The notes under the pieces: model-generated | What the model was told of the DNA's origin: nothing | The model's database searches: none | Seen by the model: only the letters and a program-made list of their open reading frames with translations | DNA from: a virus | Direction: 5' to 3' (one strand) | DNA length: 64,000 nt | Virus record (IMG/VR): IMGVR_UViG_3300046714_000236 | Coordinates: 1-64,000 of that record | In this document: positions 1-64,000 of the stretch, piece after piece | Layout of the letters: each line of letters starts with the position of its first letter | How positions within the stretch are numbered: the stretch's first letter is position 1 | Position numbers and translations under genes: made by a program

Positions 1-875
1 ACTTCGACGGGAAGCAGCCGCCCCGCTTCGACGAGCTTCTTCGTCTCGACCTTCAGCGCGATCGGGCCGAAGAGATCGTAGGTGAGAAACTCTTTTCGAT
101 CAGCGCGCCGCTCGTCCGCGGAGAACGCGACGCGGTAGCGCGAGTGAAAGTGATCGATCACCTCGGTGAAAGTTTTTGCCGCCGCGTACTGAGCTTCGTC
201 GAGCACGACGAGGCCGAAGTGCTTCGCGTACTCGTGCGCGCAGTTCCGGAGCGTCGCCTGCATCCCGATCGTGATCTGTCGGATCCCGCGCGTGCTGCCG
301 CGGATGATCCCGATCTGATCGGTGCGGAGCCCGAGCTTCGTCACGCACTCGTCGACCCACTGCTTCAAAAGCCCTTCGGTGTTCACGACGATGAGCGTCG
401 GCAGATTCAGGTGATGAAAGAGTGCGAGCGCCGCCGTCGTCTTCCCCGAGCCCGCCGCCGATCGAATGACGCACGACTCCTCGCGACACGCGGCCGCGAC
501 CATTTCGAGCTGCGTATCCCACGGCGTCACGCGAAGTTCCCCGCGCGCTTCGCCGCGGTACCCGTTCTTCCCGACAACGCGATTGTCGATGAGCCGCACG
601 TTCGGCCCGAGGATGTCGCTCACGCGCTTCAGCCCACCGCGGGGGAACGTGAGCCGCCGCACTTCACCACCGCCGACGGTCTCGGAGTCGAACGTCTGGA
701 TCTCTTTCGGCGGGGGCTTCATCCGAAACCGCATCGCGCGATACTTGTGAAAGTCCGGGTTCGAATGAGTGAACGCAGCGAGGAGCGCCTTGTGCTGCTC
801 GTGCGAGATGTCCCCGAGCGCAACGCGGATCCGGTTGTCGACGACGATGCTCGGGATCCCGTCGAGCGATCCCAT
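1..875 (-). CDS. Superfamily 2 helicase (XPB/UvsW-like), truncated by window edge
   Basis: Absent from the ORF track; translated manually from ATG at 875. Motif I SAAGSGKT, motif II LVVLDEAQ, motif III FSAD; frame stays open to base 1. Confidence 0.9.
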   Translation of the reverse strand, partial: MGSLDGIPSIVVDNRIRVALGDISHEQHKALLAAFTHSNPDFHKYRAMRFRMKPPPKEIQTFDSETVGGGEVRRLTFPRGGLKRVSDILGPNVRLIDNRVVGKNGYRGEARGELRVTPWDTQLEMVAAACREESCVIRSAAGSGKTTAALALFHHLNLPTLIVVNTEGLLKQWVDECVTKLGLRTDQIGIIRGSTRGIRQITIGMQATLRNCAHEYAKHFGLVVLDEAQYAAAKTFTEVIDHFHSRYRVAFSADERRADRKEFLTYDLFGPIALKVETKKLVEAGRLLPVE

Positions 876-876
876 C

Positions 877-993
877 TCAATCCTTCTTCCCGATGTTGAC
901 CGACGTGCTGCTACTGAGTGCAAACGCGAGAAACAACGTGTAGACCGGATGCGCTTCGATCGCCGCGAGCAGGAGTTTCATCGCTTCGGCCAT
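877..993 (-). CDS. Small hydrophobic protein (38 aa)
   Basis: Manual translation MAEAMKLLLAAIEAHPVYTLFLAFALSS...; fills the gap between co-oriented genes. Confidence 0.4.
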   Translation of the reverse strand: MAEAMKLLLAAIEAHPVYTLFLAFALSSSTSVNIGKKD

Positions 994-995
994 GG

Positions 996-1295
996 TCAGT
1001 GCTTCCGAAGCAGTGCCGCCGCTTGCATCTGCCTGTTCGTCGCTTCGAGAAATTCTAACGCCTGATGCGCGAGCGCGTTCTCCTCACACGGGTTCGCTTC
1101 GAGCGCACAACTCTTGTGCGTCCGGTAGAACGCGATCTGCGCGCCGTTCGGGTGCCGCACCGTGTGCGTGCGGATGTTCCCCTTCGGATTCATCGGCTGA
1201 TCGCAGTAGGGGCACGCGACTTCGGGCGATACGTCGCGCGTCACGCCCGAGCGCACCGCGAACCCAACCTGACTTTCAACGAGCTTCGTCGGCAT
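996..1295 (-). CDS. Hypothetical protein with CxxC...HxxC zinc motif
   Basis: CPYC...HKSC motif; co-oriented with neighbours; start estimated at MPTK. Confidence 0.6.
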   Translation of the reverse strand: MPTKLVESQVGFAVRSGVTRDVSPEVACPYCDQPMNPKGNIRTHTVRHPNGAQIAFYRTHKSCALEANPCEENALAHQALEFLEATNRQMQAAALLRKH

Positions 1296-2349
1296 GGTCT
1301 TCCATGTATGCACACAACCGATCGGCGATGTCGTGGTACGGGCCCGCGAGGTTCATCAACTTGAGCTCCACCGAGAAGCCCGCCGCGCCCGTGTGACCGT
1401 TGCCGCCGTTCGCGCGAGCGAACCGGCTCACGTCGAACCCGTTCAGACCGCGGACGGAGTACGAGAGACGCGGCACGCCGCCGGGCGCGTCGACGACGAA
1501 CGAGAAGCCCGCCACGAACTTGCAGTCCGTTCCCTTCTCGCGAAGCGCTTCGGCGACGTCGGAGGTGAGCCGCGCGCCGCACGCTTGTTCCTGGAACACG
1601 GCGCACCGCGAAACTCCGTTGGTGAGGTACACGATCTGATCGACCGCTTGGCGCACGGCTTCGAGGTGCGCCTCGTACAGCGTGCGGCCCTGATCGACTT
1701 CATCGCTCGTAAGAAACGCATCGGTGAAGAGCCGAGGATCGCGATCCATCGACTCGCGCGGATTGAGCCAGTGATCGGCAGGCTTCGCCATCAGGATCTT
1801 GCTCATCCATTGTCCGCGGATGAACTTCGGATCCTTCGTCTGCCACGTGTCGCGCGCACCGATGCACTGAGCGAAATCGCGCACAGACGAGATGTTCGCA
1901 GGGGGATCGACCACCCCACCCTCGGTCGAAACTAGGTGAGTCAGAACCGCGTCCCACACTTCGCGGAACGCGAGCACCGCGCCCGAGACTCCCGGATCCT
2001 TTTTCTCGTCTGCGAAGATCCCGTTCTCGCCGAACGATCGGACGAGCTCTTCGACTCCCTTGTGATGATCGAGCACGATCGTGAGCGGCTCGTCTTCCGG
2101 GTCGCAGTGATAGTCGGGCGCGATGTCGCAGAAGAGCGCGATCCCACCATGTGAGGGATCCCAGCGCTTTCCCTCACGCGGCGTCGCGAGGTGCTTCTCC
2201 TCGGTCCCGTGCTTCAGGAAAATGATCTCGGGAGATCGCCCGAGCATCCTGAACGCGTCCTTCAGGATCATCGCGCTCGCGAGTCCGTCGGGACAATCGG
2301 CGTGCACGTACACGACGTTCACGCGCTTCAGCTTGTCGATCGAGATCAC
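1276..2349 (-). CDS. DHH/DHHA1-family phosphoesterase
   Basis: HADCPDG, FCD, LDHH and C-terminal GGNGHTGAAG motifs. Confidence 0.9.
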   Translation of the reverse strand: MISIDKLKRVNVVYVHADCPDGLASAMILKDAFRMLGRSPEIIFLKHGTEEKHLATPREGKRWDPSHGGIALFCDIAPDYHCDPEDEPLTIVLDHHKGVEELVRSFGENGIFADEKKDPGVSGAVLAFREVWDAVLTHLVSTEGGVVDPPANISSVRDFAQCIGARDTWQTKDPKFIRGQWMSKILMAKPADHWLNPRESMDRDPRLFTDAFLTSDEVDQGRTLYEAHLEAVRQAVDQIVYLTNGVSRCAVFQEQACGARLTSDVAEALREKGTDCKFVAGFSFVVDAPGGVPRLSYSVRGLNGFDVSRFARANGGNGHTGAAGFSVELKLMNLAGPYHDIADRLCAYMEDHADEAR

Positions 2350-2870
2350 GACTTACCCCCGATCGTCATCGCGGGATGCCACGTGAACTCGCACGTGCGC
2401 CAGTCTGCCCCGAGTTCGTGCTCCGCCTGCCCTTCGTAGCCGCGCCGATAGAGCGGCCACTCTTCCGCCGTGATGTACGTCGGGCACTTGAATCGAGACG
2501 GCTCGCCCGTCGCGCGCTTCGCGTCGTCGTCGCGTGCAACGAGCCCGCCGATGCTCGCGAACGGAGCGTTCTCTATCAGATCCTGGACGCAGTCCATGCG
2601 ACCGCGCTCGAATGGATCGACGGCCGTCGTCTGCACCGGTGCAGCGAACGGGTTCGGCGTGATGGATTCGCTGCCACCGCCCGGACCCTGCGCAGGTCCG
2701 CGATTCGGGTCGCGCCCGTACCACTCCTCACGCTTTCGCACTGCCGCGTCGAACGCCGCGAGGCACGAGCTCAGATAGTTTGCGAGGATCCAGTCCGGAG
2801 TATTGCTCTCGTTCTCACACGAGTTTCGGTTCAACAGGCTTTCGAGTTCGTCGCGGAACACCGGGTTCAT
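2346..2870 (-). CDS. Phage hypothetical protein
   Basis: 4-nt overlap with next gene; CATCTT hexamer 7 nt before ATG. Confidence 0.75.
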   Translation of the reverse strand: MNPVFRDELESLLNRNSCENESNTPDWILANYLSSCLAAFDAAVRKREEWYGRDPNRGPAQGPGGGSESITPNPFAAPVQTTAVDPFERGRMDCVQDLIENAPFASIGGLVARDDDAKRATGEPSRFKCPTYITAEEWPLYRRGYEGQAEHELGADWRTCEFTWHPAMTIGGKS

Positions 2871-3082
2871 GCCCGAGAAGATGCCGCGCCCTTCTTCTCG
2901 ACGATCTCCGGGACCAGGGTGAGCGAGTCCGGCTCTCGCCCCGTCGCCCGGAGCACCACCGCAAGCACCTTCGACTCGATGAGCTTCTGCCAGTTCCGAA
3001 CGCCCGTGTCGAACCGAAATTCGGGAGTCTTCCAGATCTGGACGCCGCGCCAGATCACCCGGAAGACGACGCGCTCACTCAC
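2867..3082 (-). CDS. Hypothetical protein
   Basis: GTGA start/stop coupling at 3079-3082. Confidence 0.6.
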   Translation of the reverse strand: MSERVVFRVIWRGVQIWKTPEFRFDTGVRNWQKLIESKVLAVVLRATGREPDSLTLVPEIVEKKGAASSRA

Positions 3083-3516
3083 GTACGATCTTTCACGTCG
3101 AACAGCGTACGGGTCATCCATCCGATCGTACTCTTGATCAGCCCGAAGTCGTTCGCTTGTTCGATCTCGTGCTCGCTGAGCAGCTGCGAGACTCCGCGCC
3201 GCTCGACGCCATCCGTCCAGATCCCATCCAAATGGAAGACACCACTGCCGCGATGCTCCGCGTCGTACCTCACCGTGAGGTGAACCCCGCGCGGGAGGAT
3301 CAGAGACGCGTCGATCTGTTCCGCAAGCGCGACCGCCTTCGGGTGCGGGGGCTGTTGTTGGAATCGATCCTGCGGGACCGCGACCGCCTTCGGCTCTGCG
3401 CGGAGCTCATCCTCGCACTCACGAAACCATTTCGCGATGTGCTCTCGCTCGCCCTCGGGCACGTGCCGCGCGATCACGTTCTGCGCTGCGCGGATGATGT
3501 CTAGCTGCGTCTTCAT
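3079..3516 (-). CDS. Hypothetical protein
   Basis: Start re-placed at MKTQLD, after GAAGGG RBS and downstream of the palindrome. Confidence 0.7.
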   Translation of the reverse strand: MKTQLDIIRAAQNVIARHVPEGEREHIAKWFRECEDELRAEPKAVAVPQDRFQQQPPHPKAVALAEQIDASLILPRGVHLTVRYDAEHRGSGVFHLDGIWTDGVERRGVSQLLSEHEIEQANDFGLIKSTIGWMTRTLFDVKDRT

Positions 3517-3530
3517 CGGGTTCCCTTCAG

Positions 3531-3550
3531 GACCGACATCGATGTCGGTC
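3531..3550. repeat. 20-bp palindrome copy 1
   Basis: GACCGACATCGATGTCGGTC exact; overlaps the stop codon at 3549. Confidence 0.97.
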
Positions 3551-3875
3551 AGTACCGTTCGAGCGCCATCGCGTCGCGCGCTTGAACGAACTCCGCCTTC
3601 TCGCCCACCGTGCTGTCGCGAGGCACCGCGCACACGAGCCGCACCGAGTGCACCGCTTCCGTCGCTTGCTGCGCCGCGATGATCCCGCGCTGCAGCGGGT
3701 CGACCGCGCGCACCGCAATGAACGCCGTCCCGAACGCCGTGCGCCAGAGCTGCCGCTCCTGCGGTGTCATGAACTCCAGTCTGCCCATCGCGTTCGCACG
3801 CGCGGCTTCGATCGGCGTGATCCGTTGCGGCGGAAGATTCTTCACCGGGCCCGGTTTCCTTCGTGTCGCCATCAC
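3549..3875 (-). CDS. Hypothetical protein
   Basis: (V)MATRRKPG start coupled to the upstream stop. Confidence 0.65.
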   Translation of the reverse strand: MMATRRKPGPVKNLPPQRITPIEAARANAMGRLEFMTPQERQLWRTAFGTAFIAVRAVDPLQRGIIAAQQATEAVHSVRLVCAVPRDSTVGEKAEFVQARDAMALERY

Positions 3876-4198
3876 TCCACCAATCGATCCGCGTACGCGG
3901 TCGCCTTCTGCAGCGCTTCCCGCACTGCTCTCTCCGCCACTCCCACCGCGCCGCGAACCGCCGCCTGCGCGTCGAGCAGCGCTTCGCGTTTCATCGCCGC
4001 TCGTGATGCCTCGTCCTGACAGAGCAGGAACTCCGCGATCACTTTCTCCGGCGAGCAATGCCCGATCACTTCGCCCGCGGCCACGGTCTTGTAGAGCCGC
4101 CGCGCTTCCACGAGCGCGTTCGCATAACGCTCGTCCTTCGGGCGCTTCGCAAAGTCGCCCTCCAATCGGATCGCCACGTGCGCGTCTAGTTCGGCCAT
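3872..4198 (-). CDS. Hypothetical coiled-coil protein
   Basis: ORF track; GGCATCCT 7 nt before ATG. Confidence 0.7.
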   Translation of the reverse strand: MAELDAHVAIRLEGDFAKRPKDERYANALVEARRLYKTVAAGEVIGHCSPEKVIAEFLLCQDEASRAAMKREALLDAQAAVRGAVGVAERAVREALQKATAYADRLVE

Positions 4199-4214
4199 CC
4201 CGGGCAGGATGCCG

Positions 4215-4664
4215 TCACTTCACCCCGCGCAGCACCGGCTCTCGCATGAGCTTCTTTATCGCCGCCCATTCGATCTGACGCACCCGCTCCCGCGTCAGGT
4301 TGATCACCTCCGCGAGCTCGTCGAGCGTCACCCCGTCCCGATCCGCCACGTCGAGCGCGCACGTTTCTCGGAGCTCCCACAGTTCGAGATCCGGAAAGTT
4401 CATCTTCAACGTCCCCGTCGACGGGCTCACGTCGATGAACAAATGAAACCGACACCCAGCGAATGGACACGGCCGTTCTCCGTTCTCGCACTCGCTCCGC
4501 GTCTTCGGCCGCGCGTACTCGGCGATCTCTTCCACCACCCCGAGTCGCAGCTCCCGCCGCTGCTCACGCGCGAGCGTCCGCACGTTCACCGAGACCGCGC
4601 GCACTTCCCGCTTCCGCTTGTTCCTCAATCGATCACGATCCCTGTACGGCTCGTTGTTCCACAC
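4215..4664 (-). CDS. Stand-alone sigma70 region-4 HTH protein with Cys/His Zn motif (myxobacterial-type)
   Basis: [12 protein letters not shown] and TCALDVAD...[20 protein letters not shown]; GTG start 6 nt after CATGAT. Confidence 0.85.
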
Positions 4665-4690
4665 TTTTTGATCATGCCATGATCGCCCCC

Positions 4691-5005
4691 ATGAAACGCA
4701 TCGCCCTCGCCCTCTCACTCGCTCTCACCGCGTGCTCCGGCTCCTTTGAAGAATCACGCGGCGCCCTCTCCCCGACCGCGCGCTGCGCCCAGCTCGATGA
4801 TCGTCACGCCTTTTGGGGAGGCTTCTCGAAGTTCTCCGCCGCCCTCTCAGGCGCTTCCGGGCTCGCAACCATCCCCATCACGGGCGACACCGCCAAAGTG
4901 TCTCTCGGTGTCAGTGGGGCCGCCCTCGCCGCGTCCGCAGTCGGTGCCGCCTTCATCTCCGAATCCGCCGGCACGAGCTGGGCTCGCGAGTGCGCCAAAC
5001 CGTAG
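4691..5005 (+). CDS. Putative lipoprotein
   Basis: MKRIALALSLALTAC signal peptide with lipobox; hydrophobic Gly/Ala helices. Confidence 0.75.
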   Translation: MKRIALALSLALTACSGSFEESRGALSPTARCAQLDDRHAFWGGFSKFSAALSGASGLATIPITGDTAKVSLGVSGAALAASAVGAAFISESAGTSWARECAKP

Positions 5006-5010
5006 AAACA

Positions 5011-5048
5011 CGAACACCGAGCGGGGATCAAGATTCGCTCGGTGTTCG
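5011..5048. terminator. Terminator-like hairpin
   Basis: 13-bp perfect stem CGAACACCGAGCG/CGCTCGGTGTTCG just after the lipoprotein stop. Confidence 0.65.
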
Positions 5049-5115
5049 GTACCGCTGTTGATCACGTCGAGCTTCGAAGTCGCGGTTGCCTCGGGCCCGG
5101 CACTGAAGGCATGAT

Positions 5116-5568
5116 CGCCCTGCTGACCAATGACGATCGGAAGTGTCTCACGCGCCGCACGGATCCGCCAGAACCGCGATCCGAGTTTCGCCGCGACCAG
5201 ATCCACGTCTGCGGACCTTCCAGGGTCAAAGCGCGTTCGACAGCGCTCAAGTGCTCCCGTCAGTAGGGCGCGCGGCGGTAGCCGAAAAAGTCGCAGCGTG
5301 AGGATGGCCACCGAGGTGGGTTCTCACGCGCACAGGATCAACGCGTCGTTCAGGTTCCCTCGTAACCACCATGTCCCCGGCCATGGCTCGGCGCACCTCC
5401 GCACGGTAAGAAAGCCCGTGCGCGGTCCCGTTCACTCATAGGTAGTCATCAGAGCCCCCACGACCGAAAGAGACCCGGCCGTGAGTGGTAGCAGTGACAC
5501 GGGAGATTCTTTGATCCCCAAACGCAGAACGGCCCCGATGGTCTCTCTCGGTTAGCCGGGGATCTGAT
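5116..5568 (+). ncRNA. Candidate large structured non-coding RNA
   Basis: More than 10 nested helices found by eye, mostly with G-U pairs on the + strand; no convincing CDS; upstream TTGCCT-N18-CATGAT. Confidence 0.6.
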
Positions 5569-5621
5569 CCGAAATAAAAGATTGATCCGGATCTCTGATC
5601 TCCGAAGCATGGATCGATCCG

Positions 5622-5816
5622 ATGGACCCCGATGACTTCGTGAGTGTCGCGATGTACGTGCATCTCGTGCGCACTTCGCTCGCGTTCGGACGTCGCACCG
5701 TGTTCGTCATGCATAGCTACCCCGAAGCGATCGCGTCTCTCCTGCTCACGACGTGGCCCGGGCTCTCGTGCCGGATCTCCGATGGCGTGCTCATCGTTTC
5801 CCACTGGCCCGTCTGA
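5622..5816 (+). CDS. Hypothetical protein
   Basis: ORF track; phage-like codon usage. Confidence 0.45.
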   Translation: MDPDDFVSVAMYVHLVRTSLAFGRRTVFVMHSYPEAIASLLLTTWPGLSCRISDGVLIVSHWPV

Positions 5817-5982
5817 GTCCGACGAACTCGCGATCCTGCCGTGCGCGCTGCATGTCGTTCTGCACCTGCCGCCTCCCGAGGATCTCATCGAGATGCGCCG
5901 CGAGCTCACGCACGCGCTGCAGGCGTTCGGAGGGGTGCGCGATTTCTACCACCGGTGGGTACGGAATTTGGATCGGGTCCAT
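5791..5982 (-). CDS. Hypothetical protein
   Basis: ORF track; plausible helical sequence. Confidence 0.4.
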   Translation of the reverse strand: MDPIQIPYPPVVEIAHPSERLQRVRELAAHLDEILGRRQVQNDMQRARQDREFVGLRRASGKR

Positions 5983-6198
5983 GTGCAGCCCCTGTGCACA
6001 ATCCGATCCGCTACGTGCATCCGCACGCTTGCGAGCGTGTCCCCGTTCTCTGCGCAGTGCAGGAGCGTCTCACCGTTGCCGGGCGCCCCTTCATTTCTGT
6101 CTTAGTTCGCGGCCCGCTCGGGGAAAGGAAAAGACCCGAGCGGGCCCGCGAGTTGTCCAGAAACCGAAAACCACACGCGCGTTCATGATGCGACGGAA

Positions 6199-6495
6199 CT
6201 AGGGCGCAGTCGAGTGCGCTTCCTTCGCCGCCGCGTCGAGCGTGCACCGCACTCGGTTCTTCTCTCGGATGATGAGCCACCGCGCGTGCATCGCTGCCGT
6301 CACGCGATCGACCACGCCCGAGCCCGTGCACCAGAGACACCGCTTCGATCGGTAGCGCTTCGGATCATCGGTCGGGACGGGATACATCCCCGCCCCTGCG
6401 CACGCCCCGCAGAAGAGAAGAGTTTCCCGATCCTCGCTCCGCTTTCGAAGACGGAGCTGAAGGCGTTGCTCGCTGTCGCGTCTCTGCGATCCCAC
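6199..6495 (-). CDS. CxxCxGxG zinc-finger protein
   Basis: CGACAGAG and CLWCTGSG motifs, as in DnaJ-type Cys-rich repeats. Confidence 0.65.
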   Translation of the reverse strand: MGSQRRDSEQRLQLRLRKRSEDRETLLFCGACAGAGMYPVPTDDPKRYRSKRCLWCTGSGVVDRVTAAMHARWLIIREKNRVRCTLDAAAKEAHSTAP

Positions 6496-6515
6496 GGCAA
6501 CGCCTTCTCAGGCGC

Positions 6516-6893
6516 TTAGCCCTGAGCGCCCTGCACGCCCTGGAAGCCCTGCGCGCCTTGTGCGCCGGCCGCGCCCTGAGCACCAGTGACTCCCTGAGCG
6601 CCTTGCGCTCCCTGCGCGCCGGTGTCGCCTTGTGCGCCGGTGTCGCCCTGCACGCCGTTCGCACCGAGCGCCGCGAGCATCACGATGTCGCACGTCGTGG
6701 GGGGCGCGCCGTTCGCGCGCTTCGCCTGAGCGATCGCCCGAGCGTCCGCGATGCCCGCCGCGCTCGAAGACACGAGCTGCCCGCCGGCCGTCGCGATGTC
6801 CGCGGCTTCGGGTGACGTCGAGTCGAACTCGGTGCCCGCGTAGTAGAGAACCGTTCCGACCTGGGTGGAGTTGATCAGCGTCTGAGTCGACAA
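6516..6893 (-). CDS. Short collagen-like (G-X-Q) protein
   Basis: TTG start after GGAAAGGG; N-domain resembles that of 14272..15426; ends in a GAQ/GDT/GFQ run. Confidence 0.8.
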   Translation of the reverse strand: MSTQTLINSTQVGTVLYYAGTEFDSTSPEAADIATAGGQLVSSSAAGIADARAIAQAKRANGAPPTTCDIVMLAALGANGVQGDTGAQGDTGAQGAQGAQGVTGAQGAAGAQGAQGFQGVQGAQG

Positions 6894-6962
6894 GGGGGTG
6901 CCCTTTCCGGTGAGGTGTTCGAGAACGCTATCACCTCCGCGGGGGGAGGGGATAGCCGGGCC

Positions 6963-6982
6963 GACCGACATCGATGTCGGTC
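6963..6982. repeat. 20-bp palindrome copy 2
   Basis: Exact; lies between divergent putative promoters. Confidence 0.97.
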
Positions 6983-7031
6983 CGTTTCCCCGAGAGTTTC
7001 GGGAGGTCCGAAAGAAAGATCGAGAAAGGGG

Positions 7032-7061
7032 TTGCATGGGGGGCGGTTCGTCCCCTATAAC
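7032..7061 (+). promoter_or_regulatory. Sigma70-like early promoter 1
   Basis: TTGCAT-N18-TATAAC with A-rich upstream tract; ATG 7 nt downstream. Confidence 0.7.
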
Positions 7062-7068
7062 GAGATTC

Positions 7069-7338
7069 ATGAAGACGCTGAACCTTTCCCTCATGTCCCT
7101 CGGTGACGCGCTCGGCTCGCTCCGTTACCTCGGCTCGTGCGCGTGCTGCCGCGACCAGTTCATGAGCACGCACATTCAAGTGTGCTGCGCCGGGGGGCGG
7201 ATCTTCTGCACCCGCGAGAAGTGCCTCACCGCTGCCGCGACCGAGGCGCGGAAAGAAGCGATCGCGATCTTCAACTACACCGAGCAGCGGATCCGCGATG
7301 CCGGTGGAATCACCGACCCGAGTTCGTACGAAGTCTGA
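7069..7338 (+). CDS. Cys-rich early hypothetical protein
   Basis: Start MKTLNL directly after the promoter. Confidence 0.7.
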   Translation: MKTLNLSLMSLGDALGSLRYLGSCACCRDQFMSTHIQVCCAGGRIFCTREKCLTAAATEARKEAIAIFNYTEQRIRDAGGITDPSSYEV

Positions 7339-7357
7339 GAAAAGGAAACCCCGCACC

Positions 7358-7597
7358 ATGCGCAGCCTCACCAAATTGATGATCGACGGCCGCCACCGCG
7401 CGGTCGCGGTCGAACACTTCCCCGCGGGCTCCACCTCGTATCTCTTCCCGCACTACGCGATCCGCTACCTCGGAAGCCCCGATCGCGTCGTCGTCGCTTC
7501 GTCCCGTGTCACCCGCGCAGACGACGCGGGCGTCGAGCTCGATCCCGAAGGCTTCCCCCGCGGGATCGGCCCGCGCCAGATCGCAGAAGTCCGATGA
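7358..7597 (+). CDS. Early hypothetical protein
   Basis: AAAGGA RBS; start MRSLTK. Confidence 0.7.
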   Translation: MRSLTKLMIDGRHRAVAVEHFPAGSTSYLFPHYAIRYLGSPDRVVVASSRVTRADDAGVELDPEGFPRGIGPRQIAEVR

Positions 7598-7767
7598 ACC
7601 CCTGCACCCCCATCCCGCCCGGGCGCGCCCTGCGCCGGAACACCCCGACCGGGAGCGCCTACACCTACAGCGCGACCGCCTGCCAGCTCGGGGGATGGGG
7701 GTACCTCGGGTTCGCCCGCTGTTCCGTCGTCACGAAGTACGACCGGGTGCGTCACAAAGAAAGTTGA
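7594..7767 (+). CDS. Small hypothetical protein (57 aa)
   Basis: ATGA coupling; manual translation MNPCTPIPPG... Confidence 0.45.
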   Translation: MNPCTPIPPGRALRRNTPTGSAYTYSATACQLGGWGYLGFARCSVVTKYDRVRHKES

Positions 7768-7775
7768 GAAAGGCA

Positions 7776-7805
7776 TTGCATGGGGGGCGGCCCGTCCCCC
7801 ATACT
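7776..7805 (+). promoter_or_regulatory. Sigma70-like early promoter 2
   Basis: TTGCAT-N18-CATACT; near-duplicate of the 7032 promoter. Confidence 0.7.
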
Positions 7806-7812
7806 AGGACCC

Positions 7813-8124
7813 ATGAACAACGCAGCCCGCGCCGAAACCCTCGACGTAGCGAACACCATCCGCGACCAGATCGGCGGACGCGCCTTCTTCATGATGGGCG
7901 CGAAGAACCTCCTCGGTTCTCCCGACTCGCTCGCCTTCCAGATCCGCGGCTCGATGAACGTGAACCGGATCTCGATCACCCTCGACCCGTCCGACACGTA
8001 CACCGTCCGGTTCGTGCGCGTGCGCGGGCTGAAGGTGAAGGAAGTTGCGACCGTCGAGAACGTGTACGCCGACGCACTGAAGCCCGTGATCGAGAAACAC
8101 ACCGGGCTCTACCTGTCCCTCTGA
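7813..8124 (+). CDS. Conserved-looking phage early protein
   Basis: ANTIRDQIGG...DTYTVRF...VY.D.L...TGLYLSL pattern, recalled from phage early genes; function unknown. Confidence 0.8.
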   Translation: MNNAARAETLDVANTIRDQIGGRAFFMMGAKNLLGSPDSLAFQIRGSMNVNRISITLDPSDTYTVRFVRVRGLKVKEVATVENVYADALKPVIEKHTGLYLSL

Positions 8125-8146
8125 ATCGAAAAGGAAACCCCGCACC

Positions 8147-8434
8147 ATGACCCCCGTTCTTCGCCGCTTCTCCGACACCATCACGATCGAGTGCACCGAC
8201 GCGCTCGAAGCCGAACACATCGCGCGCGACTTGCTCGACGTGCTCGCCGCCGTTGCCGACGATCTGCCCTCGCACGAAGTGCGGGTCGAGCAAAGCGAGC
8301 GCCGGGTGTTCATCACCGGCAACCTGAACCACGCCGAAGACGCGGTCCACGTGATGATGGATGTCCACGACGACACCTGCCCGAACATCATCTTCGCCGA
8401 AACCGGTGTCGCTGATTACGAGGTGTCGCTGTGA
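8147..8434 (+). CDS. Early hypothetical protein
   Basis: Same leader sequence as the 7358 gene. Confidence 0.75.
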   Translation: MTPVLRRFSDTITIECTDALEAEHIARDLLDVLAAVADDLPSHEVRVEQSERRVFITGNLNHAEDAVHVMMDVHDDTCPNIIFAETGVADYEVSL

Positions 8435-8709
8435 CGCTCGCCGAAGTGATCGAAGGCGCGGGCTACGATCTCCGCGCCTACTCCGGGCGCGGGATGTATC
8501 AGAAGCAGTGCCTCGCGTTCGAGTGCAGCGACGAGCTCGGAGATCTCTTCGCGAACCTGCTCACCGCCGGGCTCGATGCTGAGCACGCGGTCGTTGTCCG
8601 CGAGATGAAGATCGACACGCTCGGACGCGGCTCGATCGTCTACTTCGAGACCGTGCCCGCTCCCGCAGATCTGATCGACGAAGACGACGAAGGGAGCGAC
8701 GACGAATGA
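8431..8709 (+). CDS. Acidic early hypothetical protein
   Basis: GTGA coupling; RAYSGRGMY..CL motif; acidic tail. Confidence 0.75.
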   Translation: MTLAEVIEGAGYDLRAYSGRGMYQKQCLAFECSDELGDLFANLLTAGLDAEHAVVVREMKIDTLGRGSIVYFETVPAPADLIDEDDEGSDDE

Positions 8710-8963
8710 GCACCTCACCCGCGTTCGTGTTCGCGCCGTTCCCCTACGGCGTCGATCAGTTCAACGCCCCGATCGAGTGGGCGACTCCACCGACGCCGTA
8801 CCAAGCCGCGACCTGGCGCCCGCTCGATGCGAGCAATCCCGGGATCGCGTTCCGCTTCTGCCAGCTGTGGCTCCTGTGCGTGCGCTTCCAGCGAATGGAT
8901 CTCTGGAACCGGATGCTCGTCCGTCACGCGCGCGCCGGTGCGTGGCGCGAGGTGTCGCCGTGA
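8706..8963 (+). CDS. Early hypothetical protein
   Basis: ATGA coupling. Confidence 0.65.
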   Translation: MSTSPAFVFAPFPYGVDQFNAPIEWATPPTPYQAATWRPLDASNPGIAFRFCQLWLLCVRFQRMDLWNRMLVRHARAGAWREVSP

Positions 8964-9142
8964 CGCGCTACGCGATCCGTGTGCAACGCTGGGTCTGTTA
9001 CGAGACCACCGTGCTCGTCGAAGCCGAGACGGTGCGCGACGCCCGCGAGAAGGCGCTCTGTCATCCCCAAGTGACGATCGCGCGTGGCACGATCACGAAG
9101 AACAAAACCACGATCCTCGATCGCGAAAAGGTGTCGCCGTGA
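8960..9142 (+). CDS. Early hypothetical protein
   Basis: GTGA coupling; MTRYAIRVQR. Confidence 0.65.
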   Translation: MTRYAIRVQRWVCYETTVLVEAETVRDAREKALCHPQVTIARGTITKNKTTILDREKVSP

Positions 9143-9864
9143 ACTACCCCGAAGATCGAATCGCCTGCCAACGTCTGATCGCGAGAGCCTTCGGACACTT
9201 CACCGAGTTGAACCGCATGCTGTGCGAGAGCCCTGAGAGAATGTACGACATGGCCGGAGCTTCTTCGACGCGCGACACCCTGCCCTGCTTGTCCCGGGCG
9301 ATCCGCCTGGCCCGGCTCGGCGCCGTCGCGTTCTTCCTCGCCGCCTGCGGGGGAGAGCCCTTCGCCGCGTCTAACGGACTGGCTCCGTTAGAACCCGACT
9401 CGGGAGCTGCCGGTGCTGCCACAGAATCAGGCTCAGGAGGCGCGACCGCCGTCGAAGATGCCGGCGCACCTGGCTCGGGCGGAACGCCTCAGGGCGGGGC
9501 GCCTGGCGCGGGAGGCTCCCCGAGCAGCGGCGGTTCAGGAACCGGGGGGATCGTTTCGGCGGGAGGCGCCCTCGGTTCAACGGGAGGCGGGATCGTTTCA
9601 GGAACCGGGGGAGCTCCGAGCGCCGGTGGTAACCAGGGCGCGGGGGGTTACCAGGGAACCGGGGGAACGACGACGATCGACCTGAGCACCGTCCTCGCGA
9701 ATCATCCCGACTGCGTGCACTACGCGATCGCGTGTCACGAGGGATCGCAGACGGGCGAGATCGTGCAATGCGCGAATCAGGGAACCTCGCTGCAGGCCAA
9801 CGTGTGCATTTTGCAGTTTGGTTCGCAGATGGGTCTCGGCGTTTGGTGCTGCGTGCAACCATGA
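9139..9864 (+). CDS. Gly-rich lipoprotein-like protein with Cys-rich C-terminus
   Basis: Internal LAACGG lipobox, long GGSG/GGTG linker and Cys-rich tail; start uncertain. Confidence 0.7.
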   Translation: MNYPEDRIACQRLIARAFGHFTELNRMLCESPERMYDMAGASSTRDTLPCLSRAIRLARLGAVAFFLAACGGEPFAASNGLAPLEPDSGAAGAATESGSGGATAVEDAGAPGSGGTPQGGAPGAGGSPSSGGSGTGGIVSAGGALGSTGGGIVSGTGGAPSAGGNQGAGGYQGTGGTTTIDLSTVLANHPDCVHYAIACHEGSQTGEIVQCANQGTSLQANVCILQFGSQMGLGVWCCVQP

Positions 9865-10118
9865 CGAAGGTGGCGGGAATGAAGCATCCGGAAGAGAAGA
9901 ATCCTGCGGAAGCAATCTGCGCGAGCTGCGGGAAGCCGCAAAAGGACCACTGCACCCCGCAGACTCTCGGGCAGGCAACCGCGCGCGTCGCCGAGATGGC
10001 GCACCTCGGGTACACGGAATCGATCGTCGTGGACGACCTGAGAATCAGACTCGAAAAACTGGAGAGCAAGATTCGCGAGCTTGAAACCACGAACGCCAGG
10101 CTTCGGGTGCAACCGTGA
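9861..10118 (+). CDS. Hypothetical Zn/coiled-coil protein
   Basis: ATGA coupling; CxxC...HC motif. Confidence 0.6.
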   Translation: MTKVAGMKHPEEKNPAEAICASCGKPQKDHCTPQTLGQATARVAEMAHLGYTESIVVDDLRIRLEKLESKIRELETTNARLRVQP

Positions 10119-10291
10119 AGCATCAGAAAACGGTTATCCGTAGGCTGTTGTGCTGGGCATGGCTGTGCCCGCTCCAATGGGATACGTGGCATCCGGAAGA
10201 CAAGGGGCCGTTCGGGTACTTTCTCGTTGGCACTTGCCCGCACTGCGGGCGGTCCGTTGCTGAGCGCCCCGATGGTAGTCGCGTACCCTGA
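10115..10291 (+). CDS. Small hypothetical protein (58 aa)
   Basis: GTGA coupling; manual translation contains CPHCG. Confidence 0.5.
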   Translation: MKHQKTVIRRLLCWAWLCPLQWDTWHPEDKGPFGYFLVGTCPHCGRSVAERPDGSRVP

Positions 10292-10305
10292 TCGATGAGG
10301 AACAC

Positions 10306-10596
10306 ATGGCACCCCTGAAGCAGCCGGCCACGACAACTCCGACCGAGCCCGTCACGGGAGCGGCAGATGCTCCACCTACGGACGAGCAGGCGCGGTTGCT
10401 CCGTCTCGCGGACGGTCACGGCTACTTCCTTGCTGCCAAAGGCACGGCCATGGATCTCGACTGGATGCTTCTGGAGCGCGCCGGTTGGGCTAGGGAGTTT
10501 CGCGACGGCATCACCATCCGCACCTGGTGCGTGACCGATGCGGGACGGGCCGCGCTAGGTGGCGCGGTGCCCGAAAAGCCTGCGGTGCACCCCTGA
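10306..10596 (+). CDS. Hypothetical protein (winged-helix-like tail)
   Basis: GAGG RBS; LERAGW...VTDAGRAAL. Confidence 0.65.
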   Translation: MAPLKQPATTTPTEPVTGAADAPPTDEQARLLRLADGHGYFLAAKGTAMDLDWMLLERAGWAREFRDGITIRTWCVTDAGRAALGGAVPEKPAVHP

Positions 10597-10670
10597 AGCA
10601 GTGGATACCGGCTGTCCGTGAGGACCGCGTCTCGCGAACCCTGAACCTTTTGAGAGGAGGGAACTGAATC

Positions 10671-11153
10671 ATGAACATCTACGTCGCGTCGTCTTGGAGA
10701 AACCTTCTGCAACCCGGCATCGTGCACGCGCTCCGTCGCTGCGGTCACGAGGTCTACGACTTCAGGCACCCGGCCGCCGGCAACACCGGCTTTCACTGGA
10801 CCGAAGTGGACCCCGACTGGAGCTTCGAGGGACGCGGCGTCGTCGAGCCCGAGCGCTACCGGAAGATGCTCCAGCACCCCATCGCTGCGGCTGGTTACGA
10901 GCACGACATCACGGCGCTGCGGAAGTGCGAGGCAGTCGTCTACGTGCTCCCGTGTGGGCGCTCCGCATCATGGGAGTTCGGCTACGCGATGGGGCAAGGC
11001 AAGCGCGGGTACGTCGTCGCGTTCGAGCCCACGGAGCCGGAGTTGATGTTCAGGGAGGCGACCATCATCACGAACATGAACGAGCTGTTTGACGCCTTCG
11101 GGGAGCCCATCGAGCGCGGGGCGCTAGCTCAAGCACTTGGGTCTGTTCCGTGA
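10671..11153 (+). CDS. Nucleoside 2-deoxyribosyltransferase-like protein
   Basis: IYVAS, GHEVYDF, D..AL..C and SASWEFGYA.G.GK motifs; GAGGAGG RBS. Confidence 0.8.
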   Translation: MNIYVASSWRNLLQPGIVHALRRCGHEVYDFRHPAAGNTGFHWTEVDPDWSFEGRGVVEPERYRKMLQHPIAAAGYEHDITALRKCEAVVYVLPCGRSASWEFGYAMGQGKRGYVVAFEPTEPELMFREATIITNMNELFDAFGEPIERGALAQALGSVP

Positions 11154-11196
11154 AGCAGTCGGTGCCCGCTGCTCGCGCGCGATCGATCCCGCCGAG

Positions 11197-11565
11197 CTAG
11201 TGCATCACTTGAGCGAGCTCGATCGCGGCCTTCGCGATCGCCGTGATGAGCGCCGCGAGTGCGCCGAGCGCCGCAACGATCGTCGGCCACTTCGTAGCCT
11301 TCACCGACTCGCGAAGACTCTTCGGATCACTCCGCGGTCGGTCGCTCTTCGGCGGAGTCATCACATGAATGTGGTTGTGGATCTCGGGAGCGCTCGGCAT
11401 CGGCTCGCGCTTCGGTGCGAGCTCCGCGACGTTGTGCACGCCCGTCGGTTCTTCTTCCCCTTCGAGCTCCGCGGCGTTCTCCTCGCGCTCTGACTTCGCG
11501 AGCAGCTCGTCGACGTCATCGTGAAGCGGGAGCTCGTTCAGATCCCGCCGATCACGCGTGCCCAT
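11197..11565 (-). CDS. Membrane protein with C-terminal TM helix
   Basis: WPTIVAALGALAALITAI; lies in the holin-like cluster. Confidence 0.65.
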   Translation of the reverse strand: MGTRDRRDLNELPLHDDVDELLAKSEREENAAELEGEEEPTGVHNVAELAPKREPMPSAPEIHNHIHVMTPPKSDRPRSDPKSLRESVKATKWPTIVAALGALAALITAIAKAAIELAQVMH

Positions 11566-11845
11566 TGGCTGCCTTGCCTTCGAGCTCGTCGAGCCGCATC
11601 TCGATGCCCGGGATCTTCGAGAGCGCCTGATCGAGTTTGCTCTCGATGCTCTGAAGGATCTTGTTCGTCTCTTTGTTCCCATCGTCGATCGCGGCGTGGA
11701 TCCCTTTCATCCGCGCGTGAGTCATCTTCAGCGACTCGCTCAGCTTGCCGATCGCTTCGCGTTGATGCCCGATCGCCGCGAGTATCCTCGGGCGCTTCTT
11801 CTCGGCACCCGGCGAAACTGTCGTCGGTCCGTCGCGCTCGCTCAT
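11552..11845 (-). CDS. Coiled-coil protein
   Basis: Heptad pattern; ATGA coupling. Confidence 0.65.
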   Translation of the reverse strand: MSERDGPTTVSPGAEKKRPRILAAIGHQREAIGKLSESLKMTHARMKGIHAAIDDGNKETNKILQSIESKLDQALSKIPGIEMRLDELEGKAANGHA

Positions 11846-12222
11846 GCGACGCCCGACATCGATGTCGGTCCTACGGCTGCGACCGGTTTCGGGTTGCCGT
11901 ACGGAAGCGGGCTTTCTTTCAACGCGTGGTGAGTGCCGATCGCCGCGAGCCCCGAGATGATCCCGCCTGCGCTCTGCACGAGCGCCGCGAGCACCGCATC
12001 AATCGGCGCGCCGTTGATGTTCGCCGAGAGCGCTCCGAGCACCGCACCACCCGCGAGCGCGGGCGCCGCCTGTACCGCCGTTGGAAGCTTCGCGAAACTC
12101 GCCGGCCAGAACTTCCGCCACACCCAGATCGCCCCGAGCAGGAGCGCCGAGAGGATCGCGTTGAAGAGCCCGGGGTGCACGCCATCGAGAACCGTTCGGA
12201 GATGGACCAGCGCTGGGAACAT
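11842..12222 (-). CDS. Holin-like membrane protein
   Basis: About 3 hydrophobic helices; start MFPAL 6 nt after TGcTACCAT. Confidence 0.55.
   Translation of the reverse strand: MFPALVHLRTVLDGVHPGLFNAILSALLLGAIWVWRKFWPASFAKLPTAVQAAPALAGGAVLGALSANINGAPIDAVLAALVQSAGGIISGLAAIGTHHALKESPLPYGNPKPVAAVGPTSMSGVA
11851..11870. repeat. 20-bp palindrome copy 3 (1 mismatch, inside CDS)
   Basis: GCCCGACATCGATGTCGGTC. Confidence 0.95.
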
Positions 12223-12353
12223 TCTTCGATGGTAGCAGGCGCTGATACCACCCGACGAGCCCCCACGTGAGCTCACACACGTCGGTTCCGCGCGGCGTAC
12301 CTCCCACACCGAGGAAGTTGTCCCCGCGTCACTTCAGCGGCATCACCGCGAAC

Positions 12354-12923
12354 ATGAAGACCCGTCTCATCGTCGTCGATGACTTCTACCCCGACCCCGA
12401 CGCCGTGCGCGTCGTCGCTCAGCGCTCGAACCTCGAAGCCGATCCGGCGAACCATAAAGGGATCCGATCCGTCGAGATGCCGATCCCGGAAGGCCCGTAC
12501 AAGATCTTCGAGAAGCTCACCGGTGAAAAGATCAAGTCGGGGTACTCGTGCTTCCAGCTGTGCATCGCTGGCGATCAGCTCGTGTACCACTCCGACGAGC
12601 AGCGATGGGCCGCCGTCGTGTTCCTCACTCCGAACGCGCCGCCCGAAACCGGCACGAGCTTCTTCAAATCGCGCGCGACTGGGTTTCGCTCGGGCGAGGA
12701 TCTGAAGTCACCCGAAGACGCGATCCACACGTACGGCGGGAAGCTCCTCGACCGCACCGCGTGGGATGAAGTGGATCGGATCGGCAACGTCTACAACCGC
12801 CTCGCGATCTGGGATGCCCGCCTGATCCATTCCGCATCCGACTACTTCGGCACCGGGCTCGACGACGCGCGCCTGTTTCAAATGTACTTTTGGGATTCGA
12901 TCGCGGCATCACCGCCCGGATGA
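12354..12923 (+). CDS. 2OG-Fe(II) oxygenase (DUF6445-like)
   Basis: IVVDDFY.DPD.VR, H-x-D (YHSD), distal His (LIHSA) and Arg (RLFQ). Confidence 0.85.
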   Translation: MKTRLIVVDDFYPDPDAVRVVAQRSNLEADPANHKGIRSVEMPIPEGPYKIFEKLTGEKIKSGYSCFQLCIAGDQLVYHSDEQRWAAVVFLTPNAPPETGTSFFKSRATGFRSGEDLKSPEDAIHTYGGKLLDRTAWDEVDRIGNVYNRLAIWDARLIHSASDYFGTGLDDARLFQMYFWDSIAASPPG

Positions 12924-14275
12924 AGATCAGTGTCGTCACACCGAGCCACGATCCGAAGTTTCTTGGCGAGGTGTGGGAGTCGCTCGCCGCGCAGACTCAC
13001 CGCGACTTCGAGTGGATCGTTCTCCTGAACGGCAAGGGCGCCGAGAGTTCGATCACGAACGACGATCCGCGCGTGCGCTTCTACCGCACCGGGCTTCGCT
13101 TCGGCGGTTCGGTCGGCGCTCTGAAAGCGTACGCGTTCTCACTCGCCGCGGGCGACGTCGTGCTCGAACTCGATCACGACGATCTCCTCGCACCCACTGC
13201 GCTCGAACGCTGCGCCGAAGCGTTCGCAGATCCTGCGATCGACTTTGCGTTCTCCGAGTGCGCAGACTTCCCCGATCCGCCCGGCACCGAGCCGACCTAC
13301 TTCTCGCAGAAGTCTCGGCTCGCGTGGATGCAAGACGGCTGGAAGTTCGGCACGTGCGAGGTGCCCGCGAATCTCCGCGCCGCGGTGAAAGCCGAGAAGC
13401 TGCCTCACCCGATCTGCTTCGAGCCGAGCGCGATGAGCGTGTCGATCATCAGCTACGCGCCGAACCACTTCCGCGCGTGGCGCCGTTCGTTCTACGAAAA
13501 GATCGGCGGGCACGACATGGGGTTCGCGGTCTGCGACGATCTCGAAATCCTGCAGCGCACATACCTCGCCGGGCGCATGAAGAAGATCCCCGAGGTGCTC
13601 TACTTCTACCGAGTGCGCGGCGATGGCGCGAACACGTGGCAGCAGAACGTCGGCAAGATCCAGGAGACGAGCCACGCGCTACGCGATCAGAATCTCACCG
13701 CGCTCGTCGGGCGCGAGTGCGAGCTCCGCGGCTTGCCCGCTCTCGACTTGGGAGGGATCCACAATCCCGCAGGCGCACCGTGGATCGCGTTCGACAAGTC
13801 GCTCCCGTGGCCCGAGGGAGTGCCGAAGCGCGAAGACTTCACAGAGAACGAGCAGCGCGATCACTTCGGAGTTCCGCGCCTCGATGGAACGCTTCTCACT
13901 TCGTACAAGTGGCCGTTCCCCGACTCTTCGATCGGCGCCTTCCGCGCAGCTGACTTCCTCGAACACCTGCCGAACAAGCTCGCGACGATGCGCGAGATCT
14001 ATCGCTGCCTCGCTCCCGGTGGATGGCTGCTCTCGTCGACGCCCGACGCTGCAGGCTCGGGCGCGCATCAGGATCCGACTCACTGCTCGTACTGGGTCGA
14101 GAACTCGTTCCGCTACTACACGGAAACGCGACTCGCGAAGTACATCGACAACACCACCGAGCGCTTCATGGTGTCGCGGCTCTTCACGGCGAAGGGAGAG
14201 ATCCCCTACGTGATCGCCGATCTCATGAGCCTGAAGGATGACGACGGGAAGCTACCGGGCAGACGCTCGATCTAG
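12920..14275 (+). CDS. GT2 glycosyltransferase fused to class I SAM-methyltransferase-like domain
   Basis: ISVVTP, ELDHDD (DxD); C-terminal LDLGG, PFPDSS, DFLEHL, IYRCLAPGG, DPTH. Confidence 0.88.
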   Translation: MKISVVTPSHDPKFLGEVWESLAAQTHRDFEWIVLLNGKGAESSITNDDPRVRFYRTGLRFGGSVGALKAYAFSLAAGDVVLELDHDDLLAPTALERCAEAFADPAIDFAFSECADFPDPPGTEPTYFSQKSRLAWMQDGWKFGTCEVPANLRAAVKAEKLPHPICFEPSAMSVSIISYAPNHFRAWRRSFYEKIGGHDMGFAVCDDLEILQRTYLAGRMKKIPEVLYFYRVRGDGANTWQQNVGKIQETSHALRDQNLTALVGRECELRGLPALDLGGIHNPAGAPWIAFDKSLPWPEGVPKREDFTENEQRDHFGVPRLDGTLLTSYKWPFPDSSIGAFRAADFLEHLPNKLATMREIYRCLAPGGWLLSSTPDAAGSGAHQDPTHCSYWVENSFRYYTETRLAKYIDNTTERFMVSRLFTAKGEIPYVIADLMSLKDDDGKLPGRRSI

Positions 14276-15426
14276 ATCAGCTCCCACGAGTCCCACTGCA
14301 CGAAGGGCTGATTCAATTGCCCATAGCCGAGCCCGATCTGATCGGGCGCGCTCCCGAAGAACCCGACGCCGATGTTCCAGTTCTCTTTCCAGACCACGCC
14401 GTCGCCGCTGTAGAACCGGAACGTCGCGCCGTCGAACGTCACGCGGAACCACGAGTAGTCGCCGACCTGATCCGTATCGAGCCCGCCCGCGGGCGTCGTG
14501 TCGTCGGTCCATGACACGCCGACGAGGAGCGCGGGCTTCGTCCAGCCCCACACGATCGCCTGCTTCGTTGCCGCGTTCCGGATCACGATCCCGCTCGTGC
14601 CCGTGCTGCCGCCGCCCGCGCCGACCAACGTCGCCACGTGCGCGCGGACGTCGAACGTCCCCGGCATCGTCGTCACCAAACCCGAGAGCACATCCGCGCC
14701 GCTCGAACACGTCGCCGTGATGCGCCCCGCGTCGTCTGCGAACGTCTGCGTCGCCGCTGATCCGAACGCGGTCCACGTGCCGACCGCGGGCACCTGCTTG
14801 CCGACGCGCCCGAGGATCATCGGCCGCCACGCGACGCCGTCGTCCACCCACTCCGGGCCGCCATCGCTCGACACGTAGCGCGCGCCCTGATGCCCCGCCG
14901 AAGGGCGCGCTGAGTACAGACCGAAGCCGCCGATCGCCGGGCTGCCCTGCAGCCCCTGCGCGCCGGTGAGACCCTGAGCGCCCGCCGTGCCTTGTGCTCC
15001 TGCCGTTCCCTGCGCGCCGGTGAGACCCTGAGCACCCGCCGTGCCTTGTGCGCCTGCCGTTCCCTGCGCTCCTGTGACGCCCTGAGCGCCTTGCGCTCCC
15101 GCGGCTCCCTGCGCCCCGGCTGCGCCTTGCGAGCCCTGTGCGCCCGTCCCTGGCGCGCCCTGAGCACCCTGCGGGCCCTGGCTCCCCGCGCCGCTCGCCG
15201 CGAACGCCGCCGCCATGATGGCGTCCACGCGATCGCGGTTGCTGCTCTGCACGAGGATCGCGCACTGCTCGGCCGCTTCTCGGAGCCCCGGGATCGACGC
15301 ATCCGCGAGCGTGCCGCCGATGCCCTCGATCATCGTGACGTCGACGTACTCGTCATCAATCAGGCGCCCCGCGTACAGAATGTCTGTACCGAGGATCACC
15401 GTGTTGATGAGGTAGAAGAGCGCCAT
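14272..15426 (-). CDS. Collagen-like fibre protein
   Basis: N-domain, (G-X-Q)n run and beta-rich lectin-like C-domain. Confidence 0.85.
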   Translation of the reverse strand: MALFYLINTVILGTDILYAGRLIDDEYVDVTMIEGIGGTLADASIPGLREAAEQCAILVQSSNRDRVDAIMAAAFAASGAGSQGPQGAQGAPGTGAQGSQGAAGAQGAAGAQGAQGVTGAQGTAGAQGTAGAQGLTGAQGTAGAQGTAGAQGLTGAQGLQGSPAIGGFGLYSARPSAGHQGARYVSSDGGPEWVDDGVAWRPMILGRVGKQVPAVGTWTAFGSAATQTFADDAGRITATCSSGADVLSGLVTTMPGTFDVRAHVATLVGAGGGSTGTSGIVIRNAATKQAIVWGWTKPALLVGVSWTDDTTPAGGLDTDQVGDYSWFRVTFDGATFRFYSGDGVVWKENWNIGVGFFGSAPDQIGLGYGQLNQPFVQWDSWELI

Positions 15427-15436
15427 CGACGGGAGA

Positions 15437-15901
15437 TCAGTTCGGCGCGCCGCGAAGCGCGAGGCTCACCGTGAGCGTGCCCGGGTGAGTCGTGTCGCCG
15501 ACTTCGGCGACGAGCACGCGCACACCCGACGCCGCTGCAGGAACGGCGATCGTCTTCTTCCAGAGAACCGGCACCGTAGCGCTCGTGTTCGCGAGCCCCT
15601 TCGTTTCCGAGATGTACTCCGTCGTCGTCGCGACGCTCCCCGATGTCGTCGGCGTGCCGACCGCGATCATTTCGTAGTAGCCGCCAACGCCGTTGATCTC
15701 CCACTGCACCTCGAACTTCGGTTGCCCCGAAGACGCGGCCGCCGCTTTCAAGTAGCTGAACGCGATCGTGAGCTCGCGCGGGAAGTTCGGCACGCCCGAT
15801 GCGAGTCCCGTGATCGGCGTGTACGCCTGATCGGAATACGCACCCGAAGCGGGCAGGACGGCGTTGTAGTTTGGGTCCTGGATCCACGTGTCGCGCTGCA
15901 T
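15437..15901 (-). CDS. Putative virion protein
   Basis: Beta-rich, Thr/Ala/Val-rich; tail region. Confidence 0.7.
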   Translation of the reverse strand: MQRDTWIQDPNYNAVLPASGAYSDQAYTPITGLASGVPNFPRELTIAFSYLKAAAASSGQPKFEVQWEINGVGGYYEMIAVGTPTTSGSVATTTEYISETKGLANTSATVPVLWKKTIAVPAAASGVRVLVAEVGDTTHPGTLTVSLALRGAPN

Positions 15902-15933
15902 GCCGAGAACGGTATCACAACCCCCGACCGAGC

Positions 15934-17304
15934 TCAGAGCTGCACGCCGAGCACGCTGAACGCAGCGTCATCCGTGAGAGGAAGCGCGAGCGTCGAGACG
16001 AGCGCCGGGGTGCTCATCGAATAAGCGTACAGGGTCTTATCCCCCGTGATGTCGTCGGTCCCGCAGAAGATCGCGAGCCCTGCTTCTGTCATGAGCGCGG
16101 GCTCCGTCCGCTGCGCCGTCGGCGCGAACGTCTCGGTGCTCACGAAGTCGGGGATCCCCGTCGCCCTCGGAACTCGCATCGCGTGGAACGATCCGTCCGT
16201 GAATCCGTAGAACCAGAACGAATCCGAGTCGACGTCGTACACACCGCCGAAGAGCAGCGGGTTGTCCCCGAGTGATGGCCCGATGAACGTGGGATCGAGC
16301 GTGTCAGGAGCCCACGACACGATCCCGCCAGACGCGCCGCTGTAGAACTTCGACGCACTCGCGACCCACATGAGAGACGACGAGTCGCCGAACACTTGCT
16401 TGTCCGTCGTCGCGAGCGTGACCGACGAACCGCCGACCGTCGGATCGATCTGAAAGACAACCGTGCTCGGACTCGCGTCCATCCCGATGTGAACGGTGAT
16501 CGCGTACAGGAACCCATCACCCGGGAAGCAGAACCCGAACGGGTAGAAGCCGAGGTACGTGGGGAAGTCGAAACCCGACAGATCGACCGGCGTGTCGAAC
16601 GTGAGCACCGCGTCCACCGATGCAACGCGCGGGTTTGCGCTGCCCGTGAGGAACCACGTCTGCGCCTGCGTCGGATCGCCGATGAGCTTTCCGAAGTTGA
16701 CGAAGCCGGTCATCGGATCCGGCACCGCTCCCTGCAACACCGTCGCAAGCGTGTCCGGATCGAGCTTCGCGATCTGCGGGATCGCCGACTCGTCGCATCC
16801 GTACACGTACAGCTTCCCATCGAACGCGACCGCGCCGCCGTCCACTCCCGCGAGCACACCCGCCGCGGTCTTGCTCGCGACCAGTGCGAACACGCCCGCA
16901 CTGCTCACCGTGTAGCGAAGAACGACCGGCTCGATCGAGGGAACTTCGACGAAGCTCGCGAAGACGAAGAGCGCTTCCGTCGTCACCGGCTCGGGCACGG
17001 GGTTCGGGATGATCTCGGGTTCCTGCAGAGGGATCACTTTGAACGGCGGGATCGGTTCACCGAGCTTCGGCGGGATCGCCGTGTAGAGCTCCAGCGCTTC
17101 GAGCTCCGTGATGAACACCGCGGCGGAGAGCACGTCGGAGAGCCCGACGCGGAGCACGTGCGCGATGTTCTTCGCGAGCTTGATCGGAAGCGGCTGCGCG
17201 GTCTGATCGATCCGAACGAGGAGCTCGGGCGAGACGACGCACGCCGCGGCAAGGTTGCCGAGCGTGTAGCCGTTCTCACTCGCGAGATCGAGCAGCCGCC
17301 CCAC
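15934..17304 (-). CDS. XRE-HTH-like N-terminus fused to beta-propeller-like domain
   Basis: First ~58 aa follow a Cro/C1 helix pattern; Pro-rich linker; repeated beta blades. Confidence 0.7.
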   Translation of the reverse strand: MGRLLDLASENGYTLGNLAAACVVSPELLVRIDQTAQPLPIKLAKNIAHVLRVGLSDVLSAAVFITELEALELYTAIPPKLGEPIPPFKVIPLQEPEIIPNPVPEPVTTEALFVFASFVEVPSIEPVVLRYTVSSAGVFALVASKTAAGVLAGVDGGAVAFDGKLYVYGCDESAIPQIAKLDPDTLATVLQGAVPDPMTGFVNFGKLIGDPTQAQTWFLTGSANPRVASVDAVLTFDTPVDLSGFDFPTYLGFYPFGFCFPGDGFLYAITVHIGMDASPSTVVFQIDPTVGGSSVTLATTDKQVFGDSSSLMWVASASKFYSGASGGIVSWAPDTLDPTFIGPSLGDNPLLFGGVYDVDSDSFWFYGFTDGSFHAMRVPRATGIPDFVSTETFAPTAQRTEPALMTEAGLAIFCGTDDITGDKTLYAYSMSTPALVSTLALPLTDDAAFSVLGVQL

Positions 17305-17307
17305 GGG

Positions 17308-18945
17308 TCAGAGCTTCCAACCGGTGACGAGCAGGTTCGGCAGATCGCGCGTTGCGCTTCCGGTGAACGGGATCGGAAGCCATTCGACGATGAAATACAG
17401 ATTGTCGTTCGCGTACCCGTTCGAGCTACCGAGGATCACACGCGGGATCCATGCCTCGAAGAGCACAGTGCGAAACCCCGTCGCCGGATCGAACGCCGAA
17501 AAATTCGATGAACCGATGTACCGCCCGATCAGCTGTGTGAATCCCGCGTCCGCGTAGACTGCGATCTCGTTCGTGTAGGTGAATCCGACTGCGACCGTCC
17601 CCGAGATGCGAGACGCGAGCGCAACCTTCACCGCCTTCGCCATCTTCGGGAAGTTTGTACCCGCCACGAGCGCGTACTGATCAGCGGAGCCCACCGCAGT
17701 AGGCGCGGGACCCTGCATGAACGCACCATCCGACGGCACCGTTTCGCCCGCGCTGAGAGTGATCCCCACAGGCACCGGGCCCGCTCCGAGATCTGCACAG
17801 ATGCCAGCCGCGAGGAGTACCGCCGTCTGCGATCCCGTGATCCCCGTCGCCGTTGGAGGGGGCACCGTGCCGAACCCGAGATCCGTCGCCGCACCGAATT
17901 GATAGACCGCGAGGATCCCGCGACCGGCGTTCGGGATGCGCGGCACCGTGGGCGAGTCGACGTAGCGCACCCAGCGCGGAAGATTGCCCGGGAAGATCGC
18001 CCACAGGTACCAGGGATCGCCTGCCGTGAACGACGCGCCTGCCGCTTGATTGACCGGGTCCTGCAGATCGATCCCGATGGCGCCGCCCGCGAGGTACATC
18101 GCCGCGCGCGAGTTGACGACGCCCGTGAGGAGCGTCTTCGTCGTGTCCGTGAAATCGTTCGAGTTGAGGTACGAGCCCGGATCGATCGGCTGAAGGATCG
18201 ATTGCAGATCCGTCCCCGCCGCGATCCGATCTTTCACGAGCGGTCGCACATCCCAGAACGTCATGTCGTCGACGCTCGCCGCTGCGCTCGGGACGCTCGC
18301 CACGCAGAGCGGGAGCCAGCCCTGCACGTTCGCCGGAAGTCCCGCGCCGGGCGTCCCCTCGCGCACGCGGTAGGTGAGCTCGCCCTGGATCACCTTCGTC
18401 ACCGCGATCGGGGAGAAGAGCCCCGTCGACGGATTGAAAATGTCTCGGTTGTCCGTTTCGAGCACCGTGCTGTTTCGCTGCACCTCGATCACGTCGATGC
18501 GAGTCTGCCCGCCCGAGCCCGCCGACATCACGAGCGTTCCGAGGTTCGTGACGCCCGGATCGTCGACGATCTTGTAACGGCTATCGTCCGGATTCGCGGG
18601 GTTCGGATCGGAGCTCCCCGTTTCGCCGTCCGGGTCATCGAGCCCCACAACACCGGGCGAGACGAGCAGGTTCAACGAGCCCGCTTGGGGGAGGACGACG
18701 AGCCCGTCGATCACGTCCCCGCGTAGCGGCGTGCCGACGGCTGCCGTGTTCTGCAGCACCGTGTCGACGTAGCTCCCGAACTCCACCACGCCGCCGCCGC
18801 CGGTGAACACGGCGTTGCGGTTGTTCATCAGGAGCCGGTACGACTCGGCGCGATCGGCTGCCGCGAACCGTTCCGCGCGGTTCTGATCTTGGGAGATCAC
18901 CCGTTCCCGGGTGTTGTAAATCATCTGCTTCGCGCCGCTGCCCAT
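17308..18945 (-). CDS. Baseplate/tail-fibre attachment protein
   Basis: Follows the wedge genes; TRID.I and LPLC.ASVP...D.RP motifs typical of fibre N-termini. Confidence 0.7.
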   Translation of the reverse strand: MGSGAKQMIYNTRERVISQDQNRAERFAAADRAESYRLLMNNRNAVFTGGGGVVEFGSYVDTVLQNTAAVGTPLRGDVIDGLVVLPQAGSLNLLVSPGVVGLDDPDGETGSSDPNPANPDDSRYKIVDDPGVTNLGTLVMSAGSGGQTRIDVIEVQRNSTVLETDNRDIFNPSTGLFSPIAVTKVIQGELTYRVREGTPGAGLPANVQGWLPLCVASVPSAAASVDDMTFWDVRPLVKDRIAAGTDLQSILQPIDPGSYLNSNDFTDTTKTLLTGVVNSRAAMYLAGGAIGIDLQDPVNQAAGASFTAGDPWYLWAIFPGNLPRWVRYVDSPTVPRIPNAGRGILAVYQFGAATDLGFGTVPPPTATGITGSQTAVLLAAGICADLGAGPVPVGITLSAGETVPSDGAFMQGPAPTAVGSADQYALVAGTNFPKMAKAVKVALASRISGTVAVGFTYTNEIAVYADAGFTQLIGRYIGSSNFSAFDPATGFRTVLFEAWIPRVILGSSNGYANDNLYFIVEWLPIPFTGSATRDLPNLLVTGWKL

Positions 18946-18968
18946 GGGTGATCTCTCCTGAGGGAATG

Positions 18969-18988
18969 GACCGACATCGATGTCGGTC
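18969..18988. repeat. 20-bp palindrome copy 4
   Basis: Exact; 6 nt downstream of TGaTAGACT on the minus strand. Confidence 0.97.
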
Positions 18989-19006
18989 GGCAGGAGTCTA
19001 TCAGGG

Positions 19007-20803
19007 TCAGAAGCAACCGACGTCTTCGACGTACAGATCGAACCCGACGCCGCCCATCCGCGCCGCGTTCACCGCATCCCACACGCGCCGGTTGAGCACC
19101 GCGCTCGTCGTCGGGAACCCATCGAAGAACGCGAGGTAAGGCGCCGCGTCGAAGAAGTTGATCTGGCTCGTGACGTCGAACGCGATCCCGAAATCCCCGA
19201 GCGCGGGAGGCGGAACACCGACCAGGAAGAACGCGCGGAACTCCAGGTAGTCGAGATCGAGCTTGAAGCGGTTCGTCGGATCGAGTCCGCCCGCGACACC
19301 CGCCGGGGTGAATCTCGCGCCCGAGACATCGCCCGTGATGGGCGTCCCCGCCTCGAACTCCCCGCGCACCCCCGCGAGCCCCGTGAACACCGGAAGCCCC
19401 GTCGCTGGATCGTAGGACGCCGTGACGATGCCCGTCGCCTTCGACCCGTCCCCCTTCGTCTGCGTCGCCCGCTCGCCCTCGAACATCGCGGGAGGAAGGA
19501 GCGCGCCGAACGACACGAGATCGAGATCGTAAGCGTAGGTGAACCGCGCTTCCTGCACCGCGACGTCCGCGAACATGCCCGGGAAGAGCGCGTCGATCTC
19601 GCCCACCTCGCGCACGCACGCCGCGACGCCGAAGGGAGCGAGCACGCGGTTCGCTGCACGCTTCACCGCGTTCGGCGACACGACGTCGGGGAGCGAGTGC
19701 ACGCGCAAGCGATAGGCGTCATCCGCTTCGCCCGAAGTGCGCTGCACGCCGCGGTCGAAGCCGCGCGCGTCGAGCATCGGGCTCTTGCCGCCGCTCGGGC
19801 TGCCGGGGTTCGAGATGGCGAGCCCGAGATCCGAATCCCAGCGCGCGATCCGCCAGTCGACGGAAGTGTCCGCGAGAAGTCCGGGCGCTTGGTAGACGGC
19901 CGTCACGAGAGCGATCGCGCCGCTCCGCACGCCGACGAGCTGATTCGAGCCGGCTGCGATGTCGTTCGCCGTCGTGCGCTCGTACACGATGAAGCCAGCT
20001 GTCGCGACGTCGAGCGTCCCCGCGGCGAGCGTCGTCTGCTGCTCGATGTTCTCGCCCGCCTCGAACGCTCCGCTCACCATCGTGATCCCGATCACGCCCG
20101 TCGCCGCGAGCACCGCCGTGCCGCCGTTCGACTGATCCGCGGGGGCCGGCTGATAGCCGATCATCCGGCGCACTTGTCCGAGGTTCGCGCCCCCGAGGAT
20201 CACGTACTGCCCGATCTGATTCGGCGTGAGCACGTCTGCGAACGACGAGCAGATCAGGTTGTGCGAAGGGATCCCCGGGACGATCTGCGCGCCGACGTTG
20301 GAGAGCGACGCGCCGAGCTGCACGATGAGCGTGATCGTCTCGGGGAGCGGGAAGTTGTAGCCGTACCCCGGACGTTCTGCGATCGCCTCGAACGAAAGCC
20401 CCGCCACACCGGGCGCGATCGTGAGCGGCTCTTCGAGCACGTAGATGCGCCCCGTCGGCACTTCGATCCCGCCGTCGGGCCCGTAGTCCGTCGCGACTTC
20501 TTCGAGCTCGGTGCCCCGCGCGAGCGTCACTTCCCCGAGCGCGCTTCCCGATCGAGTCAGAACGATCTGCACCGTTGCGAACCGAGCGCCGCTCCCAGGG
20601 GGCGCGGTCTGGCTCGAATGGGGCATGATGAACATCGCCTGCGAGTTCGTCTCGACCGCATCGCTCACGACCGCAAGCTGTTCCGCACCTTCCTCGATGA
20701 GCTCGATCCCGCTGTTCGGGTTGTGCTGCAGCGGCTGCGAATAGCCGGCGTCGACGGCGCTCTTCCAGAGCACCATCAGATCGGCGCGCGTGAGCTTGCC
20801 CAT
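19007..20803 (-). CDS. Baseplate wedge protein
   Basis: LDARGFDRGVQR..GEADDAYRLR motif; adjacent to baseplate J. Confidence 0.75.
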   Translation of the reverse strand: MGKLTRADLMVLWKSAVDAGYSQPLQHNPNSGIELIEEGAEQLAVVSDAVETNSQAMFIMPHSSQTAPPGSGARFATVQIVLTRSGSALGEVTLARGTELEEVATDYGPDGGIEVPTGRIYVLEEPLTIAPGVAGLSFEAIAERPGYGYNFPLPETITLIVQLGASLSNVGAQIVPGIPSHNLICSSFADVLTPNQIGQYVILGGANLGQVRRMIGYQPAPADQSNGGTAVLAATGVIGITMVSGAFEAGENIEQQTTLAAGTLDVATAGFIVYERTTANDIAAGSNQLVGVRSGAIALVTAVYQAPGLLADTSVDWRIARWDSDLGLAISNPGSPSGGKSPMLDARGFDRGVQRTSGEADDAYRLRVHSLPDVVSPNAVKRAANRVLAPFGVAACVREVGEIDALFPGMFADVAVQEARFTYAYDLDLVSFGALLPPAMFEGERATQTKGDGSKATGIVTASYDPATGLPVFTGLAGVRGEFEAGTPITGDVSGARFTPAGVAGGLDPTNRFKLDLDYLEFRAFFLVGVPPPALGDFGIAFDVTSQINFFDAAPYLAFFDGFPTTSAVLNRRVWDAVNAARMGGVGFDLYVEDVGCF

Positions 20804-21921
20804 CAGAGCACCGTGACGTCTTCGAGCCGTGCGCGGAGCGTCTGCCCCGGGTCGGGATAGAGATCGCCGAGCGGGCTCGCGATCGTCGCCGCGTCCGGGA
20901 TGAGCCCATCGCTCCGGAAGCGCGAGAGCACGGCGCCGAGATCGTTCCTGAGCAACGGCTGATTCACTCCGAGCGAGTTGATGAACCCGACGATCGCCGC
21001 ACGCACGTTCGCCGAAATCGTCACCGTGTCGGAGCCGACCGCGAACTTGAGAGCGAGCAGCACAGTCACGAGCTCGGGCACGCTCGTCGCGATGATCACC
21101 GCCACGCCCCCGCCGCGGTATTCGAGGAGCGAGGTGCGCACCACGTTACCGAGCGCGACGTTCGACACGCCCGTCCCGTCTGCGATGTAGAGCAAGACGA
21201 CGCGCGCCGGGTTCAGACCCGTCGTGACGACTTCCTCGGCTCGCGCACTCTCGACACCGGGCACCGCGAGCGCGCCGAACTCGATCGCGCTGAGCACCCC
21301 ACGCCGCGCCGTGACGAAGAACTTTTGCGCGCGAGCGACGAGCAGATCGTTCGACTCGCGATCGGCACCGCCCGCGCTCCGCTCCGCGTTGTTGATCGTG
21401 ATCGACGGGTCGAAGAGCTGCGACGCATCCGCAAAACTTCGGATCTGATTCGCCCCGACGTTGTAAGAGATCCCCGCGAGGACGCTTTTCACCACCACTT
21501 CGACGCCCGACGTCTCCGACGCGCCGAAGCTTGCCGGCGAGACCGTCACGAACTCGGTGCCCGAAAGCGCGAGCACCTTCGTGTTCGTCGGGATGGTGCC
21601 CGCTCCTGCCGCTGCCGTCGGTCGCGCGAGCTGCACCGTGTCGTACGCAGGCGCCGCCCCCTTGCGCGTCATCCCCGCGAAGCTGTCGAAGACGAGCCGG
21701 TCGAGCGACTCGTCCGGCATGCTCGGATCGAGGAAGTGTTCCGAGTTCTCCTGTGCGCTTTGCTGCGCCACCTTCTGCGCCATGAACGACGTGGCGCCCA
21801 CGATGAGGTTCACGTCCGAGCCCTCGACGTCGATCATCGCCGCGTCGATTTTGTTCGTCTTCTGAACGACGTACTGACGACCGCGCTCGTACAGATCGAG
21901 CCGGGAGGGGATCGCTACCAT
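20803..21921 (-). CDS. Baseplate J-like protein
   Basis: GGADRESND.L..R, ALAVPGV and INSLGV motifs. Confidence 0.9.
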   Translation of the reverse strand: MVAIPSRLDLYERGRQYVVQKTNKIDAAMIDVEGSDVNLIVGATSFMAQKVAQQSAQENSEHFLDPSMPDESLDRLVFDSFAGMTRKGAAPAYDTVQLARPTAAAGAGTIPTNTKVLALSGTEFVTVSPASFGASETSGVEVVVKSVLAGISYNVGANQIRSFADASQLFDPSITINNAERSAGGADRESNDLLVARAQKFFVTARRGVLSAIEFGALAVPGVESARAEEVVTTGLNPARVVLLYIADGTGVSNVALGNVVRTSLLEYRGGGVAVIIATSVPELVTVLLALKFAVGSDTVTISANVRAAIVGFINSLGVNQPLLRNDLGAVLSRFRSDGLIPDAATIASPLGDLYPDPGQTLRARLEDVTVL

Positions 21922-21930
21922 GCGAAGAGC

Positions 21931-22809
21931 TTATCGGTTCGAGACCGCGACGTCGAAACTTGAAGGGCCGAGCTTCGTCTGGGCTCGAACTTGGAAGAGC
22001 GTCTTGCTCCCCACCTGCGTCACCCGCACCGAGACCGAAAGCGTTTCGGGCTCCTGCATGATCTGATCTTCCGCGTCCGCCGCCACCGCTTCCCGAAAGC
22101 CCGGACGCTGCAGCCGCTTCACATCATCGGGCAGACCGACGCCGTACTTCGGCAGGTGAGCGAACGCCCCCTTGCGAGTCATGAGCCGCCGCGTCACCCG
22201 CTTCACGTAGCCCGTGAGCCCGGCGTCGTTCGCGTAGTCCCCGGTCCCGTCCGGCTGGTACGTGCCGAGCACGGAGCTCGGGAGCTGCCCGCCGTTCGGG
22301 AGCCCCCTGAGCGCCGCGAGTGTTTGGGGATTCGCGATGTCCCGCCCCGCGAGGATCTGATCCTGCAGCTGCGTGCGCGGCCCCGCCTGCACGCCGTAGA
22401 AGAGCGCGCTCGAACCGGGCGCGAGCGGGAGCCCCGTCGGCCCGCGGAGTCCCATCGCGATCGCGCGATAGATGCACGGCCAGTGCGAGAGCGCGCGATC
22501 GGTGATCAAGTCGATCGCCGCGCCCGCCGAACCGACCACCGCCGCTTGCTCGACGGCCGCGATCAGCACGTCGCGGATCGGCTCGCCGTCGATCCCCGTG
22601 CCGCTCACTGCGATGATGCGATAGCGCGCCACGTTCGACGCGTCGCTTGGATCGAGGATCCCCGACCAGTAGGGCGCTTGATTGAACGTGAGCCGGACCG
22701 CGTTCTCGCGCACCGCCTGCACGCTGAGCAGCGAGAGGACCGCGGTGCCCGCGCCCCATGGGGTTCTGCCCCAACCGCCGCCGCCCCAACCTGAGACCGT
22801 CGTCGTCAT
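21931..22809 (-). CDS. Baseplate protein with C-terminal gp25-like domain
   Basis: RRLMTRKG.FAHLPKYGVGL...QEPE. Confidence 0.75.
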   Translation of the reverse strand: MTTTVSGWGGGGWGRTPWGAGTAVLSLLSVQAVRENAVRLTFNQAPYWSGILDPSDASNVARYRIIAVSGTGIDGEPIRDVLIAAVEQAAVVGSAGAAIDLITDRALSHWPCIYRAIAMGLRGPTGLPLAPGSSALFYGVQAGPRTQLQDQILAGRDIANPQTLAALRGLPNGGQLPSSVLGTYQPDGTGDYANDAGLTGYVKRVTRRLMTRKGAFAHLPKYGVGLPDDVKRLQRPGFREAVAADAEDQIMQEPETLSVSVRVTQVGSKTLFQVRAQTKLGPSSFDVAVSNR

Positions 22810-22822
22810 CGAGCGGAGGATA

Positions 22823-25783
22823 TCACGCGGCGAACGGCGTATCCCCGGCCGAGTACCGGTCGGAGCTCCCCGCGTAGCGCCCGCCCACCGTGCCGCCGTC
22901 GTTCACCGCGTGCTGCCCGAGGAACCACCGAGCGCCGCCCGTGAACTTCAGATCTTGGAAGTGGGTCCAGTCGATCTGCGTCGTGTTGTTGTTCGGCTTC
23001 GAGAGCGTCGCCTTCGTGCCGGCCGTCGCGCCCTTGATCGTGAAGAGGTTCGACACCGTGCCGAGAGCGATCAGGTCGTTCACGACGTTCGTCGTATTGC
23101 TCGTGATCAGGAGCGTCCGCGGCGCGCCGGTGAGCGTGACGTTGTGATACGTGCTCGAACCGACGAGCTGGAACGTGCCCGTTCCCGCGCCGGTGCCGAA
23201 CGTCAGATTGTAGTAGGTGAAACCCGCGCCATCGAAGAGCGTGTTCGAGCTCGATGCGGTGCTCAAGACGATCGAGGAAGTACCCGCGTTCACCGTGAGA
23301 GTGCCCGGACTGATCGCGCAGTTCCACACGGTACCGGCACCACCGGTGAGCGTGACGACTGAAGATCCGAGATTCAGCACGCGCGTCGTCGCGCTGATCG
23401 GCCCAAGCCCCGCCGCGGTGATCGTCATCGCGAAATTGTTCGTGTTGAAGGTACCGCTTTGGAAGATGAACGCCGCAGTGACGGGGACCGTCGCGTTGAA
23501 GGCGTCCGCGAGCTGTACCGTGCCCGTGGAGTTGACCGTGAGCGTGCCGCCAAGCCCGATCCCGTTGCTCGTGATCGTCTGCGTGCCAGAGCCGTTCATC
23601 GCGATCGCACCCGTGTTCGATCGAGTCATGCTCGCGCTGAACGTCAGGTCGCCCGTCATACTCGCCGCGTTCGTGCCGCTCCATGTCCCGGTGAAACCGG
23701 TGAAGTTGAGATGCCTACAAATGAAGCTCACGTTGCTGAGCCACGTGCCGGTGTGATTCGTCACGAAGACGTCCCGGAATGTCGGGGGCGAGCCGGACCA
23801 AAGCCAATTGTCCGCAGACGTTCCCGCATACTCGACATCGTTGTAAGTCAGCCCGCCCGCGAGGAACCCGTTGTTTCCCGTGCTCGACCCGCGGAACACG
23901 ATGCGCGACCCCGTGGAAACGAACGTGAGGTTTGTGCTCGTGCTCAAGCTCCAAGAGTTCGTGATCGTTGTCGGGGTGAGCGTGAACGTCGTATTCGTGA
24001 TGTCGAGCGTTCGCACGTTCGCGTTGCTGCCGCTGAATGCCGTGCATTGAACGGCGAAGCCTAGCGTCGAGAGTGCGCCGTTCGTGAGCGTGATCGTGCT
24101 CGACAGCGTGAGCGCGTCCGCGAGATTCCACACACCACCCACGCCGTTGAATGTGAGAGTGCCGAGCAGCGTCTTCCCGGCCGTTGTGATCGTACGCGTT
24201 GAACCGCTCGTGTCGTTGAAGACGATCGGCGACGTCATCGCACCAGCGATCGACATTCCGGTGACTAGTTTCAGGCTGCCCGAGATGTTGATCGTCGACG
24301 TCCCCGCCCATGCACCCGTGAACCCGGTGAAGTCGAGCGTGCGCGATTGCGCCGTGCCCTTGAACGAGCCGCCGCCGGTCGCCGTCACGAAGATGTCGCG
24401 CGCGATGAATGTACTCGCGTCGAAATTTCCCGAGCCCGTGCCCTGGAAGTAGACGTCGTTCAGCGCGTTCGCCGCGACTCCGATCGCGACGGTGCGGTTG
24501 TTGGAGTCCGCGCTGTTGTCGAAGATGACGGTCGATCCCGTGATGTTCATCGTCACGTTCGACGCGGGGTTCATGTTCCACGCGGTGCCCGAGCCGACCA
24601 CGGTGATCGTCGAGTTGGTGATCGTGAACGTTCGGACGTTGGCGTTGTTGGAAAGGAAGATGCCGACCGAGACCGCCTTCGCGTTCGTGTCGAACGTTCC
24701 GGCCGTGAGCGTGAGCGTGCGCGTCGTGCCCATCGTGAAGGCGTCCGCGAGCTGCACCGTCGCGCCAACGGTGTTGATCGTAACAACGGCATCGATCGTC
24801 ACGCCGTTCGACGTGATGGAGGTGGTCCCCGACGTGCGGGCGAAAGTGAGCAATCCTGTACGAGTCACCGTCTGCGTCGACGAGAGCGTGAGATTACCGT
24901 CGATGCTGAACGTCGCGAGACCCGACCAGAGCCCGGTGTAGCCGGAGTTGAAAGTCAGATTGCCCGAAAGATGAACGTTGCCCGATTCGGTGAGCGTTGC
25001 GCCGTTCGAGTTGCTGACCGTGATGTGACGCGCGGCAAGTGTTCCCGTCGAGCTGGCGAGCGTGAGCGTCCCGCTGCCCGTCCCAGCGAGCTCAATGTCG
25101 CCATAGGTGATACCGGTCGGACCGAAGAGCATCGTGATGCCCGTCGACGTGGAGTTCGTGAACTTGATCAGCGATCCACTCGCGTTCAGCGTGAGCCCCG
25201 TCGTGACGTTCGTGTTCCAGGGATTCCCGGACGTCCCCGAAATGGTCCACGTGCTGTTCGTCATCGTCAGCGTGCGAGTCGTCGCGCTCGTACTAGCGAA
25301 CGAAGCACCCGCGACGTTCTTGCCGTTCGTGTCGAGAACGCCGTCGGTATGAACGATCCCGTGTCCCGTGCTGTTGATGAAGTCGTCCTGAAACTGGAAG
25401 GTCCCGCCGACGCCGTTGAACGTCACACCGTTGTCCAGTGTGATCCCGTTGCACGTGATCGCGAGCGTGCCGCTCGTGTTCGCGAACGTGATTGCACCGG
25501 TGAACGTGCGCGTCATCCCCGTAGCGAGCTTGAACGTCGAGCCCGTCATGGTGAGCGTGCCCGCACCACCCCACGTCCCGACGAACCCCGTGAAATCGAG
25601 ATTGCGCAGCGAAAAGTTCGCGCTCATCGTCGCGGTACCGGCGCCGCTGTTCACGGTGAAGAACGCGTCGTCGCCCGTCGTCGGAGGACCCGCTCCGCTC
25701 GCACCACCGTCCGTCGCGGACCAGTTAGTCGCGCTGCTCCAGTTACCGGTCCCGCCAGCGACCCAATAGTACGGAGTCGCCAT
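22823..25783 (-). CDS. Large beta-solenoid repeat protein (fibre or adhesin-like)
   Basis: YWVAGGTGNWS N-terminus; four ~165-aa repeats (LDFTGFTG.W.G...TNG). Confidence 0.85.
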   Translation of the reverse strand: MATPYYWVAGGTGNWSSATNWSATDGGASGAGPPTTGDDAFFTVNSGAGTATMSANFSLRNLDFTGFVGTWGGAGTLTMTGSTFKLATGMTRTFTGAITFANTSGTLAITCNGITLDNGVTFNGVGGTFQFQDDFINSTGHGIVHTDGVLDTNGKNVAGASFASTSATTRTLTMTNSTWTISGTSGNPWNTNVTTGLTLNASGSLIKFTNSTSTGITMLFGPTGITYGDIELAGTGSGTLTLASSTGTLAARHITVSNSNGATLTESGNVHLSGNLTFNSGYTGLWSGLATFSIDGNLTLSSTQTVTRTGLLTFARTSGTTSITSNGVTIDAVVTINTVGATVQLADAFTMGTTRTLTLTAGTFDTNAKAVSVGIFLSNNANVRTFTITNSTITVVGSGTAWNMNPASNVTMNITGSTVIFDNSADSNNRTVAIGVAANALNDVYFQGTGSGNFDASTFIARDIFVTATGGGSFKGTAQSRTLDFTGFTGAWAGTSTINISGSLKLVTGMSIAGAMTSPIVFNDTSGSTRTITTAGKTLLGTLTFNGVGGVWNLADALTLSSTITLTNGALSTLGFAVQCTAFSGSNANVRTLDITNTTFTLTPTTITNSWSLSTSTNLTFVSTGSRIVFRGSSTGNNGFLAGGLTYNDVEYAGTSADNWLWSGSPPTFRDVFVTNHTGTWLSNVSFICRHLNFTGFTGTWSGTNAASMTGDLTFSASMTRSNTGAIAMNGSGTQTITSNGIGLGGTLTVNSTGTVQLADAFNATVPVTAAFIFQSGTFNTNNFAMTITAAGLGPISATTRVLNLGSSVVTLTGGAGTVWNCAISPGTLTVNAGTSSIVLSTASSSNTLFDGAGFTYYNLTFGTGAGTGTFQLVGSSTYHNVTLTGAPRTLLITSNTTNVVNDLIALGTVSNLFTIKGATAGTKATLSKPNNNTTQIDWTHFQDLKFTGGARWFLGQHAVNDGGTVGGRYAGSSDRYSAGDTPFAA

Positions 25784-25789
25784 CGGTCA

Positions 25790-26146
25790 TCACACGACGT
25801 CGCCCGCGAGAATGTCGCCGCGGGCGATCAGGAAGTTGTAGATCGTCGCCTTGAAGTCTTCGTAGTGCGAGAGCCCAGGCGTGACCTTGTCACCCATCAA
25901 GCCGAGCAGCTCGGCGCCGCGGATCTCGAAGCTCGCCGGATCGCCGACCGCGACGAACTCGTTCTTGTCGTTGCGGTAGCCACGCTCGATCTTCCCGTTG
26001 ATGCGCGTGCTCGCGACGTCGTTCGGCGGGAGCCCGATGGTGATCGAGGTGATCACGAACGTGTCGAGGACGCGCTGTTCCTCGACCACCGGTTGCGGGA
26101 TCTGGATCGTGGTGAACTCGGTGACGCTCTTGGCGACGATGGGCAT
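25790..26146 (-). CDS. Hypothetical tail-region protein
   Basis: ORF track; TAGGAT 7 nt before ATG. Confidence 0.7.
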   Translation of the reverse strand: MPIVAKSVTEFTTIQIPQPVVEEQRVLDTFVITSITIGLPPNDVASTRINGKIERGYRNDKNEFVAVGDPASFEIRGAELLGLMGDKVTPGLSHYEDFKATIYNFLIARGDILAGDVV

Positions 26147-26161
26147 GGGCTGAATCCTAAC

Positions 26162-27235
26162 TCACGGCGTGCGCGTGTACGTGACCTTCGCTTCGAGAAG
26201 TCGGATCGTCGCCGCGAGTGTGTCGGCGCCCGACCCCTTTCGGTAGATCCTGAACTGCATGTGACAGTTCGCACCGGGAGAACCCGCCGGGGTGATCGCA
26301 GCGGAGAGCGCCGTCGTGTTCACGGTGAGCGTGCCGTTGTTCGCGTCGGTGACTTCCTGCGCGGTGCCGAACGCCTGGTCCAGCAAGTCGCCATCCGCGT
26401 AGCCGCGACACGCGAGCCCGAGCACGACCGGGTTCGTCGAGCTCGTGTTCGCCGCCCACTGGTACATCACGTAGATCGCGCCGCCGTCGTAGTCCGACGG
26501 CATGCACATCTGACACTCGAAGTAGCTGAGCGTCGCGGTGAGGAATCGCGCGGTGAAGGAGTTGACGAGGAACGTCGTTGACTCGACCTGTGCCTGCGCC
26601 TCGTTGCCATTGGTGAGCGAGCTCCACCCGCCAGCCGCGCTGAGGTTGATCTGGCCGATCGCGTTCGTGCCCTGCAGCCCTTGGAACCCCTGCGATCCCT
26701 GGACGCCTTGGAATCCTTGGAACCCCTGCAGCCCTTGGAACCCCTGCGCGCCCTGCAGACCTTGGAACCCCTGCGAGCCTTGGAACCCCTGCGAGCCTTG
26801 GAACCCCTGCGAGCCTTGGAGCCCGGTGTCGCCTTGGTTCCCTTGAGAACCCTGAAAGCCTTGCCGTCCCTGGAACCCTTGCAGCCCTTGGAACCCCTGC
26901 GCGCCGCCGGGAGGACCCTGCGCGCCGGTGCCGCCCTGTGGTCCCGTAGTGCCCGCCGCACCCTGAGCACCAGGCCCACCCTGCGCGCCTTGTGATCCCG
27001 CCGCCGCGGAGATCCACCGACCCGGCGCGGGGAACACGATGTCGTTCGGGAGGATGATCGTCGTCCCGTTGTCCGCCGCAGTCTCATCCGGATCCCACTC
27101 GTACGAGAGCACGCCGAAGAGCCGCGCCCACTGACCCGCCACGAAGAACTCGCTCGGCCCCGCCGAGCGGAGCGCGGCGATCGAAGACGCGGCCACCGTC
27201 GGACGCGTGGGCGTGTTCTCGTAAAAAAGCGTCAT
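26162..27235 (-). CDS. Collagen-like fibre protein
   Basis: Tailspike-type N-domain (SIAALR...WD...DNG...GRW), (G-X-Q)n run and beta C-domain. Confidence 0.85.
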
Positions 27236-28854
27236 GCGGGAGTGAGCCGGAACTGGATCGCATAATTCGCCGCGCTGTCCGCGACGAGATCAGTCGTGGG
27301 ATCGATCGTGCTCGGAGGTGGCGCCGCCGCGCTGATCGCCGTCGTGAACGTCGCCGGGTGCGTGTTGCCGAACACGAGCGATCCGTTCATCGCCGCGATC
27401 ACCTGCGTCGTGTACGCGACCATCTGCGCCGCCGTGCCACTCACCTTGCCGATGAGCACGTAGAACACACCCGCAACGAGCTCCCAATTCCCGCCCGCCG
27501 CAGGAGAGAACTTACTTGAACCGGTGCCGAGCGGATTCGCGTCGAAGTAGCCGATCAGATTCGCGACACCCGAGCCGCCGCCCGTCGCTTGATAGATCGC
27601 CATCACGACACGCGGCGAACCGGTCGCGAGCGTGCACCGGATCGCGATCTTCTCGACGTTGCAATCGCGCGAGAGTTTGAACGCGCCGCCTGCGAACGTG
27701 CTCGACAGTGTGCGCGTTGCGTCGATGGTGACGCCCTGCTCGGGGAGCGGGATGATCTCCGAAGTTTCAAGCGGCTCACCACCCTGGAAACCCTGGAACC
27801 CTTGGAAGCCCTGCCGTCCCTGGATCCCCTGGAAGCCCTGCGCTCCCTGCGATCCCGTCGTGCCCTGCAGCCCTTGGAATCCTTGCCGCCCCTGAAAGCC
27901 TTGGAGCCCTTGCAGGCCGATCGCTCCCTGCGATCCCGTGCCGCCTTGCGCGCCCGTCGTGCCCTGCACGCCGATCGATCCTTGGCGACCCTGGAAGCCC
28001 TGCGCACCGGTGCCGCCGACCGCGCCCTGCGAACCTTGCCCGCCTTGCGCGCCTGCGCCGCCCTGGACGCCTTGCTGTCCTTGCACGCCCTGCGCACCCT
28101 GCGAACCTTGCGCGCCATCTGCAGGGCCCTGAGCGCCTTGCGCGCCCTGAGCGCCGCTGCCCTGCGTGCCCTGGAAGCCTTGCAGCCCCTGCGCGCCGGT
28201 CGTGCCCTGGAAGCCCGCCCCCTGCGTCCCCTGGAAGCCCTGCACACCGGTCGAACCCTGGAAGCCCTGCCGTCCCTGAAGACCCTGCAGACCCTGAGCA
28301 CCAGTGCTGCCAGCTGCACCCTGCGCACCGGTCGACCCTTGCAGCCCTTGCGCGCCCGCTCCCTGCGTTCCCTGAGCGCCTTGCGCGCCGGTCGTGCCCT
28401 GGAACCCCTGAGCGCCGTCCGCGGGCCCCTGAGCGCCTTGTGAGCCCTGCGCACCGGTGCCCGCGTCACCTTGCAGCCCCTGCGATCCCTGAGCGCCCGA
28501 GGTGCCCTGATGCCCCTGCGATCCGGTGACACCCTGGAAGCCCTGCGAGCCCGCGCCGGGAGAACCCTGAGCACCGCTGCCGCCCTGAGCTCCCTGCGCC
28601 CCTTGCGAACCCGCACCCGTGACGATGATCAGCCATCGCCCTGGATCGCTCGCCTCGATGTCGTTCGGTTTGATGACGGTCGATCCATCGTCCGCGTCTT
28701 CGCTCGCCGCGTCCCACTCGTAGAAGTTCGCACCCGCAACGCGTGCGAGCATCCCCGTCGCGAACTGCGAGCTCGGTGCCGCCGTGCGAAGAGCCGCGAC
28801 CGAGTCAGCCGCGATCGCCGCCTTCGACGGCGCGCCTTCAAAGTAAAGGGTCAT
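27232..28854 (-). CDS. Long collagen-like fibre protein
   Basis: Paralogous N-domain followed by ~280 aa of G-X-Q/G-X-T triplets. Confidence 0.88.
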   Translation of the reverse strand: MTLYFEGAPSKAAIAADSVAALRTAAPSSQFATGMLARVAGANFYEWDAASEDADDGSTVIKPNDIEASDPGRWLIIVTGAGSQGAQGAQGGSGAQGSPGAGSQGFQGVTGSQGHQGTSGAQGSQGLQGDAGTGAQGSQGAQGPADGAQGFQGTTGAQGAQGTQGAGAQGLQGSTGAQGAAGSTGAQGLQGLQGRQGFQGSTGVQGFQGTQGAGFQGTTGAQGLQGFQGTQGSGAQGAQGAQGPADGAQGSQGAQGVQGQQGVQGGAGAQGGQGSQGAVGGTGAQGFQGRQGSIGVQGTTGAQGGTGSQGAIGLQGLQGFQGRQGFQGLQGTTGSQGAQGFQGIQGRQGFQGFQGFQGGEPLETSEIIPLPEQGVTIDATRTLSSTFAGGAFKLSRDCNVEKIAIRCTLATGSPRVVMAIYQATGGGSGVANLIGYFDANPLGTGSSKFSPAAGGNWELVAGVFYVLIGKVSGTAAQMVAYTTQVIAAMNGSLVFGNTHPATFTTAISAAAPPPSTIDPTTDLVADSAANYAIQFRLTPA

Positions 28855-29636
28855 GGCGTGTACTTCACGTCGAAACAGAAGTCAGCGTCGACGAGCGATC
28901 CGCCCGCGTCCGCGCGTTCGACCACGAAGCCCGTAGCTCCCTCATCGCGCACCGAGCACGAGCCGCCCGGAATACCTCGCGCGGTTGCGATCACCACGAA
29001 CGTGTCCGTCGGCATGTCGCGCGCAAATGTGATCCGCACCTGACCGACATCGAGTCGCTCGGGTGTCGCGTTCATCGCGTTCACCACCGTCGCCGTGACG
29101 CCGTCGTTCGCGATCCGTCCGTGGGCGTAGCTCTTCGCCTGCCACATCCGGAAGATCGCCGCGAACCAACGGAACCACTCTCGCGACCATCCCTGCGTGT
29201 TGCCCGATGGCTCGATCACGTCGGGGACGTTGTGTTCGAGCATTTCGCTGAACGCAGGACCGCGGCGCGGGAGCTCCGCAGGGTCAGGGTTCAGCGGGAC
29301 GCCAGGCGCGCCCGCGAAGAAAGTGATCCGCACGACGTCGGTGTCGAGCGCGCCGAGTCCTGATCCCGAGTCGACCGCGAGCTGCACTTCGTACGTGCCC
29401 GCGACGTCGATCGGATTGATGAGCGTCGACGTCGCCGTCGGTGTGCTCATGAGCGACGTCGCCTGCGCGCCGGCCACGATGTCGATCGGCTTCGCGATGA
29501 ACGTCCATTCGTACGCGAGGAACGGGCCGCCGCTCGAAGCGACCGAGACCGCGGTCCCCGTGTCGAGATCTTCTCGCGCTTGGCCCGCGACGCCTGCGCT
29601 CTTGCCGCTCTGATTGATCGTGATGGCGAGTGTCAC
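28851..29636 (-). CDS. Virion protein with PKD/Ig-like domain
   Basis: Y.WTF..KP...D..GTYEVQL.V motif. Confidence 0.7.
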   Translation of the reverse strand: MTLAITINQSGKSAGVAGQAREDLDTGTAVSVASSGGPFLAYEWTFIAKPIDIVAGAQATSLMSTPTATSTLINPIDVAGTYEVQLAVDSGSGLGALDTDVVRITFFAGAPGVPLNPDPAELPRRGPAFSEMLEHNVPDVIEPSGNTQGWSREWFRWFAAIFRMWQAKSYAHGRIANDGVTATVVNAMNATPERLDVGQVRITFARDMPTDTFVVIATARGIPGGSCSVRDEGATGFVVERADAGGSLVDADFCFDVKYTP

Positions 29637-29677
29637 GAGCAGGAGCGTATCAGAGGTTCCCGCGGGGCGCGCCCGAG

Positions 29678-29697
29678 GACCGACATCGATGTCGGTC
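29678..29697. repeat. 20-bp palindrome copy 5
   Basis: Exact (extends to 22 bp); 2 nt after the stop at 29700. Confidence 0.97.
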
Positions 29698-29699
29698 CG

Positions 29700-29999
29700 C
29701 TAGAGATCTGCCGTCGTGTTCGGGTCCGCGTCTGCGTCCGCCTGCGAGACGCGCCCACCACCGAACCCGAACTGAGCGGAAAGCGGATCGCTGAGATCGC
29801 ACTTTAATCCGAGGAACCACGAGAACGTCGGAAGCGGGGGAGGAAACCCGGGGAGACGAAACGAAACGTTGAACGTGAACCCCGGAAGCCCGAAGCCGCA
29901 GAGACTCGGCCCCGTGGGGCTCGGAGAGAATCCGGCGTCCGCCGACGCGCCCGCTTGATCAGCCGGGCTCGCTGCGTTCTTCGGAGGTGCTTGGCCCAT
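29700..29999 (-). CDS. Pro-rich hypothetical protein
   Basis: ORF track; CATGAT 6 nt before ATG. Confidence 0.6.
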   Translation of the reverse strand: MGQAPPKNAASPADQAGASADAGFSPSPTGPSLCGFGLPGFTFNVSFRLPGFPPPLPTFSWFLGLKCDLSDPLSAQFGFGGGRVSQADADADPNTTADL

Positions 30000-30017
30000 G
30001 CCGGCATCATGGATCGG

Positions 30018-30236
30018 ATGGCCGAACCCACAGAACTAATTTTCGAGACGAACGAAGAAGCCGCGCACTGGTCGCGTTGCTACGCCGCGATGATTCCTCA
30101 CATCATCGTCATGACGCTGCCGCTCTTGAATCCCCTCAAACATCCTGAAGCAGTGGCGCGCGCGTTCGAGAACGCCGCCGCGATCGTAGACATCACGCTC
30201 GTGCACTACCGAAAACGAAACCGCAAGGCGGGCTAA
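30018..30236 (+). CDS. Moron-like hypothetical protein
   Basis: Opposite strand within the tail module; GGCATCAT 7 nt before ATG. Confidence 0.6.
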   Translation: MAEPTELIFETNEEAAHWSRCYAAMIPHIIVMTLPLLNPLKHPEAVARAFENAAAIVDITLVHYRKRNRKAG

Positions 30237-30240
30237 CCCA

Positions 30241-30429
30241 ATGGAACGGTTCATCGTGTTCGAGGAAGCCGATTACGAGGGCGCCAAACTGCCGAGCAAA
30301 GCGAAGAGCTTCGCGACACTCGAAGAAGCGCGCGAGTACGCACGCAGCCCAGAAGCGGCGAGATGGGCCGACCTGTTCGAGATCTTCGACTGCGACGAGC
30401 GCCGCGTTGTCGAGACTCTCACCCGATGA
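30241..30429 (+). CDS. Moron-like hypothetical protein
   Basis: SFATLEEAREYA pattern, common in small phage proteins. Confidence 0.65.
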   Translation: MERFIVFEEADYEGAKLPSKAKSFATLEEAREYARSPEAARWADLFEIFDCDERRVVETLTR

Positions 30430-31441
30430 GCAGCCCGGGAGATCCGATCCCCGGGAGTAGCTGCCCCGTCGGCGTGTTCGGCTTCTGCGTCGCCGTCGCG
30501 AACGCCGCCTGAATCCCCGCGCTCACCGCAGGCGAGATCGGCGTCGTCTGCGCGATCGGGAGCGCCGCGATCAGCTTGTCACTGTTCGCCGTGAGCAGCG
30601 TGAGGATCGCCGCGCCCACTGCTTGCGCCGTCACCGTCGGGATCGGAATCAGGATCGTCGAGAGCGCCGTACCCACCGCGAAGAGCAGCGAGAAGAACGC
30701 CTCCGTTGTCAGCACGTGTTCGAGCGGAGGATTCGCCGCCGTGCTGATCGTGAACACGCCCGGGATGACGAGCGTGCTCTGCTCGGGGCTCGCGTCGCTC
30801 GCGCTCATCGTGAAGATCGCATCTCCGATCTGCAGCACGCCGTGCCGCCCGGTGAAATCGATCTGGAAAAGAAACTCGGGCGGAGTGTCCGCCGTCTGCG
30901 GGCCCTGCACTTGAAACGCATCGGGCGAGATCTGGATCGCCGCGTTCTCCGCATCCTTCAGCGTGATCGATCCGTCGACGGCGATCTGAATGAACGCGCC
31001 CGTGAGCGCGCTCCGCCACGTGATGGGCCCCGCGAACTCTTCGATCGCCGGAGTGCGCCGCCGCTTGAACGCAAAGTTGTTCAGCTTCGGGTCCTGCCCC
31101 GCAACGCTCGTCATCGGGAATTTGTCGATCGCGTTGTTCAGCCGGTGCGTGATCACCGAGTCGCGCTCGCTGCCGCCGACGTGCTCGACGAGCACCTCAT
31201 CGTTCTCGATGAACGGGAAGTATTCCGCCTCGCCATTACCCGCGACGCTCGAACCGATCCGCGCGTACACCTGCCGAAACGACGGATGGAGCGTGACCTT
31301 CACGAACACTTGCCCGCGCTCTTCGTCGAACGTCACCGGGTCGCCGTCGCCGAAGCCGACCGTGCCGTACGAGTTCCAAGAATGCCCGGGCCCGTCGGTT
31401 GCCTCGTGCGCCGTGCGCGCGTCGAACGGGAAGTGCCTCAT
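30419..31441 (-). CDS. Baseplate spike (gpV-like)
   Basis: OB-fold-type YFPFIENDEVLV..GG followed by beta repeats; ATGA coupling. Confidence 0.75.
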   Translation of the reverse strand: MRHFPFDARTAHEATDGPGHSWNSYGTVGFGDGDPVTFDEERGQVFVKVTLHPSFRQVYARIGSSVAGNGEAEYFPFIENDEVLVEHVGGSERDSVITHRLNNAIDKFPMTSVAGQDPKLNNFAFKRRRTPAIEEFAGPITWRSALTGAFIQIAVDGSITLKDAENAAIQISPDAFQVQGPQTADTPPEFLFQIDFTGRHGVLQIGDAIFTMSASDASPEQSTLVIPGVFTISTAANPPLEHVLTTEAFFSLLFAVGTALSTILIPIPTVTAQAVGAAILTLLTANSDKLIAALPIAQTTPISPAVSAGIQAAFATATQKPNTPTGQLLPGIGSPGLLIG

Positions 31442-33213
31442 GAGTTGTCCTCCACGACGACGGGAACCGGCACAGGAGCGAGCTCGCTTTCCGCAGGCGT
31501 GATCTCCTGCCCCTCGGGAAGCGACGCGTCCGCGCGCACTTCCACGTAGTTGATGCACCCCACTTCGAGCTTCACGCCCGAGTCCTGATCCCAATCCGTC
31601 GACACCGTCTTCAGGCGGAACGTGCGCGGGAACCCGATCGCGCTGTACGCCTTCGCGTACGCACCCGCGAAGTCTTCGGAGAACCCGAGCGCGATGAGCT
31701 TCTGCGCCTGCGCACTCTCGCTCGCCACCGCCACCACCGTGTTCAAGTTGTCGTCCTCTTTCGCCTGCGAAGTGATCACGTCGACGGAGTCACCCGGGAT
31801 CGCGTCGAGCATGTCGGGGTCGATGTTGCTGCCGCCGAGCGATCCGAGATTGCGTGTGAGCATCGTCACCGCGATCTCGTTCCGCCCCCACACCTCGTAA
31901 GCGCTCTGAGCGAGAAGCCGGAGCGTGTCTTCGCTGCCGATCCCCGAGACGCGCACGACTTGATACTTCTGATCCGCGTTCTGCCCGGGCAGGAGCTTGC
32001 TCTGTCGATCGATCTTCGCGGGGTACCGCACGACGAGCGTCTTCTTCCGGTCGGGCAGGTACGAACGAACCTCGACGTTGAACGGCGCCGCCTTCGTGAA
32101 GTGCCGCTCCATGTCGTATTCCGAAATGTTCTCGCCGTACAAATAGGTCCGCGATCGGAGCTCCGTTCCGTCGGGCAGGAGCCGCCCCGTGAAGACGTCA
32201 TCCGTGCGCCCCGAGTAGCCCGCCGCGTACAGCGTCCGCGCGCGCTGCACGATCACCGTCGTCCCCTCGATGCGCACCGTGTGCCCGAGCGCGCCCACGA
32301 CGTCCGTGATGTAGTCCCACGTGCTGAGCTTCTGCGAGCTCGCTGCCCCCGCGCCCGCGCCGCCCACCGGCGTGGGCCCGAGCTTCGGGGGATAGGCGTT
32401 CCGCCCGAGCACTGTCGCGAGGTTCGGGATCTTGCTCCGCGCCACTGCAGGCCGGTACTCCACCGAGAACCCGCGGAGCTGTGGGAACGCGCTCATGTAC
32501 GTCGCGATCGCAAGGTCGATCGGATCGTCGACGCCGATGTAAAGACGCGGCGGAGCTTCCTGCTCGATGAGGATCCGCGTGTTGTCCGTGCACGAGAGCT
32601 CGATGATGGGCGCACCGTCGTTCGGTCGCGAGTTCCGCCAAATGTCGACCCACCCTTGAAAGCGGAGGTTCGTGCGCTGCTGCCTGCCGTCGAAGTACGT
32701 GTCCGGGATCACGTTGTACGGGAGCTGCAGCCCGTCGCTCGTCGCGTTCGCCCGGATGTTCCCCGCCACACCGAGCGCGTACTCGTCGGCGCTCACCGTG
32801 CCGAGGAAGTACTCCACCGCGCACGAGCGGATCGGCCGCGGATCGATCGGCAGATCGAGAAAGCTGATCGTCGCCTTCAGCTGATCGGCGATGCGGATCC
32901 CGTTGCGATCGTGCCGCGCGTTCTTCGGGATGATCCCGTCGATCACGTGCGTGAGCCCGTCGTCGCTCGTCGTCTGCTTCTGCGGGCCGAGCTTCTCACC
33001 CGGCGTGTCCCCTTCCCCGAGGAGCACGAACCCGGAACCGTCCTGCACCACGCGGAGCTTCGTCGTCGCGCCCGAGTCCTTCACGCCCGTGCGGTTCTGG
33101 CTCGGGAGCGTGGGAGGCTTCGGCGTTCCGGGCGCGCCGTAGTCTTCGAGCCGGATGATGAGTCTCAGGCGCGCGCTCGGGTAGTAGCCGCCCTTGTCGA
33201 ATCCGAAGGACAC
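31438..33213 (-). CDS. Baseplate hub (gpD/Mu gp44-like)
   Basis: FQGWVD, ELSCTD and VEVRSY motifs; position before the spike. Confidence 0.75.
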   Translation of the reverse strand: MSFGFDKGGYYPSARLRLIIRLEDYGAPGTPKPPTLPSQNRTGVKDSGATTKLRVVQDGSGFVLLGEGDTPGEKLGPQKQTTSDDGLTHVIDGIIPKNARHDRNGIRIADQLKATISFLDLPIDPRPIRSCAVEYFLGTVSADEYALGVAGNIRANATSDGLQLPYNVIPDTYFDGRQQRTNLRFQGWVDIWRNSRPNDGAPIIELSCTDNTRILIEQEAPPRLYIGVDDPIDLAIATYMSAFPQLRGFSVEYRPAVARSKIPNLATVLGRNAYPPKLGPTPVGGAGAGAASSQKLSTWDYITDVVGALGHTVRIEGTTVIVQRARTLYAAGYSGRTDDVFTGRLLPDGTELRSRTYLYGENISEYDMERHFTKAAPFNVEVRSYLPDRKKTLVVRYPAKIDRQSKLLPGQNADQKYQVVRVSGIGSEDTLRLLAQSAYEVWGRNEIAVTMLTRNLGSLGGSNIDPDMLDAIPGDSVDVITSQAKEDDNLNTVVAVASESAQAQKLIALGFSEDFAGAYAKAYSAIGFPRTFRLKTVSTDWDQDSGVKLEVGCINYVEVRADASLPEGQEITPAESELAPVPVPVVVEDNS

Positions 33214-33440
33214 GCCCCGAGCTTACACGTCACCCGAGCACGATGGGCTCGAAGTCCGCGCAGCCCCAATCCGGCGAGACGGATCCCGTGATGTTGTTCA
33301 TCGCATCGCAGCCGGATCGGAACGGAGCTGCACGAAGTGCGTGCACTCGTCGCAGCGCACGCGGCTGAATGTCATGTCGGCACCAAGCCCCGTCATCATG
33401 CAGAGCTTCGGCCTTCTGTCGTTCACGATGTCGAGCGGCA

Positions 33441-33578
33441 TCAACGCGCCTTCGGGTGCGCCTTGAAGTATTCGACCTGCCCGAGCCGCTTCGCCGCCTT
33501 CTTCTTCGATCGGTACGTCCCGAGGTTCTTCCCGCTCTTCGACGTGACCTGAAACTTCGCGCCCTTCTTTTTGATCAC
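33441..33578 (-). CDS. Small very basic protein
   Basis: KSGKNLGTY.S...A.KRL.QVEYFK; GGGAGAG RBS. Confidence 0.65.
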   Translation of the reverse strand: MIKKKGAKFQVTSKSGKNLGTYRSKKKAAKRLGQVEYFKAHPKAR

Positions 33579-33589
33579 GGCTCTCCCTT

Positions 33590-33802
33590 TCAACGATGGC
33601 GAGGCATGAGCGGCCACGGGCCCCACGGCATCGCGATGCCGAAGAACGACGCGACAAGCCCGAGGAACCACAGGGCCACGACGACGATCGCGATCACCCG
33701 CACGGCCTGCTTCAGCCGCTCGTTGCCCGGCATGAGCACGAGCAGTCGATCGCCACCCCAAACCAAAACGGCGAGCACGAGGATCGCGAGGAGGATGTTC
33801 AT
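33590..33802 (-). CDS. Two-TM membrane protein
   Basis: Two hydrophobic helices; GGCATCCT 7 nt before ATG. Confidence 0.7.
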   Translation of the reverse strand: MNILLAILVLAVLVWGGDRLLVLMPGNERLKQAVRVIAIVVVALWFLGLVASFFGIAMPWGPWPLMPRHR

Positions 33803-33866
33803 GGGTCCGAGGATGCCACAGGAAACGATTTGATGAACTCTTCGACGATGCCGCACGCTTCTTCCA

Positions 33867-34145
33867 TCACGGCTTCTTTCCCGACTCCGCTGTCATCCCG
33901 ATCGTCATGTCGCCGCCGATGTTCAACGTCGCCGCCGCGCCGCTCTTGAACGTGTCCGCAATCTTCAGCGCAACGTCCGCCCGCTTCTGCGCTGCGACCG
34001 CATCTTCCGCCATCGCATCCGCGAGCCCTTGCAGGACATGGATCGCACTCGCGTCGAACGTAGCGCCGACAGTGATCGTCGCGTCGCCGAGATTCACGGT
34101 CGTCGTGTGATGCAACGGCCCCGCGGGTTTCTTCTTTGTCGCCAT
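33867..34145 (-). CDS. Hypothetical protein
   Basis: Start MATKKK 6 nt after GGCATCCT. Confidence 0.7.
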   Translation of the reverse strand: MATKKKPAGPLHHTTTVNLGDATITVGATFDASAIHVLQGLADAMAEDAVAAQKRADVALKIADTFKSGAAATLNIGGDMTIGMTAESGKKP

Positions 34146-34162
34146 CCCCCGAGGATGCCGCC

Positions 34163-34182
34163 GACCGACATCGATGTCGGTC
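34163..34182. repeat. 20-bp palindrome copy 6
   Basis: Exact (extends to 24 bp); abuts GGCATCCT. Confidence 0.97.
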
Positions 34183-34304
34183 GGAAAAGGGTGGGCAGGG
34201 ATTCTCACCCTGCGTTCGCGGTATTTGTGCGCACCTATTCCCGCGCTCCGACTAGGCCGGTGCCGGCATCACCGACAAGCCACCCGCGCAATGGAATGCC
34301 GCGC

Positions 34305-35489
34305 TCAATTGAACTGATTCAGGACCACGCGTTGCGGGAGGATGAGCGCGATCCGGGGAGGCGTGATCGTCTGCCCGGGGAGCCCGTTCGCCCGCGAGAG
34401 CTGGAAGCTCAGATCTTCCCCGTACTCCCTGAGCGAGATCGAAAGCATCGTCTCCCCCTGCTTCGGCAGATACGTCTTGATCACGTTCGCGGAACCGATC
34501 GTGCTCGGGTCGCTCGCGCTCGGCCGCGCCTGCGCTCGCCGTAGGGCCGCCATGCGCTGGAACCGGGCACTGGACGCCGCCATGAACTCCGCCTGCGTCT
34601 GCGCCCCGTGATAGTAGGAAGCCGCCCTGAGCAGGCTCCTGACGTCATTGGAGAGGCTCAGCTGCTCGGGCCCCTTCCGAGAGATCGAATCGACGAACTC
34701 GTTCGCGACCGAGACGGCATCGCTCGCCGCCGCCACGACTAGGTTCGCGACCGCGTACGGCTGGTCCCTCGCCGTCTTGATCACGTTGGTCAGGTGCCCG
34801 AGCCGATTGCTCACCGCCTGAGCGAGCCGGGAGAACTGCGACACGAACGCCCGAGGAGCGTCCGCCATGTTCTCCAGATCCCCGAGCGTGAACGTCGACG
34901 CGCTCTTCGGGTGATCGGCGTTCTCCGAGATGATGCGCGACGCTGCCTCGTAGCCCGCTGCCGTCGCTGCCTTCAGGTTCGCGTCCCTTGCCGCCGCGAG
35001 AATGTCGTCCTGCTGATTCGGCTTCTGCGTCGTCGTGTTCCGCCCGGTCCACTCGAAGTTGATGTCCCACTGAATGTCGTTGGAACTGCGGTGCTTGAAC
35101 GTCGTGGTCTCCATGCGACCGAAGCGAGTCACGCGCCGGCCCTCGTTCGCCCACACCACGACGAGCGGCTGCCCTTCGCGCTGAATGCCTTCGAGCGCGT
35201 CGCGGAGCTCGTCTGCGAACACGACGTTGCGAGACGAGCCGCCGTTCTGGGAGAAGAGACACGGCGCCGCGATGAGCCGCGTCGAGTTCCATTCCCCGTT
35301 CCACTTGCTCGGGAGCTCGATGGGAGTGATCACGTGCTGCACGCCGTCGGGGTTACCGGGGTTCCACGTCGTGTCGATCTTCGTGCGGCTGCCCCACTCG
35401 GCCCAATTGAACGGGAGCCCGCCCCCGATGAGATCGACCTGCCGCTTCTTACCGGAGAGCTCGCGGATCGTGATGATGCTCGTCGCCAC
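34305..35489 (-). CDS. Tail tube initiator-like protein with C-terminal LysM-like domain
   Basis: GETMLSISLREYG...LSRANGL; position between tape measure and hub. Confidence 0.75.
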   Translation of the reverse strand: MATSIITIRELSGKKRQVDLIGGGLPFNWAEWGSRTKIDTTWNPGNPDGVQHVITPIELPSKWNGEWNSTRLIAAPCLFSQNGGSSRNVVFADELRDALEGIQREGQPLVVVWANEGRRVTRFGRMETTTFKHRSSNDIQWDINFEWTGRNTTTQKPNQQDDILAAARDANLKAATAAGYEAASRIISENADHPKSASTFTLGDLENMADAPRAFVSQFSRLAQAVSNRLGHLTNVIKTARDQPYAVANLVVAAASDAVSVANEFVDSISRKGPEQLSLSNDVRSLLRAASYYHGAQTQAEFMAASSARFQRMAALRRAQARPSASDPSTIGSANVIKTYLPKQGETMLSISLREYGEDLSFQLSRANGLPGQTITPPRIALILPQRVVLNQFN

Positions 35490-35501
35490 GCGAGGAGGAT
35501 A

Positions 35502-36080
35502 TCACTCGTCGAGCCCGGGCACCGGAGGCGTCAGATCGTAGAGCGCTCGCAGCCATTCGACCGGCACCACGCAATCATCCTGCCCCGAGTGCCGCCGCTT
35601 CATCGCAACGTACTTCGTGACGAACGGCTCGATCGCGAACTCCGTCGCGCACTGCTTCTGCGAGAACTCCCGACAGAGGACCGCGACGTCGAGCGCCGAC
35701 TTGTGCAGCACGTCCTCCCCGAGCAGCTCGGAGAGCTGTGCGAGCGCGAGCGAGAAGATCGACCGAAACCGGATGAGCTGATCGCGCATGAGCGTGACCG
35801 TCGGGATGCCGGTGATCTCCGGGAGCTGCGCCTCCGAGAAGAGCGGCACCGGGAAGAGCCGTTTCTGGATCTCGTTCTCGAACTTGAGCCACTCGCGCCA
35901 AGCATCCCCGCGTGCGTACTTCTCGGCCGTTGCGATGCGAACCATCTCGTCGGCCTGCCACCCCGGCACGAACCGCGCGCCGCAATCGTCACACGACCAC
36001 TCGTCGTGCCGCAGCCCCGCGGACTCTCCGATCACGTGAAGACTCACACGACGGTGCGCACAGGCAGGAACGTCGGACAT
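35502..36080 (-). CDS. Hypothetical protein
   Basis: Start MSDVPAC 6 nt after GGCATCCT; CDDC motif. Confidence 0.65.
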   Translation of the reverse strand: MSDVPACAHRRVSLHVIGESAGLRHDEWSCDDCGARFVPGWQADEMVRIATAEKYARGDAWREWLKFENEIQKRLFPVPLFSEAQLPEITGIPTVTLMRDQLIRFRSIFSLALAQLSELLGEDVLHKSALDVAVLCREFSQKQCATEFAIEPFVTKYVAMKRRHSGQDDCVVPVEWLRALYDLTPPVPGLDE

Positions 36081-36094
36081 GCCCCGAGGATGCC

Positions 36095-36114
36095 GCCCGA
36101 CATCGATGTCGGTC
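36095..36114. repeat. 20-bp palindrome copy 7 (1 mismatch)
   Basis: GCCCGACATCGATGTCGGTC, between a stop codon and GGCATCCT. Confidence 0.95.
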
Positions 36115-36115
36115 C

Positions 36116-36754
36116 TCAGTCCCCGAGCATCTCGCGCATCCAATTGTTCAACTTGGCCTGCATGAACCCGAGCATCTCGAACCACGGCACGCGAGGGGGC
36201 GAGCGCGTGTCGGCGTTCGCGTTGACGATGATCTTCATCCCGACCGCACGGCGCGCCGAGAAGATCACGATCCTGTCGTCCTCGCGAACGGCTTCCTCGA
36301 ACCGGGCTCGAAGATCTTCGATGTCCTTCGCTTCCCACGCCGCCGTCCCGTCGACGACGGAGAGCGAGGGAGCTTCGGGCATCCGCGGCAACTCGTCGGT
36401 GTACGCGCTCCGTTCCAGATCGCGTCGCACCTCGGGCGAGTTCACGATCCGCCTGAAGTTCGCGAGCCCTTCCGCGCGCCGTTCGTCGGTGAGCCTCGGC
36501 CCTTCGTTGATCGTCACCGCCGCGATGCGTTCGACCACGCCCGGCCGCGGAGCTCCCTGCGCTCCGCGCTCGTACGCTTCGGCAGTCTTCGCCGTGAGCG
36601 TGTCGATCAGTGCGAGCAGTTCAGCAAACTCGATCGCGCGATTGCAGACCGCGCACCGCGCGCCTTCCTTCGTGTAGTGCCCCGTCAGCGTCCGCACTTC
36701 GATCCGCCCCGGACACGGGAGCAAGCTTCGCCGGTCGAGCGCCCCGCAGATCAT
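36116..36754 (-). CDS. Hypothetical protein with N-terminal Zn ribbon
   Basis: ATGA coupling; C..C...CAVC. Confidence 0.65.
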   Translation of the reverse strand: MICGALDRRSLLPCPGRIEVRTLTGHYTKEGARCAVCNRAIEFAELLALIDTLTAKTAEAYERGAQGAPRPGVVERIAAVTINEGPRLTDERRAEGLANFRRIVNSPEVRRDLERSAYTDELPRMPEAPSLSVVDGTAAWEAKDIEDLRARFEEAVREDDRIVIFSARRAVGMKIIVNANADTRSPPRVPWFEMLGFMQAKLNNWMREMLGD

Positions 36755-37056
36755 GAACGGAGCTCCGGAAAGATGTTGGTTGGATCCCACTTCACCTCGC
36801 CGCGCTTCACCGCCATCCGCATCCCGAGCGGGGGCTTCACTCGCATGAGCCATTCGGCCATGCCGCCGTTCTTCCACATCACTCCACCGAGCGTCGTCGC
36901 GAACTCTTTGAGCGCCATGTCCGTGCGCGTCTTCAGCGCTGCGATCCGCGCGTCCCTCGGTTGCATGAAGACCAGCGCGTCCATCGCGTACCCGACCTTC
37001 CGCGAAAGCGCTCGCCTGCGCCTGAGCCGCTGTCGTTCGCGTTCTACTTTTCCCAT
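36751..37056 (-). CDS. Hypothetical protein
   Basis: Co-oriented, overlapping neighbours. Confidence 0.6.
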   Translation of the reverse strand: MGKVERERQRLRRRRALSRKVGYAMDALVFMQPRDARIAALKTRTDMALKEFATTLGGVMWKNGGMAEWLMRVKPPLGMRMAVKRGEVKWDPTNIFPELRS

Positions 37057-37319
37057 GGCAGCTTTACCTTGGATGCCGCCGCCCGCTGCCGCGCCTGCTT
37101 CTCAGGGCTCATCGCGCTGAAGATGTTCTCGCTCGGCGCCGTCTGGATCCCGAGTCGCTCAGCGACGCCGCGGATCCACTGAGCTTGCTTCACCGTGAGC
37201 GCGTAGCCCTGCGAGTCCATGCGCCCGAACGCTTCGCGCTGCGCATCGGTGAGCCGCTCAGCGAGTTCGGTTTCGAGCAGCTTCGTGAGCAGCTCGGCGT
37301 CCGTGAGCGGCTTGCTCAT
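37044..37319 (-). CDS. Hypothetical protein
   Basis: ATGA coupling. Confidence 0.7.
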   Translation of the reverse strand: MSKPLTDAELLTKLLETELAERLTDAQREAFGRMDSQGYALTVKQAQWIRGVAERLGIQTAPSENIFSAMSPEKQARQRAAASKVKLPWEK

Positions 37320-37846
37320 CGCTGCGCCTCGCGCTGCTTCTGCTCAGCGGCATCGGCGAACCGGATCACCGCCTGCGCCATCATCCGATGTATGGCGAGC
37401 ACGGTGCGGTAATCCGTCACGCACAGGAACTCGTCCGTGAAGATCCGGTCCATCGCGTAGCGCTCGCCGCGGATCATGATGTACCGGCGATACAGATTCG
37501 CCATGCGATGCACGTCGCCGCCATGCAACTCGACCGGCGCTTCGTCGATCGGCTCCTGCCGTGTCGGCCGCGTCGTGTTCGCCTGCACCCGCGTCCGGTT
37601 GATCCACGGCTCGTCGATCCGGTTCCAATAGACCTGCCCAAACTCCTGCGACTTCGAGAGCGCTTCGATCGCAACGCCGATCGGGTCTTTGACGATGATC
37701 GGATCGGGATGGTCCTCGCGCCACCACGCTTGCACCCGACGCGCGAAGAGCTGCAGCGCTTTCAGGATGGGCCGCATCCGCGACCGCAGGCGCCGCCGTG
37801 CGAGCTTGTCGACGTGCTGCCGCTTCTTCAATGCGAGCCGGGTCAT
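37316..37846 (-). CDS. Hypothetical protein
   Basis: ATGA coupling. Confidence 0.65.
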   Translation of the reverse strand: MTRLALKKRQHVDKLARRRLRSRMRPILKALQLFARRVQAWWREDHPDPIIVKDPIGVAIEALSKSQEFGQVYWNRIDEPWINRTRVQANTTRPTRQEPIDEAPVELHGGDVHRMANLYRRYIMIRGERYAMDRIFTDEFLCVTDYRTVLAIHRMMAQAVIRFADAAEQKQREAQR

Positions 37847-38043
37847 CGGTGCTCAGGGCACCGAGCCGCGCCCGTGGTGTCGTCGACTTCCCACCCGCGG
37901 AGAGCGGGCGGGAGCCGCGCCTCGAACTCGTAGTGCCCCACCTCGTTCCCGTAACGCTTCGTGAGCGTGCACGCCGCGCGGAACTCAATCGAGCACGAGC
38001 ACCCGGGTGCGTCGCACGTGACCAGGATCGGGATGGTGATCAT
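37843..38043 (-). CDS. Small Zn-binding protein
   Basis: CDAPGC...GW...CPEH. Confidence 0.65.
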   Translation of the reverse strand: MITIPILVTCDAPGCSCSIEFRAACTLTKRYGNEVGHYEFEARLPPALRGWEVDDTTGAARCPEHR

Positions 38044-38411
38044 CGGAACCCGACTCCCATCTTGCCGCTTCCGAGGAGACGCAGGGTCGCTTCCGTTCGC
38101 GTGCCGACCGTGTTGCCCCGCCCGACGAACTCGCCGAGCGTCTTCGCGACCCATGCTTCGAGCTCGCGTCTCTGCTCGAACGTTGGAGCGCCTGCCGGGT
38201 CATCGGCGATGATGATCGAATCCGTGTCCGCGTAGTAGTGCGCCGACGCTTGCGGCCACGGCCACGGAGGATCGACCACGCCGTACGGCGGAGAACCCGG
38301 GAGCTTCACCACGCCCGGCATGAACGAGTACGCCCGCACACGTTGCGGTTCGGGCAGCACGAGCGCGCCGGCTGCCGCTCCGAGTGCTGCGAGGAACGAA
38401 CGACGGTTCAT
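38040..38411 (-). CDS. Protein with twin-arginine-like signal
   Basis: MNRRSFLAALGAAAGALVLP. Confidence 0.65.
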   Translation of the reverse strand: MNRRSFLAALGAAAGALVLPEPQRVRAYSFMPGVVKLPGSPPYGVVDPPWPWPQASAHYYADTDSIIIADDPAGAPTFEQRRELEAWVAKTLGEFVGRGNTVGTRTEATLRLLGSGKMGVGFR

Positions 38412-38524
38412 GATCGCACCCACGCAACGAACTCGAACGCCCACGCGAGAGCCGCGATGAAGAGCAGTGCAGCGACTGCGTACACGACGATGGTTCGATC
38501 TTGGTCGGAGGGAAGCTGTGCCAT

Positions 38525-38749
38525 TTATTTTGTCCTGCTTTTCGAGGATGCCACGGGAAACAGGTGCACGAGTCTCGCGAGGAGAGCGCTTGCGTGGGTC
38601 GGGCAGAGCGCGATCGAAGTGTATTCCGTGACGATGATGATCACCTTCGCGTCCTTCCGAATGCGCCCCTTGGGAGTGAACAAACATCTGCAGCCGAGCT
38701 CACTGCAACCCGCTTGAACAACGCTCACCCGCTCTCGATAGACTTCCAT
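38525..38749 (-). CDS. Small Cys/His protein
   Basis: CSELGC...LCPTH. Confidence 0.55.
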   Translation of the reverse strand: MEVYRERVSVVQAGCSELGCRCLFTPKGRIRKDAKVIIIVTEYTSIALCPTHASALLARLVHLFPVASSKSRTK

Positions 38750-39177
38750 CAGACTCGGCGCGCTTTCTCCCACTGCTCGAACACAGAACTGGGTGAGCTT
38801 TTCGGGTGCGCCTTGAGCTCGGTCCCATTGAACACACCGCGCACGGGCCGACCGAAGCGAGCAGCGTGGACGCACAGGTCGGTCGCGAACTCGGTGAGCA
38901 CTGCGCCGGGGTCTGCCCTGAGCAGATCGGTCTCGTGGATGAGCGTCATCGCCTGGCGTTCTCGGCGCTTCATCGTGCGATGTTCTTCGCGCGCGTTGCG
39001 GATCTCCAGTTCGAGCGCGGGGAGATGTTCCGCACAGAGCCGCGCCCGGAAGTTTCCGATCTCGAACTCGAAGACGTCACCGACGGAACCGATGTCTTCG
39101 GGTCTCGGGCCGTGGTTCTTCTTGCACCCTTCGGCCATACACCCGCCGTGCTCTCGCGCCGCGACCCACGCCATCAC
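38749..39177 (-). CDS. Hypothetical Cys/His protein
   Basis: CMAEGC...LCAEH; resembles the adjacent gene. Confidence 0.65.
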   Translation of the reverse strand: MMAWVAAREHGGCMAEGCKKNHGPRPEDIGSVGDVFEFEIGNFRARLCAEHLPALELEIRNAREEHRTMKRRERQAMTLIHETDLLRADPGAVLTEFATDLCVHAARFGRPVRGVFNGTELKAHPKSSPSSVFEQWEKARRV

Positions 39178-39485
39178 GCCCTCCGAGACGCCCGGCTGTT
39201 CTTCTTCCTGCTCTGCTTGCCGGCGTGACGGACGCGGGAGCCGAGCTGCCGTGTGCGCTTCCTCGCTTGCCGTTGGTTGAACTTGCCGTGCCCCCCGAGC
39301 TTGCCGGGCATCGAGTACCCGAGCTTCACCCGCATCCCCGCGGGGAACTGCTGCCCCTTCTTCGAGCTCGGAGCGTTCGGGCGATTCGCGGGAGGCACGT
39401 GAGCGCCAAGGCTCGGCATGCCCATCATCGCGACCATTGCCATCAAGGCGCGCTTCGCCGCTGTCGTGGTGTCTCTGATCTTCAT
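39174..39485 (-). CDS. Basic hypothetical protein
   Basis: GGCATCCT 7 nt before ATG; K/R-rich C-terminus. Confidence 0.65.
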   Translation of the reverse strand: MKIRDTTTAAKRALMAMVAMMGMPSLGAHVPPANRPNAPSSKKGQQFPAGMRVKLGYSMPGKLGGHGKFNQRQARKRTRQLGSRVRHAGKQSRKKNSRASRRA

Positions 39486-39502
39486 GGTGTCGAGGATGCC
39501 GC

Positions 39503-39868
39503 TCAGCGGTCCGAATTGGCGAGAGCGTGCGCCATCGCGAGCGAGATGCGATCGACGCTCTGCTCACGGTTCGCCCCGAACGTCTTCGCGAGCGCGTCGA
39601 CAACGAGCCCCGAGATCTGCGCACGCACTTCGGGCTTCGCGAGCTCTTCCCGGATCACCTCGATCGCGACTCTGAGCAGGGCGTTGTCGGTCGCTTCCTG
39701 CAGCTTGCTCGGCTTCTTCGCCGCCCACCTATCGGCGCCCTCCTGAGGCTTCATGAGGTTCGCGAGCGCCTCGGTGATCATCTGCTTCCGCTCGTCGGGG
39801 GAGATCTTTTGGAAGAGCGCCTCCACCACGAGATCGCGCAGCTGTTCGTCTGACAGGTTGAGGTTCAT
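39503..39868 (-). CDS. Helical hypothetical protein
   Basis: Upstream 21 nt identical to those of the 39485 gene. Confidence 0.75.
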   Translation of the reverse strand: MNLNLSDEQLRDLVVEALFQKISPDERKQMITEALANLMKPQEGADRWAAKKPSKLQEATDNALLRVAIEVIREELAKPEVRAQISGLVVDALAKTFGANREQSVDRISLAMAHALANSDR

Positions 39869-39893
39869 GGTGTCGAGGATGCCGTCCGGTCAG

Positions 39894-39913
39894 GACCGAC
39901 ATCGATGTCGGTC
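39894..39913. repeat. 20-bp palindrome copy 8
   Basis: Exact; intergenic. Confidence 0.97.
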
Positions 39914-39932
39914 CATCACTTCGGAGCGACGG

Positions 39933-40403
39933 TCATTCGACCGCGAAGCCCTTGTCGAGCAGCCGGCTCTCCATGTCGTCGAGCGCGGCGCGCACGCAGT
40001 CGGTTTGCCGGTTGTCGAGGAGCGCCATCAACGCCTCCAACCGAGCGCCGCCGTCGAGCACGGCGCGACCGATGCGCACTAGGTGCCGCTGCCCGAGCGC
40101 GACCGTGTGTTGGTGCGGAGTGAGCGCGGCGCGGTACGGAGCCGGGGGGTTCTTCTGAGCGTCTGCCATCTCCGGAGGATGCGGCCCGATCACCGTCGGC
40201 ACTACCGCACCCGTGTCTTCGGGCCCGCGGGCTCGCGTCTGCTCTCGTGCGCGATCTGTGCGCCGCTGCCGTGCTGCGTCTTCTAGCGCCGCCGCTCGCT
40301 CTTCGGCCTTCGTGAGCGGCCGCCGAATGATCTCCTGTTCGCGCTCATCGAACTCGGCGTCGTCCCGGCTGTAGACCCACGGCTTCGGGAACTCGCGAGA
40401 CAT
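39933..40403 (-). CDS. Hypothetical protein
   Basis: Start MSREFPK 7 nt after GGCATCCT. Confidence 0.65.
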   Translation of the reverse strand: MSREFPKPWVYSRDDAEFDEREQEIIRRPLTKAEERAAALEDAARQRRTDRAREQTRARGPEDTGAVVPTVIGPHPPEMADAQKNPPAPYRAALTPHQHTVALGQRHLVRIGRAVLDGGARLEALMALLDNRQTDCVRAALDDMESRLLDKGFAVE

Positions 40404-40497
40404 CCCCCCGAGGATGCCGCTCAGTGCCCGTACCCGCCTCGGAGAGCGCTCGCGATGGCGAGGAGGAAGCAGATACCCCCGAGAAGCGCGCGCACGC

Positions 40498-41211
40498 TCA
40501 GAGCTTCTTTTGGAGCGTCGCGTCCGCCCATGCCCGCATGGCTGCGATCTCCGGATCGTCGGCCGCGTTCGCTGCCTCACTGAGCGCCGTCTCTGCCGCC
40601 TCGACCGCGGCCTTCGCCTTGTCGCGTGCCGCGACCGCCTTGTGTGCCGCTGCTGCCGCCGCGCCGTGGTCTGGCTCGTCTCCCGATGCGGCGTCGTCCG
40701 CTTCCTGCTGTGCTTCGGTCGCTTCGTCCTGCGCCTCGGTGAGCGTCGCGATCGCATCTTCGACGGCACTCGGATCGAGCCCAGCTTTCTTGTGCTCCTC
40801 GGCTCCTTCGAGGAGCTCGTTCGCCCGGGCCACCATCTCAGCGATCTCGGCCGACGCGTTCCCCGCCATCTGCGCGTAGCTCGCCGCGTCCCCTAGCCCG
40901 TGCTCCGCCGGGTTTGACGTCTCCGGGGCGTTCTCGGGATTGGTGGGCGTCTCTGCCTCCGGGTCCGCCGGAGCGTCTGCGGGGGCGTCTGGCGCAGGTG
41001 CAGCGGGGTCCGTCGGTTCGTCTTCCTCACCCTCGTTCGGATCTTCCTCGCTGGTCGGCAGGAACTCGTCGAGCTCCCCCGCTTCCTTCGCCCGAGTCGC
41101 TTCGGCGACGAGCGCCCCGATCTGGTCCTCGGTGAGCTGTTCGAGGATTGCGGCGACGCCTTGTGACGCGCCTTCGTTCATGAGCCCGGGAAGCAGCGGG
41201 AGATCAGCCAT
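40498..41211 (-). CDS. Very acidic Ala/Glu-rich protein
   Basis: ORF track; TGaTAGGCT 7 nt before ATG. Confidence 0.8.
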   Translation of the reverse strand: MADLPLLPGLMNEGASQGVAAILEQLTEDQIGALVAEATRAKEAGELDEFLPTSEEDPNEGEEDEPTDPAAPAPDAPADAPADPEAETPTNPENAPETSNPAEHGLGDAASYAQMAGNASAEIAEMVARANELLEGAEEHKKAGLDPSAVEDAIATLTEAQDEATEAQQEADDAASGDEPDHGAAAAAAHKAVAARDKAKAAVEAAETALSEAANAADDPEIAAMRAWADATLQKKL

Positions 41212-41253
41212 GGGAAGGAGCCTATCAGGCGAACGGCTCGCGCGTCACCGGGG

Positions 41254-41273
41254 GACCGACATCGATGTCGGTT
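41254..41273. repeat. 20-bp palindrome copy 9 (1 mismatch)
   Basis: GACCGACATCGATGTCGGTT. Confidence 0.95.
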
Positions 41274-41274
41274 C

Positions 41275-41388
41275 TCACTCTTCCGGGTCGCTCGGCTCGA
41301 CGAAGAGGAACGCGAGCGCGGCGCACACCGTGACGAAGAACGCGACGACCGCCATCGCCGCGAGCCCTTTGAAAACGAACGCGAGCAT
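41275..41388 (-). CDS. 37-aa single-TM peptide
   Basis: MLAFVFKGLAAMAVVAFFVTVCAALAFLFVEPSDPEE; GGCATCGT 7 nt before ATG. Confidence 0.55.
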   Translation of the reverse strand: MLAFVFKGLAAMAVVAFFVTVCAALAFLFVEPSDPEE

Positions 41389-41406
41389 GTTCCACACGAT
41401 GCCGCC

Positions 41407-43260
41407 TCACGTGCCGAACGGCATCCCCGTGTTGGCGCTGAGACGGTTCGTCGCCTGGCGCGAGATGTCGCGACGGAAGATGACAGCCATTCGATCGGGG
41501 TCCTGGTCTCTGAAGTCCTGCTTCATGTTGAACGTCTGCCCGCCGTTCATGTTCAGGTTCACGGCCTTGTCCTTCAGCTTGCTGATGTCCTTCATCACCG
41601 GCGTAATCATCGGCCCGAGCATCATCGCCTCCGCTGCGATGTCGTACCCGGGTTGTCCCTTCACCTTCATCTTGCCGACGGCCGCGAGCTCAGCGGCCGC
41701 GCTGCTCGCTGACATCGCCGTTTCAAGGAGCGCCACCTGCGCGTCCTTCCCCGCGTCCGCGAGCTGCAGGAGCCAGTCGTTCGCTTCCTGCGTCGCCGCT
41801 TCCTGCTCGCCATAACCGATCGTGACTTCCTTCGCGGCCTGCGCCATTGCGCGCGTGTCCTCTGCGCCGCGTTCCTGCAGGTCATTGTAGAGCCCGAACG
41901 CTTCGTACCCTGCAGCTGCCACACCACCGAGCGCCGCGAGCCCTGCGCCGAGCGTGACGGCCGCCGCGCCCACCGTACCGAGTGACGCCGCCGCGTTGCC
42001 GATCGCCGTCGACGCGCCCGACGCTTGCCCGAGGTTCGCCGCGACCGTTGCCTTGCCGATGTTGCCGATCAGTTCCGCAGTCTCGCCGGTGAGCGCGCCC
42101 TTCACCGCAGACACTCCGCCGACCACCGCGCCCACTCCGCCCTTCGCCGCGCCGAGCGCACTGCCCGCAACACCGAGCGCCGTCTTCGCCCCGAACGCGA
42201 TCGCGAGCGCTTCTCGGTGATCGTAGATGAAGAGCGCGACGTCCTTCGCGTACCCGAACGACGTGCGGATCACGTCCCCCGCTTCGTGGAGCGCGCTCTT
42301 GATCTCGTCCGAGTGCGTCTCGATGAACTCGAAGCCTTCCTCGAAAAGCTTCGCGCCCTCGGTGACTGCTTCGCCGAACCCTTCCCCGACGATCTCCGCA
42401 TAGCGTTCGATCTTCGCTTGGTTGTCTTCGAGGTACGTCCCGAGCTTGCCGAGCGCGGGCACGAGCGCCTCGACGATGGGCTTGCCCGCGTGCTCGAACA
42501 CCTGTTCCCTCATCCCCTTCAGGCTCGTCTCCACCATCTCTAGGGTGGGCTCGGTGCTCTTCATGCGTTCGGCCATCTTGCCGACCGCCTTCTCCCCGAG
42601 CTCCATCACCTTCGCGAGATGCCCGTCCGCCGCCATCTTCGTGAGCGTGCGCGCGATCTGCTTCGCGTTCCCATCCATGAGCCCCGTCTGCTTGATCATC
42701 GTGACGACGGGGTTCGTCGCTCGCACCATGCCGAGCTCCATCGCCTGCATGCCCTGAGTGATCGCCGAGAAGCCGCCGGGCACCGCGCGCCCCGCGTAGA
42801 TCATTTCCTCCGTGAGTCCCTTCAGCTCTTCGCGCGTGTGATCGCCACGCTCCGCCATCTGCTCGAAGCCAGAGATCACTTCGTTCGAGCTCACGCCCGC
42901 CGTGATGCTCATCGCTTCGAGCTCGTCCTTCATCCCCGCCGCCGCGGTGCGCGTTTCCTCGAAGCTCTCGCCGACGTCATCGCTCATCGCGAGCACGCCC
43001 GTGAGGCTCTTGATCTGCTCTTCCTCTGCGCCCGCTGCGCCGAGGATCTCGTGCCCGAACTCGCGAACGCTCTCGATCATCCCGCCGAGCTGGAAGCCGA
43101 GGAAGCTCGCCGCGACGTCGCGACCGAAGCCGAGGAGCTCGTGCATCGTCTCGGTCGCGTGGTGCTGCACTTCCTCGAAGCCGTGCTTGATGTGTTCGAG
43201 CGGGCCGCTCGATTTGTCTTCGAGGGTTAGCTTCGCTTTGACTTCGGTCTCATGAGCCAT
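41407..43260 (-). CDS. Tape measure protein
   Basis: Helical, Ala/Gly-rich; N-terminal LTLEDKSSGPL; follows the chaperones. Confidence 0.85.
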   Translation of the reverse strand: MAHETEVKAKLTLEDKSSGPLEHIKHGFEEVQHHATETMHELLGFGRDVAASFLGFQLGGMIESVREFGHEILGAAGAEEEQIKSLTGVLAMSDDVGESFEETRTAAAGMKDELEAMSITAGVSSNEVISGFEQMAERGDHTREELKGLTEEMIYAGRAVPGGFSAITQGMQAMELGMVRATNPVVTMIKQTGLMDGNAKQIARTLTKMAADGHLAKVMELGEKAVGKMAERMKSTEPTLEMVETSLKGMREQVFEHAGKPIVEALVPALGKLGTYLEDNQAKIERYAEIVGEGFGEAVTEGAKLFEEGFEFIETHSDEIKSALHEAGDVIRTSFGYAKDVALFIYDHREALAIAFGAKTALGVAGSALGAAKGGVGAVVGGVSAVKGALTGETAELIGNIGKATVAANLGQASGASTAIGNAAASLGTVGAAAVTLGAGLAALGGVAAAGYEAFGLYNDLQERGAEDTRAMAQAAKEVTIGYGEQEAATQEANDWLLQLADAGKDAQVALLETAMSASSAAAELAAVGKMKVKGQPGYDIAAEAMMLGPMITPVMKDISKLKDKAVNLNMNGGQTFNMKQDFRDQDPDRMAVIFRRDISRQATNRLSANTGMPFGT

Positions 43261-43269
43261 CGCACAAGG

Positions 43270-43665
43270 CTACACCCACTCCCCATCCAAGTCCGGATCG
43301 ACCGGCGTCTTCTTCCCGAGCTCCGCGATCACCATCGCCTTCGTCGTGTCGAAGTAGTCACGGAGCTCCGCCACGCTCAGCGCTTCAAGCTCGCTCAGCG
43401 GTTGGTGCATGTAGCGCGCGACGAACGCGATCACGTCGGTCGCGTCCTTCATCCGATCCCAAAGAGTCAGGATCCGTTCGGTGCCGTCCTTGTCGTGCAC
43501 GCGCGGGACGAGCAGACGCGCCGTGAGCTGCGCGCCTGGATCATCCCACTCGCAGAAGCCGAGAGTTTCGAGCCGTTGATCAACGACATCCGGATCGAGC
43601 GTGAGCCCGTCCGCATCACACCGCAGCCCTCTCAGACTCTGACAGCGATGTAGTTCTCGAAAAAA
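43270..43665 (-). CDS. Tail assembly chaperone GT extension (-1 frame)
   Basis: Overlapping -1 ORF reached through slippery T TTT TTC at 43665-43659. Confidence 0.7.
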   Translation of the reverse strand, partial: FFRELHRCQSLRGLRCDADGLTLDPDVVDQRLETLGFCEWDDPGAQLTARLLVPRVHDKDGTERILTLWDRMKDATDVIAFVARYMHQPLSELEALSVAELRDYFDTTKAMVIAELGKKTPVDPDLDGEWV

Positions 43666-44237
43666 CGGGTGAGCCGGTCCTTCTGCAAAACGTGCAGCTG
43701 CGACCAAATCCGGTTCAACAGGTTCTGACCAGGGCCGCCAAGCTGCTCCCAAAGTGTGTCAAGGTTGGCCGCTCCACCCGCGCCGCTCCAGTCGACGACC
43801 TCACCGTCGACGGCGCGCACCATCTGCTTCGTGAGTTCCTGCGGGAAGCGGTTCGGGTCCGCCATCGCACGCCCGAGCGCGAGCTTCTGATCGCCGATCG
43901 AAAGCGGCCACACGACGATCTGCCGCCAGAGTCCGCCCGCGACTCCGCCCGCTTCGGCGATGTCGAGCGCGGTCTCGACCTTCAGCGGGATCCCCACGGC
44001 TGGCGCGTACGTCCAGGACGAGGGGATGCGCATGAACACCGCGAGCCGATGCCGCGGGAACACGAGCCCGGGCGGTACGACCGCCCACGCAGGGATCCCG
44101 CCCGTCTGCGCAGGTGGAACGTCGCGCGCCTCCATGCGCGGCGCGGGTTCTTCTGCGGGCTCCTTCGCGGGCTCGGGTTCTTCTTCGGGCGCGTAAGGGA
44201 TCGGTTGTTCGGTCGGTTCCGTGGCGTCGGTCGTCAT
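43632..44237 (-). CDS. Tail assembly chaperone G
   Basis: Between tube and tape measure; AGGAGG RBS. Confidence 0.75.
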   Translation of the reverse strand: MTTDATEPTEQPIPYAPEEEPEPAKEPAEEPAPRMEARDVPPAQTGGIPAWAVVPPGLVFPRHRLAVFMRIPSSWTYAPAVGIPLKVETALDIAEAGGVAGGLWRQIVVWPLSIGDQKLALGRAMADPNRFPQELTKQMVRAVDGEVVDWSGAGGAANLDTLWEQLGGPGQNLLNRIWSQLHVLQKDRLTRFFENYIAVRV

Positions 44238-44371
44238 GCTCTATCCTCCTGTTTTCGCAGAACGACCACCGCGCTGAAGGGTTAGGAGGTGCTCCGTCGA
44301 TAACTGTGAGAGCCGTCGATCCCACTACCGAAGAAGCGCACCCCGCAACGCGGAGGTCTCTTGTCACGCGC

Positions 44372-44818
44372 TCAAGGGAGCGCGTTAGTCTGGACCGTGC
44401 GCTCGCTGCACTTGAACTGCATCTTCACTTTGACGTAGTCCGCGCGGCTCGCGATGGTCGTCGCAATGGCTCCCCACTTCACATCGGCGTACGTGTAGAT
44501 CGAGGAGTCTCCGTTCCCGTACAGATCCGTTCGGATCACGTTGAAGATCCTGCTGAGGACCTTCCGCTGCGCGCGCTCGATGATCGAGAGTTCGAGCGAG
44601 ACCCAGTTCGCTTTGGTGAGCTGGATCTCCATGTCGCCGCCGAACCCGTTGAAGATCTCGTCGAAGCGGTTGACGAGCTCTCCGAGGAACCCGGCCTCCT
44701 TCAGCTCCAACATGACTTCGTCGTTCATGCTCGCGATGCTGTCGATCGTGTTGTCGACGACGGAATCCGTCACGACGCGGATCGAGATCTCTTGGCCCTT
44801 TAGCCTCGGGTCGCTCAT
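44372..44818 (-). CDS. Tail tube protein
   Basis: 148 aa, beta-rich, directly after the sheath. Confidence 0.8.
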   Translation of the reverse strand: MSDPRLKGQEISIRVVTDSVVDNTIDSIASMNDEVMLELKEAGFLGELVNRFDEIFNGFGGDMEIQLTKANWVSLELSIIERAQRKVLSRIFNVIRTDLYGNGDSSIYTYADVKWGAIATTIASRADYVKVKMQFKCSERTVQTNALP

Positions 44819-44844
44819 GTGATTGCTCCTTCAGATCTTTCCGC

Positions 44845-47385
44845 TTACGCAGCTTGCGCGAGCACGTTGACGGATGTGTCGACGTTCGTGCCGACGATGG
44901 TTTCGAGCACGATGAACTTCATGTCCGGGAGCATCCGGCATCGGAGGATGATCCGGAACTGCCCGCGCGCGAGACTGTTCTTCGTGTTCCCGCTCTTGCC
45001 GTCGATCACGTAGCTGTCGAGGCGCGCGCTCGCCGGGTTGCTCGGAGAGAGGAGCCCCTCCATGAACGCCTTGATCTCTCCGAGGCAGTTCGCTCGGCGA
45101 TCGACGGTCATCTTCTTTTTGTTGAACGCCTTCAGCCGCTGCTTGATCGAATCCTGCAGGAAGTATTCGAACCGCTGCCGCGCGATGTCTTCGAGCTCCG
45201 GGTTGATCGTCGGGTCCACCGTCGTCACCGCGGATTGGATCTGACAGTTCCCATCATCGAACACGGGCGCCGCGATGCCCGCGCGCTTGAACGCGATGTA
45301 GTCGTTGATATCCATCGACTGGACGTCGCTGTTGTTTTTCTCCAGACCGAGCGCCCACGTCGGGATGTCGGTCTGCTGTCCGATGTTCTCCTCGGGTGCG
45401 AGCTGGCTCATGAGCGTCGCGACGAGCGAGTCCGCACCGACGTCGACGATCCCATCCGCAGTGAAGCCCGCGCCGCCCGAGAGACCGCGCGCAGCGATCT
45501 GCGGGATCCGGATCTGAAGCCCGGGGAATGCGTACACGTTGTTCGCCGTGCGGTACCGACCGACGCCCGGTTGTGACATGCCGCCCTTCGCCACCGTGCG
45601 AGTCGTGCCGAGCGGCGGACGGATGACGCTCATCCGGCCGGTCATGCCCGACTCGCTCGCGGCGAGCCCGTTCGATCGGAGCCCGTTGCGGAGCGCGTTC
45701 GATTGCCGCGCCGCGAAGACGCCGTTCGCGAGCTTCGCCACGCTGCTCTGCGCGAGCGTCGCCGCGAGCGCGGTGTCATATGCCGAATCGATCGCGGGCT
45801 CGGTGAGCGCCGCGCTGAGCTCGCTCGGGTTGTTGACTGCCCACGCGCTCGAACCGGGCGACTCGGGGAGCACCGTCACCGTGTTCGCGGTACCGCTGCC
45901 GATCGTCCCGTCATCGAGCCCGGGTCGAACCTTCAGTGAGTACGGACCCGCGTTGTCCGGATCGATGCTCGTCGTCTGCATCGTCACCCACTCGACCGCA
46001 TCGTCGTCGCGCACGCGCGTGCCCGCCGGGATCTGCTCGAACCCGTGCGGGACCGCCGTCACCGTGATCACGCCGAGACCGAGCGCGGTGAGCACGCCAG
46101 TGCTTCCCCCGAGCACGCGCACCTGCCCGCCCGTCACACGCCCCGACAGATTGATCTTCGCCGCGTCTGCGTTCGCGCTCGCCGCCGTGAAACCGACGCC
46201 CGCATTGATGCGCGCGATCACATCGGCACGCGCCGTGTCTCCCGATTGGAACGTGATCACCACGTTCGGCGAATCGTCGAAGCCGAGCGAGAGAGTCTCG
46301 CCGCCAGTGAACCCATCGGGGTACGTCCCCGCCGCACTCACGAGCACCGCGAAGCCACTCGGCTCGGAAGCGACCTGATCGCCGACGAACCCGAACGCCG
46401 TCAATGTCGAGATCCCGAGGAACTGAATGCTCGCGCCCGACGTCGCAGCGATCCGAATGTTCCCATCGCGATCGCGATCCACGCGCGTGTCCGAAGCCGC
46501 CGCTTCGATCACGCTCTTCGCTTCGAGGAGCGTCACCGCGGCGATGTTCGTCACGTTGCCCGTCCCCGTTCCGCTCGCTGGCGAGAAGCCCGTCGCCGTC
46601 GTGACGAGCGGAACCGACACGCTGTTCACCACGACACTCCCGCCCGTGCCGAGAATGCGACCCGCGATCGTGGTCTCCCCGCCGCCCGCATCCGTCGCCG
46701 CCGTGTATCCGAGCGTCGCGTTGATGCGCGCAATGACGAGCGCCTGCGACGTGTCGCCCACCGTGAACACGATATCAATCGGACCGATCGCGAGATCGGT
46801 TCCCTCGTCGATCGTCACGTTCATCGACTCGCCGCCGCTGAACGTCGTGGGGTACGTCCCCGCCGCGCTCGTGAGCTGCGCCTCCGACGCGCTGAACGTC
46901 GCGCCCGATTGCGCGCCTGCGAGATCCAAGCCGAGGATCTGCCCGTCTTCGAGTGTCCACGTGTCGTCGTTGTTGCCCGTGATCGCCGGGAGCCGAGTGA
47001 ACTCCACCGCACCGACCGAGGTGTCGACGCGCGCGACGATGAGCCCGCCGAACTTCTTCTGAGAGAGCCACACGAACGCGTTGCCGTTCCAGTACTCGAA
47101 GCTCGTCACGTTGTCCGCCTTGCGACCGCGCGCGCAGGGGTTGCACGAGGCGAGCCCGCCGTACGTGAAACCGAAGGCGCCGAAGTTCGCGAGGAGATCG
47201 CCACCGTTCTCGATCTCGGTCGGCACGTTGAACGGGCCGTCCTCGAACTCTCCGAGGAGCATCACCGTCCCCGCGAACGCGCCCGAGATCTGCGCCGGGG
47301 GATCCCGACTGATGAGCACGATCCCTTCGATCTGCTCGATGACTTCATCTCCGGGGTCGCTAGTGAATCGGCGTACGAACGTCAT
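44845..47385 (-). CDS. Tail sheath protein
   Basis: GEFEDGPFNVPTEI N-terminal motif; C-terminal R..Y/GNT...RGQF...FIVL sheath motifs. Confidence 0.9.
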   Translation of the reverse strand: MTFVRRFTSDPGDEVIEQIEGIVLISRDPPAQISGAFAGTVMLLGEFEDGPFNVPTEIENGGDLLANFGAFGFTYGGLASCNPCARGRKADNVTSFEYWNGNAFVWLSQKKFGGLIVARVDTSVGAVEFTRLPAITGNNDDTWTLEDGQILGLDLAGAQSGATFSASEAQLTSAAGTYPTTFSGGESMNVTIDEGTDLAIGPIDIVFTVGDTSQALVIARINATLGYTAATDAGGGETTIAGRILGTGGSVVVNSVSVPLVTTATGFSPASGTGTGNVTNIAAVTLLEAKSVIEAAASDTRVDRDRDGNIRIAATSGASIQFLGISTLTAFGFVGDQVASEPSGFAVLVSAAGTYPDGFTGGETLSLGFDDSPNVVITFQSGDTARADVIARINAGVGFTAASANADAAKINLSGRVTGGQVRVLGGSTGVLTALGLGVITVTAVPHGFEQIPAGTRVRDDDAVEWVTMQTTSIDPDNAGPYSLKVRPGLDDGTIGSGTANTVTVLPESPGSSAWAVNNPSELSAALTEPAIDSAYDTALAATLAQSSVAKLANGVFAARQSNALRNGLRSNGLAASESGMTGRMSVIRPPLGTTRTVAKGGMSQPGVGRYRTANNVYAFPGLQIRIPQIAARGLSGGAGFTADGIVDVGADSLVATLMSQLAPEENIGQQTDIPTWALGLEKNNSDVQSMDINDYIAFKRAGIAAPVFDDGNCQIQSAVTTVDPTINPELEDIARQRFEYFLQDSIKQRLKAFNKKKMTVDRRANCLGEIKAFMEGLLSPSNPASARLDSYVIDGKSGNTKNSLARGQFRIILRCRMLPDMKFIVLETIVGTNVDTSVNVLAQAA

Positions 47386-47413
47386 GTTTGGGAGTCTCCG
47401 GTTCAGAACGGTA

Positions 47414-48115
47414 TCAGGCGCTGGTCTTACTTGCTACGGCTCGCGCTTCGGCCGTCACTTCCACCACCACCGACGGATCGAAGTCCGGCGCTCTGACAAG
47501 CGCCACCTCGGGGACCGTCATCGTCACGTAAAGATCGGCGCGCCGCCGGTTCCTGAAAACGGGATCGTCTTCGAGAACCTCGCCCTCGTCGGACGCGAAC
47601 GTCGCCACCTGATTGTAGTAGGCAGGAAGCCGGAGCTGCAGCGCATAGCTATCCTCGCCGTTGGTCAGGGCTTCCTCTAGCCCAGCCTTCAGCGCGGTGC
47701 GCATCGCGTCCTCCGCGCCGAGCACCTCGATCGCGATCTGTTCCACCCAGTCGCTCTTTCGAATGAGGAACGTCCCCGGCCCGTACACGTCCGCCGTGCC
47801 GTCGATCTCCTGCGCAGGGCCGAGCCCGTAGGCTTCGTGACGCCCACGCGCCGGGCGGATCCCGATCCCCGGGAGCCCGGCGTCCGTGATGTTGTCCGGC
47901 TGGTAAACGTGGATGTTCTCGTAGGGAACGACGAACCTGAGCGGAGGGCCCCGCCGCGCGCCGGGCGGCTTGTCTCCGGGCCTCGCGAAGATGAGCAGGC
48001 CCATGAACCGCCGGAGCGCGCGGAGCGCGTACGTGCGCGCGTCGCGGGTCGGGATGGCTGCCGCGTCGAACTGATCGCCGACGAGCTCCGGGGGAGGGAA
48101 CACAAACTGCGACAT
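47414..48115 (-). CDS. Tail terminator/neck protein
   Basis: Position directly upstream of the sheath. Confidence 0.6.
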   Translation of the reverse strand: MSQFVFPPPELVGDQFDAAAIPTRDARTYALRALRRFMGLLIFARPGDKPPGARRGPPLRFVVPYENIHVYQPDNITDAGLPGIGIRPARGRHEAYGLGPAQEIDGTADVYGPGTFLIRKSDWVEQIAIEVLGAEDAMRTALKAGLEEALTNGEDSYALQLRLPAYYNQVATFASDEGEVLEDDPVFRNRRRADLYVTMTVPEVALVRAPDFDPSVVVEVTAEARAVASKTSA

Positions 48116-48690
48116 CAGACCGACTCCCGATCGAGCTCACGTACAATCTCTTCCTGGATGATCGTGCCGATGTCCTGCTGCACGAGCTGCCGCAGGATCC
48201 CGAGCCCGGGCCCGGGTCGGTTGAAGATCCCGCGCCGCTTCATCGCGCCGATGATCGCCCACGCGATCGCCGCGTCCGTCACCTTGCCGACCTTCGTCGA
48301 CGTGTGCACGGCCTTGCCGTTCACGAACTTGATCTTGCTCTGCGTCGCGATGAGCCGCGTGATTCCTTTGCGCTTCGCCCATTCGACGAGCGCGAGGATC
48401 ATCGCGTGCCCCGGTTTGATCGAGCTCGCTCGAACGCCGTCTTCGATGACGACCGCGGTTAGCTCGTTGTTGACGATCTGCGCGCCTTCCGGGATTGGGC
48501 CCGAGCGCCACCCCGCGCGGTAGATCCCCCTGTCCACAGGCTGGGGAGATCTTGAGGGGATGATCTGCGTCTGGATCTTCTGCACGCCGCGAGCGCCCGC
48601 ACTCACAAGCCCGCGGAGCGCCGCCTTCCTGTACTTCTCTCCGAGCGCGCCGAAGTGTGCGGCCGCGTACTGAAGCTCGATGGACGCCAT
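48115..48690 (-). CDS. Neck/tail completion protein (HK97 gp10-like)
   Basis: PVDRG.YR..W, IEDG and WAKRKG motifs. Confidence 0.75.
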   Translation of the reverse strand: MASIELQYAAAHFGALGEKYRKAALRGLVSAGARGVQKIQTQIIPSRSPQPVDRGIYRAGWRSGPIPEGAQIVNNELTAVVIEDGVRASSIKPGHAMILALVEWAKRKGITRLIATQSKIKFVNGKAVHTSTKVGKVTDAAIAWAIIGAMKRRGIFNRPGPGLGILRQLVQQDIGTIIQEEIVRELDRESV

Positions 48691-49332
48691 TCAGTCGTCT
48701 TCCCCCGAGCCGACGTCGACGAACCCCGGCACCACGTCAACGCTCGCGCCTGCGAGCGTCGGTTGCCCGCGCCGATCCATGTCCTGACTCTCGCGCACGA
48801 GATAGATGATGAACTGCACCCGGCTCGCTGCACGCGACGGGTAGCCGTTCAGGTTGAAGCGCTGCCGCGCCGCCGGGTTGTCGCCGCGTCCGTCTTCGAC
48901 CACCTCGTAGAAAAACGAAATGTTCCCCTTCGTGTTGCGCTCTACGCCGTTCGGATTCACCGGGCGCCCCGGTTGCCCAGGAACATCGCTCGGGATGACG
49001 AGCCCCTTCAGGTTGTCCTCCGTGTAGCGATCGACGCTGATCTCTTCGACGCGCAGGCTCCCATCCGGGAGCGCGCCCTGCAGGAACGCGCGCCGCTGGA
49101 TCGCGCTCAGGTCACTCACCTTCGGAGTCGGCAGGAGCTCCACGCGAGAGAGGATCTTCTCACCACCCTCGCCGCTCTCGTCGGCAACCCATTCGGTCCA
49201 TACGAGGAAGACGCGATGCGGACGGATCCCAAACTTCGTGTTGAGCTGCCGCAACCGATCGGCACGACCACCGAACCGATTCGCGAGAGTCTTCTTCGCT
49301 TCGTCCGGTGTGAGAGGGCGCACGCGCGGCAC
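48691..49332 (-). CDS. Head closure-like protein
   Basis: Gene order only. Confidence 0.55.
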   Translation of the reverse strand: MPRVRPLTPDEAKKTLANRFGGRADRLRQLNTKFGIRPHRVFLVWTEWVADESGEGGEKILSRVELLPTPKVSDLSAIQRRAFLQGALPDGSLRVEEISVDRYTEDNLKGLVIPSDVPGQPGRPVNPNGVERNTKGNISFFYEVVEDGRGDNPAARQRFNLNGYPSRAASRVQFIIYLVRESQDMDRRGQPTLAGASVDVVPGFVDVGSGEDD

Positions 49333-49336
49333 GGGT

Positions 49337-49747
49337 TTAGTTTCCTACCGAGATGTTGCCGAACCCCTGCCCCGTGGTGAGCCGCTTGTCGAACGGGTTG
49401 CGGTTGCAGCCGAGGATGTTCGCGAGCGCGGCGACCCAGTAGTCGTAGCGCTTCACGAGCGCTTCCTGCTCGTCCTTCCGGATCGTGATGTCCCCGAGCG
49501 AGTCGACCGCGAGCAGCTCGAAGTCCTCCACCATCTGCCCCTCGATCGTGTCGAGGATATTGAGCACCTGATAGAGCCGGGGCTGCCCCGACACGAGCAC
49601 CTTGTTCATCGCGAGTTCGATCATGAACTGCGTCTGAACACCCGCAGGCGCACCGAGCACGAACGTCGCCGCTTCGGCGACTTCGAGGTACCCCATGTGA
49701 TGACGAATCCTCGCCTTGTCTTCTTCGGGGATTTGCAGCAACGGCAT
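49337..49747 (-). CDS. Head-tail adaptor-like protein
   Basis: Helical; EEDKARIRHHMGY; gene order. Confidence 0.6.
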   Translation of the reverse strand: MPLLQIPEEDKARIRHHMGYLEVAEAATFVLGAPAGVQTQFMIELAMNKVLVSGQPRLYQVLNILDTIEGQMVEDFELLAVDSLGDITIRKDEQEALVKRYDYWVAALANILGCNRNPFDKRLTTGQGFGNISVGN

Positions 49748-49776
49748 GGGGTCCCCTTTCTACGGTTCGAGTCGGT

Positions 49777-50109
49777 TCAGCTCGGTGCGTCTTCGGGCGC
49801 TTGCTCGCCGAGATCTTCGAGCTTCACGCCTTGGCGCTTGAGCGCCTTAATGTCGTACGCCGTATCTGCGATCACCTTGCCGGCACGGAGCGTTGTTCGG
49901 TAGCCGTCCTGGCTGATCCCGCGATCTTCTTGCACGCGGTAGTAGTGCGGGTGTGGCGCGCCTTCGCGAACCTTCTCACCCTTACCACTCAGATCCGAGA
50001 CCACCTTTCCGTCCTGCGATTGCAGGCGAGGAAGATCGAACTGCTTGGAATCTGCCGCGCCAATGGTGACGCTTTCGACGGCCTGTTGTGACGATGCACG
50101 CTGTCTCAT
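49777..50109 (-). CDS. Hypothetical head-region protein
   Basis: Follows the capsid gene; start uncertain. Confidence 0.6.
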   Translation of the reverse strand: MRQRASSQQAVESVTIGAADSKQFDLPRLQSQDGKVVSDLSGKGEKVREGAPHPHYYRVQEDRGISQDGYRTTLRAGKVIADTAYDIKALKRQGVKLEDLGEQAPEDAPS

Positions 50110-50179
50110 GTGAGAACCTCCGCGCTCAGGCTAGCACGAGCGACCACGCGCCCGCGCCAGCCCTTGCGCAGAAGATCAC

Positions 50180-51583
50180 TCAGGAGCCGAGCGCGAACTC
50201 CAACATGAGCGACCGCTTCACGATCTGCGGGCCGCCCGAGCTGATGTCGGTCGGGATCGGGAAGCCACCCGTGTAGCTCCACGTGCACGACACGATGTCT
50301 TGCGTCCGGTTGACCGGGCTCCGAAGGATCAGCGAGATGCGATCCGTCTTCACTTCGATCCCTTGGTTCGTGATGTTGAAGCCGCCGATCTTGCCGGTGA
50401 CTCCCGCTTCACTCACGTAGCGCTTCTCGTCGAGCCAGCGCTCGTAGATCGCACCGCGCCCCGTGATGACGACGCGACCGACGCGAACGCCGGTGTAGTT
50501 CACCACCTCGGCGTTGATGCCCTTCGCGAACTTCGCGCTGCCCGCCGTCGTGATGAGCGCGCCCGAGTTCGAGTCGTCCGGCGTCTCGTTGTTGAGGAAG
50601 AACGCGATCCCCGCGCCCGTCCCGATGAACGCCGACTGATACTGAATCGAGTCGGGACGCCCTTGGTTCAGGCGCTGCATCACCTGATCGGTGAAGATCT
50701 GGCCGTTGCCCTCGGGGCTGATGTGCGCGTGAAAAAACCCGTCTTCGTGTGGGAACACGTTGTTTTGACGGAGCTTGTTCGTCGCGTTGATGAAGTCCTG
50801 GTACTGCAGGATGTCGTTCGCCTGCAGTGCATCGACTGACGTGCCGCCACCGGCGCGCATGATGATCGGGCGCGTGCTCGCGAGGACCGAGCTACGGATC
50901 GCCACGCCTGCGCCGACAGTGCTGTCGAGCGCGAGCGTACCGGGACCGAGCGGGACCGCGGGATCGTACGGCGTCGCGCCGATCACGTTCAGGCTGATCG
51001 GCGTGGTGCCGCTCATGAGCGTGATGGGGAGCGGTGCCGCCGTCGAGACGGGCGTCGGGCGCACGGTCGTACCGCGCGTGATGACGCTCGTGAACCCGTT
51101 GAGGCTCGCGACCTGAAGGAACGTGTCACCCGTGAGCGCGGCGACGATGAGCGCCGTCGAGCCCTGAAGGTACGCGGTGCAGAGCGCGTTCCTCGGGATG
51201 CGGTTCAGCGACTGCCCCGCCTGAAGGCCGAGCTGCTGAATGCTCCGGAGGAAGATGTCGCTGTTCGCGACCGCGTTCGTCGGCATGTCGACGTCGATCG
51301 TGCCGATGTAGCGATCGAGGCGAGCAGTCCATTGCTCCCACGTGAGCGCTTGCGGCTCGGGGTCGACACCGGGCACCGCGGGATCCGTGATCGGATCGAG
51401 CAGGCCGGCGCGAGTCATGAGGATTTCCTGGCCGGTGTTGCCCTGCCACTCTTCCTCTTGCGCTTCGCCCCTGAAGAGCATCGCGGGGAAGAGCCCATCG
51501 TGGAACGCGCGCTCCAGTAGGCCAGTCTGAACGAGGTTCAGGATCGTCGGAGGTACTCCGAGAACGATGCCGTTGGTCTCCAT
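50180..51583 (-). CDS. Major capsid protein
   Basis: 467 aa after the scaffold; QLGLQAGQSLN spine helix and L..NNV P-domain pattern. Confidence 0.85.
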   Translation of the reverse strand: METNGIVLGVPPTILNLVQTGLLERAFHDGLFPAMLFRGEAQEEEWQGNTGQEILMTRAGLLDPITDPAVPGVDPEPQALTWEQWTARLDRYIGTIDVDMPTNAVANSDIFLRSIQQLGLQAGQSLNRIPRNALCTAYLQGSTALIVAALTGDTFLQVASLNGFTSVITRGTTVRPTPVSTAAPLPITLMSGTTPISLNVIGATPYDPAVPLGPGTLALDSTVGAGVAIRSSVLASTRPIIMRAGGGTSVDALQANDILQYQDFINATNKLRQNNVFPHEDGFFHAHISPEGNGQIFTDQVMQRLNQGRPDSIQYQSAFIGTGAGIAFFLNNETPDDSNSGALITTAGSAKFAKGINAEVVNYTGVRVGRVVITGRGAIYERWLDEKRYVSEAGVTGKIGGFNITNQGIEVKTDRISLILRSPVNRTQDIVSCTWSYTGGFPIPTDISSGGPQIVKRSLMLEFALGS

Positions 51584-51735
51584 GTCGATTCACTCCCTGA
51601 GATTTGATCCGCGCCGGAATGGCGTCGGCTCGTGCGCGGCTCGTGACTCGGGGAGGACCACTTGTTTGGGACCGCGAGTGGACGCGGGAGTGAATCAACG
51701 GTTGCCGCTGTTGATCTGACTCCAGAAACGTATCA
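51584..51735 (-). promoter_or_regulatory. Capsid promoter and structured 5' leader
   Basis: TGaTACGTT at 51735-51727; 14-bp stem 51686-51699/51584-51597 covers the RBS. Confidence 0.65.
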
Positions 51736-51774
51736 GGGCTCCGCACCCTGCACAAGGATCGCGGAACCCTGATG

Positions 51775-51794
51775 GACCGACATCGATGTCGGTC
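51775..51794. repeat. 20-bp palindrome copy 10
   Basis: Exact; between scaffold and capsid genes. Confidence 0.97.
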
Positions 51795-51801
51795 GGAGTC
51801 G

Positions 51802-52701
51802 CTACCAGCTTTTTTTCATGCCCTGGCGGTTCATGTACTCCTTCAGCTGCTTGTCGTTCATCGAGTTCGGGAGCCCGGGACGCGGCGTCAAACCCGCGAG
51901 CGGATCGGGCGCCGCGGGAGCGGCCGCAACCTTCGGCGGGACCGGCTGCTTGCCGTTCGTCGCTGGCGTTCGCACGGGAGGCTTCGGCGCCGCCGCGGGA
52001 GCTGCAGCCGCGGGGGGAGCGGTGAGCTCAGCGGGAGGCGCGCCCGTCGGTGCCTCGACCAGTTCCTGATTCTCCTTCGCGTACTTCGCGAGCCACGCGT
52101 TGATCGCAGCGCGTCCGAACTTCCCTTGCTCCGTCTTCGTGAGCTTCGCGTAGTGCTGCGCCATCTGATCGTTCACGAACGGCACGAACTTCTCTTTGAA
52201 CTTGTGCGATGCGACGAGCGCGCGCACCTCGGCGTTCTGCTTCTGCGCAAGCGTCTGCGTCTTCTGATCTTCGAGCTGTGCGGTGAGCTCTGCGATCTTC
52301 GTCGTCGCCTTCTGCAGATCGGCCTTCAGCTGATCGATCTCCGTCATCTCGGAGCGCTTGCGCGCTTCTGATTCCTCACGAAGGCGCGTGAGCTCTTCCG
52401 CGTCCGCTTGCCGCTTGACCCTGAGCTTCTCGACTTCCGCCGGATCGTCCGTGCCGAACTCGGCCTTCAGGAGTCGCTTGCGCTCTGCCTCGCGTTCCTT
52501 CCGCTTCACATCCGAGATCGCTTCTTCCGGCACGGGGCTACCGCCGCGACCGAGCACGGGCGCAACGGGTTCGACGGGAGCGGGCTCGATGGGTGGAGGC
52601 GCGGGAGGCGCGACCGCTACGGGCGCCGCAGGGGGCACGACGATCGCGGGAGGCGGCATCGGGGGAGCTGGGTTGACGGGTGCGACGGCAGGTTCTGTCA
52701 T
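51802..52701 (-). CDS. Capsid scaffold protein
   Basis: Pro-rich ends, central coiled coil, directly before the capsid gene. Confidence 0.8.
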   Translation of the reverse strand: MTEPAVAPVNPAPPMPPPAIVVPPAAPVAVAPPAPPPIEPAPVEPVAPVLGRGGSPVPEEAISDVKRKEREAERKRLLKAEFGTDDPAEVEKLRVKRQADAEELTRLREESEARKRSEMTEIDQLKADLQKATTKIAELTAQLEDQKTQTLAQKQNAEVRALVASHKFKEKFVPFVNDQMAQHYAKLTKTEQGKFGRAAINAWLAKYAKENQELVEAPTGAPPAELTAPPAAAAPAAAPKPPVRTPATNGKQPVPPKVAAAPAAPDPLAGLTPRPGLPNSMNDKQLKEYMNRQGMKKSW

Positions 52702-52725
52702 GAATTGGTTCTCCTACTAAATGCG

Positions 52726-52763
52726 AAAAGGGCGCCGCCCGGGATCTTCCGAGCGACGCCCTT
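52726..52763 (-). terminator. Rho-independent terminator
   Basis: AAGGGCGTCGCTCGG/CCGGGCGGCGCCCTT stem followed by TT on the minus strand. Confidence 0.6.
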
Positions 52764-52783
52764 CGGCGTTCACGCGAGCTCGG

Positions 52784-53464
52784 TTAGAGCAGCGTGCGAT
52801 CTGCGGAAAGGATCGTGTTCAGATCCTTGTCCGTCGCGATGAGGAGCGTGAGCGTCGCGCGCGTCACGGCATCGGCCACCGCGAAGAGCACCTTGTCGTG
52901 CGCCACTTTGAGAAGCGCCTTCCCCGTTGCCGGCTTGCTGTCCGACGGCAGGAGGATGTGCATCTGCCCCGTGAGCGTTCCGACGAGTGACTCGGCTGCG
53001 AGCAGGTACACGACGCCGCGCGCCGTGAGTGCGGCCGGAATGTCGAACGTGTCCGCCGTGCCCGAGACGTTGAGCGTGAGCTCCACGACATCGCCGCGCG
53101 CGGGCAGGAACGTCACATCCACGTCCGTGGTGTCCGCCGTGGGCGCGAACATGAGATCGCCGTTCGGGCTGATCCCGATGTGACCCGCCGCCGGTGCGGT
53201 CTCGGTGTAGCCGTCGATCGTGAACTCGCCCTTCGTGGTTCCCGCGCGGCTCGTCGCGCGGCTGATCACCGCGGCCTTGCCGGTGTTCGGGAGCGAGATC
53301 ATCTCACTCGACGCGATGCCAGGCGCGGCCGATGCGACCGGGTTCTGCTTGCGCAGCACCTGCACCATCTGCCCGCGAAGCAGATCACCGAGCCCGAGCT
53401 TGCGGAAAAGGTCCGCGATCGATCCGAGGTTTGCGGCGTTCGCCGCGTCTTGCTGTGTTCCCAT
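52784..53464 (-). CDS. Putative head decoration/structural protein
   Basis: Ala/Thr-rich with two internally similar halves; head module. Confidence 0.65.
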   Translation of the reverse strand: MGTQQDAANAANLGSIADLFRKLGLGDLLRGQMVQVLRKQNPVASAAPGIASSEMISLPNTGKAAVISRATSRAGTTKGEFTIDGYTETAPAAGHIGISPNGDLMFAPTADTTDVDVTFLPARGDVVELTLNVSGTADTFDIPAALTARGVVYLLAAESLVGTLTGQMHILLPSDSKPATGKALLKVAHDKVLFAVADAVTRATLTLLIATDKDLNTILSADRTLL

Positions 53465-53562
53465 TTGTTCGATTCTCTTTTCTCCGTGCGGCCCTTTCGG
53501 GTCCGCCCGGGTCGCTCCGACAGATCGAAACCCCCTGTCGGGACGGGGCTAGTGCGCGAAAC

Positions 53563-53982
53563 TCAGATGAGCCCGCACACGAAGTATTCGAGCACGCCCG
53601 ATCCCTTGGCCGCCAGTGCCTTCAGGAACTTCCCCGACTGGAACGGGATGATAAGGGGGCCGCCGTTGATCGGGATCTCCGCTTCGACGTCTCCGCCGTT
53701 GCCGTCGTCCGTCGTGACACGCACGATCACGTCGGACCCTGATTTGAAGTACAGGAACGATCCGTGTGTGACCGTGTCATCGGCACCCACACCCTGCAGC
53801 TCAGCGAACGCGCTCGGGGAGTTCAGCGTTCGTTGAAGGATCCCCGTTGCGACGCTGTAACCGATGCCCTCCGAGCCTTGCAGGAAGGTGAGGGGGATCG
53901 TCGCGCGGATGCCAGGGAAGCCCGTGTTGACGCCCTGAGGGGGCCCCGCGGTGAGGTTCCCCCCGATCGTGAGCTGCCCCAT
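53563..53982 (-). CDS. Putative structural protein
   Basis: Beta-rich; head module. Confidence 0.65.
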   Translation of the reverse strand: MGQLTIGGNLTAGPPQGVNTGFPGIRATIPLTFLQGSEGIGYSVATGILQRTLNSPSAFAELQGVGADDTVTHGSFLYFKSGSDVIVRVTTDDGNGGDVEAEIPINGGPLIIPFQSGKFLKALAAKGSGVLEYFVCGLI

Positions 53983-53988
53983 TGGAGA

Positions 53989-54255
53989 TCAGCCCCCGCC
54001 GAGCTTGAACGGCTTCTGCCCATTGCTGAGCGAGCCGACACCGACGAAGCCCGACTTCTGCTCACCCGCGCCCGGGGTGACTTCCTCGACGACGGGCCGC
54101 ATGGCGGGAGAGCTGTTCGGCATCTCCTGCTTGGCCGTCTGCGGGTTCTGCTGCCGATTGAAGTCCGGCGCGGGGGACCGCGAGACTTCGCGCTTCCCTT
54201 CCGGGTTCGTCACCGCGTTGAAGCCCTTGCCCGAACCGTCGCTGTTGATGTCCAT
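53989..54255 (-). CDS. Small disordered protein
   Basis: AGGAG RBS; ends KPFKLGGG. Confidence 0.65.
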   Translation of the reverse strand: MDINSDGSGKGFNAVTNPEGKREVSRSPAPDFNRQQNPQTAKQEMPNSSPAMRPVVEEVTPGAGEQKSGFVGVGSLSNGQKPFKLGGG

Positions 54256-54268
54256 GGATCGACTCCTA

Positions 54269-54493
54269 TCAGAACTTGAACGGCTTGCCGCCGCTTTCGA
54301 TTGCAGGGCCCGCGGGGGGCCACGGCTTTTGCTGCTGCGCGATCTGCGCGCTGCACTGCCCGATCGTCGGCACCCACTTCGGGCGCGCTAGATCGGGGCG
54401 CCGCTCGTCGAGCGGGTTCGGAGGCGTTGCACCGCTCCGCGCTTCGCGGTTCGGGTCTGCGGGGGAGCTCCCGATGGTGAACGGCTTCGGCAT
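54269..54493 (-). CDS. Small Pro-rich protein
   Basis: TGaTACCTT 7 nt before ATG; ends KPFKF. Confidence 0.65.
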   Translation of the reverse strand: MPKPFTIGSSPADPNREARSGATPPNPLDERRPDLARPKWVPTIGQCSAQIAQQQKPWPPAGPAIESGGKPFKF

Positions 54494-54532
54494 GCCCCTG
54501 AAGGTATCAGGGCGCTTTCAGAGCGGCAAGCC

Positions 54533-54552
54533 GACCGACATCGATGTCGGTC
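54533..54552. repeat. 20-bp palindrome copy 11
   Basis: Exact; abuts the stop at 54553. Confidence 0.97.
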
Positions 54553-54900
54553 CTACTTCGGCCAGGCCGGGTGCAGCTTCGGCTCCTGCAGCTCGTACAG
54601 GGTCGACCAGACGTCGGAGTACAGATGCGCGCGCGGGCGGTCCTTCTCGGCGATCCGGCTCTTGAAGTTGTCGTAGTCGATCGCTCCTGTGATGCGAAGC
54701 ATCGCAGCGGCCACGACCGACTTCGAGCAAACCACCCGAAACCGATAGTCGGCATCGAGCGTTTCGCGGATCCGAATGCGCGAGCGCGCGTGTTCGAGAA
54801 ACTGCTTCAAGTCTTCGCGGCGCCGTGCGCGCACGCAGAGATCCACCGAGCCGCGCTTCTGCACGATGCTCACGAAACCGCCGTCGAAAAGGATCCACAT
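54553..54900 (-). CDS. Conserved-looking phage hypothetical protein
   Basis: MWI...GFVSIV...VRAR...DYRFR...IDYDNFK...VW pattern. Confidence 0.8.
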   Translation of the reverse strand: MWILFDGGFVSIVQKRGSVDLCVRARRREDLKQFLEHARSRIRIRETLDADYRFRVVCSKSVVAAAMLRITGAIDYDNFKSRIAEKDRPRAHLYSDVWSTLYELQEPKLHPAWPK

Positions 54901-55118
54901 CAGCGATCGATCTCGGTCCCGAGGCCCGCGCCGTCGTCGTTCATCTGCCCCCACCATGCCTTGTGCCCCGTGTTCAGGATGCACCGGTACTTGTCCCGCT
55001 CGGGAGCCGGGAGCTGTTCCATGTGCGCGCGGATCGCCGCGATGCCGTGGATCTCCTGCCCACTCGGGCCGATCACCGTCACGATGTTTTCGGGCACGTG
55101 AAACTCCAGATCGGGCAT
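54900..55118 (-). CDS. Small hypothetical protein
   Basis: GGCATCCT 6 nt before ATG; directly after the MuF-toxin gene. Confidence 0.7.
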   Translation of the reverse strand: MPDLEFHVPENIVTVIGPSGQEIHGIAAIRAHMEQLPAPERDKYRCILNTGHKAWWGQMNDDGAGLGTEIDR

Positions 55119-55137
55119 GTCGTGAGGATGCCGCGCT

Positions 55138-58131
55138 TCACCAATTGCCCAGCTTCTTCACGTACCCCCACGTCGCGGGCGGCCCGTACTTCTTCGCGTC
55201 TTCGTTCCACGTCGCGATCTGCGCCTTGGCTTCGTCGAGCGAGTCGGTGTGCATCCAGGTTCCCACCTGCTCGACGCCGTTCTTCGTGTAGAAGTAGCGC
55301 GCCGTCTTCTTCGGCTTCTTCGGCTTCGTCTCTGCAGACGTAGCCTCGACAGACTTCGGACGCGGGCCACGTCCGAAGTAGAGCGCCGATTCACCCGTCC
55401 CGTGTCCGCTCTCGACTTCTTCGAGCGTCACGTGCAGCGTTTTGGTTCGCCCCTGCAGCCGGTGCACTTCGACGATCCGAAACTTCCGCCCTTCATCGAG
55501 CAGAACTTCATCCTCGCCATAGTTGCTCGACTTCTGATTCACCGCGAGCCGTCCCTCGTGTTGCCCGGGTCTCATCTTGTAATGCCAGAGGATCGCATTC
55601 TGCCCCTTCGATCCGTTCTCGTGCGCGAAGCTCAGCGCGGAGCTCGGGCGCCACGACGTGCTCAACACCGACGGCAACGTGTGATGAGTGCTGTTCAACA
55701 CCTCGTGAATCTGCGCGTCGGTGATCCCGTGATCACCGCGATACAGATCCGAGAACTTCGCCTCCAATTGCAGATCGTGTGCTGGTGCTAGCGGGTGCGC
55801 TTTCTCCACCGCACTCGCAGCGTCTTTGAAGCCCGCGCGCAGCGATTCGTATTCTTCCTTCCGCCGCTTGTAGAGCCCCTTGTCGTACGACGATCCATAA
55901 CTGCTCTCGTTGAACTCCTTCTCCGTCTTCCGCTTCGTCGAGAGCAGCGAGTGATAGCCGCTGCCCGTGTAGTCCTTCATGACCAACATCTGATCCGGGT
56001 GCGCTTGCTCCCACGCCGCGAGCTTCCGCATCTCCATGAAGTTGAAGTCGGACCGCGACGTGAACCCCGCGGGCTCGTTGCGATCACGATCGAGCGGCTT
56101 CGTTTCGAGCTCCGAAAACTTTCGCTCGTTCGCCGCGCCCTTCGCCGCTTTCTTCACCCGCGCCTTCACGAGCGTCTTCAGCTTCTCACTCAAAAGATCC
56201 GTCTTCTGATTGAGCATCTTCACCGTCTGCGCGTGATCGGCAGGTGAGAGCCCGGGCGCGTTGTGCTTCACGTACGCGTCCCACCCACCGCCATCGAGAT
56301 CGCGGAGTTTCTTGATCGCTTTGATCTGCGCCGCGAGCCCCGTGATGTCTTCCGCTTTCGAGACGCCCGCTTCCTTCGCGACTCGCGCGTAATCCTTGTT
56401 CAGATCCGGATTGAAGAACCCTTCCCACTCGCTGATCCCCTCCATCTGCCCGAGCGTCTTTCGTCCCGCCTTCGCGCGGAAAAGGAACACGCCGCCCTTG
56501 TCGATGCGTTCCGCGCTGTGCCCCGCGCTTCCCTTCGGGATCAGAATGTTGTCGAGCCCCGAGCCCACCGCATCCCAGTTCGCGGTCAGCACGTCGGCCG
56601 CAAACCCTTTCATCACCGTCTTCGCAGCCGTCGGCGTGAGCCCCGCCGTCTTCAGCGGTTCGCCCTCGATGATCTTGCTCGCGTACGCCGTGACCTTGTC
56701 GCCCGTCTTCGGGTGCGTCGCCGTGAACAGTTCGCTCTTCACCGTGCCGAGCCCGAGATCGTCGTAGATCACATTGGCGAGATGTTCGAGCTGCGCCTGC
56801 GCCGGGTCATCGTAGAACTTCACGTAGCGATCCACGCCGTCGGCGCCCTTGTAGAGCCCGCCTTCGTTCGAGCCCGCTTGTCCGCCGATCTTCTCGGCCA
56901 TGATCACGTCCGCGCGCGGCACTTCCGGCGCGACAATCTGCGGAGGTGGCGTCGGTTCGAGCACGATCGGGGAAGCGTGCACGTGCTCAGGAGGCGGGAG
57001 CGGCCACGGTTGCCCGACCGGAGGCGGGAGCGCCGCGAGATCGGGAGGTGGCGCGGGAGGTTGTGCCCCGAGCGTGTCACCGATCAAGATCGTCGTCGGC
57101 TGCTTCACGATCTTCAGCGGCTGCACCTTGCCGAACTGATCGAGCGGTACCGTCGTCATGAGCGGTCGCGCCGGGGGCGATCCCTTCCGCCCTTCGAGCC
57201 GCCAACGAACGAGCACCTCGGCATCGGACCGCGGCGTGAGTGACTCGGGGATCGGCCAGCTGATCCGATGAGGAACGACGACGGCACGATCGTTCGGGCG
57301 ATCGGGAGGGTGCATCACCGAGCCGAACCACGTCGCGAACATTTGCTCGGGGCGTCGGATCTCGCCGTGCACCGCGATCGAGTCCGCGCCCGTCCTGCTG
57401 TCGAACACGCAGGACAAGATCTTCACCATGTCCCCGAGCTGCGCGTTCGCTTGGCTGATCGCGATCTCCGAACTCTTCCCGTGCGCCGCCATCACTTCGG
57501 TTCGGAGGATCCGTTCAGCCCAGTGCGCGGGAGCTCCCTGAAGAAACGGGGAAGCTTTGATCAACCGATCACGGGTTTCGTCCCATGGGGTTTGCGCGAG
57601 GAACCGCTGTTGAAGCGTGCCCTCGAAGTGTTCGACAACCTGCGCGCCGTAGCGCTGCAGGATCCCCGGCCCCTTCTTCTCATCGTATTGCAGCCGGTGC
57701 AGGAGACTCGACTCCGCGCCGTGCGTCGCGCGGTCGTAGAGCGCGGCTTCGTCGAGCTGCAGCGGTTGGTGGATCCCCTTGAACTTCGCTTGCGTGGCTC
57801 GCAGGTATTCGATCGTGCTCCCCGCGGCGAGTCCGGCCGTCTGCTTGCCGGTTTCGAGCGCCGTGCTTGTGATGCCCGCCTTCACGTCGACGAGCACCGC
57901 GCGCACTTGAGTGAGCACGCTCTGCAACTTCGCAGCGGTGAAACTCTCGGAGCCCGGGCCCTTCAAGCCCTGCGCGTGCGTGAGACGTTCGACGAGATCT
58001 TTCTCGGCGCGCTTCAGGATCGGGAGCATCCGATCGCGCGTGAGCTTCTCCGCGAGCTCGATCGCCTTCGCGCGATTCGAGGCGAGGATCGCCGCGGGAC
58101 CCTGGCCCGTGATGAGTGCAGGGACCGCCAC
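55138..58131 (-). CDS. MuF/SPP1 gp7-like head protein fused to kinase-like and ADP-ribosyltransferase domains
   Basis: ERILRTE..A, DSRT, HPPDRPNDR (MuF); GSNEGG, YVK, NWD, DN, RIDKGG (kinase-like); LYRG, STS, EDE (R-S-E ART). Confidence 0.85.
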   Translation of the reverse strand: MAVPALITGQGPAAILASNRAKAIELAEKLTRDRMLPILKRAEKDLVERLTHAQGLKGPGSESFTAAKLQSVLTQVRAVLVDVKAGITSTALETGKQTAGLAAGSTIEYLRATQAKFKGIHQPLQLDEAALYDRATHGAESSLLHRLQYDEKKGPGILQRYGAQVVEHFEGTLQQRFLAQTPWDETRDRLIKASPFLQGAPAHWAERILRTEVMAAHGKSSEIAISQANAQLGDMVKILSCVFDSRTGADSIAVHGEIRRPEQMFATWFGSVMHPPDRPNDRAVVVPHRISWPIPESLTPRSDAEVLVRWRLEGRKGSPPARPLMTTVPLDQFGKVQPLKIVKQPTTILIGDTLGAQPPAPPPDLAALPPPVGQPWPLPPPEHVHASPIVLEPTPPPQIVAPEVPRADVIMAEKIGGQAGSNEGGLYKGADGVDRYVKFYDDPAQAQLEHLANVIYDDLGLGTVKSELFTATHPKTGDKVTAYASKIIEGEPLKTAGLTPTAAKTVMKGFAADVLTANWDAVGSGLDNILIPKGSAGHSAERIDKGGVFLFRAKAGRKTLGQMEGISEWEGFFNPDLNKDYARVAKEAGVSKAEDITGLAAQIKAIKKLRDLDGGGWDAYVKHNAPGLSPADHAQTVKMLNQKTDLLSEKLKTLVKARVKKAAKGAANERKFSELETKPLDRDRNEPAGFTSRSDFNFMEMRKLAAWEQAHPDQMLVMKDYTGSGYHSLLSTKRKTEKEFNESSYGSSYDKGLYKRRKEEYESLRAGFKDAASAVEKAHPLAPAHDLQLEAKFSDLYRGDHGITDAQIHEVLNSTHHTLPSVLSTSWRPSSALSFAHENGSKGQNAILWHYKMRPGQHEGRLAVNQKSSNYGEDEVLLDEGRKFRIVEVHRLQGRTKTLHVTLEEVESGHGTGESALYFGRGPRPKSVEATSAETKPKKPKKTARYFYTKNGVEQVGTWMHTDSLDEAKAQIATWNEDAKKYGPPATWGYVKKLGNW

Positions 58132-58143
58132 GATCGATCTCTA

Positions 58144-60351
58144 TCAGATGCCGGGAAGCTTCGGCTGCACGGGGAGTGCGGGAACGGGAGGCGCGACCGG
58201 CTTCGGCGCGAGTGCGCCCCCGAGCCCTTCGCCTTCCGCTTGGCCCTTCGCTTCCTTCTTCGCCGCGTACTCCGCAACGGTGAGATCACCGTCCGGATCG
58301 GGTCGCTTGTCCTTCGTGAGAAGCGGCCCGAGTTTGATGCTCCGCCGCGCCTCGTTCACCGTGACGATCTTCGCGACGTCGGTCGGCGTGACGAGCCCAT
58401 CCTCTGCGTCTGCAAGCCCGACCGGGAGGATCCCATCCGGACCGACATCGATGTCGGTCGGCGCGGGAGCGTTCGGATCGACGGGCCCCGCGGGAGGCGT
58501 CGCACCTGGCGGAAGCTCGTTCGGGTTCGGCACCGCGCCGCCGAACGGCGGCGTGAGACCCATCTCCAGATCGCGAGCACGAGCGGCTTCGTCCTGCACG
58601 CGTTGCCACTCCTTCTCGGGATCGCGGTTCATCATGTTCGCGATGCTCTCGACCATGCTCTGCTGACTCGCGACCGGCTTCGCTCCGATCGCCGTCGACG
58701 CACCGGCCATCGCTTGCTGGCGTTCCGCGATCGTGGGCGGGAAGTATTCGCCCCATTCGAGCGAAAGCGAACCACTGCCAGGCTCGCGCTCGATCGTGCG
58801 CGTCTCGTCGGTCGCGTTGCCGTCCTTGTCGAGAACCGGTTCCTTCCGCGGTTCGAGATCGAGGAAGTATTCGACATCGTTCGCGGGCTCTTCGGGCTCG
58901 GTCGGGATCGCCGCCGTGTCGACGTCGTACGTCGGGAGCGGGTCCTCGTTCAGCGCGTAGTCTTCTTCGATCGTGACCGGCGTGAGCGGCGCGCCCTGCG
59001 CCTTGCCGAGCAGACGGCGCGCGCTCCGGATCTGATCGTTCAGAAGCCGGAGGATCCCCATGTCCCCGTAGTGTTCGCGGTACACGTCCGCGACGTTGAT
59101 CATCGGCGCGTAGATCATCTTGATCGCGACGCTGCTCGTCCCTGCCGCCGCGATCTCGTCGGGGTCGGGGATCACGCACTGCACGTCTTCGAGGATGGAG
59201 TTCTTCTGCGCCTTGATCAGTTCGAGCCCCGCCGTGATCGAGCTGCCCGAGAGTTCGAGATACTTCGCATCGCGCGGCGAATTGCTCTCGGTAACACCGG
59301 TCGCGAGCGCGTGATCGCTTCCCTTCATGAGCACCATTGCGCCCATTTCGGCGGGGGTCACACCCGGGAGCACGAGCGTCGGATCGAGGTTCTTCGCACC
59401 ACCACGCGCGAGCACCGAGTTCAGAACGTCGAGCGTGTCGAGCGCCTCGAACTGCCCTTCGTAGTCCGGCTCTCCGTCGACGCTCGCCTGCTTCGCTTCG
59501 CTGTCGTTCGTGATCCAAACGAAGTGACACCGAGCATCGTTGTGCGAGAAGCACATCGGTTCATCGCGTTCCCACGGCACGCGCTCGCCATCGTTCCGAA
59601 CCGGGGTCGGTTTGAAACAGACATCCTCGTTCAGCGTCCAGTCACGCCGCACCCAGTGCTGGATCTCGACGAGCTCGCCCTTGTCGTTCTTCCCCGTCAT
59701 CGGGAGCTGATAGAGCTCCATCACGTGCGACGGGATCTTCTCGTCGAAGTTCGCCCACTGCAGCGTGTAGATCTGCGAACCGTCGTGCACGCGGTTCACC
59801 GGTTTCCCTTCGTAGAAGCACCACGAAATCCCGACCGTGCCGCACGAGCCGCCGACGTTCCGCGCCTGCACCATGCGAACGCGGAGCTGCCCGATCTTCG
59901 CGAGCTCTTCGGCGTAGTCCTGCGTCGCGGGATCGTCGGATCGAAGTTGCGGGAATCGGTTCTGCCCGAAGAGCAGCGACGTGAAGCGCTTCGTGATCGT
60001 GCGCGCGAGTCGCTTCGGTGCGTGCGGTCTCCGTTGTTCGAGCGGCACGTAGAAGCTCGGCTGCTGTCCGATCAGCGGCTGGCTCCCCCACAGTTCCTCG
60101 TGCTGCCGAAAGCGGCCCGAGAAATCGAACATCTTGTCGTCGTGCTGCGTGCACGTGTACCACTTCGACGCGAACCGGAGTTTCTTCGAGCGGTTCGAGT
60201 AGTAGTACGACTCCGGGTTGACGTAGTCATCCGACGCGGGAACTGCGCTCGGTTGCGCGTGCACGTCCTCGGGTCCTGTCGTCGTCGCGCCGGGCCCGAA
60301 CGCAGAGTACGTCTGCACGGGCGCCGCGTTGCCTTGACCGAAGATCCCCAT
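58144..60351 (-). CDS. Portal protein
   Basis: Between terminase and MuF; SSVAIK..YAPM, W..YFP and TVNEARR motifs. Confidence 0.85.
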   Translation of the reverse strand: MGIFGQGNAAPVQTYSAFGPGATTTGPEDVHAQPSAVPASDDYVNPESYYYSNRSKKLRFASKWYTCTQHDDKMFDFSGRFRQHEELWGSQPLIGQQPSFYVPLEQRRPHAPKRLARTITKRFTSLLFGQNRFPQLRSDDPATQDYAEELAKIGQLRVRMVQARNVGGSCGTVGISWCFYEGKPVNRVHDGSQIYTLQWANFDEKIPSHVMELYQLPMTGKNDKGELVEIQHWVRRDWTLNEDVCFKPTPVRNDGERVPWERDEPMCFSHNDARCHFVWITNDSEAKQASVDGEPDYEGQFEALDTLDVLNSVLARGGAKNLDPTLVLPGVTPAEMGAMVLMKGSDHALATGVTESNSPRDAKYLELSGSSITAGLELIKAQKNSILEDVQCVIPDPDEIAAAGTSSVAIKMIYAPMINVADVYREHYGDMGILRLLNDQIRSARRLLGKAQGAPLTPVTIEEDYALNEDPLPTYDVDTAAIPTEPEEPANDVEYFLDLEPRKEPVLDKDGNATDETRTIEREPGSGSLSLEWGEYFPPTIAERQQAMAGASTAIGAKPVASQQSMVESIANMMNRDPEKEWQRVQDEAARARDLEMGLTPPFGGAVPNPNELPPGATPPAGPVDPNAPAPTDIDVGPDGILPVGLADAEDGLVTPTDVAKIVTVNEARRSIKLGPLLTKDKRPDPDGDLTVAEYAAKKEAKGQAEGEGLGGALAPKPVAPPVPALPVQPKLPGI
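58440..58459. repeat. 20-bp palindrome copy 12 (inside portal CDS)
   Basis: Exact; encodes (P)TDIDVG in the Pro-rich tail. Confidence 0.97.
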
Positions 60352-60632
60352 CAGCGAGCCCCTCGCCGTTCGGCGATGCTCCCGACCAACGGGAACTCCT
60401 CAGGCTCGGGATCGACGAGCCGCATGCGGGGCTCGATCATGGCGCGCGCTTCAGGTGTCACGACCGGGCCGTCGTAGCCGTCGATCTCCTGCGCGCGATC
60501 TTCCCCAACGAGCTCACCGAGCGGCGTTCGGATCGCGTCCGACGCCGCATCGGGATCGAGCTTCATCGCGGCCTTCGCGAGCAGGCCCGCAGTAAAGGAA
60601 CGCGCGATCATCCGCACGGCGTCGAGCACCAT
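60351..60632 (-). CDS. Hypothetical protein
   Basis: TACGCT 7 nt before ATG. Confidence 0.7.
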   Translation of the reverse strand: MVLDAVRMIARSFTAGLLAKAAMKLDPDAASDAIRTPLGELVGEDRAQEIDGYDGPVVTPEARAMIEPRMRLVDPEPEEFPLVGSIAERRGAR

Positions 60633-60645
60633 GCGGAAGAGCGTA

Positions 60646-61221
60646 CTACGTCCCCGGGTCTTTGAGCCACGCGGGATCGGCGACGTTCTTCGCTTGGCTC
60701 ACCGCAAGCCATCTCACGAGCAGCCCGCGCCCGTAACCGTACAGACTGAGCGGGATGATCCCCGGGTTCGCGATGCCGAGCCGCATCCGGCCGCCGATGA
60801 TGAACCCACGGTCCGCGCTCGGGTGCGGGTGATCTTCGCCGATGTGGATGAGCGATTGATCGCCGGCCGCGAGCGTTGCCGTGAGGTGCCCGCCCTGCGT
60901 GTCACTGAGAAGCCGGAGCTGCCCCGAGCTATCCGCATGCGTCATTCCCACGCACGCGACCCAAAAGATCCACGGGAACCCCTGCTCGACGTCGAGCACT
61001 GCAGGGCAGATCCGGGTACTCGCCGACGAGTTCAACGCCCATCCCTCGCCCCACGATCGCCGGAAGTAGCCACGCGCGCCGCGCCGTCCATGAAGCTGTG
61101 ACTCGTACGGGAGCAAGATCACTCCCTGCGATTCGAGCGCCGCAACGCGTTCGGCCCCTTCGACTATCTGCCCTTCTCGGAGCGCGCCTCGGTGATCGAA
61201 CACGACGATTGCAGATTCCAC
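60646..61221 (-). CDS. Hypothetical protein
   Basis: GGGAAAGG RBS; beta-rich. Confidence 0.65.
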   Translation of the reverse strand: MESAIVVFDHRGALREGQIVEGAERVAALESQGVILLPYESQLHGRRGARGYFRRSWGEGWALNSSASTRICPAVLDVEQGFPWIFWVACVGMTHADSSGQLRLLSDTQGGHLTATLAAGDQSLIHIGEDHPHPSADRGFIIGGRMRLGIANPGIIPLSLYGYGRGLLVRWLAVSQAKNVADPAWLKDPGT

Positions 61222-61236
61222 GCTTCAGCCTTTCCC

Positions 61237-61256
61237 GACCGACATCGATGTCGGTC
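61237..61256. repeat. 20-bp palindrome copy 13
   Basis: Exact; abuts the stop at 61257. Confidence 0.97.
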
Positions 61257-61616
61257 CTAGAGTGATGCGGCGGACGCGCGTTCTGCGCACCACCTGGCGA
61301 CTTCTTCTTCGAGCCGCGCGATCGTCCGGAGTGCCCCGCGCGGGTCGCGAGCGTACAGAAGAGCGCGGCGCGGGTCGCTCTTCGCGGCGCGGAGCACGAT
61401 GCTCCACCGCGTGAAGGTGAACACGATCCCCACTTCGAGGAGGTAGCTTTCGAGGATCCCGTTCGCGTGCCCTTCGAGCACGTCGAGCACCGGCCGCGAG
61501 AGTCGCTCGGATCGCCGGCCTTCGAGCATCGCTTCGAGGCGCGTGCGAATGTCGACCGTCGGGAACACCGTTCCGATCTTGAACACCCCGCTCCGTTCGA
61601 TCCATTCAGCCGGCAT
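61257..61616 (-). CDS. Hypothetical protein
   Basis: Co-oriented; GAGG RBS. Confidence 0.6.
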   Translation of the reverse strand: MPAEWIERSGVFKIGTVFPTVDIRTRLEAMLEGRRSERLSRPVLDVLEGHANGILESYLLEVGIVFTFTRWSIVLRAAKSDPRRALLYARDPRGALRTIARLEEEVARWCAERASAASL

Positions 61617-62004
61617 CGTCCTCAGGATACTCCGCGTCCACCCAGCGACTAATCGCCGCGCGGTACTGATCGAGAAGCTCGAAAAGCTTCGCGCAGTCCC
61701 GCACCACCGTGCTCCCCGGATCTCCGACCGACGCGCGCAGCCGCCCGAGCTCTTCCCACGTCTTGCCCATGCAGAACTCCGCGCGCCGCCCGAGCGTCAC
61801 GATCGGATCGGCAGGCTCTGCCACCGCACGGAACCGTGGCTGCTTCTTCGGCTTCGGTGTGAGCGCTCGCCGCACCTCGTTCGCAATCTGTCGCGGATCC
61901 CCGTTCACGCGCACTTTGATGTTGATACTCTCGGGCACGCTGTGCACCGGTGAGCTCGGGATCTCTGCGGGGCGAATCGTGCGTTGACGGGGCATGGGGG
62001 GCAT
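61606..62004 (-). CDS. Hypothetical protein
   Basis: ORF track; start may be 61995. Confidence 0.6.
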   Translation of the reverse strand: MPPMPRQRTIRPAEIPSSPVHSVPESINIKVRVNGDPRQIANEVRRALTPKPKKQPRFRAVAEPADPIVTLGRRAEFCMGKTWEELGRLRASVGDPGSTVVRDCAKLFELLDQYRAAISRWVDAEYPEDDAG

Positions 62005-62012
62005 TGATGCCG

Positions 62013-62354
62013 CTAGCTCTCGTCGTATCGAACCTCGACGCGCCCGACGGCTCTGCCGTTCACGAAGATGGTAGCACCTCGGAACTGTGCGGCGTCAACG
62101 AGCGCGGGCCGTTCCTCTCGGAAGCGATGCGTCACGATGTACTCCGTTGCCGTTTCGAATGCCGCCGTGAGCGCCTGAAAGGCTTCCGCCGTCCCGCCGT
62201 TGTCCGGGTGCGCGTCCTTCGCCCGCAAGCGGTAGGAGCGTCGGACGAGCGCCTCGACGTCTGCCCGCGTGTCGACTTGCTCCTGCCCCGTGATGCCGAG
62301 CGCCTGCAGTGCACGAACGAACTCGGCCTTCGTCAGAAGGCGTTTACCTCGCAT
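62013..62354 (-). CDS. J-domain (DnaJ-like) protein
   Basis: LGI...RRSYRLRAKDAHPDNGGTAEAFQ.L..AF with the HPD motif. Confidence 0.85.
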   Translation of the reverse strand: MRGKRLLTKAEFVRALQALGITGQEQVDTRADVEALVRRSYRLRAKDAHPDNGGTAEAFQALTAAFETATEYIVTHRFREERPALVDAAQFRGATIFVNGRAVGRVEVRYDES

Positions 62355-64000
62355 GCAGCGAGGAAATACCAGTCGCCCCCTCAGGAGGCAATTGGGGCCC
62401 GCGCGTGATCTTCGAGAGCCGCGCGCCCTCGCGAGCGATCCACATCGCCATCATGCGATCGCCCGTATGCTTGCCCCGCTGATAGAAAAGCAGCTCGTTG
62501 ATCCAGTCCTGCACCACCGGATCGACGAGTCCGTCGACGTTCGGGATGAGCCACGCGCCGTTTTCGATCTCGATGAAGATCGATTCGAGCCCGGTCTGAT
62601 GATCCCACTTTCGCTTTCCAGTCGTGACAAGCGAGCGCACCGGGGTGTCGATCTTCTGTTCGAGGAGCCAGTCCTTCATCCATCCCTGAGCGCTGTTCCC
62701 CTCGACGTACGCGATCGAGTTGTACCGGGCGATGGTGTTCGCGATCCGCGTCTTCAGCTCCACGCCCGACCACTTGCCCGCTTGGATGTCGAGGATCTGC
62801 CGGAACCCGTTCGGCAGGAACGCGACGGTGAAAAGCGCCGAGAGATCGCTCTTCTTCTTTTTCGAGAACGCGGGATCGATCCCCGTCACGACCGGGAGCC
62901 CGCCCGAGTACGCGGCTTCGAGCTGCGTGACGCCGTTCTCCTTCGCGTGCTTCTTACACTTCTCGATCCATTCGATCTTTACGTGGCTCGTCGCGTCGTC
63001 ACGCACCTTCAGCGAATAGCTCTGTTGATGCGCGAGCTCCGTCATCACGCGCCGCTGTTCCTCGATCTTCGAGCGCGGCCACACCTCGGGCCAGAGCGGG
63101 ATCTCGTCGTTCCGGTCGCGCCATTCCGTGACCGAGGGATCAAGCGCGATGCCGTTCGAGCGCGCGTACTCAGGAGTGTCGTGCGCGACGAGCCGGAACC
63201 GGTCGAGCTCCCCCGGGCGCGGCTCAGTGTCCGACGGACGGATCAGATCGCTGTCGAAAGCGTCGGCGTTCTCGAACCAAATGTTTCCGTAGGCGTCCAT
63301 GTTCAGGACCGCCCACCCAAGCCGCGCGAGTGCGTACGTGAGATCTCCCTTGTCGTCACTCTGCCCGCTTGGATCGCCCGGGTGCCAAGGCGCGTTAGTC
63401 ACCGTGATCCGCAAGTCGCGCGCACCGCGGCGCGTGAGCACGTTGTTCTGAACCCAATTGTTCAGCTTGCGCCGCTGCTCGACGGTCGCCGTGTTCTCGC
63501 TGTTCAAAATGTCGTCGATGAGGATCCACGTCGCGCGACCACCGAGCACGCGCCCCGTCTCGTAGCTGAGCGCCGCCATCGTCGGATCGCGCACGCTCAT
63601 CCCGCGTTCGACAGTGATCGATGTCTGCGACCATGGATCGCCTTGCTGCGATGATGGCCGGAGCTCGGGGAAGACGAGCCGCACCTCGGGGCTCTTCTCG
63701 ATGTAGGAACGAACGCCGTTGACGACTTTCTTGCTCTGATCTTCCGCGGCCGAGATCACCATGATCCGTTCGGTCGGGTCGCTGCCGATCACATGCAGAA
63801 GCAGCGACATCATCCCGAACGTCTTGCTCGAACCGGTGAACGCCCGGACGACGCAATACTGGTAAAAAAGCACGAACTCGTTTTGGAGTTGTTGGTGCGC
63901 GGCGATCCGAAGCGCGGCGTTTCCCGCTTCCTCCGAGCGCATCGCGAAATCAAAAAACCGAGACTCGTTCGCGCGCGCCGCCGCCGCTCGTCGTAGTGTC
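62344..64000 (-). CDS. terL: Terminase large subunit (5' end beyond window)
   Basis: Frame open to the edge; variant Walker A (TGSSKT), Walker B ILIDD, nuclease motifs GIDPA, D.SA and GDRMMA. Confidence 0.9.
   Translation of the reverse strand, partial: TLRRAAAARANESRFFDFAMRSEEAGNAALRIAAHQQLQNEFVLFYQYCVVRAFTGSSKTFGMMSLLLHVIGSDPTERIMVISAAEDQSKKVVNGVRSYIEKSPEVRLVFPELRPSSQQGDPWSQTSITVERGMSVRDPTMAALSYETGRVLGGRATWILIDDILNSENTATVEQRRKLNNWVQNNVLTRRGARDLRITVTNAPWHPGDPSGQSDDKGDLTYALARLGWAVLNMDAYGNIWFENADAFDSDLIRPSDTEPRPGELDRFRLVAHDTPEYARSNGIALDPSVTEWRDRNDEIPLWPEVWPRSKIEEQRRVMTELAHQQSYSLKVRDDATSHVKIEWIEKCKKHAKENGVTQLEAAYSGGLPVVTGIDPAFSKKKKSDLSALFTVAFLPNGFRQILDIQAGKWSGVELKTRIANTIARYNSIAYVEGNSAQGWMKDWLLEQKIDTPVRSLVTTGKRKWDHQTGLESIFIEIENGAWLIPNVDGLVDPVVQDWINELLFYQRGKHTGDRMMAMWIAREGARLSKITRGPQLPPEGATGISSLHAR

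Follow-up and report, generated by a model that had tools for sequence, protein, structure and literature searches.

A genome-wide array of exact palindromes with lineage-specific words in a virulent-looking myovirus and its relatives

A short perfect palindrome is repeated 19 times in the complete 94,229-bp genome of an uncultivated myovirus (G000), and related phages carry arrays of the same kind, each built from a word of its own. The array was confirmed as a real, clade-wide signal system with lineage-specific words. New here are its status as a trait of the clade whose word changes from lineage to lineage, its polarity relative to the genes, and the existence of relatives that are without the element. 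The best single reading is that a dimeric DNA-binding protein would act on the palindrome across the whole genome.

The array in G000 and in its relatives

The genome of G000 was rated complete by CheckV, has direct terminal repeats, and belongs to a phage that looks lytic (virulent). Its positions 1 to 64,000 form the stretch of DNA analysed here, referred to as the window. Exact matches to the 16-bp core CCGACATCGATGTCGG were found 13 times in the window, starting at 3533, 6965, 11853, 18971, 29680, 34165, 36097, 39896, 41256, 51777, 54535, 58442, and 61239, with each 20-mer starting 2 nt earlier. In dinucleotide-preserving shuffles of the window, the 16-mer occurred 0.10 times on average and at most 2 times, and a window scan allowing up to two mismatches in the 16-mer gave nothing beyond the 13 exact matches. 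The full 20-mer is present in 10 of the 13 copies; those at 11851, 36095, and 41254 each have one changed outer base. Gaps between neighbouring window copies measure 1,360 to 10,709 nt. Following our own gene calls, 11 window copies are intergenic and two lie in frame within ORFs, namely 11842-12222(-) and the portal gene 58144-60351(-). The original prediction had given the same 13 positions, the same three copies with a mismatch in the outer 2 bp, a spacing of 1.4-10.7 kb, and the same division into eleven intergenic and two in-frame copies.

Six further copies were located past the window, at genome coordinates 68578, 71111, 76546, 81177, 86351, and 93210, so that the whole 94,229 bp hold the 19 copies, all with an identical core and unrelated flanks. 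Degenerate copies were absent: scanning G000 at up to four mismatches in 20 returned the same 19 alone.

Eight relatives (G001, G004, G005, G006, G007, G008, G010, and G013) each repeat a word of their own 13-26 times, at a density of approximately one copy per 4-7 kb. Terminase identity of the word-bearing relatives is 30-44%, and the closest genome pairs are alignable over 10-30 kb only, at approximately 68% identity. Three relatives have few (5) or no palindromes, G011 and G012 being without the element. Phages of this clade encode roughly 130 proteins each, and two N6/N4 methyltransferases are among those of G000. In the nine whole-genome arrays, all words are of even length, perfect, and centred on CG, and the central 4-6 bp are self-complementary in all nine (ATCGAT, CCCGGG, CTCGAG). 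Word length ranges from 16 to 26 bp across lineages. Similarly, palindromic repeats of partial loci have self-complementary centres (ACCGGT, CCGCGG, AGCGCT, AACGTT, CACGTG, GATC). The words form graded series, with GGAA..TTCC arms on CCCGGG or CTCGAG and YCGG arms on ATCGAT, as expected from a drifting reader specificity. An assembly or adapter artefact is very unlikely as the source of the array, because copies lie in frame within ORFs, and because comparable arrays built from other words are present in at least nine relatives whose genomes were assembled independently.

Outside the clade, the 16-mer (viral and genome collections) and the 20-mer (metagenome contigs) occurred as single copies per contig among the matches listed, and none of these contigs was related to G000 by blastn or tblastn. 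An abundant host REP-like or other cellular repeat, named with the original prediction as a possible source, received no support: among the matches listed, only unrelated singletons and no multi-copy cellular genome or metagenome contig were found.

Placement relative to genes and promoter-like motifs

Non-coding DNA makes up 6-10% of the genome, yet it holds 50-92% of the sites, the rest being within ORFs. Sites are dispersed over all modules, as the original prediction had it, mainly at gene junctions and in some cases within ORFs. In co-directional gaps, the upstream stop was nearer for 64 sites and the next start for 15 (p = 2e-8). The palindrome starts within 10 nt of a stop codon in 49 of 81 cases; the original prediction had likewise described copies that often abut a stop codon. 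Where a promoter-like motif accompanies the palindrome, it comes after it and almost never before. The order of stop codon, palindrome, and promoter-like motif gives the array a polarity relative to the genes.

Two predicted promoter motifs were compared in G000. The palindrome is present in 5 of 7 gaps with TGATAsNNT (Fisher p = 0.006) and in 3 of 12 gaps with GCATCCT. In G001 and G005, the commonest pre-start motif of the genome was found downstream of 5 of 19 and 5 of 26 sites, respectively, and upstream of none.

In the window, copy 1 (3531..3550, full 20-mer) shares 2 nt with the TGA stop of 3549-3845(-); the start of 3079-3516(-) follows after 14 nt, with a Shine-Dalgarno (SD) site alone between. 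Copy 2 (6963..6982, full 20-mer) is located in the divergent gap between the collagen-like gene 6516-6971(-) and gene 7069-7338(+), with TGATAGCGT 29 nt downstream in the minus sense. Copy 3 (11851..11870), in which outer base 2 is changed, lies in frame within the last 9 codons of 11842-12222(-), and the start of 11552-11845(-) follows 5 nt further. Copy 4 (18969..18988) lies 18 nt past the stop of 19007-20803(-) and 23 nt ahead of the start of 17308-18945(-); TGATAGACT ends 6 nt upstream of it, so that the transcript would start at the palindrome. At this junction, G007 has its own palindrome, and in G009, the closest relative, the gap is 22 nt long and holds only an SD site. It is also the sole junction aligned on both sides between G009 and G000, at a divergence too great to define an insertion unit.

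Copy 5 (29678..29697), 2 nt past the stop of 29700-29999(-), is followed 25 nt downstream by TGATACGCT and, after another 7 nt, by the GTG start of 28851-29636(-). A leaderless-type motif, GCATCCT-N6-ATG of 33867-34145(-), begins 4 nt downstream of copy 6 (34163..34182). A single nucleotide separates copy 7 (36095..36114, one outer base changed) from the stop of 36116-36754(-) before it, and another from the GCATCCT-N6-ATG after it; copy 8 (39894..39913) lies 19 nt past a stop and 11 nt upstream of the GCATCCT-N7-ATG of 39503-39868(-). Copy 9 (41254..41273, one outer base changed), 1 nt past the stop of 41275-41397(-), has TGATAGGCT 26 nt downstream and, 7 nt beyond that, an ATG. Following copy 10 (51775..51794), which is 7 nt past the stop of 51802-52701(-), TGATACGTT is found 39 nt downstream, ahead of the long leader of the major capsid gene 50180-51583(-). 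Copy 11 (54533..54552) adjoins the TAG stop of 54553-54900(-) and has TGATACCTT 23 nt downstream, with ATG a further 7 nt on. Copy 13 (61237..61256) likewise adjoins a TAG stop, that of 61257-61616(-). Copy 12 (58440..58459) encodes TDIDVG at residue 632 of the 735-aa portal gene 58144-60351(-), in an indel-rich Pro linker where most orthologues have a gap. It is one of two copies well within ORFs, the other being in an SbcC-like gene; both lie in indel-rich linkers with gaps in orthologues.

Palindrome spacing is regular, at approximately 4-5 kb, in 5 of 7 genomes, and its evenness exceeded that of a gene-junction null as well (p <= 0.002 in four genomes). In 4 of 7 genomes a palindrome precedes the capsid gene, and capsid and sheath operon heads carry one in several.

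Between 28 and 48 kb of the window, canonical sigma-70 promoters were not in excess over shuffles. Canonical hairpin-plus-U terminators numbered 9 in these 20 kb, against 11.5 in shuffles, which suggests that transcription is punctuated by something else.

The palindrome as duplex DNA, as RNA, or as a mobile element

We propose that the 20-bp palindrome may be a cis-acting punctuation mark where transcription units meet. Its usual place would be 0-20 nt past a stop codon, ahead of the -10-like motif or SD site of the next gene. The candidate reader would be a symmetric, homodimeric, sequence-specific protein on duplex DNA. Once bound, it would gate or insulate the promoter beside the site; it might form a roadblock against read-through or use the site as an operator for the TGATAsNNT promoter class at the heads of structural genes. 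Word and reader would drift together between lineages, so that every related phage has its own word. This explanation, with the mark read as duplex DNA by a homodimer that gates the adjacent promoter, is put forward tentatively and at slightly less than an even chance.

Reading of the duplex by a symmetric dimer is favoured over a plain RNA hairpin because the dyad runs through the centre, the invariant cores are sharp-edged, covariation is absent outside the core, and the half-sites vary independently. Pairing outside the invariant core was no commoner than in shuffled arms in 6 of 7 genomes. At position 9 of the G007 word, c-g, t-a, t-g, and c-a were observed 8, 4, 5, and 7 times, respectively, with 8.1, 4.1, 4.9, and 6.9 expected. 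At position 4 of the G010 word, 4 of 13 copies are A/T hybrids, which would be stem mismatches if folded. No compensatory or G-U variants were found among the copies. The self-complementary centres also count for the duplex, since an RNA tetraloop would not need them.

A role at the RNA level is possible though doubtful. The palindrome would then supply the half that terminates, insulates, or stabilises in a composite cassette of terminator and promoter, similar to the PeSL repeats of T4-type phages; the stem-loop after the stop codon would end or protect the upstream mRNA, and the next gene would use its own promoter. Such a cassette accounts for the stop-proximal placement (64 against 15 sites, and 49 of 81 within 10 nt of a stop), for promoter-like motifs that follow the palindrome and almost never precede it, and for canonical terminators not being in excess. 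It has a precedent in PMC4122927, which describes PeSLs as small, composite terminator/promoter repeats of virulent myoviruses. The extra, copy-specific complementary arms of G010 (p = 0.011) and the flank asymmetries with a preferred orientation in G006 (9:0) and G013 (8:3) fit a hairpin or copying better than a symmetric protein site. However, a T run in the sense orientation follows the palindrome in 0 of the 19 G000 copies, and folding energies range from -7.5 to -16 kcal/mol (-11.5 kcal/mol for the G000 stem), several words folding at only approximately -8 kcal/mol. A plain hairpin leaves unexplained why the copies are absolutely identical, why loops are self-complementary in all lineages, and why compensatory or G-U variants are missing; half-sites that vary independently, with stem-breaking hybrids, also argue against it. 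None of roughly four convergent junctions of G000, where a terminator would be most needed, holds a copy. Some sites are within ORFs, and four in G000 lie 10-23 nt ahead of a start codon with the SD site alone between, and are therefore no efficient terminators. At one G000 site, within a divergent promoter region, there is no gene upstream whose transcript would need to end.

For the dimer, candidate readers were sought among the phage proteins. Comparison of approximately 100 G000 proteins with Pfam or PHROGs identified no reader protein and no repressor-type families; the noteworthy matches were a sigma region-4-like protein, a sigma region-2-like protein, and a sub-threshold 71-aa HTH. Two candidates had been named beforehand. 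One, 15934-17304, gave no match in Pfam or PHROGs. The other, 4215..4664(-), encodes 149 aa, is sigma-70 region-4-like, and is a possible reader; its family was detectable in 4 of 7 palindrome-rich relatives profiled and in one palindrome-poor relative, a distribution that does not match the palindromes. The family of 64920-65579, which looks like a small-terminase-type HTH protein and adjoins the terminase, was placed by BLAST clustering in all palindrome-bearing genomes and not in G011 or G012, and was rejected as the reader when a profile search found a member in G011 (E = 8e-23). Among profiles of 66 families, none occurred in all palindrome-bearing genomes yet was missing from the palindrome-less G011. 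A small HTH family (87606-87821 in G000), conserved and with a variable recognition helix, found no support as the reader either, since the residues of that helix do not track palindrome type: K/Q follows the conserved T-[LIV] in three ATCGAT-centred genomes, the K/Q predicted for a fourth (G014) proved to be G, and Q/K also occurs with other words. Its predicted structure is a generic three-helix bundle (pLDDT 74), and Foldseek gave no match in the PDB below E = 0.77.

The failure of these searches to yield a reader, the lack of a family with the right distribution, the HTH helix that does not track the words, and the relatives G011 and G012 without the element were all counted against the dimer explanation. 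So was the invariance of the central base pairs, which is unusual for HTH dimers. The genome-wide dimeric site of the original prediction is indirectly supported by the central symmetry, the lack of outer covariation, and the independent half-sites, and the protein was not found.

Alternatively, the palindrome could be a selfish or recombination-propagated element that copies into permissive junctions and linkers or marks the joints of module exchange, its position reflecting insertion tolerance. The patchy occurrence among related phages (0, 5, or 13-26 copies, with a different word per phage) is consistent with this, as are the portal and SbcC-like copies in indel-rich linkers and the asymmetric G006 variant with its fixed orientation (9 against 0); exact copies with sharp edges point to copying from a common source, and site positions are common to different genomes at just 1.6-2 times expectation. 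In Cluster O mycobacteriophages, indels were explained by recombination between repeats (PMC4351075). We nevertheless consider it unlikely. The Y1/RAYT transposase family (PF01797) gave no match at E <= 1 in six frames of G000, a search of the phage genome only that leaves a host enzyme possible, and tyrosine integrase (Phage_integrase) and serine recombinase (Resolvase) domains were absent from the same six frames. Moreover, spacing is more even than the gene-junction null (p <= 0.002, four genomes), and the link to one promoter class and to capsid and sheath operon heads points to selection. Very improbable is a site that serves genome mechanics and not gene expression (for example in partitioning or compacting the DNA, in loading or nicking during replication or late transcription that depends on the clamp, or as a recombination hot spot): the even spacing of 4-5 kb in 5 of 7 genomes and the phage-encoded beta clamp, RecA-like and SbcCD-like proteins, and RuvC-like resolvase would suit it, but ParB_N (PF02195) gave no match at E <= 1 in six frames of G000 (controls positive), which also disfavours the parS-like partition code suggested originally, nothing ties the listed enzymes to the sites, the gene-boundary bias and the stop/promoter polarity are not expected, and cruciforms form poorly from palindromes of 16-22 bp whose centre is GC-rich.

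Known systems and significance of the array

The closest described analogue of the array is the 17-bp dyad repeat TGTTCGG-N3-CCGAACA of Cluster O mycobacteriophages, present in dozens of copies per genome (Cresawn et al. 2015, PMC4351075). That repeat has invariant arms, occurs in all modules, mostly in short gene junctions and also in ORFs, is missing from the host genome, and has no obvious promoter tie; recombination between copies was noted, its function is unexplained, and the authors infer a dimeric binding protein (PMC4351075). The palindromes described here similarly have many copies per genome (19 in G000, 13-26 in eight relatives), invariant arms, and unrelated flanks; they are spread over all modules, mainly at junctions with some ORF copies, and the word is not abundant in cellular genomes among the matches listed. 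The Cluster O repeat has a variable 3-bp spacer and one word in all five sequenced members, whereas the palindromes of this clade are perfect through the centre and lineage-specific. Unlike it, they hug stop codons, precede promoter-like motifs, and are missing from some relatives.

With the PeSLs of T4-type phages, as PMC2839356 and PMC4122927 present them, the array shares a repeated intergenic stem-loop with a promoter or promoter-like motif at junctions of virulent myoviruses. According to these papers, PeSLs are consensus-like and clustered in hyperplastic regions among variable genes. The copies found here, in contrast, are exact, occur also in core structural and replication modules, and have an adjacent promoter motif at some sites only. 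An intrinsic terminator would share the stem-loop (-11.5 kcal/mol), but the U-tract is missing at all 19 G000 copies.

Cluster A stoperators are likewise one short site in many copies, distributed genome-wide over short intergenic gaps. They are asymmetric, oriented with transcription, and bound by the immunity repressor of temperate phages, whereas the sites of G000 are symmetric and its genome, virulent in appearance, has no integrase. The stoperator-like repressor network raised in the original prediction is disfavoured by the lack of tyrosine and serine integrases, the full lytic replication module, and the symmetry of the sites. In another temperate phage, phiC31, many conserved inverted repeats (CIR), likewise distributed genome-wide over short intergenic gaps, are bound by one phage protein, the repressor.

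REP elements are bacterial, imperfect, usually longer than the palindrome described here, and associated with a Y1 (RAYT) transposase. As in REP, the palindromes are genome-specific, lie just past stop codons, and are near-identical within a genome and different between genomes; unlike REP, they occur in a genome (G000) without a Y1 transposase, and no multi-copy cellular genome carries the word among the matches listed. ParB-parS, Noc-NBS, and KorB-OB use perfect palindromes of 13-16 bp with a CG centre, read over their full length by a dimer at several to many dispersed copies. In contrast to ParB-parS, G000 has no ParB-family domain, its word differs from the parS consensus, and its sites keep to gene boundaries. 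The absence of ParB, RAYT, and integrase from G000 weakens the partition, REP, and lysogeny-repressor readings.

To our knowledge, genome-wide arrays of one palindrome have been seen in a few cultured phages, and their function is unexplained outside temperate-phage immunity systems. The clade offers a clean comparative system of more than 10 complete or near-complete genomes with a common gene order, in which each genome uses an exact word of its own, at a comparable density and with the order of stop codon, word, and promoter unchanged, and in which the word-less relatives are natural 'knock-outs'. An extension of the dimer explanation, which we regard as decidedly doubtful, is a private code: virulent phages of approximately 90 kb would be split into units of approximately 4-7 kb by 13-26 words, read by a fast-evolving dedicated protein and replaced jointly with it, which would insulate the units and may block cross-reading by co-infecting relatives. 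If the reader is found, the clade would provide orthogonal protein-DNA pairs with a specificity of 16-26 bp, and a new mode of transcription organisation in lytic phages without classical terminators.

The palindrome array and the G000 genome

The window contains 13 exact matches of the 16-bp core CCGACATCGATGTCGG, at the positions originally listed, and no extra copies appeared when two mismatches were tolerated; dinucleotide-preserving shuffles gave a mean of 0.10. The complete phage genome (G000) is a record of 94,229 bp, rated complete and bearing direct terminal repeats, of which the window forms the first 64 kb. Scanning this record, as had been proposed, yielded 19 palindrome copies in total. 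The same 19 were recovered with up to four mismatches in 20 bp and their differences were restricted to the outer two base pairs, so there is no halo of decayed copies. Outside G000, a search of public viral, genome and metagenome collections returned unrelated singletons only among the matches listed, and the word appears unique to this genome.

G000 has a G+C content of 65% and carries nearly all of its genes on the minus strand. Gene calls came from a codon model fitted to long ORFs of G000 itself, and gene starts are therefore approximate. Family searches identified a large terminase (62344-64029), a portal, a sheath protein, an amidase and collagen-like fibres, the collagen-repeat proteins (window 6516-6971, 14272-15426 and 26162-28854; presumably fibres) belonging to a family that is multi-copy in most relatives. 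The replication and recombination set was full, with DnaB, a DnaG-type primase, a beta clamp (66610-67698), a RecA-like protein, SbcC/SbcD-like proteins, a RuvC-like resolvase and ThyX. Two N6/N4 DNA methyltransferases were found at 64026-64904 (minus strand; L254:26-904, L254 being a slice of G000) and 71951-73150 (plus strand; L254:7951-9150), and this family occurs in most relatives. G000 looks virulent; domain searches detected no integrase, resolvase (recombinase), ParB or Y1 transposase.

Two small sigma-like genes lie apart on the minus strand, one with region 4 only (window 4215-4664) and one with region 2 only (85656-86300; L255:1656-2300 in slice L255). They could make up a late transcription system, either split or in the style of T4 gp55/gp33, and, together with the phage-encoded beta clamp, might serve promoters with a -10 element alone.

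Palindromic words of the relatives

A terminase profile search gathered 80 related viral loci, many of which bear a repeated perfect palindrome of their own. The whole records retrieved for individual relatives showed a 22-mer around GGATCGATCC in G001 (17-19 copies; 85.6 kb), GGAAACCCGGGTTTCC in G004 (16; 76.9 kb), CCCAAACCCGGGTTTGGG in G005 (26; 99.9 kb), GAACCCGGGTTC in G006 (20; 88.8 kb), TGGAACTCGAGTTCCA in G007 (24; 95.1 kb), a 22-mer around GGCCCGGGCC in G008 (17; 91.6 kb), GGAA[A/T]CCCGGG[A/T]TTCC in G010 (13; 86.2 kb) and TCGGAAGATCGATCTTCCGA in G013 (14; 92.0 kb). All whole-genome words were of even length and self-complementary across the centre, with CG as the central dinucleotide; palindromic repeats of partial loci likewise had self-complementary centres, one being GATC. 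Two graded series were apparent: one combines GGAA..TTCC arms with a CCCGGG or CTCGAG centre, the other YCGG arms with an ATCGAT centre. These three centres are classic targets of N6/N4-type methyltransferases, but the same 6-mers also occur many times outside palindromes.

The closest relative of G000, G009 (IMGVR_UViG_3300032893_000018; 93.9 kb), had five copies of a 9-N1-9 repeat, and no word was found in G011 (90.8 kb) or G012 (93.8 kb). The G009 contig also holds a CRISPR-like array (L149:2217-3020) of 11 repeat copies of about 37 bp with unique spacers of about 36 bp. The G010 contig opens partway through a palindrome copy (L261:1-20), with a second copy about 200 bp short of the opposite end (end region of L265); an assembly break at the repeat is the probable cause, although a genome terminus at a palindrome could give the same picture. 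Half of the G006 copies (loci L239-L243; e.g., positions 969, 10042 and 12472) deviate from symmetry at position 7, where A faces C in the sense strand, and all of these share one orientation relative to transcription (9 against 0); in the template strand the mismatch would be a G-T wobble.

Placement at gene boundaries

Across seven genomes, 50-92% of the sites fell in non-coding DNA, which makes up 6-10% of each genome. Within co-directional gaps, the upstream stop was the closer neighbour for 64 sites and the next start for 15 (p = 2e-8); in 49 of 81 cases no more than 10 nt separated the stop from the beginning of the palindrome. Spacing was more even than chance (CV 0.37-0.52 versus approximately 0.93 for random positions), also when compared with randomly drawn gene junctions (p ≤ 0.002 in four genomes, 0.035 in a fifth). 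Site positions were conserved between genomes only in part: 24-26 orthologous junctions were occupied in common versus 12-16 expected, most often upstream of the capsid gene (4/7 genomes) and of the sheath gene (3/7). At the sole junction alignable with G009, a promoter motif and palindrome in G000 stood against a 22-nt SD gap in G009.

In G000, 14-15 of the 19 sites were intergenic, two lay in the final codons of a gene overlapping the next start, and two were within the long portal and SbcC-like ORFs, in linkers that most orthologues lack. The usual order along transcription was a stop codon, 0-22 nt, the palindrome, and then either a promoter-like -10 motif that precedes the start codon by 6-7 nt or an SD site and its start codon. 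TGATAsNNT, which has an extended -10 shape, matched eight times (e.g., window 15917 and 47416, minus strand) and heads capsid, baseplate-region and fibre genes; a palindrome ended 23-39 nt upstream of five matches and started 6 nt downstream of one. Counted per gap, five of seven intergenic gaps with this motif held a palindrome (Fisher p = 0.006). GCATCCT-N6/7-ATG matched 17 times (e.g., window 4212, 33816, 39499, 40417 and 55131, minus strand), three matches adjoining a palindrome; the per-gap count (3/12) was not significant. The occurrence of both motif classes 6-7 nt before starts throughout the window suggests many leaderless transcripts, a prediction from sequence. Relatives had -10-like counterparts of their own: GCGCCATAGT for G001 and GCGGCATAA for G005. 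Each genome's most frequent pre-start motif was present in 5/19 downstream flanks of G001 and 5/26 of G005, and in no upstream flank of either.

Possible readings: duplex site, hairpin or copying

On the likeliest, though still tentative, reading the palindrome would be the docking site of a symmetric protein, which would bind the duplex and act on transcription-unit boundaries. Loop positions were self-complementary in every lineage, all 16-22 word positions were invariant with sharp edges, and compensatory or G-U variants were absent. Outside the core, pairing was no better than in shuffled arms in 6/7 genomes. At degenerate positions the two halves varied independently (position 9 of G007 fits independence exactly) and four G010 copies were hybrids of mixed half-sites. 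Folding energies were modest, U-tracts were absent, and some sites occupied a divergent promoter region or preceded an SD-led start by 10-23 nt. Each of these observations was counted for duplex reading.

The original prediction of a dimeric DNA-binding protein thus agrees with the duplex-type symmetry, invariance and independent half-sites, but no such reader was identified among the approximately 100 of roughly 130 G000 proteins scanned. Of the co-occurring genes proposed as a check, ParB was lacking and, beyond the two sigma-like proteins, the sole HTH signal was a sub-threshold one in a 71-aa protein (87606-87821) with a generic three-helix bundle as predicted structure. Its small family adjoins primase and is present in every genome but G012, including the palindrome-less G011, where a tandem duplication (L269:6112-6507) places a double HTH in one chain. 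A rule coupling its recognition helix to the palindrome centre did not survive a prospective test on a further relative, G014. The small-terminase-like protein 64920-65579 was also rejected, its BLAST-level presence/absence pattern having dissolved under profile search.

A protein-independent RNA hairpin in a PeSL-like terminator-promoter cassette is an unlikely but serious alternative. The polar placement behind stop codons, the absence of canonical terminators, the extended, copy-specific arms of G010 (p = 0.011) and the oriented flank asymmetries in G006 and G013 favour a hairpin or copying, as does the missing reader; self-complementary loops, invariant words, independent halves and the lack of U-tracts and of G-U or compensatory change speak against a hairpin. 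That the element mainly spreads itself or forms recombination joints is improbable, although the exact identity of copies implies copying and occurrence among relatives is patchy. A role in genome mechanics takes the small likelihood left.

The palindrome array is a genuine feature, under selection and spread across the clade, and it punctuates gene boundaries with a word that differs from lineage to lineage. Its closest published analogue is the 17-bp repeat, itself unexplained, of Cluster O mycobacteriophages (PMC4351075), and the G000 clade offers a particularly tractable comparative case for palindrome arrays.

Follow-up and report, generated by a model that had tools for sequence, protein, structure and literature searches.

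The complete 94,229-bp (~94-kb) phage genome analyzed here, which has terminal repeats, carries in its head module a single-copy gene for a 997-aa protein in which a MuF-like domain, recognized through homologs, is followed by an atypical protein-kinase-like domain and an ADP-ribosyltransferase domain, both folds being assigned from predicted models. The catalytic residues of the two enzyme domains are intact, and the domains recur as a pair. We consider it rather likely that this is a polyvalent head protein, anchored by its MuF domain and ejected with the DNA, whose two effector enzymes act on host proteins. The kinase-like family and the conserved kinase–transferase pair are new here; MuF–transferase fusions and multi-effector, "polyvalent" phage proteins have already been published.

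Gene position and the MuF anchor

The gene lies on the minus strand (a strand left unstated in a preliminary description made from the sequence alone) of the window (the whole 64,000-nt stretch of DNA that was analyzed), extending from a GTG start codon at position 58131 to a stop codon at 55138–55140. The minus-strand order is large terminase, portal, the 997-aa gene, scaffold, and major capsid (head) protein:

62344-63942 (-), large terminase
58144..60351 (-), inferred SPP1-gp6-type portal, 735 aa, upstream of the 997-aa gene; assigned via homologs
55138..58131 (-), gene for the putative MuF/kinase-like/ADP-ribosyltransferase polyvalent head protein, 997 aa; ORF list and translation
51802-52701 (-), scaffold
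50180-51583 (-), major head protein

Only 13 nt separate the portal stop codon from the start of the 997-aa gene, which places it directly behind the portal, as expected for the MuF family. The 735-aa portal candidate has no direct match in Pfam, PHROGs, or the PDB, and PF05133 is present in several of its homologs (38–44% identity, E about 1e-116 to 1e-136). Because 95 homologs of the 997-aa protein were found, several of them collinear over 88–100% of its length at 35–62% identity, the reading frame cannot be put down to chance in GC-rich DNA. Among the closest relatives, P0011, P0015, and P0020 are carried by contigs of ~94 kb, and relatives are also held in bacterial chromosomes (prophages). 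Neighbors of the gene in the window were conserved in none of the related loci compared, and a search for related loci with the transferase and tail as query matched no viral contig.

The gene occupies a late-operon position and lacks a promoter or terminator of its own: no promoter-like sites were seen for it, and the sole terminator-like site is on the opposite strand. Met411, as an internal start for the kinase–transferase part alone, has no convincing ribosome-binding site. From such a late-operon location, the enzymes could also act late in the producing cell. The encoded protein divides as follows:

57112..58131 (-), aa 1-340, N-terminal MuF-like (SPP1 gp7/Mu F type) head-incorporation domain; supported by homologs and gene position
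56896..57111 (-), aa 341-412, proline-rich linker, 29% Pro; computed composition
56152..56926 (-), aa ~402-660, predicted atypical protein-kinase-like domain; AlphaFold2 model and structural matches
55414..56106 (-), aa ~676-906, predicted R-S-ExE ADP-ribosyltransferase domain with an N-terminal helical part; model and homologs
55141..55413 (-), aa 907-997, C-terminal tail, a Lys-rich stretch and then a small beta-beta-alpha-beta module; model

Phage_Mu_F (PF04233) aligns to aa 200–285 of the protein with 16.9–18.9 bits (E 0.0027–0.011), under the curated cut-off of 29.6 bits, and phrog_3517, "head morphogenesis," matches at E 0.0057. PF04233 is matched by 24 of the 36 aligned homologs at E<=1e-3 (best E 5.9e-14), and it appears at the equivalent position in ten scanned relatives, namely the nine closest in the N-terminal domain and P0019, with 18.7–29 bits. 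The PF04233 matches of the homologs and the position of the gene behind the portal support the assignment of aa 1–340 as a divergent MuF domain. Behind this domain the spacing to the kinase-like domain covers a broad range among homologs (7–566 aa); the MuF, kinase-like, and transferase modules shuffle independently across homologs, and close MuF relatives differ in their C-terminal parts. The tail (model pLDDT 42–76) is common to P0003 alone among the homologs. It has no match in the Atlas, its best structural matches reach Z<=4.1, and a PHROG match is marginal (E 0.01).

Predicted folds of the two enzyme domains

The AlphaFold2 model of the kinase-like domain (pLDDT 88.4, pTM 0.83) displays a bilobal kinase fold with a retained helical C-lobe. 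Foldseek returned 442 PDB matches to it at E<=1e-3, led by actin-fragmin kinase (E 1.7e-6) and then VPS34/PI3K, CtkA, and PI4KIIa; kinases account for 43 of 43 among the matches listed. The best VIA match is CtkA (Z 17.2–17.4, rmsd 3.0 over 214–223 aa), followed by PI4KII (14.9–15.1), CotH (14.5–14.8), MavQ (12.8), HipA (12.3–12.5), actin-fragmin kinase (12.2–12.3), and LepB-N (11.4), and Fam20 is also a strong structural match. Sequence identity to these structures is just 10–16%.

The ATP-site residues follow one another in canonical order, as judged on the sequence and the elements of the model rather than on a 3D superposition: a Gly-rich loop GSNEGG (420–425), Lys438 (YVK, 436–438), Glu449, NWD (518–520), Asp527-Asn528, and RID(K)GG (542–547). 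In the predicted model, strands 1 and 2 flank GSNEGG, strand 3 bears Lys438, and the helix that follows bears Glu449, while Asp520, Asp527, and Asn528 occupy a loop preceding a strand, after which comes Asp544 of the "IDxG" motif. Each element of this ATP site is conserved in at least 95–99% of 224 copies, and for the catalytic Lys, Glu, Asp, Asn, and Asp residues the figure is at least 99%. PI4K type II presumably shares the "N-x-D...D-N" and "I-D-N-G" motifs, which we take as a lead only.

Scanned whole and in parts against Pfam, PHROGs, and NCBIfam, the protein gave no match for the middle domain and sub-threshold ones for MuF and the transferase. PF00454 (PI3_PI4_kinase), PF09192 (Act-Frag_cataly), and PF18640 (LepB_N) went unmatched across this genome at E<=10, the HipA family models did not detect the domain, and no kinase family served as a sequence bridge when 20 family members were scanned against Pfam at E<=1, together with several distant relatives. 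Because no kinase sequence family matches, the kinase assignment rests on fold. On the strength of the predicted model, we are confident that aa ~402–660 adopt an atypical protein-kinase fold of the CtkA/PI4KII/HipA structural class; the domain would work like kinases of this class yet lies outside their sequence families. A phmmer match among PDB sequences (E 0.68) was spurious. A profile built from the kinase alignment found a surface-layer beta-propeller (E 0.0022) and designed proteins among PDB sequences, and no kinase; these matches were rejected as compositional because they contradict the confident fold.

The model of the transferase domain has a pLDDT of 83.6 overall and above 90 through the domain. 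The Vis toxin heads its Foldseek matches (E 1.2e-10), ahead of C3, Certhrax, HopU1, C2-I, and iota-like toxins, and VIA likewise gives Vis (Z 16.1), Certhrax (14.4), C3 (13.6), and VIP2 (13.5), with a clear drop past the transferase entries. The motifs LYRG (796–799, containing Arg798), STS (824–826), and Glu873-Asp-Glu875 occur in order; Arg798 and both Glu residues are present in 142/142 family copies and Ser824 in 140/142. ADPrib_exo_Tox scores 12.8–16.4 bits against the 997-aa protein (E 0.006–0.075, cut-off 23.4 bits), and among 36 homologs at E<=1e-3, PF03496 is found in 16 and PF01129 in 13. We predict the domain to be a mono-ADP-ribosyltransferase of the arginine type (R-S-ExE), belonging to the C3/VIP2/Vis/Alt class.

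The preliminary description had named the motifs GSNEGG, YVK, NWD, DN (527–528), RID (542–544), LYRG, STS, and ExE (873–875), and all are found at the residues given here. Its MuF domain is borne out by the homologs and the post-portal position, its Pro-rich linker by the composition, and its small C-terminal module by the model. It had guessed at a PI3/4-kinase/HipA/LepB-N-like domain, and the nearest solved structures are indeed CtkA, PI4KII, HipA, actin-fragmin kinase, and LepB-N; its VIP2-type transferase agrees with a predicted VIP2/C3-type fold and intact R, STS, and ExE motifs. The per-domain fold prediction that it proposed as a check yielded a kinase-like AlphaFold2 model and a model with an ADP-ribosyltransferase fold. 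Its observation is hence confirmed, and its interpretation is partly supported (see below).

The kinase–transferase cassette and its possible substrates

At E<=1e-3 the kinase-like family counts 2811 representative proteins, and Pfam, NCBIfam, and PHROGs all lack a model for it; a literature search on this kinase class in phages found nothing relevant. The domain is nearly always found just ahead of an arginine-type ADP-ribosyltransferase that closes a phage head protein, and cultured phages of Yersinia, Aeromonas, Pseudomonas, and Escherichia supply examples; fold matches indicate Gordonia and Mycobacterium phage proteins as well. One distant relative, a 2146-aa protein of a cultured Yersinia phage, has this kinase–transferase pair and is annotated in GenBank as "phage particle associated protein." A transferase follows the kinase-like domain in 76/92 (83%) of the representatives that were found by the kinase domain alone and are long enough to hold one. 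Across all 149 pairs the median gap between the two domains is 68 aa, and in the 150 proteins ending with the transferase a median of 8 aa separates its end from the C-terminus. The full MuF–kinase–transferase architecture is present in 106/231 proteins collected. Elsewhere, the kinase domain occurs alone, duplicated, or with partners other than the transferase, such as Zeta toxin, NUDIX (directly adjacent), DRAT, and pyrophosphatase domains.

Such tight linkage may mean that the two enzymes are not independent effectors. The kinase-like domain could form one unit with the transferase, serving in cis regulation, in target selection, or in a further reaction on the product once it is ADP-ribosylated, a reading that we regard as unlikely without being negligible. 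In its cis-regulatory version, the transferase might stay switched off while in the producing cell or the capsid, by analogy with the kinase-fold protein SidJ, which controls the SidE transferases. The strongly conserved order and spacing of the cassette are consistent with a single unit, as are the NAD/nucleotide enzymes (NUDIX, DRAT, pyrophosphatase) among the other kinase partners and the fact that no immunity-like ADP-ribosyl-hydrolase, Macro, or NUDIX gene was recognized in the genome. Packaged T4 Alt-type transferases, however, do without immunity, the kinase domain also exists alone, duplicated, or beside Zeta toxin, and its full set of ATP-site residues is conserved as in an ordinary phosphotransferase. 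More speculatively, and with a similarly small chance of being right, kinase and transferase would be an obligate two-enzyme machine across thousands of phage head or polyvalent proteins, linked by cis control (self-immunity until ejection) or by coupled modification, e.g., phosphorylation-primed or phosphorylated ADP-ribosylation. If true, a so far undescribed kinase family would be carrying out a new injected host-modification chemistry.

Under the reading that we favor, two effectors acting on host proteins, the likeliest identity of the kinase-like domain, as suggested by its modeled fold, is a Ser/Thr protein kinase that uses ATP. CtkA, CotH, HipA, Fam20, and actin-fragmin kinase are enzymes that we take to be protein kinases, their PDB titles reading just "kinase." Kinase folds also support AMPylation or glutamylation, and lipid kinases are among the nearest neighbors, so that several substrate classes are possible. 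The domain might phosphorylate a non-protein substrate, either a lipid or envelope precursor, which would help the DNA to enter, or an immune signal derived from a nucleotide or from NAD, as a form of counter-defense; we consider this improbable. The lipid kinases PI4KII, MavQ, and LepB-N are among its best structural matches (Z 11–15), the nearest named Atlas clusters are LepB_N, PI3_PI4_kinase, and HipA_2 (leads only), and the domain associates with NUDIX and pyrophosphatase domains. Against this, CtkA leads the structural matches by about 2 Z units, with CotH, HipA, Fam20, and actin-fragmin kinase strong too, phosphoinositides are absent from bacteria, and no sequence-level tie was found to the lipid-kinase families tested.

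Comparison with known systems and proposed role

Polyvalent proteins are multi-effector polypeptides of phages and conjugative elements (Iyer, Burroughs, Anand, de Souza, Aravind 2017, PMC5512222). In that account, MuF and ADP-ribosyltransferase domains are network hubs, protein-kinase domains are listed as effectors with the T7 kinase cited as a precedent for phage kinases, and injection with the DNA is predicted. The 997-aa protein fits this class as portrayed there, with several effector domains encoded among late/virion genes: a kinase-like domain and a transferase sit on a MuF protein within the head module. The kinase described in PMC5512222 is of the Ser/Thr/Tyr type, has lost its C-terminal lobe, and uses a His...Asp catalytic pair, unlike the domain here, which keeps a helical C-lobe and the CtkA/PI4KII-like NWD...DN...IDxG series; the text consulted makes no mention of a fixed kinase–transferase cassette.

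In predicted fold and ATP-site motif order, the kinase-like domain resembles Helicobacter pylori CtkA, HipA, PI4K type II, actin-fragmin kinase, and CotH, and differs from CtkA-class kinases in being part of a phage head protein and fused to a transferase. The transferase shares its fold and its Arg, Ser-Thr-Ser, and Glu-x-Glu motifs with Vis, Certhrax, C3, VIP2, and the iota/C2-I toxins, whereas the 997-aa protein has no secretion or cell-binding component and embeds the enzyme in a phage structural protein.

Fusions of an Alt/VIP2-family transferase to MuF are frequent (PMC9503650). MuF polymorphic toxins such as the Enterococcus EFV MuF–ADP-ribosyltransferase, for which capsid delivery has been proposed, are reported only from temperate phages or prophages (Jamet et al. 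2017, PMC5576092); most have a single known toxin domain, accompanied by an immunity gene. Like these toxins, the 997-aa protein has an N-terminal MuF domain carrying an ADP-ribosyltransferase C-terminal to it; unlike them, it has an extra kinase-like enzyme, a class of enzyme for which even the word "kinase" is absent from PMC5576092, and no integrase or recognizable immunity gene accompanies it. The preliminary description had used this polymorphic-toxin frame and had taken a single toxin per MuF protein as the usual case. That premise is weak, given that multi-effector polyvalent proteins have been known since 2017 (PMC5512222) and that the MuF–kinase–transferase architecture recurs in the collected proteins. 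We consider it very unlikely that a temperate phage uses the protein as a classical MuF polymorphic toxin in interbacterial competition, with a cognate immunity protein encoded downstream. The MuF N-domain, the variable C-terminal parts of close MuF relatives, the small unannotated ORFs after the gene, and the relatives in bacterial chromosomes, i.e., prophages, would fit such a toxin. Neither Phage_integrase nor Resolvase, however, has a match across the complete genome, and no immunity-like gene of the ADP-ribosyl-hydrolase, Macro, or NUDIX kind was recognized in it, so the frame fits poorly. The downstream ORFs have no family match and are not kept beside the cassette in other loci, and neighbor conservation across related loci yielded no candidate immunity gene; two effectors plus a tail are more typical of polyvalent proteins (PMC5512222).

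That the protein is purely morphogenetic or late-acting, with enzyme domains degenerate or undelivered, is highly improbable, for although the late-operon position without its own promoter or terminator and the sub-threshold Pfam scores of the protein itself would suit this, the catalytic residues of both domains are near-invariant over hundreds of diverged copies, which argues for selection on activity.

For the polyvalent head protein that we favor, the course from portal binding through packaging and ejection to enzyme action on its substrates is inferred as follows. The MuF domain probably recruits the protein, in few copies, to the procapsid portal, and a proline-rich tether would join this anchor to two effector enzymes moving as a conserved cassette. 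At infection, the whole protein or its effector part would be expelled with the DNA, and host proteins would be phosphorylated and ADP-ribosylated ahead of any phage gene expression. Virion delivery is plausible, the GenBank annotation of the 2146-aa Yersinia phage relative being the one direct hint of it, and precedents have been published in MuF-borne and polyvalent injected effectors and in T4 Alt (PMC5512222, PMC5576092, PMC9503650). The modification may serve host takeover or anti-defense.

A few enzymes are known to be injected by phages together with their DNA to seize the host, T4 Alt among them. The analogous early covalent modification of host proteins is carried out by T4 Alt, a packaged and injected R-S-E transferase, and by the T7 kinase, neither of which has both activities; roles split between the two would here be combined in one protein. 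T4 Alt carries a head-targeting signal of its own instead of relying on MuF, and the T7 kinase is expressed early in the cell and does not belong to the virion. A protein search of a phage collection returned nine records, none of them from T4 or T7.

If the enzymes were inactive or unpackaged, the protein would be merely another divergent MuF fusion. Few MuF-anchored or polyvalent injected effectors have been tested experimentally, though they are predicted to be widespread, and the protein offers a concrete, testable case of pre-packaged phosphorylation and ADP-ribosylation of host targets. It also raises the question of why the two enzymes are inherited as a pair.

The MuF gene and its genomic setting

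The 997-residue MuF protein is encoded by the sole long ORF at its coordinates, which has a GTG start and a stop codon at positions 55138-55140. Many shadow ORFs overlap it, and the window has a GC content of 65%. The frame represents a real gene, because 95 homologues were found in a search of 5.8 billion proteins; the nearest non-identical one is 62% identical to it from end to end, and some twenty others align collinearly at 35-46% identity. The virus record is complete, spanning 94,229 bp and bounded by direct terminal repeats, and the genes of this region follow one another on the minus strand in the order listed here.

Minus-strand features around the MuF gene
62344-63942, minus: large terminase (phrog_38, E 5e-48)
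58144-60351, minus: portal candidate, 735 aa (homologues carrying PF05133)
55138-58131, minus: MuF gene, 997 aa
55141-55413, minus: segment of the MuF gene encoding the tail, residues 907-997
54900-55118, minus: small ORF
54518-54898, minus: small ORF
54269-54493, minus: small ORF
53989-54255, minus: small ORF
53563-53982, minus: small ORF
52784-53464, minus: small ORF
51802-52701, minus: scaffold-like protein
50180-51583, minus: major head protein

The 735-residue protein gave no direct match among Pfam, PHROG or PDB sequences. PF05133, the family of SPP1 gp6 portals, is found in several of its homologues (38-44% identity, with E-values between about 1e-116 and 1e-136), and we therefore infer that it is the portal, a candidate member of a divergent SPP1-type family recognisable only via these homologues. 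Many contigs, about 80-99 kb in size, carry a member of the family. Only 13 nt separate the stop codon of the portal candidate from the start of the MuF gene; no sigma-70-like promoter was found in this region, where the only terminator-like site is on the opposite strand. The six small ORFs between the MuF gene and the scaffold-like gene (52784-55118) have no Pfam or PHROG match, and none is conserved beside the kinase-transferase cassette in other loci; they may have an immunity or chaperone role.

The Phage_Mu_F score of the protein is 16.9-18.9 bits at residues 200-285, below the cut-off of 29.6, and its match to phrog_3517 ("head morphogenesis") is marginal. PF04233 is matched by 24 of 36 aligned homologues (best E 5.9e-14) and, at the equivalent position, by ten out of ten proteins comprising nine close relatives of the N-terminal domain (46-62% identical there) and the homologue P0019 (48%). 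Given these matches and the position after the SPP1-type portal candidate, a divergent MuF/gp7-type domain is a sound reading of the N-terminal sequence. The C-terminal parts of its close relatives are different and unannotated, which is the pattern of cargo swapping described for MuF proteins (PMC5576092, PMC5512222).

Pairwise comparison of the homologues resolves residues ~10-340, ~407-660 and ~700-906 as independently moving modules. The Pro-rich linker named in the preliminary description is borne out by composition (29% proline over residues 341-412), and the motifs it listed lie at the residues claimed, both in the kinase-like domain (GSNEGG 420-425, YVK 436-438, NWD 518-520, DN 527-528, RID 542-544) and in the transferase (LYRG 796-799, STS 824-826, E-D-E 873-875). 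The small C-terminal module it had placed after the transferase corresponds to a 91-residue tail, in which a Lys-rich stretch (K-P-K-K-P-K-K) precedes a small module predicted as beta-beta-alpha-beta. This tail is common only to the 997-residue protein and its closest relative, P0003 (62% identical), and gave no above-noise match by fold or by family.

Predicted fold, putative ATP site and distribution of the kinase-like domain

The kinase-like domain goes undetected by Pfam, NCBIfam and PHROG models, and comparison of its sequence profile with the PDB identified no family. An alignment of 20 domain-length sequences (A1) has invariant columns at a G-S-N-x-G-G loop, the Lys of R-Y-V-K-F-Y, a Glu 11 residues on, N-W-D, D-N and R-I-D-N-G-G. 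The AlphaFold2 model calculated with this alignment is confident (pLDDT 88.4, pTM 0.83) and places the Gly-rich loop between strands 1 and 2, the Lys on the third strand, the Glu on the helix after it and the Asp/Asn motifs in loops of the second lobe. The elements thus follow the canonical order of protein kinases in the prediction.

Foldseek returned 442 PDB matches to the model at E<=1e-3, and kinases account for 43 of 43 among the matches listed: actin-fragmin kinase (E 1.7e-6) and, at weaker E-values, VPS34/PI3K, CtkA, PI4KIIa and Rio. In VIA-align comparisons, the model scored best against H. pylori CtkA (Z 17.2-17.4, rmsd 3.0 over 214-223 residues), followed by PI4K type II (Z 14.9-15.1), CotH (Z 14.5-14.8), MavQ (Z 12.8), HipA (Z 12.3-12.5), actin-fragmin kinase (Z 12.2-12.3) and the LepB N-terminal domain (Z 11.4). 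By these structural matches, the preliminary description was correct about the fold in naming an atypical PI3/4-kinase/HipA/LepB-N-like domain; tested for membership of those sequence families, the domain gave no match. Conservation was counted over 224 copies of the domain: among the putative ATP-site residues, Asn518 is kept in 223/223 copies, Lys438, Glu449, Asp520 and Asn528 each in 222/223, and Asp544 in 219/221. Such near-invariance speaks for an active enzyme and against a pseudokinase.

A HMMER search of 1.84 billion representatives recovered 2811 family members at E<=1e-3, of which 309 also pass E<=1e-30; the domain is mostly embedded in proteins of 500-2000 residues. Some have two copies in one polypeptide, as in the homologues P0134 (1879 aa) and P0181 (1954 aa). 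The domain is found on viral contigs, in cultured phages of Yersinia, Aeromonas, Pseudomonas, Escherichia, Enterobacter and Morganella, and in prophage-like loci of Fimbriimonas, Janthinobacterium, Verrucomicrobiales, Planctomycetes and many Melainabacteria/Gastranaerophilales. In the last group, the proteins are giant (2100-2600 aa). At loci L013, L016-L019, L021 and L027 of this group, a distant copy of the kinase-like domain is located around residues 1560-2170 in ORFs 2160-2610 aa long, one of which (L013) additionally has an HD domain; gut prophages probably encode them as very large polyvalent proteins.

Stand-alone kinase-like proteins of 261-279 aa also occur in A1 (P0099, P0100, P0103, P0104 and P0107). 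Right before the domain, at their N-terminus, they share a conserved motif, G-G-P-G-S-G-C-[HR]-G-x-[NK]-C-G-R-P, whose Cys pair among glycines could belong to a processing or targeting signal or to a small metal site. In a Janthinobacterium MAG (L010:7959-8744), a stand-alone 261-aa gene sits in ordinary chromosomal surroundings, with an aldo/keto reductase, a LysR regulator and a 2107-aa DUF4347 protein as neighbours, and overlaps a 470-aa ORF without annotation at the end of the latter; it might be either a remnant or a domesticated copy.

The ADP-ribosyltransferase and its pairing with the kinase-like domain

The predicted transferase fold agrees with the VIP2-type assignment of the preliminary description. 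The model (overall pLDDT 83.6, >90 through the domain) matches the Vis toxin in Foldseek (E 1.2e-10) and, at weaker E-values, C3, Certhrax, HopU1, C2-I and iota-like toxins; VIA-align gave Z 16.1 for Vis, 14.4 for Certhrax, 13.6 for C3 and 13.5 for VIP2. Across the 36 proteins of the homologue alignment, the only invariant columns in this region are Arg798, Gly799, Ser824, Glu873 and Glu875, and PF03496 and PF01129 match 16 and 13 of them, respectively. The catalytic Arg and Glu-x-Glu are kept in 142/142 transferase copies. Enzymes of the R-S-ExE clade are typically arginine-specific mono-ADP-ribosyltransferases.

When 231 collected proteins were sorted by architecture with HMMs built from our alignments, 106 were MuF-kinase-transferase, 42 kinase-transferase and 58 kinase alone. 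A search with the kinase domain alone gave 110 representatives; in 92 of them the domain is followed by 180 or more residues, and 76 of these 92 (83%) contain the transferase. The distance from kinase to transferase varies little (median 68 aa, 10th-90th percentile 42-132, over 149 pairs), and the transferase ends a median of 8 aa from the C-terminus (150 proteins); by contrast, the MuF-to-kinase spacing ranges from 7 to 566 aa. Proteins that lack the R-S-ExE transferase instead pair the kinase-like domain with NUDIX, which is then directly adjacent, with an inorganic pyrophosphatase domain or with Zeta toxin, and DRAT-type transferases are also found with the kinase-like domain. The genes around the cassette are not common to different loci. 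Kinase and transferase thus form a conserved cassette that moves between otherwise unrelated phages.

In Yersinia phage fHe-Yen8-01, the cassette lies at the end of a 2146-aa protein, which GenBank calls "ADP-ribosyltransferase toxin" and describes in a note as "phage particle associated protein". We found no paper on this protein in the literature; the note is the only hint that virion association may have been seen by experiment. Other cultured carriers of the cassette are Aeromonas phage ST4 and Pseudomonas phages Jeremy, Dolphis and Touem01.

Proposed mode of action

Phage T4 packages the transferase Alt in its head and injects it, and Alt modifies RNA polymerase; polyvalent proteins join several such effectors, and for phage kinases the precedent cited is that of T7 (PMC5512222, PMC9503650). 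Building on what the analysis directly establishes (the gene, its context, the predicted folds, the intact catalytic sets and the conserved cassette), we consider it reasonably probable that the MuF domain would anchor the protein at the portal, that the Pro-rich tether would bear the kinase and transferase, and that both enzymes would accompany the DNA into the cell to modify host proteins there.

The main rival, which we hold to be unlikely, is that kinase and transferase are functionally coupled, by cis-regulation or sequential chemistry. Coupling is suggested by their fixed pairing and by the lack of an immunity gene; a search of the complete genome found no ADP-ribosyl-hydrolase, Macro or NUDIX gene. 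Next in rank is action of the kinase-like domain on a non-protein substrate. The phage is probably virulent, as its 94,229-bp genome contains no tyrosine or serine recombinase; a classical temperate-phage polymorphic toxin fits poorly.

The idea of a dual enzyme on a MuF protein is not new in kind, because MuF-transferase fusions and multi-effector polyvalent proteins have been published, and the MuF-kinase-transferase architecture is common in metagenomes. A non-exhaustive literature search found no description of the CtkA/PI4KII-like kinase family or of its near-obligate R-S-ExE pairing, and the polyvalent-protein kinase described in 2017 has defining features that differ from those of the present domain. 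Fold matches to the kinase-like model in BFVD include Gordonia and Mycobacterium phage proteins, as well as A0A6J5S481, a 1201-aa "Phage portal protein, HK97" (Foldseek E 1.2e-12, with a poor rmsd of 20). If this last match holds, the kinase-like domain can ride on a portal rather than on a MuF protein.
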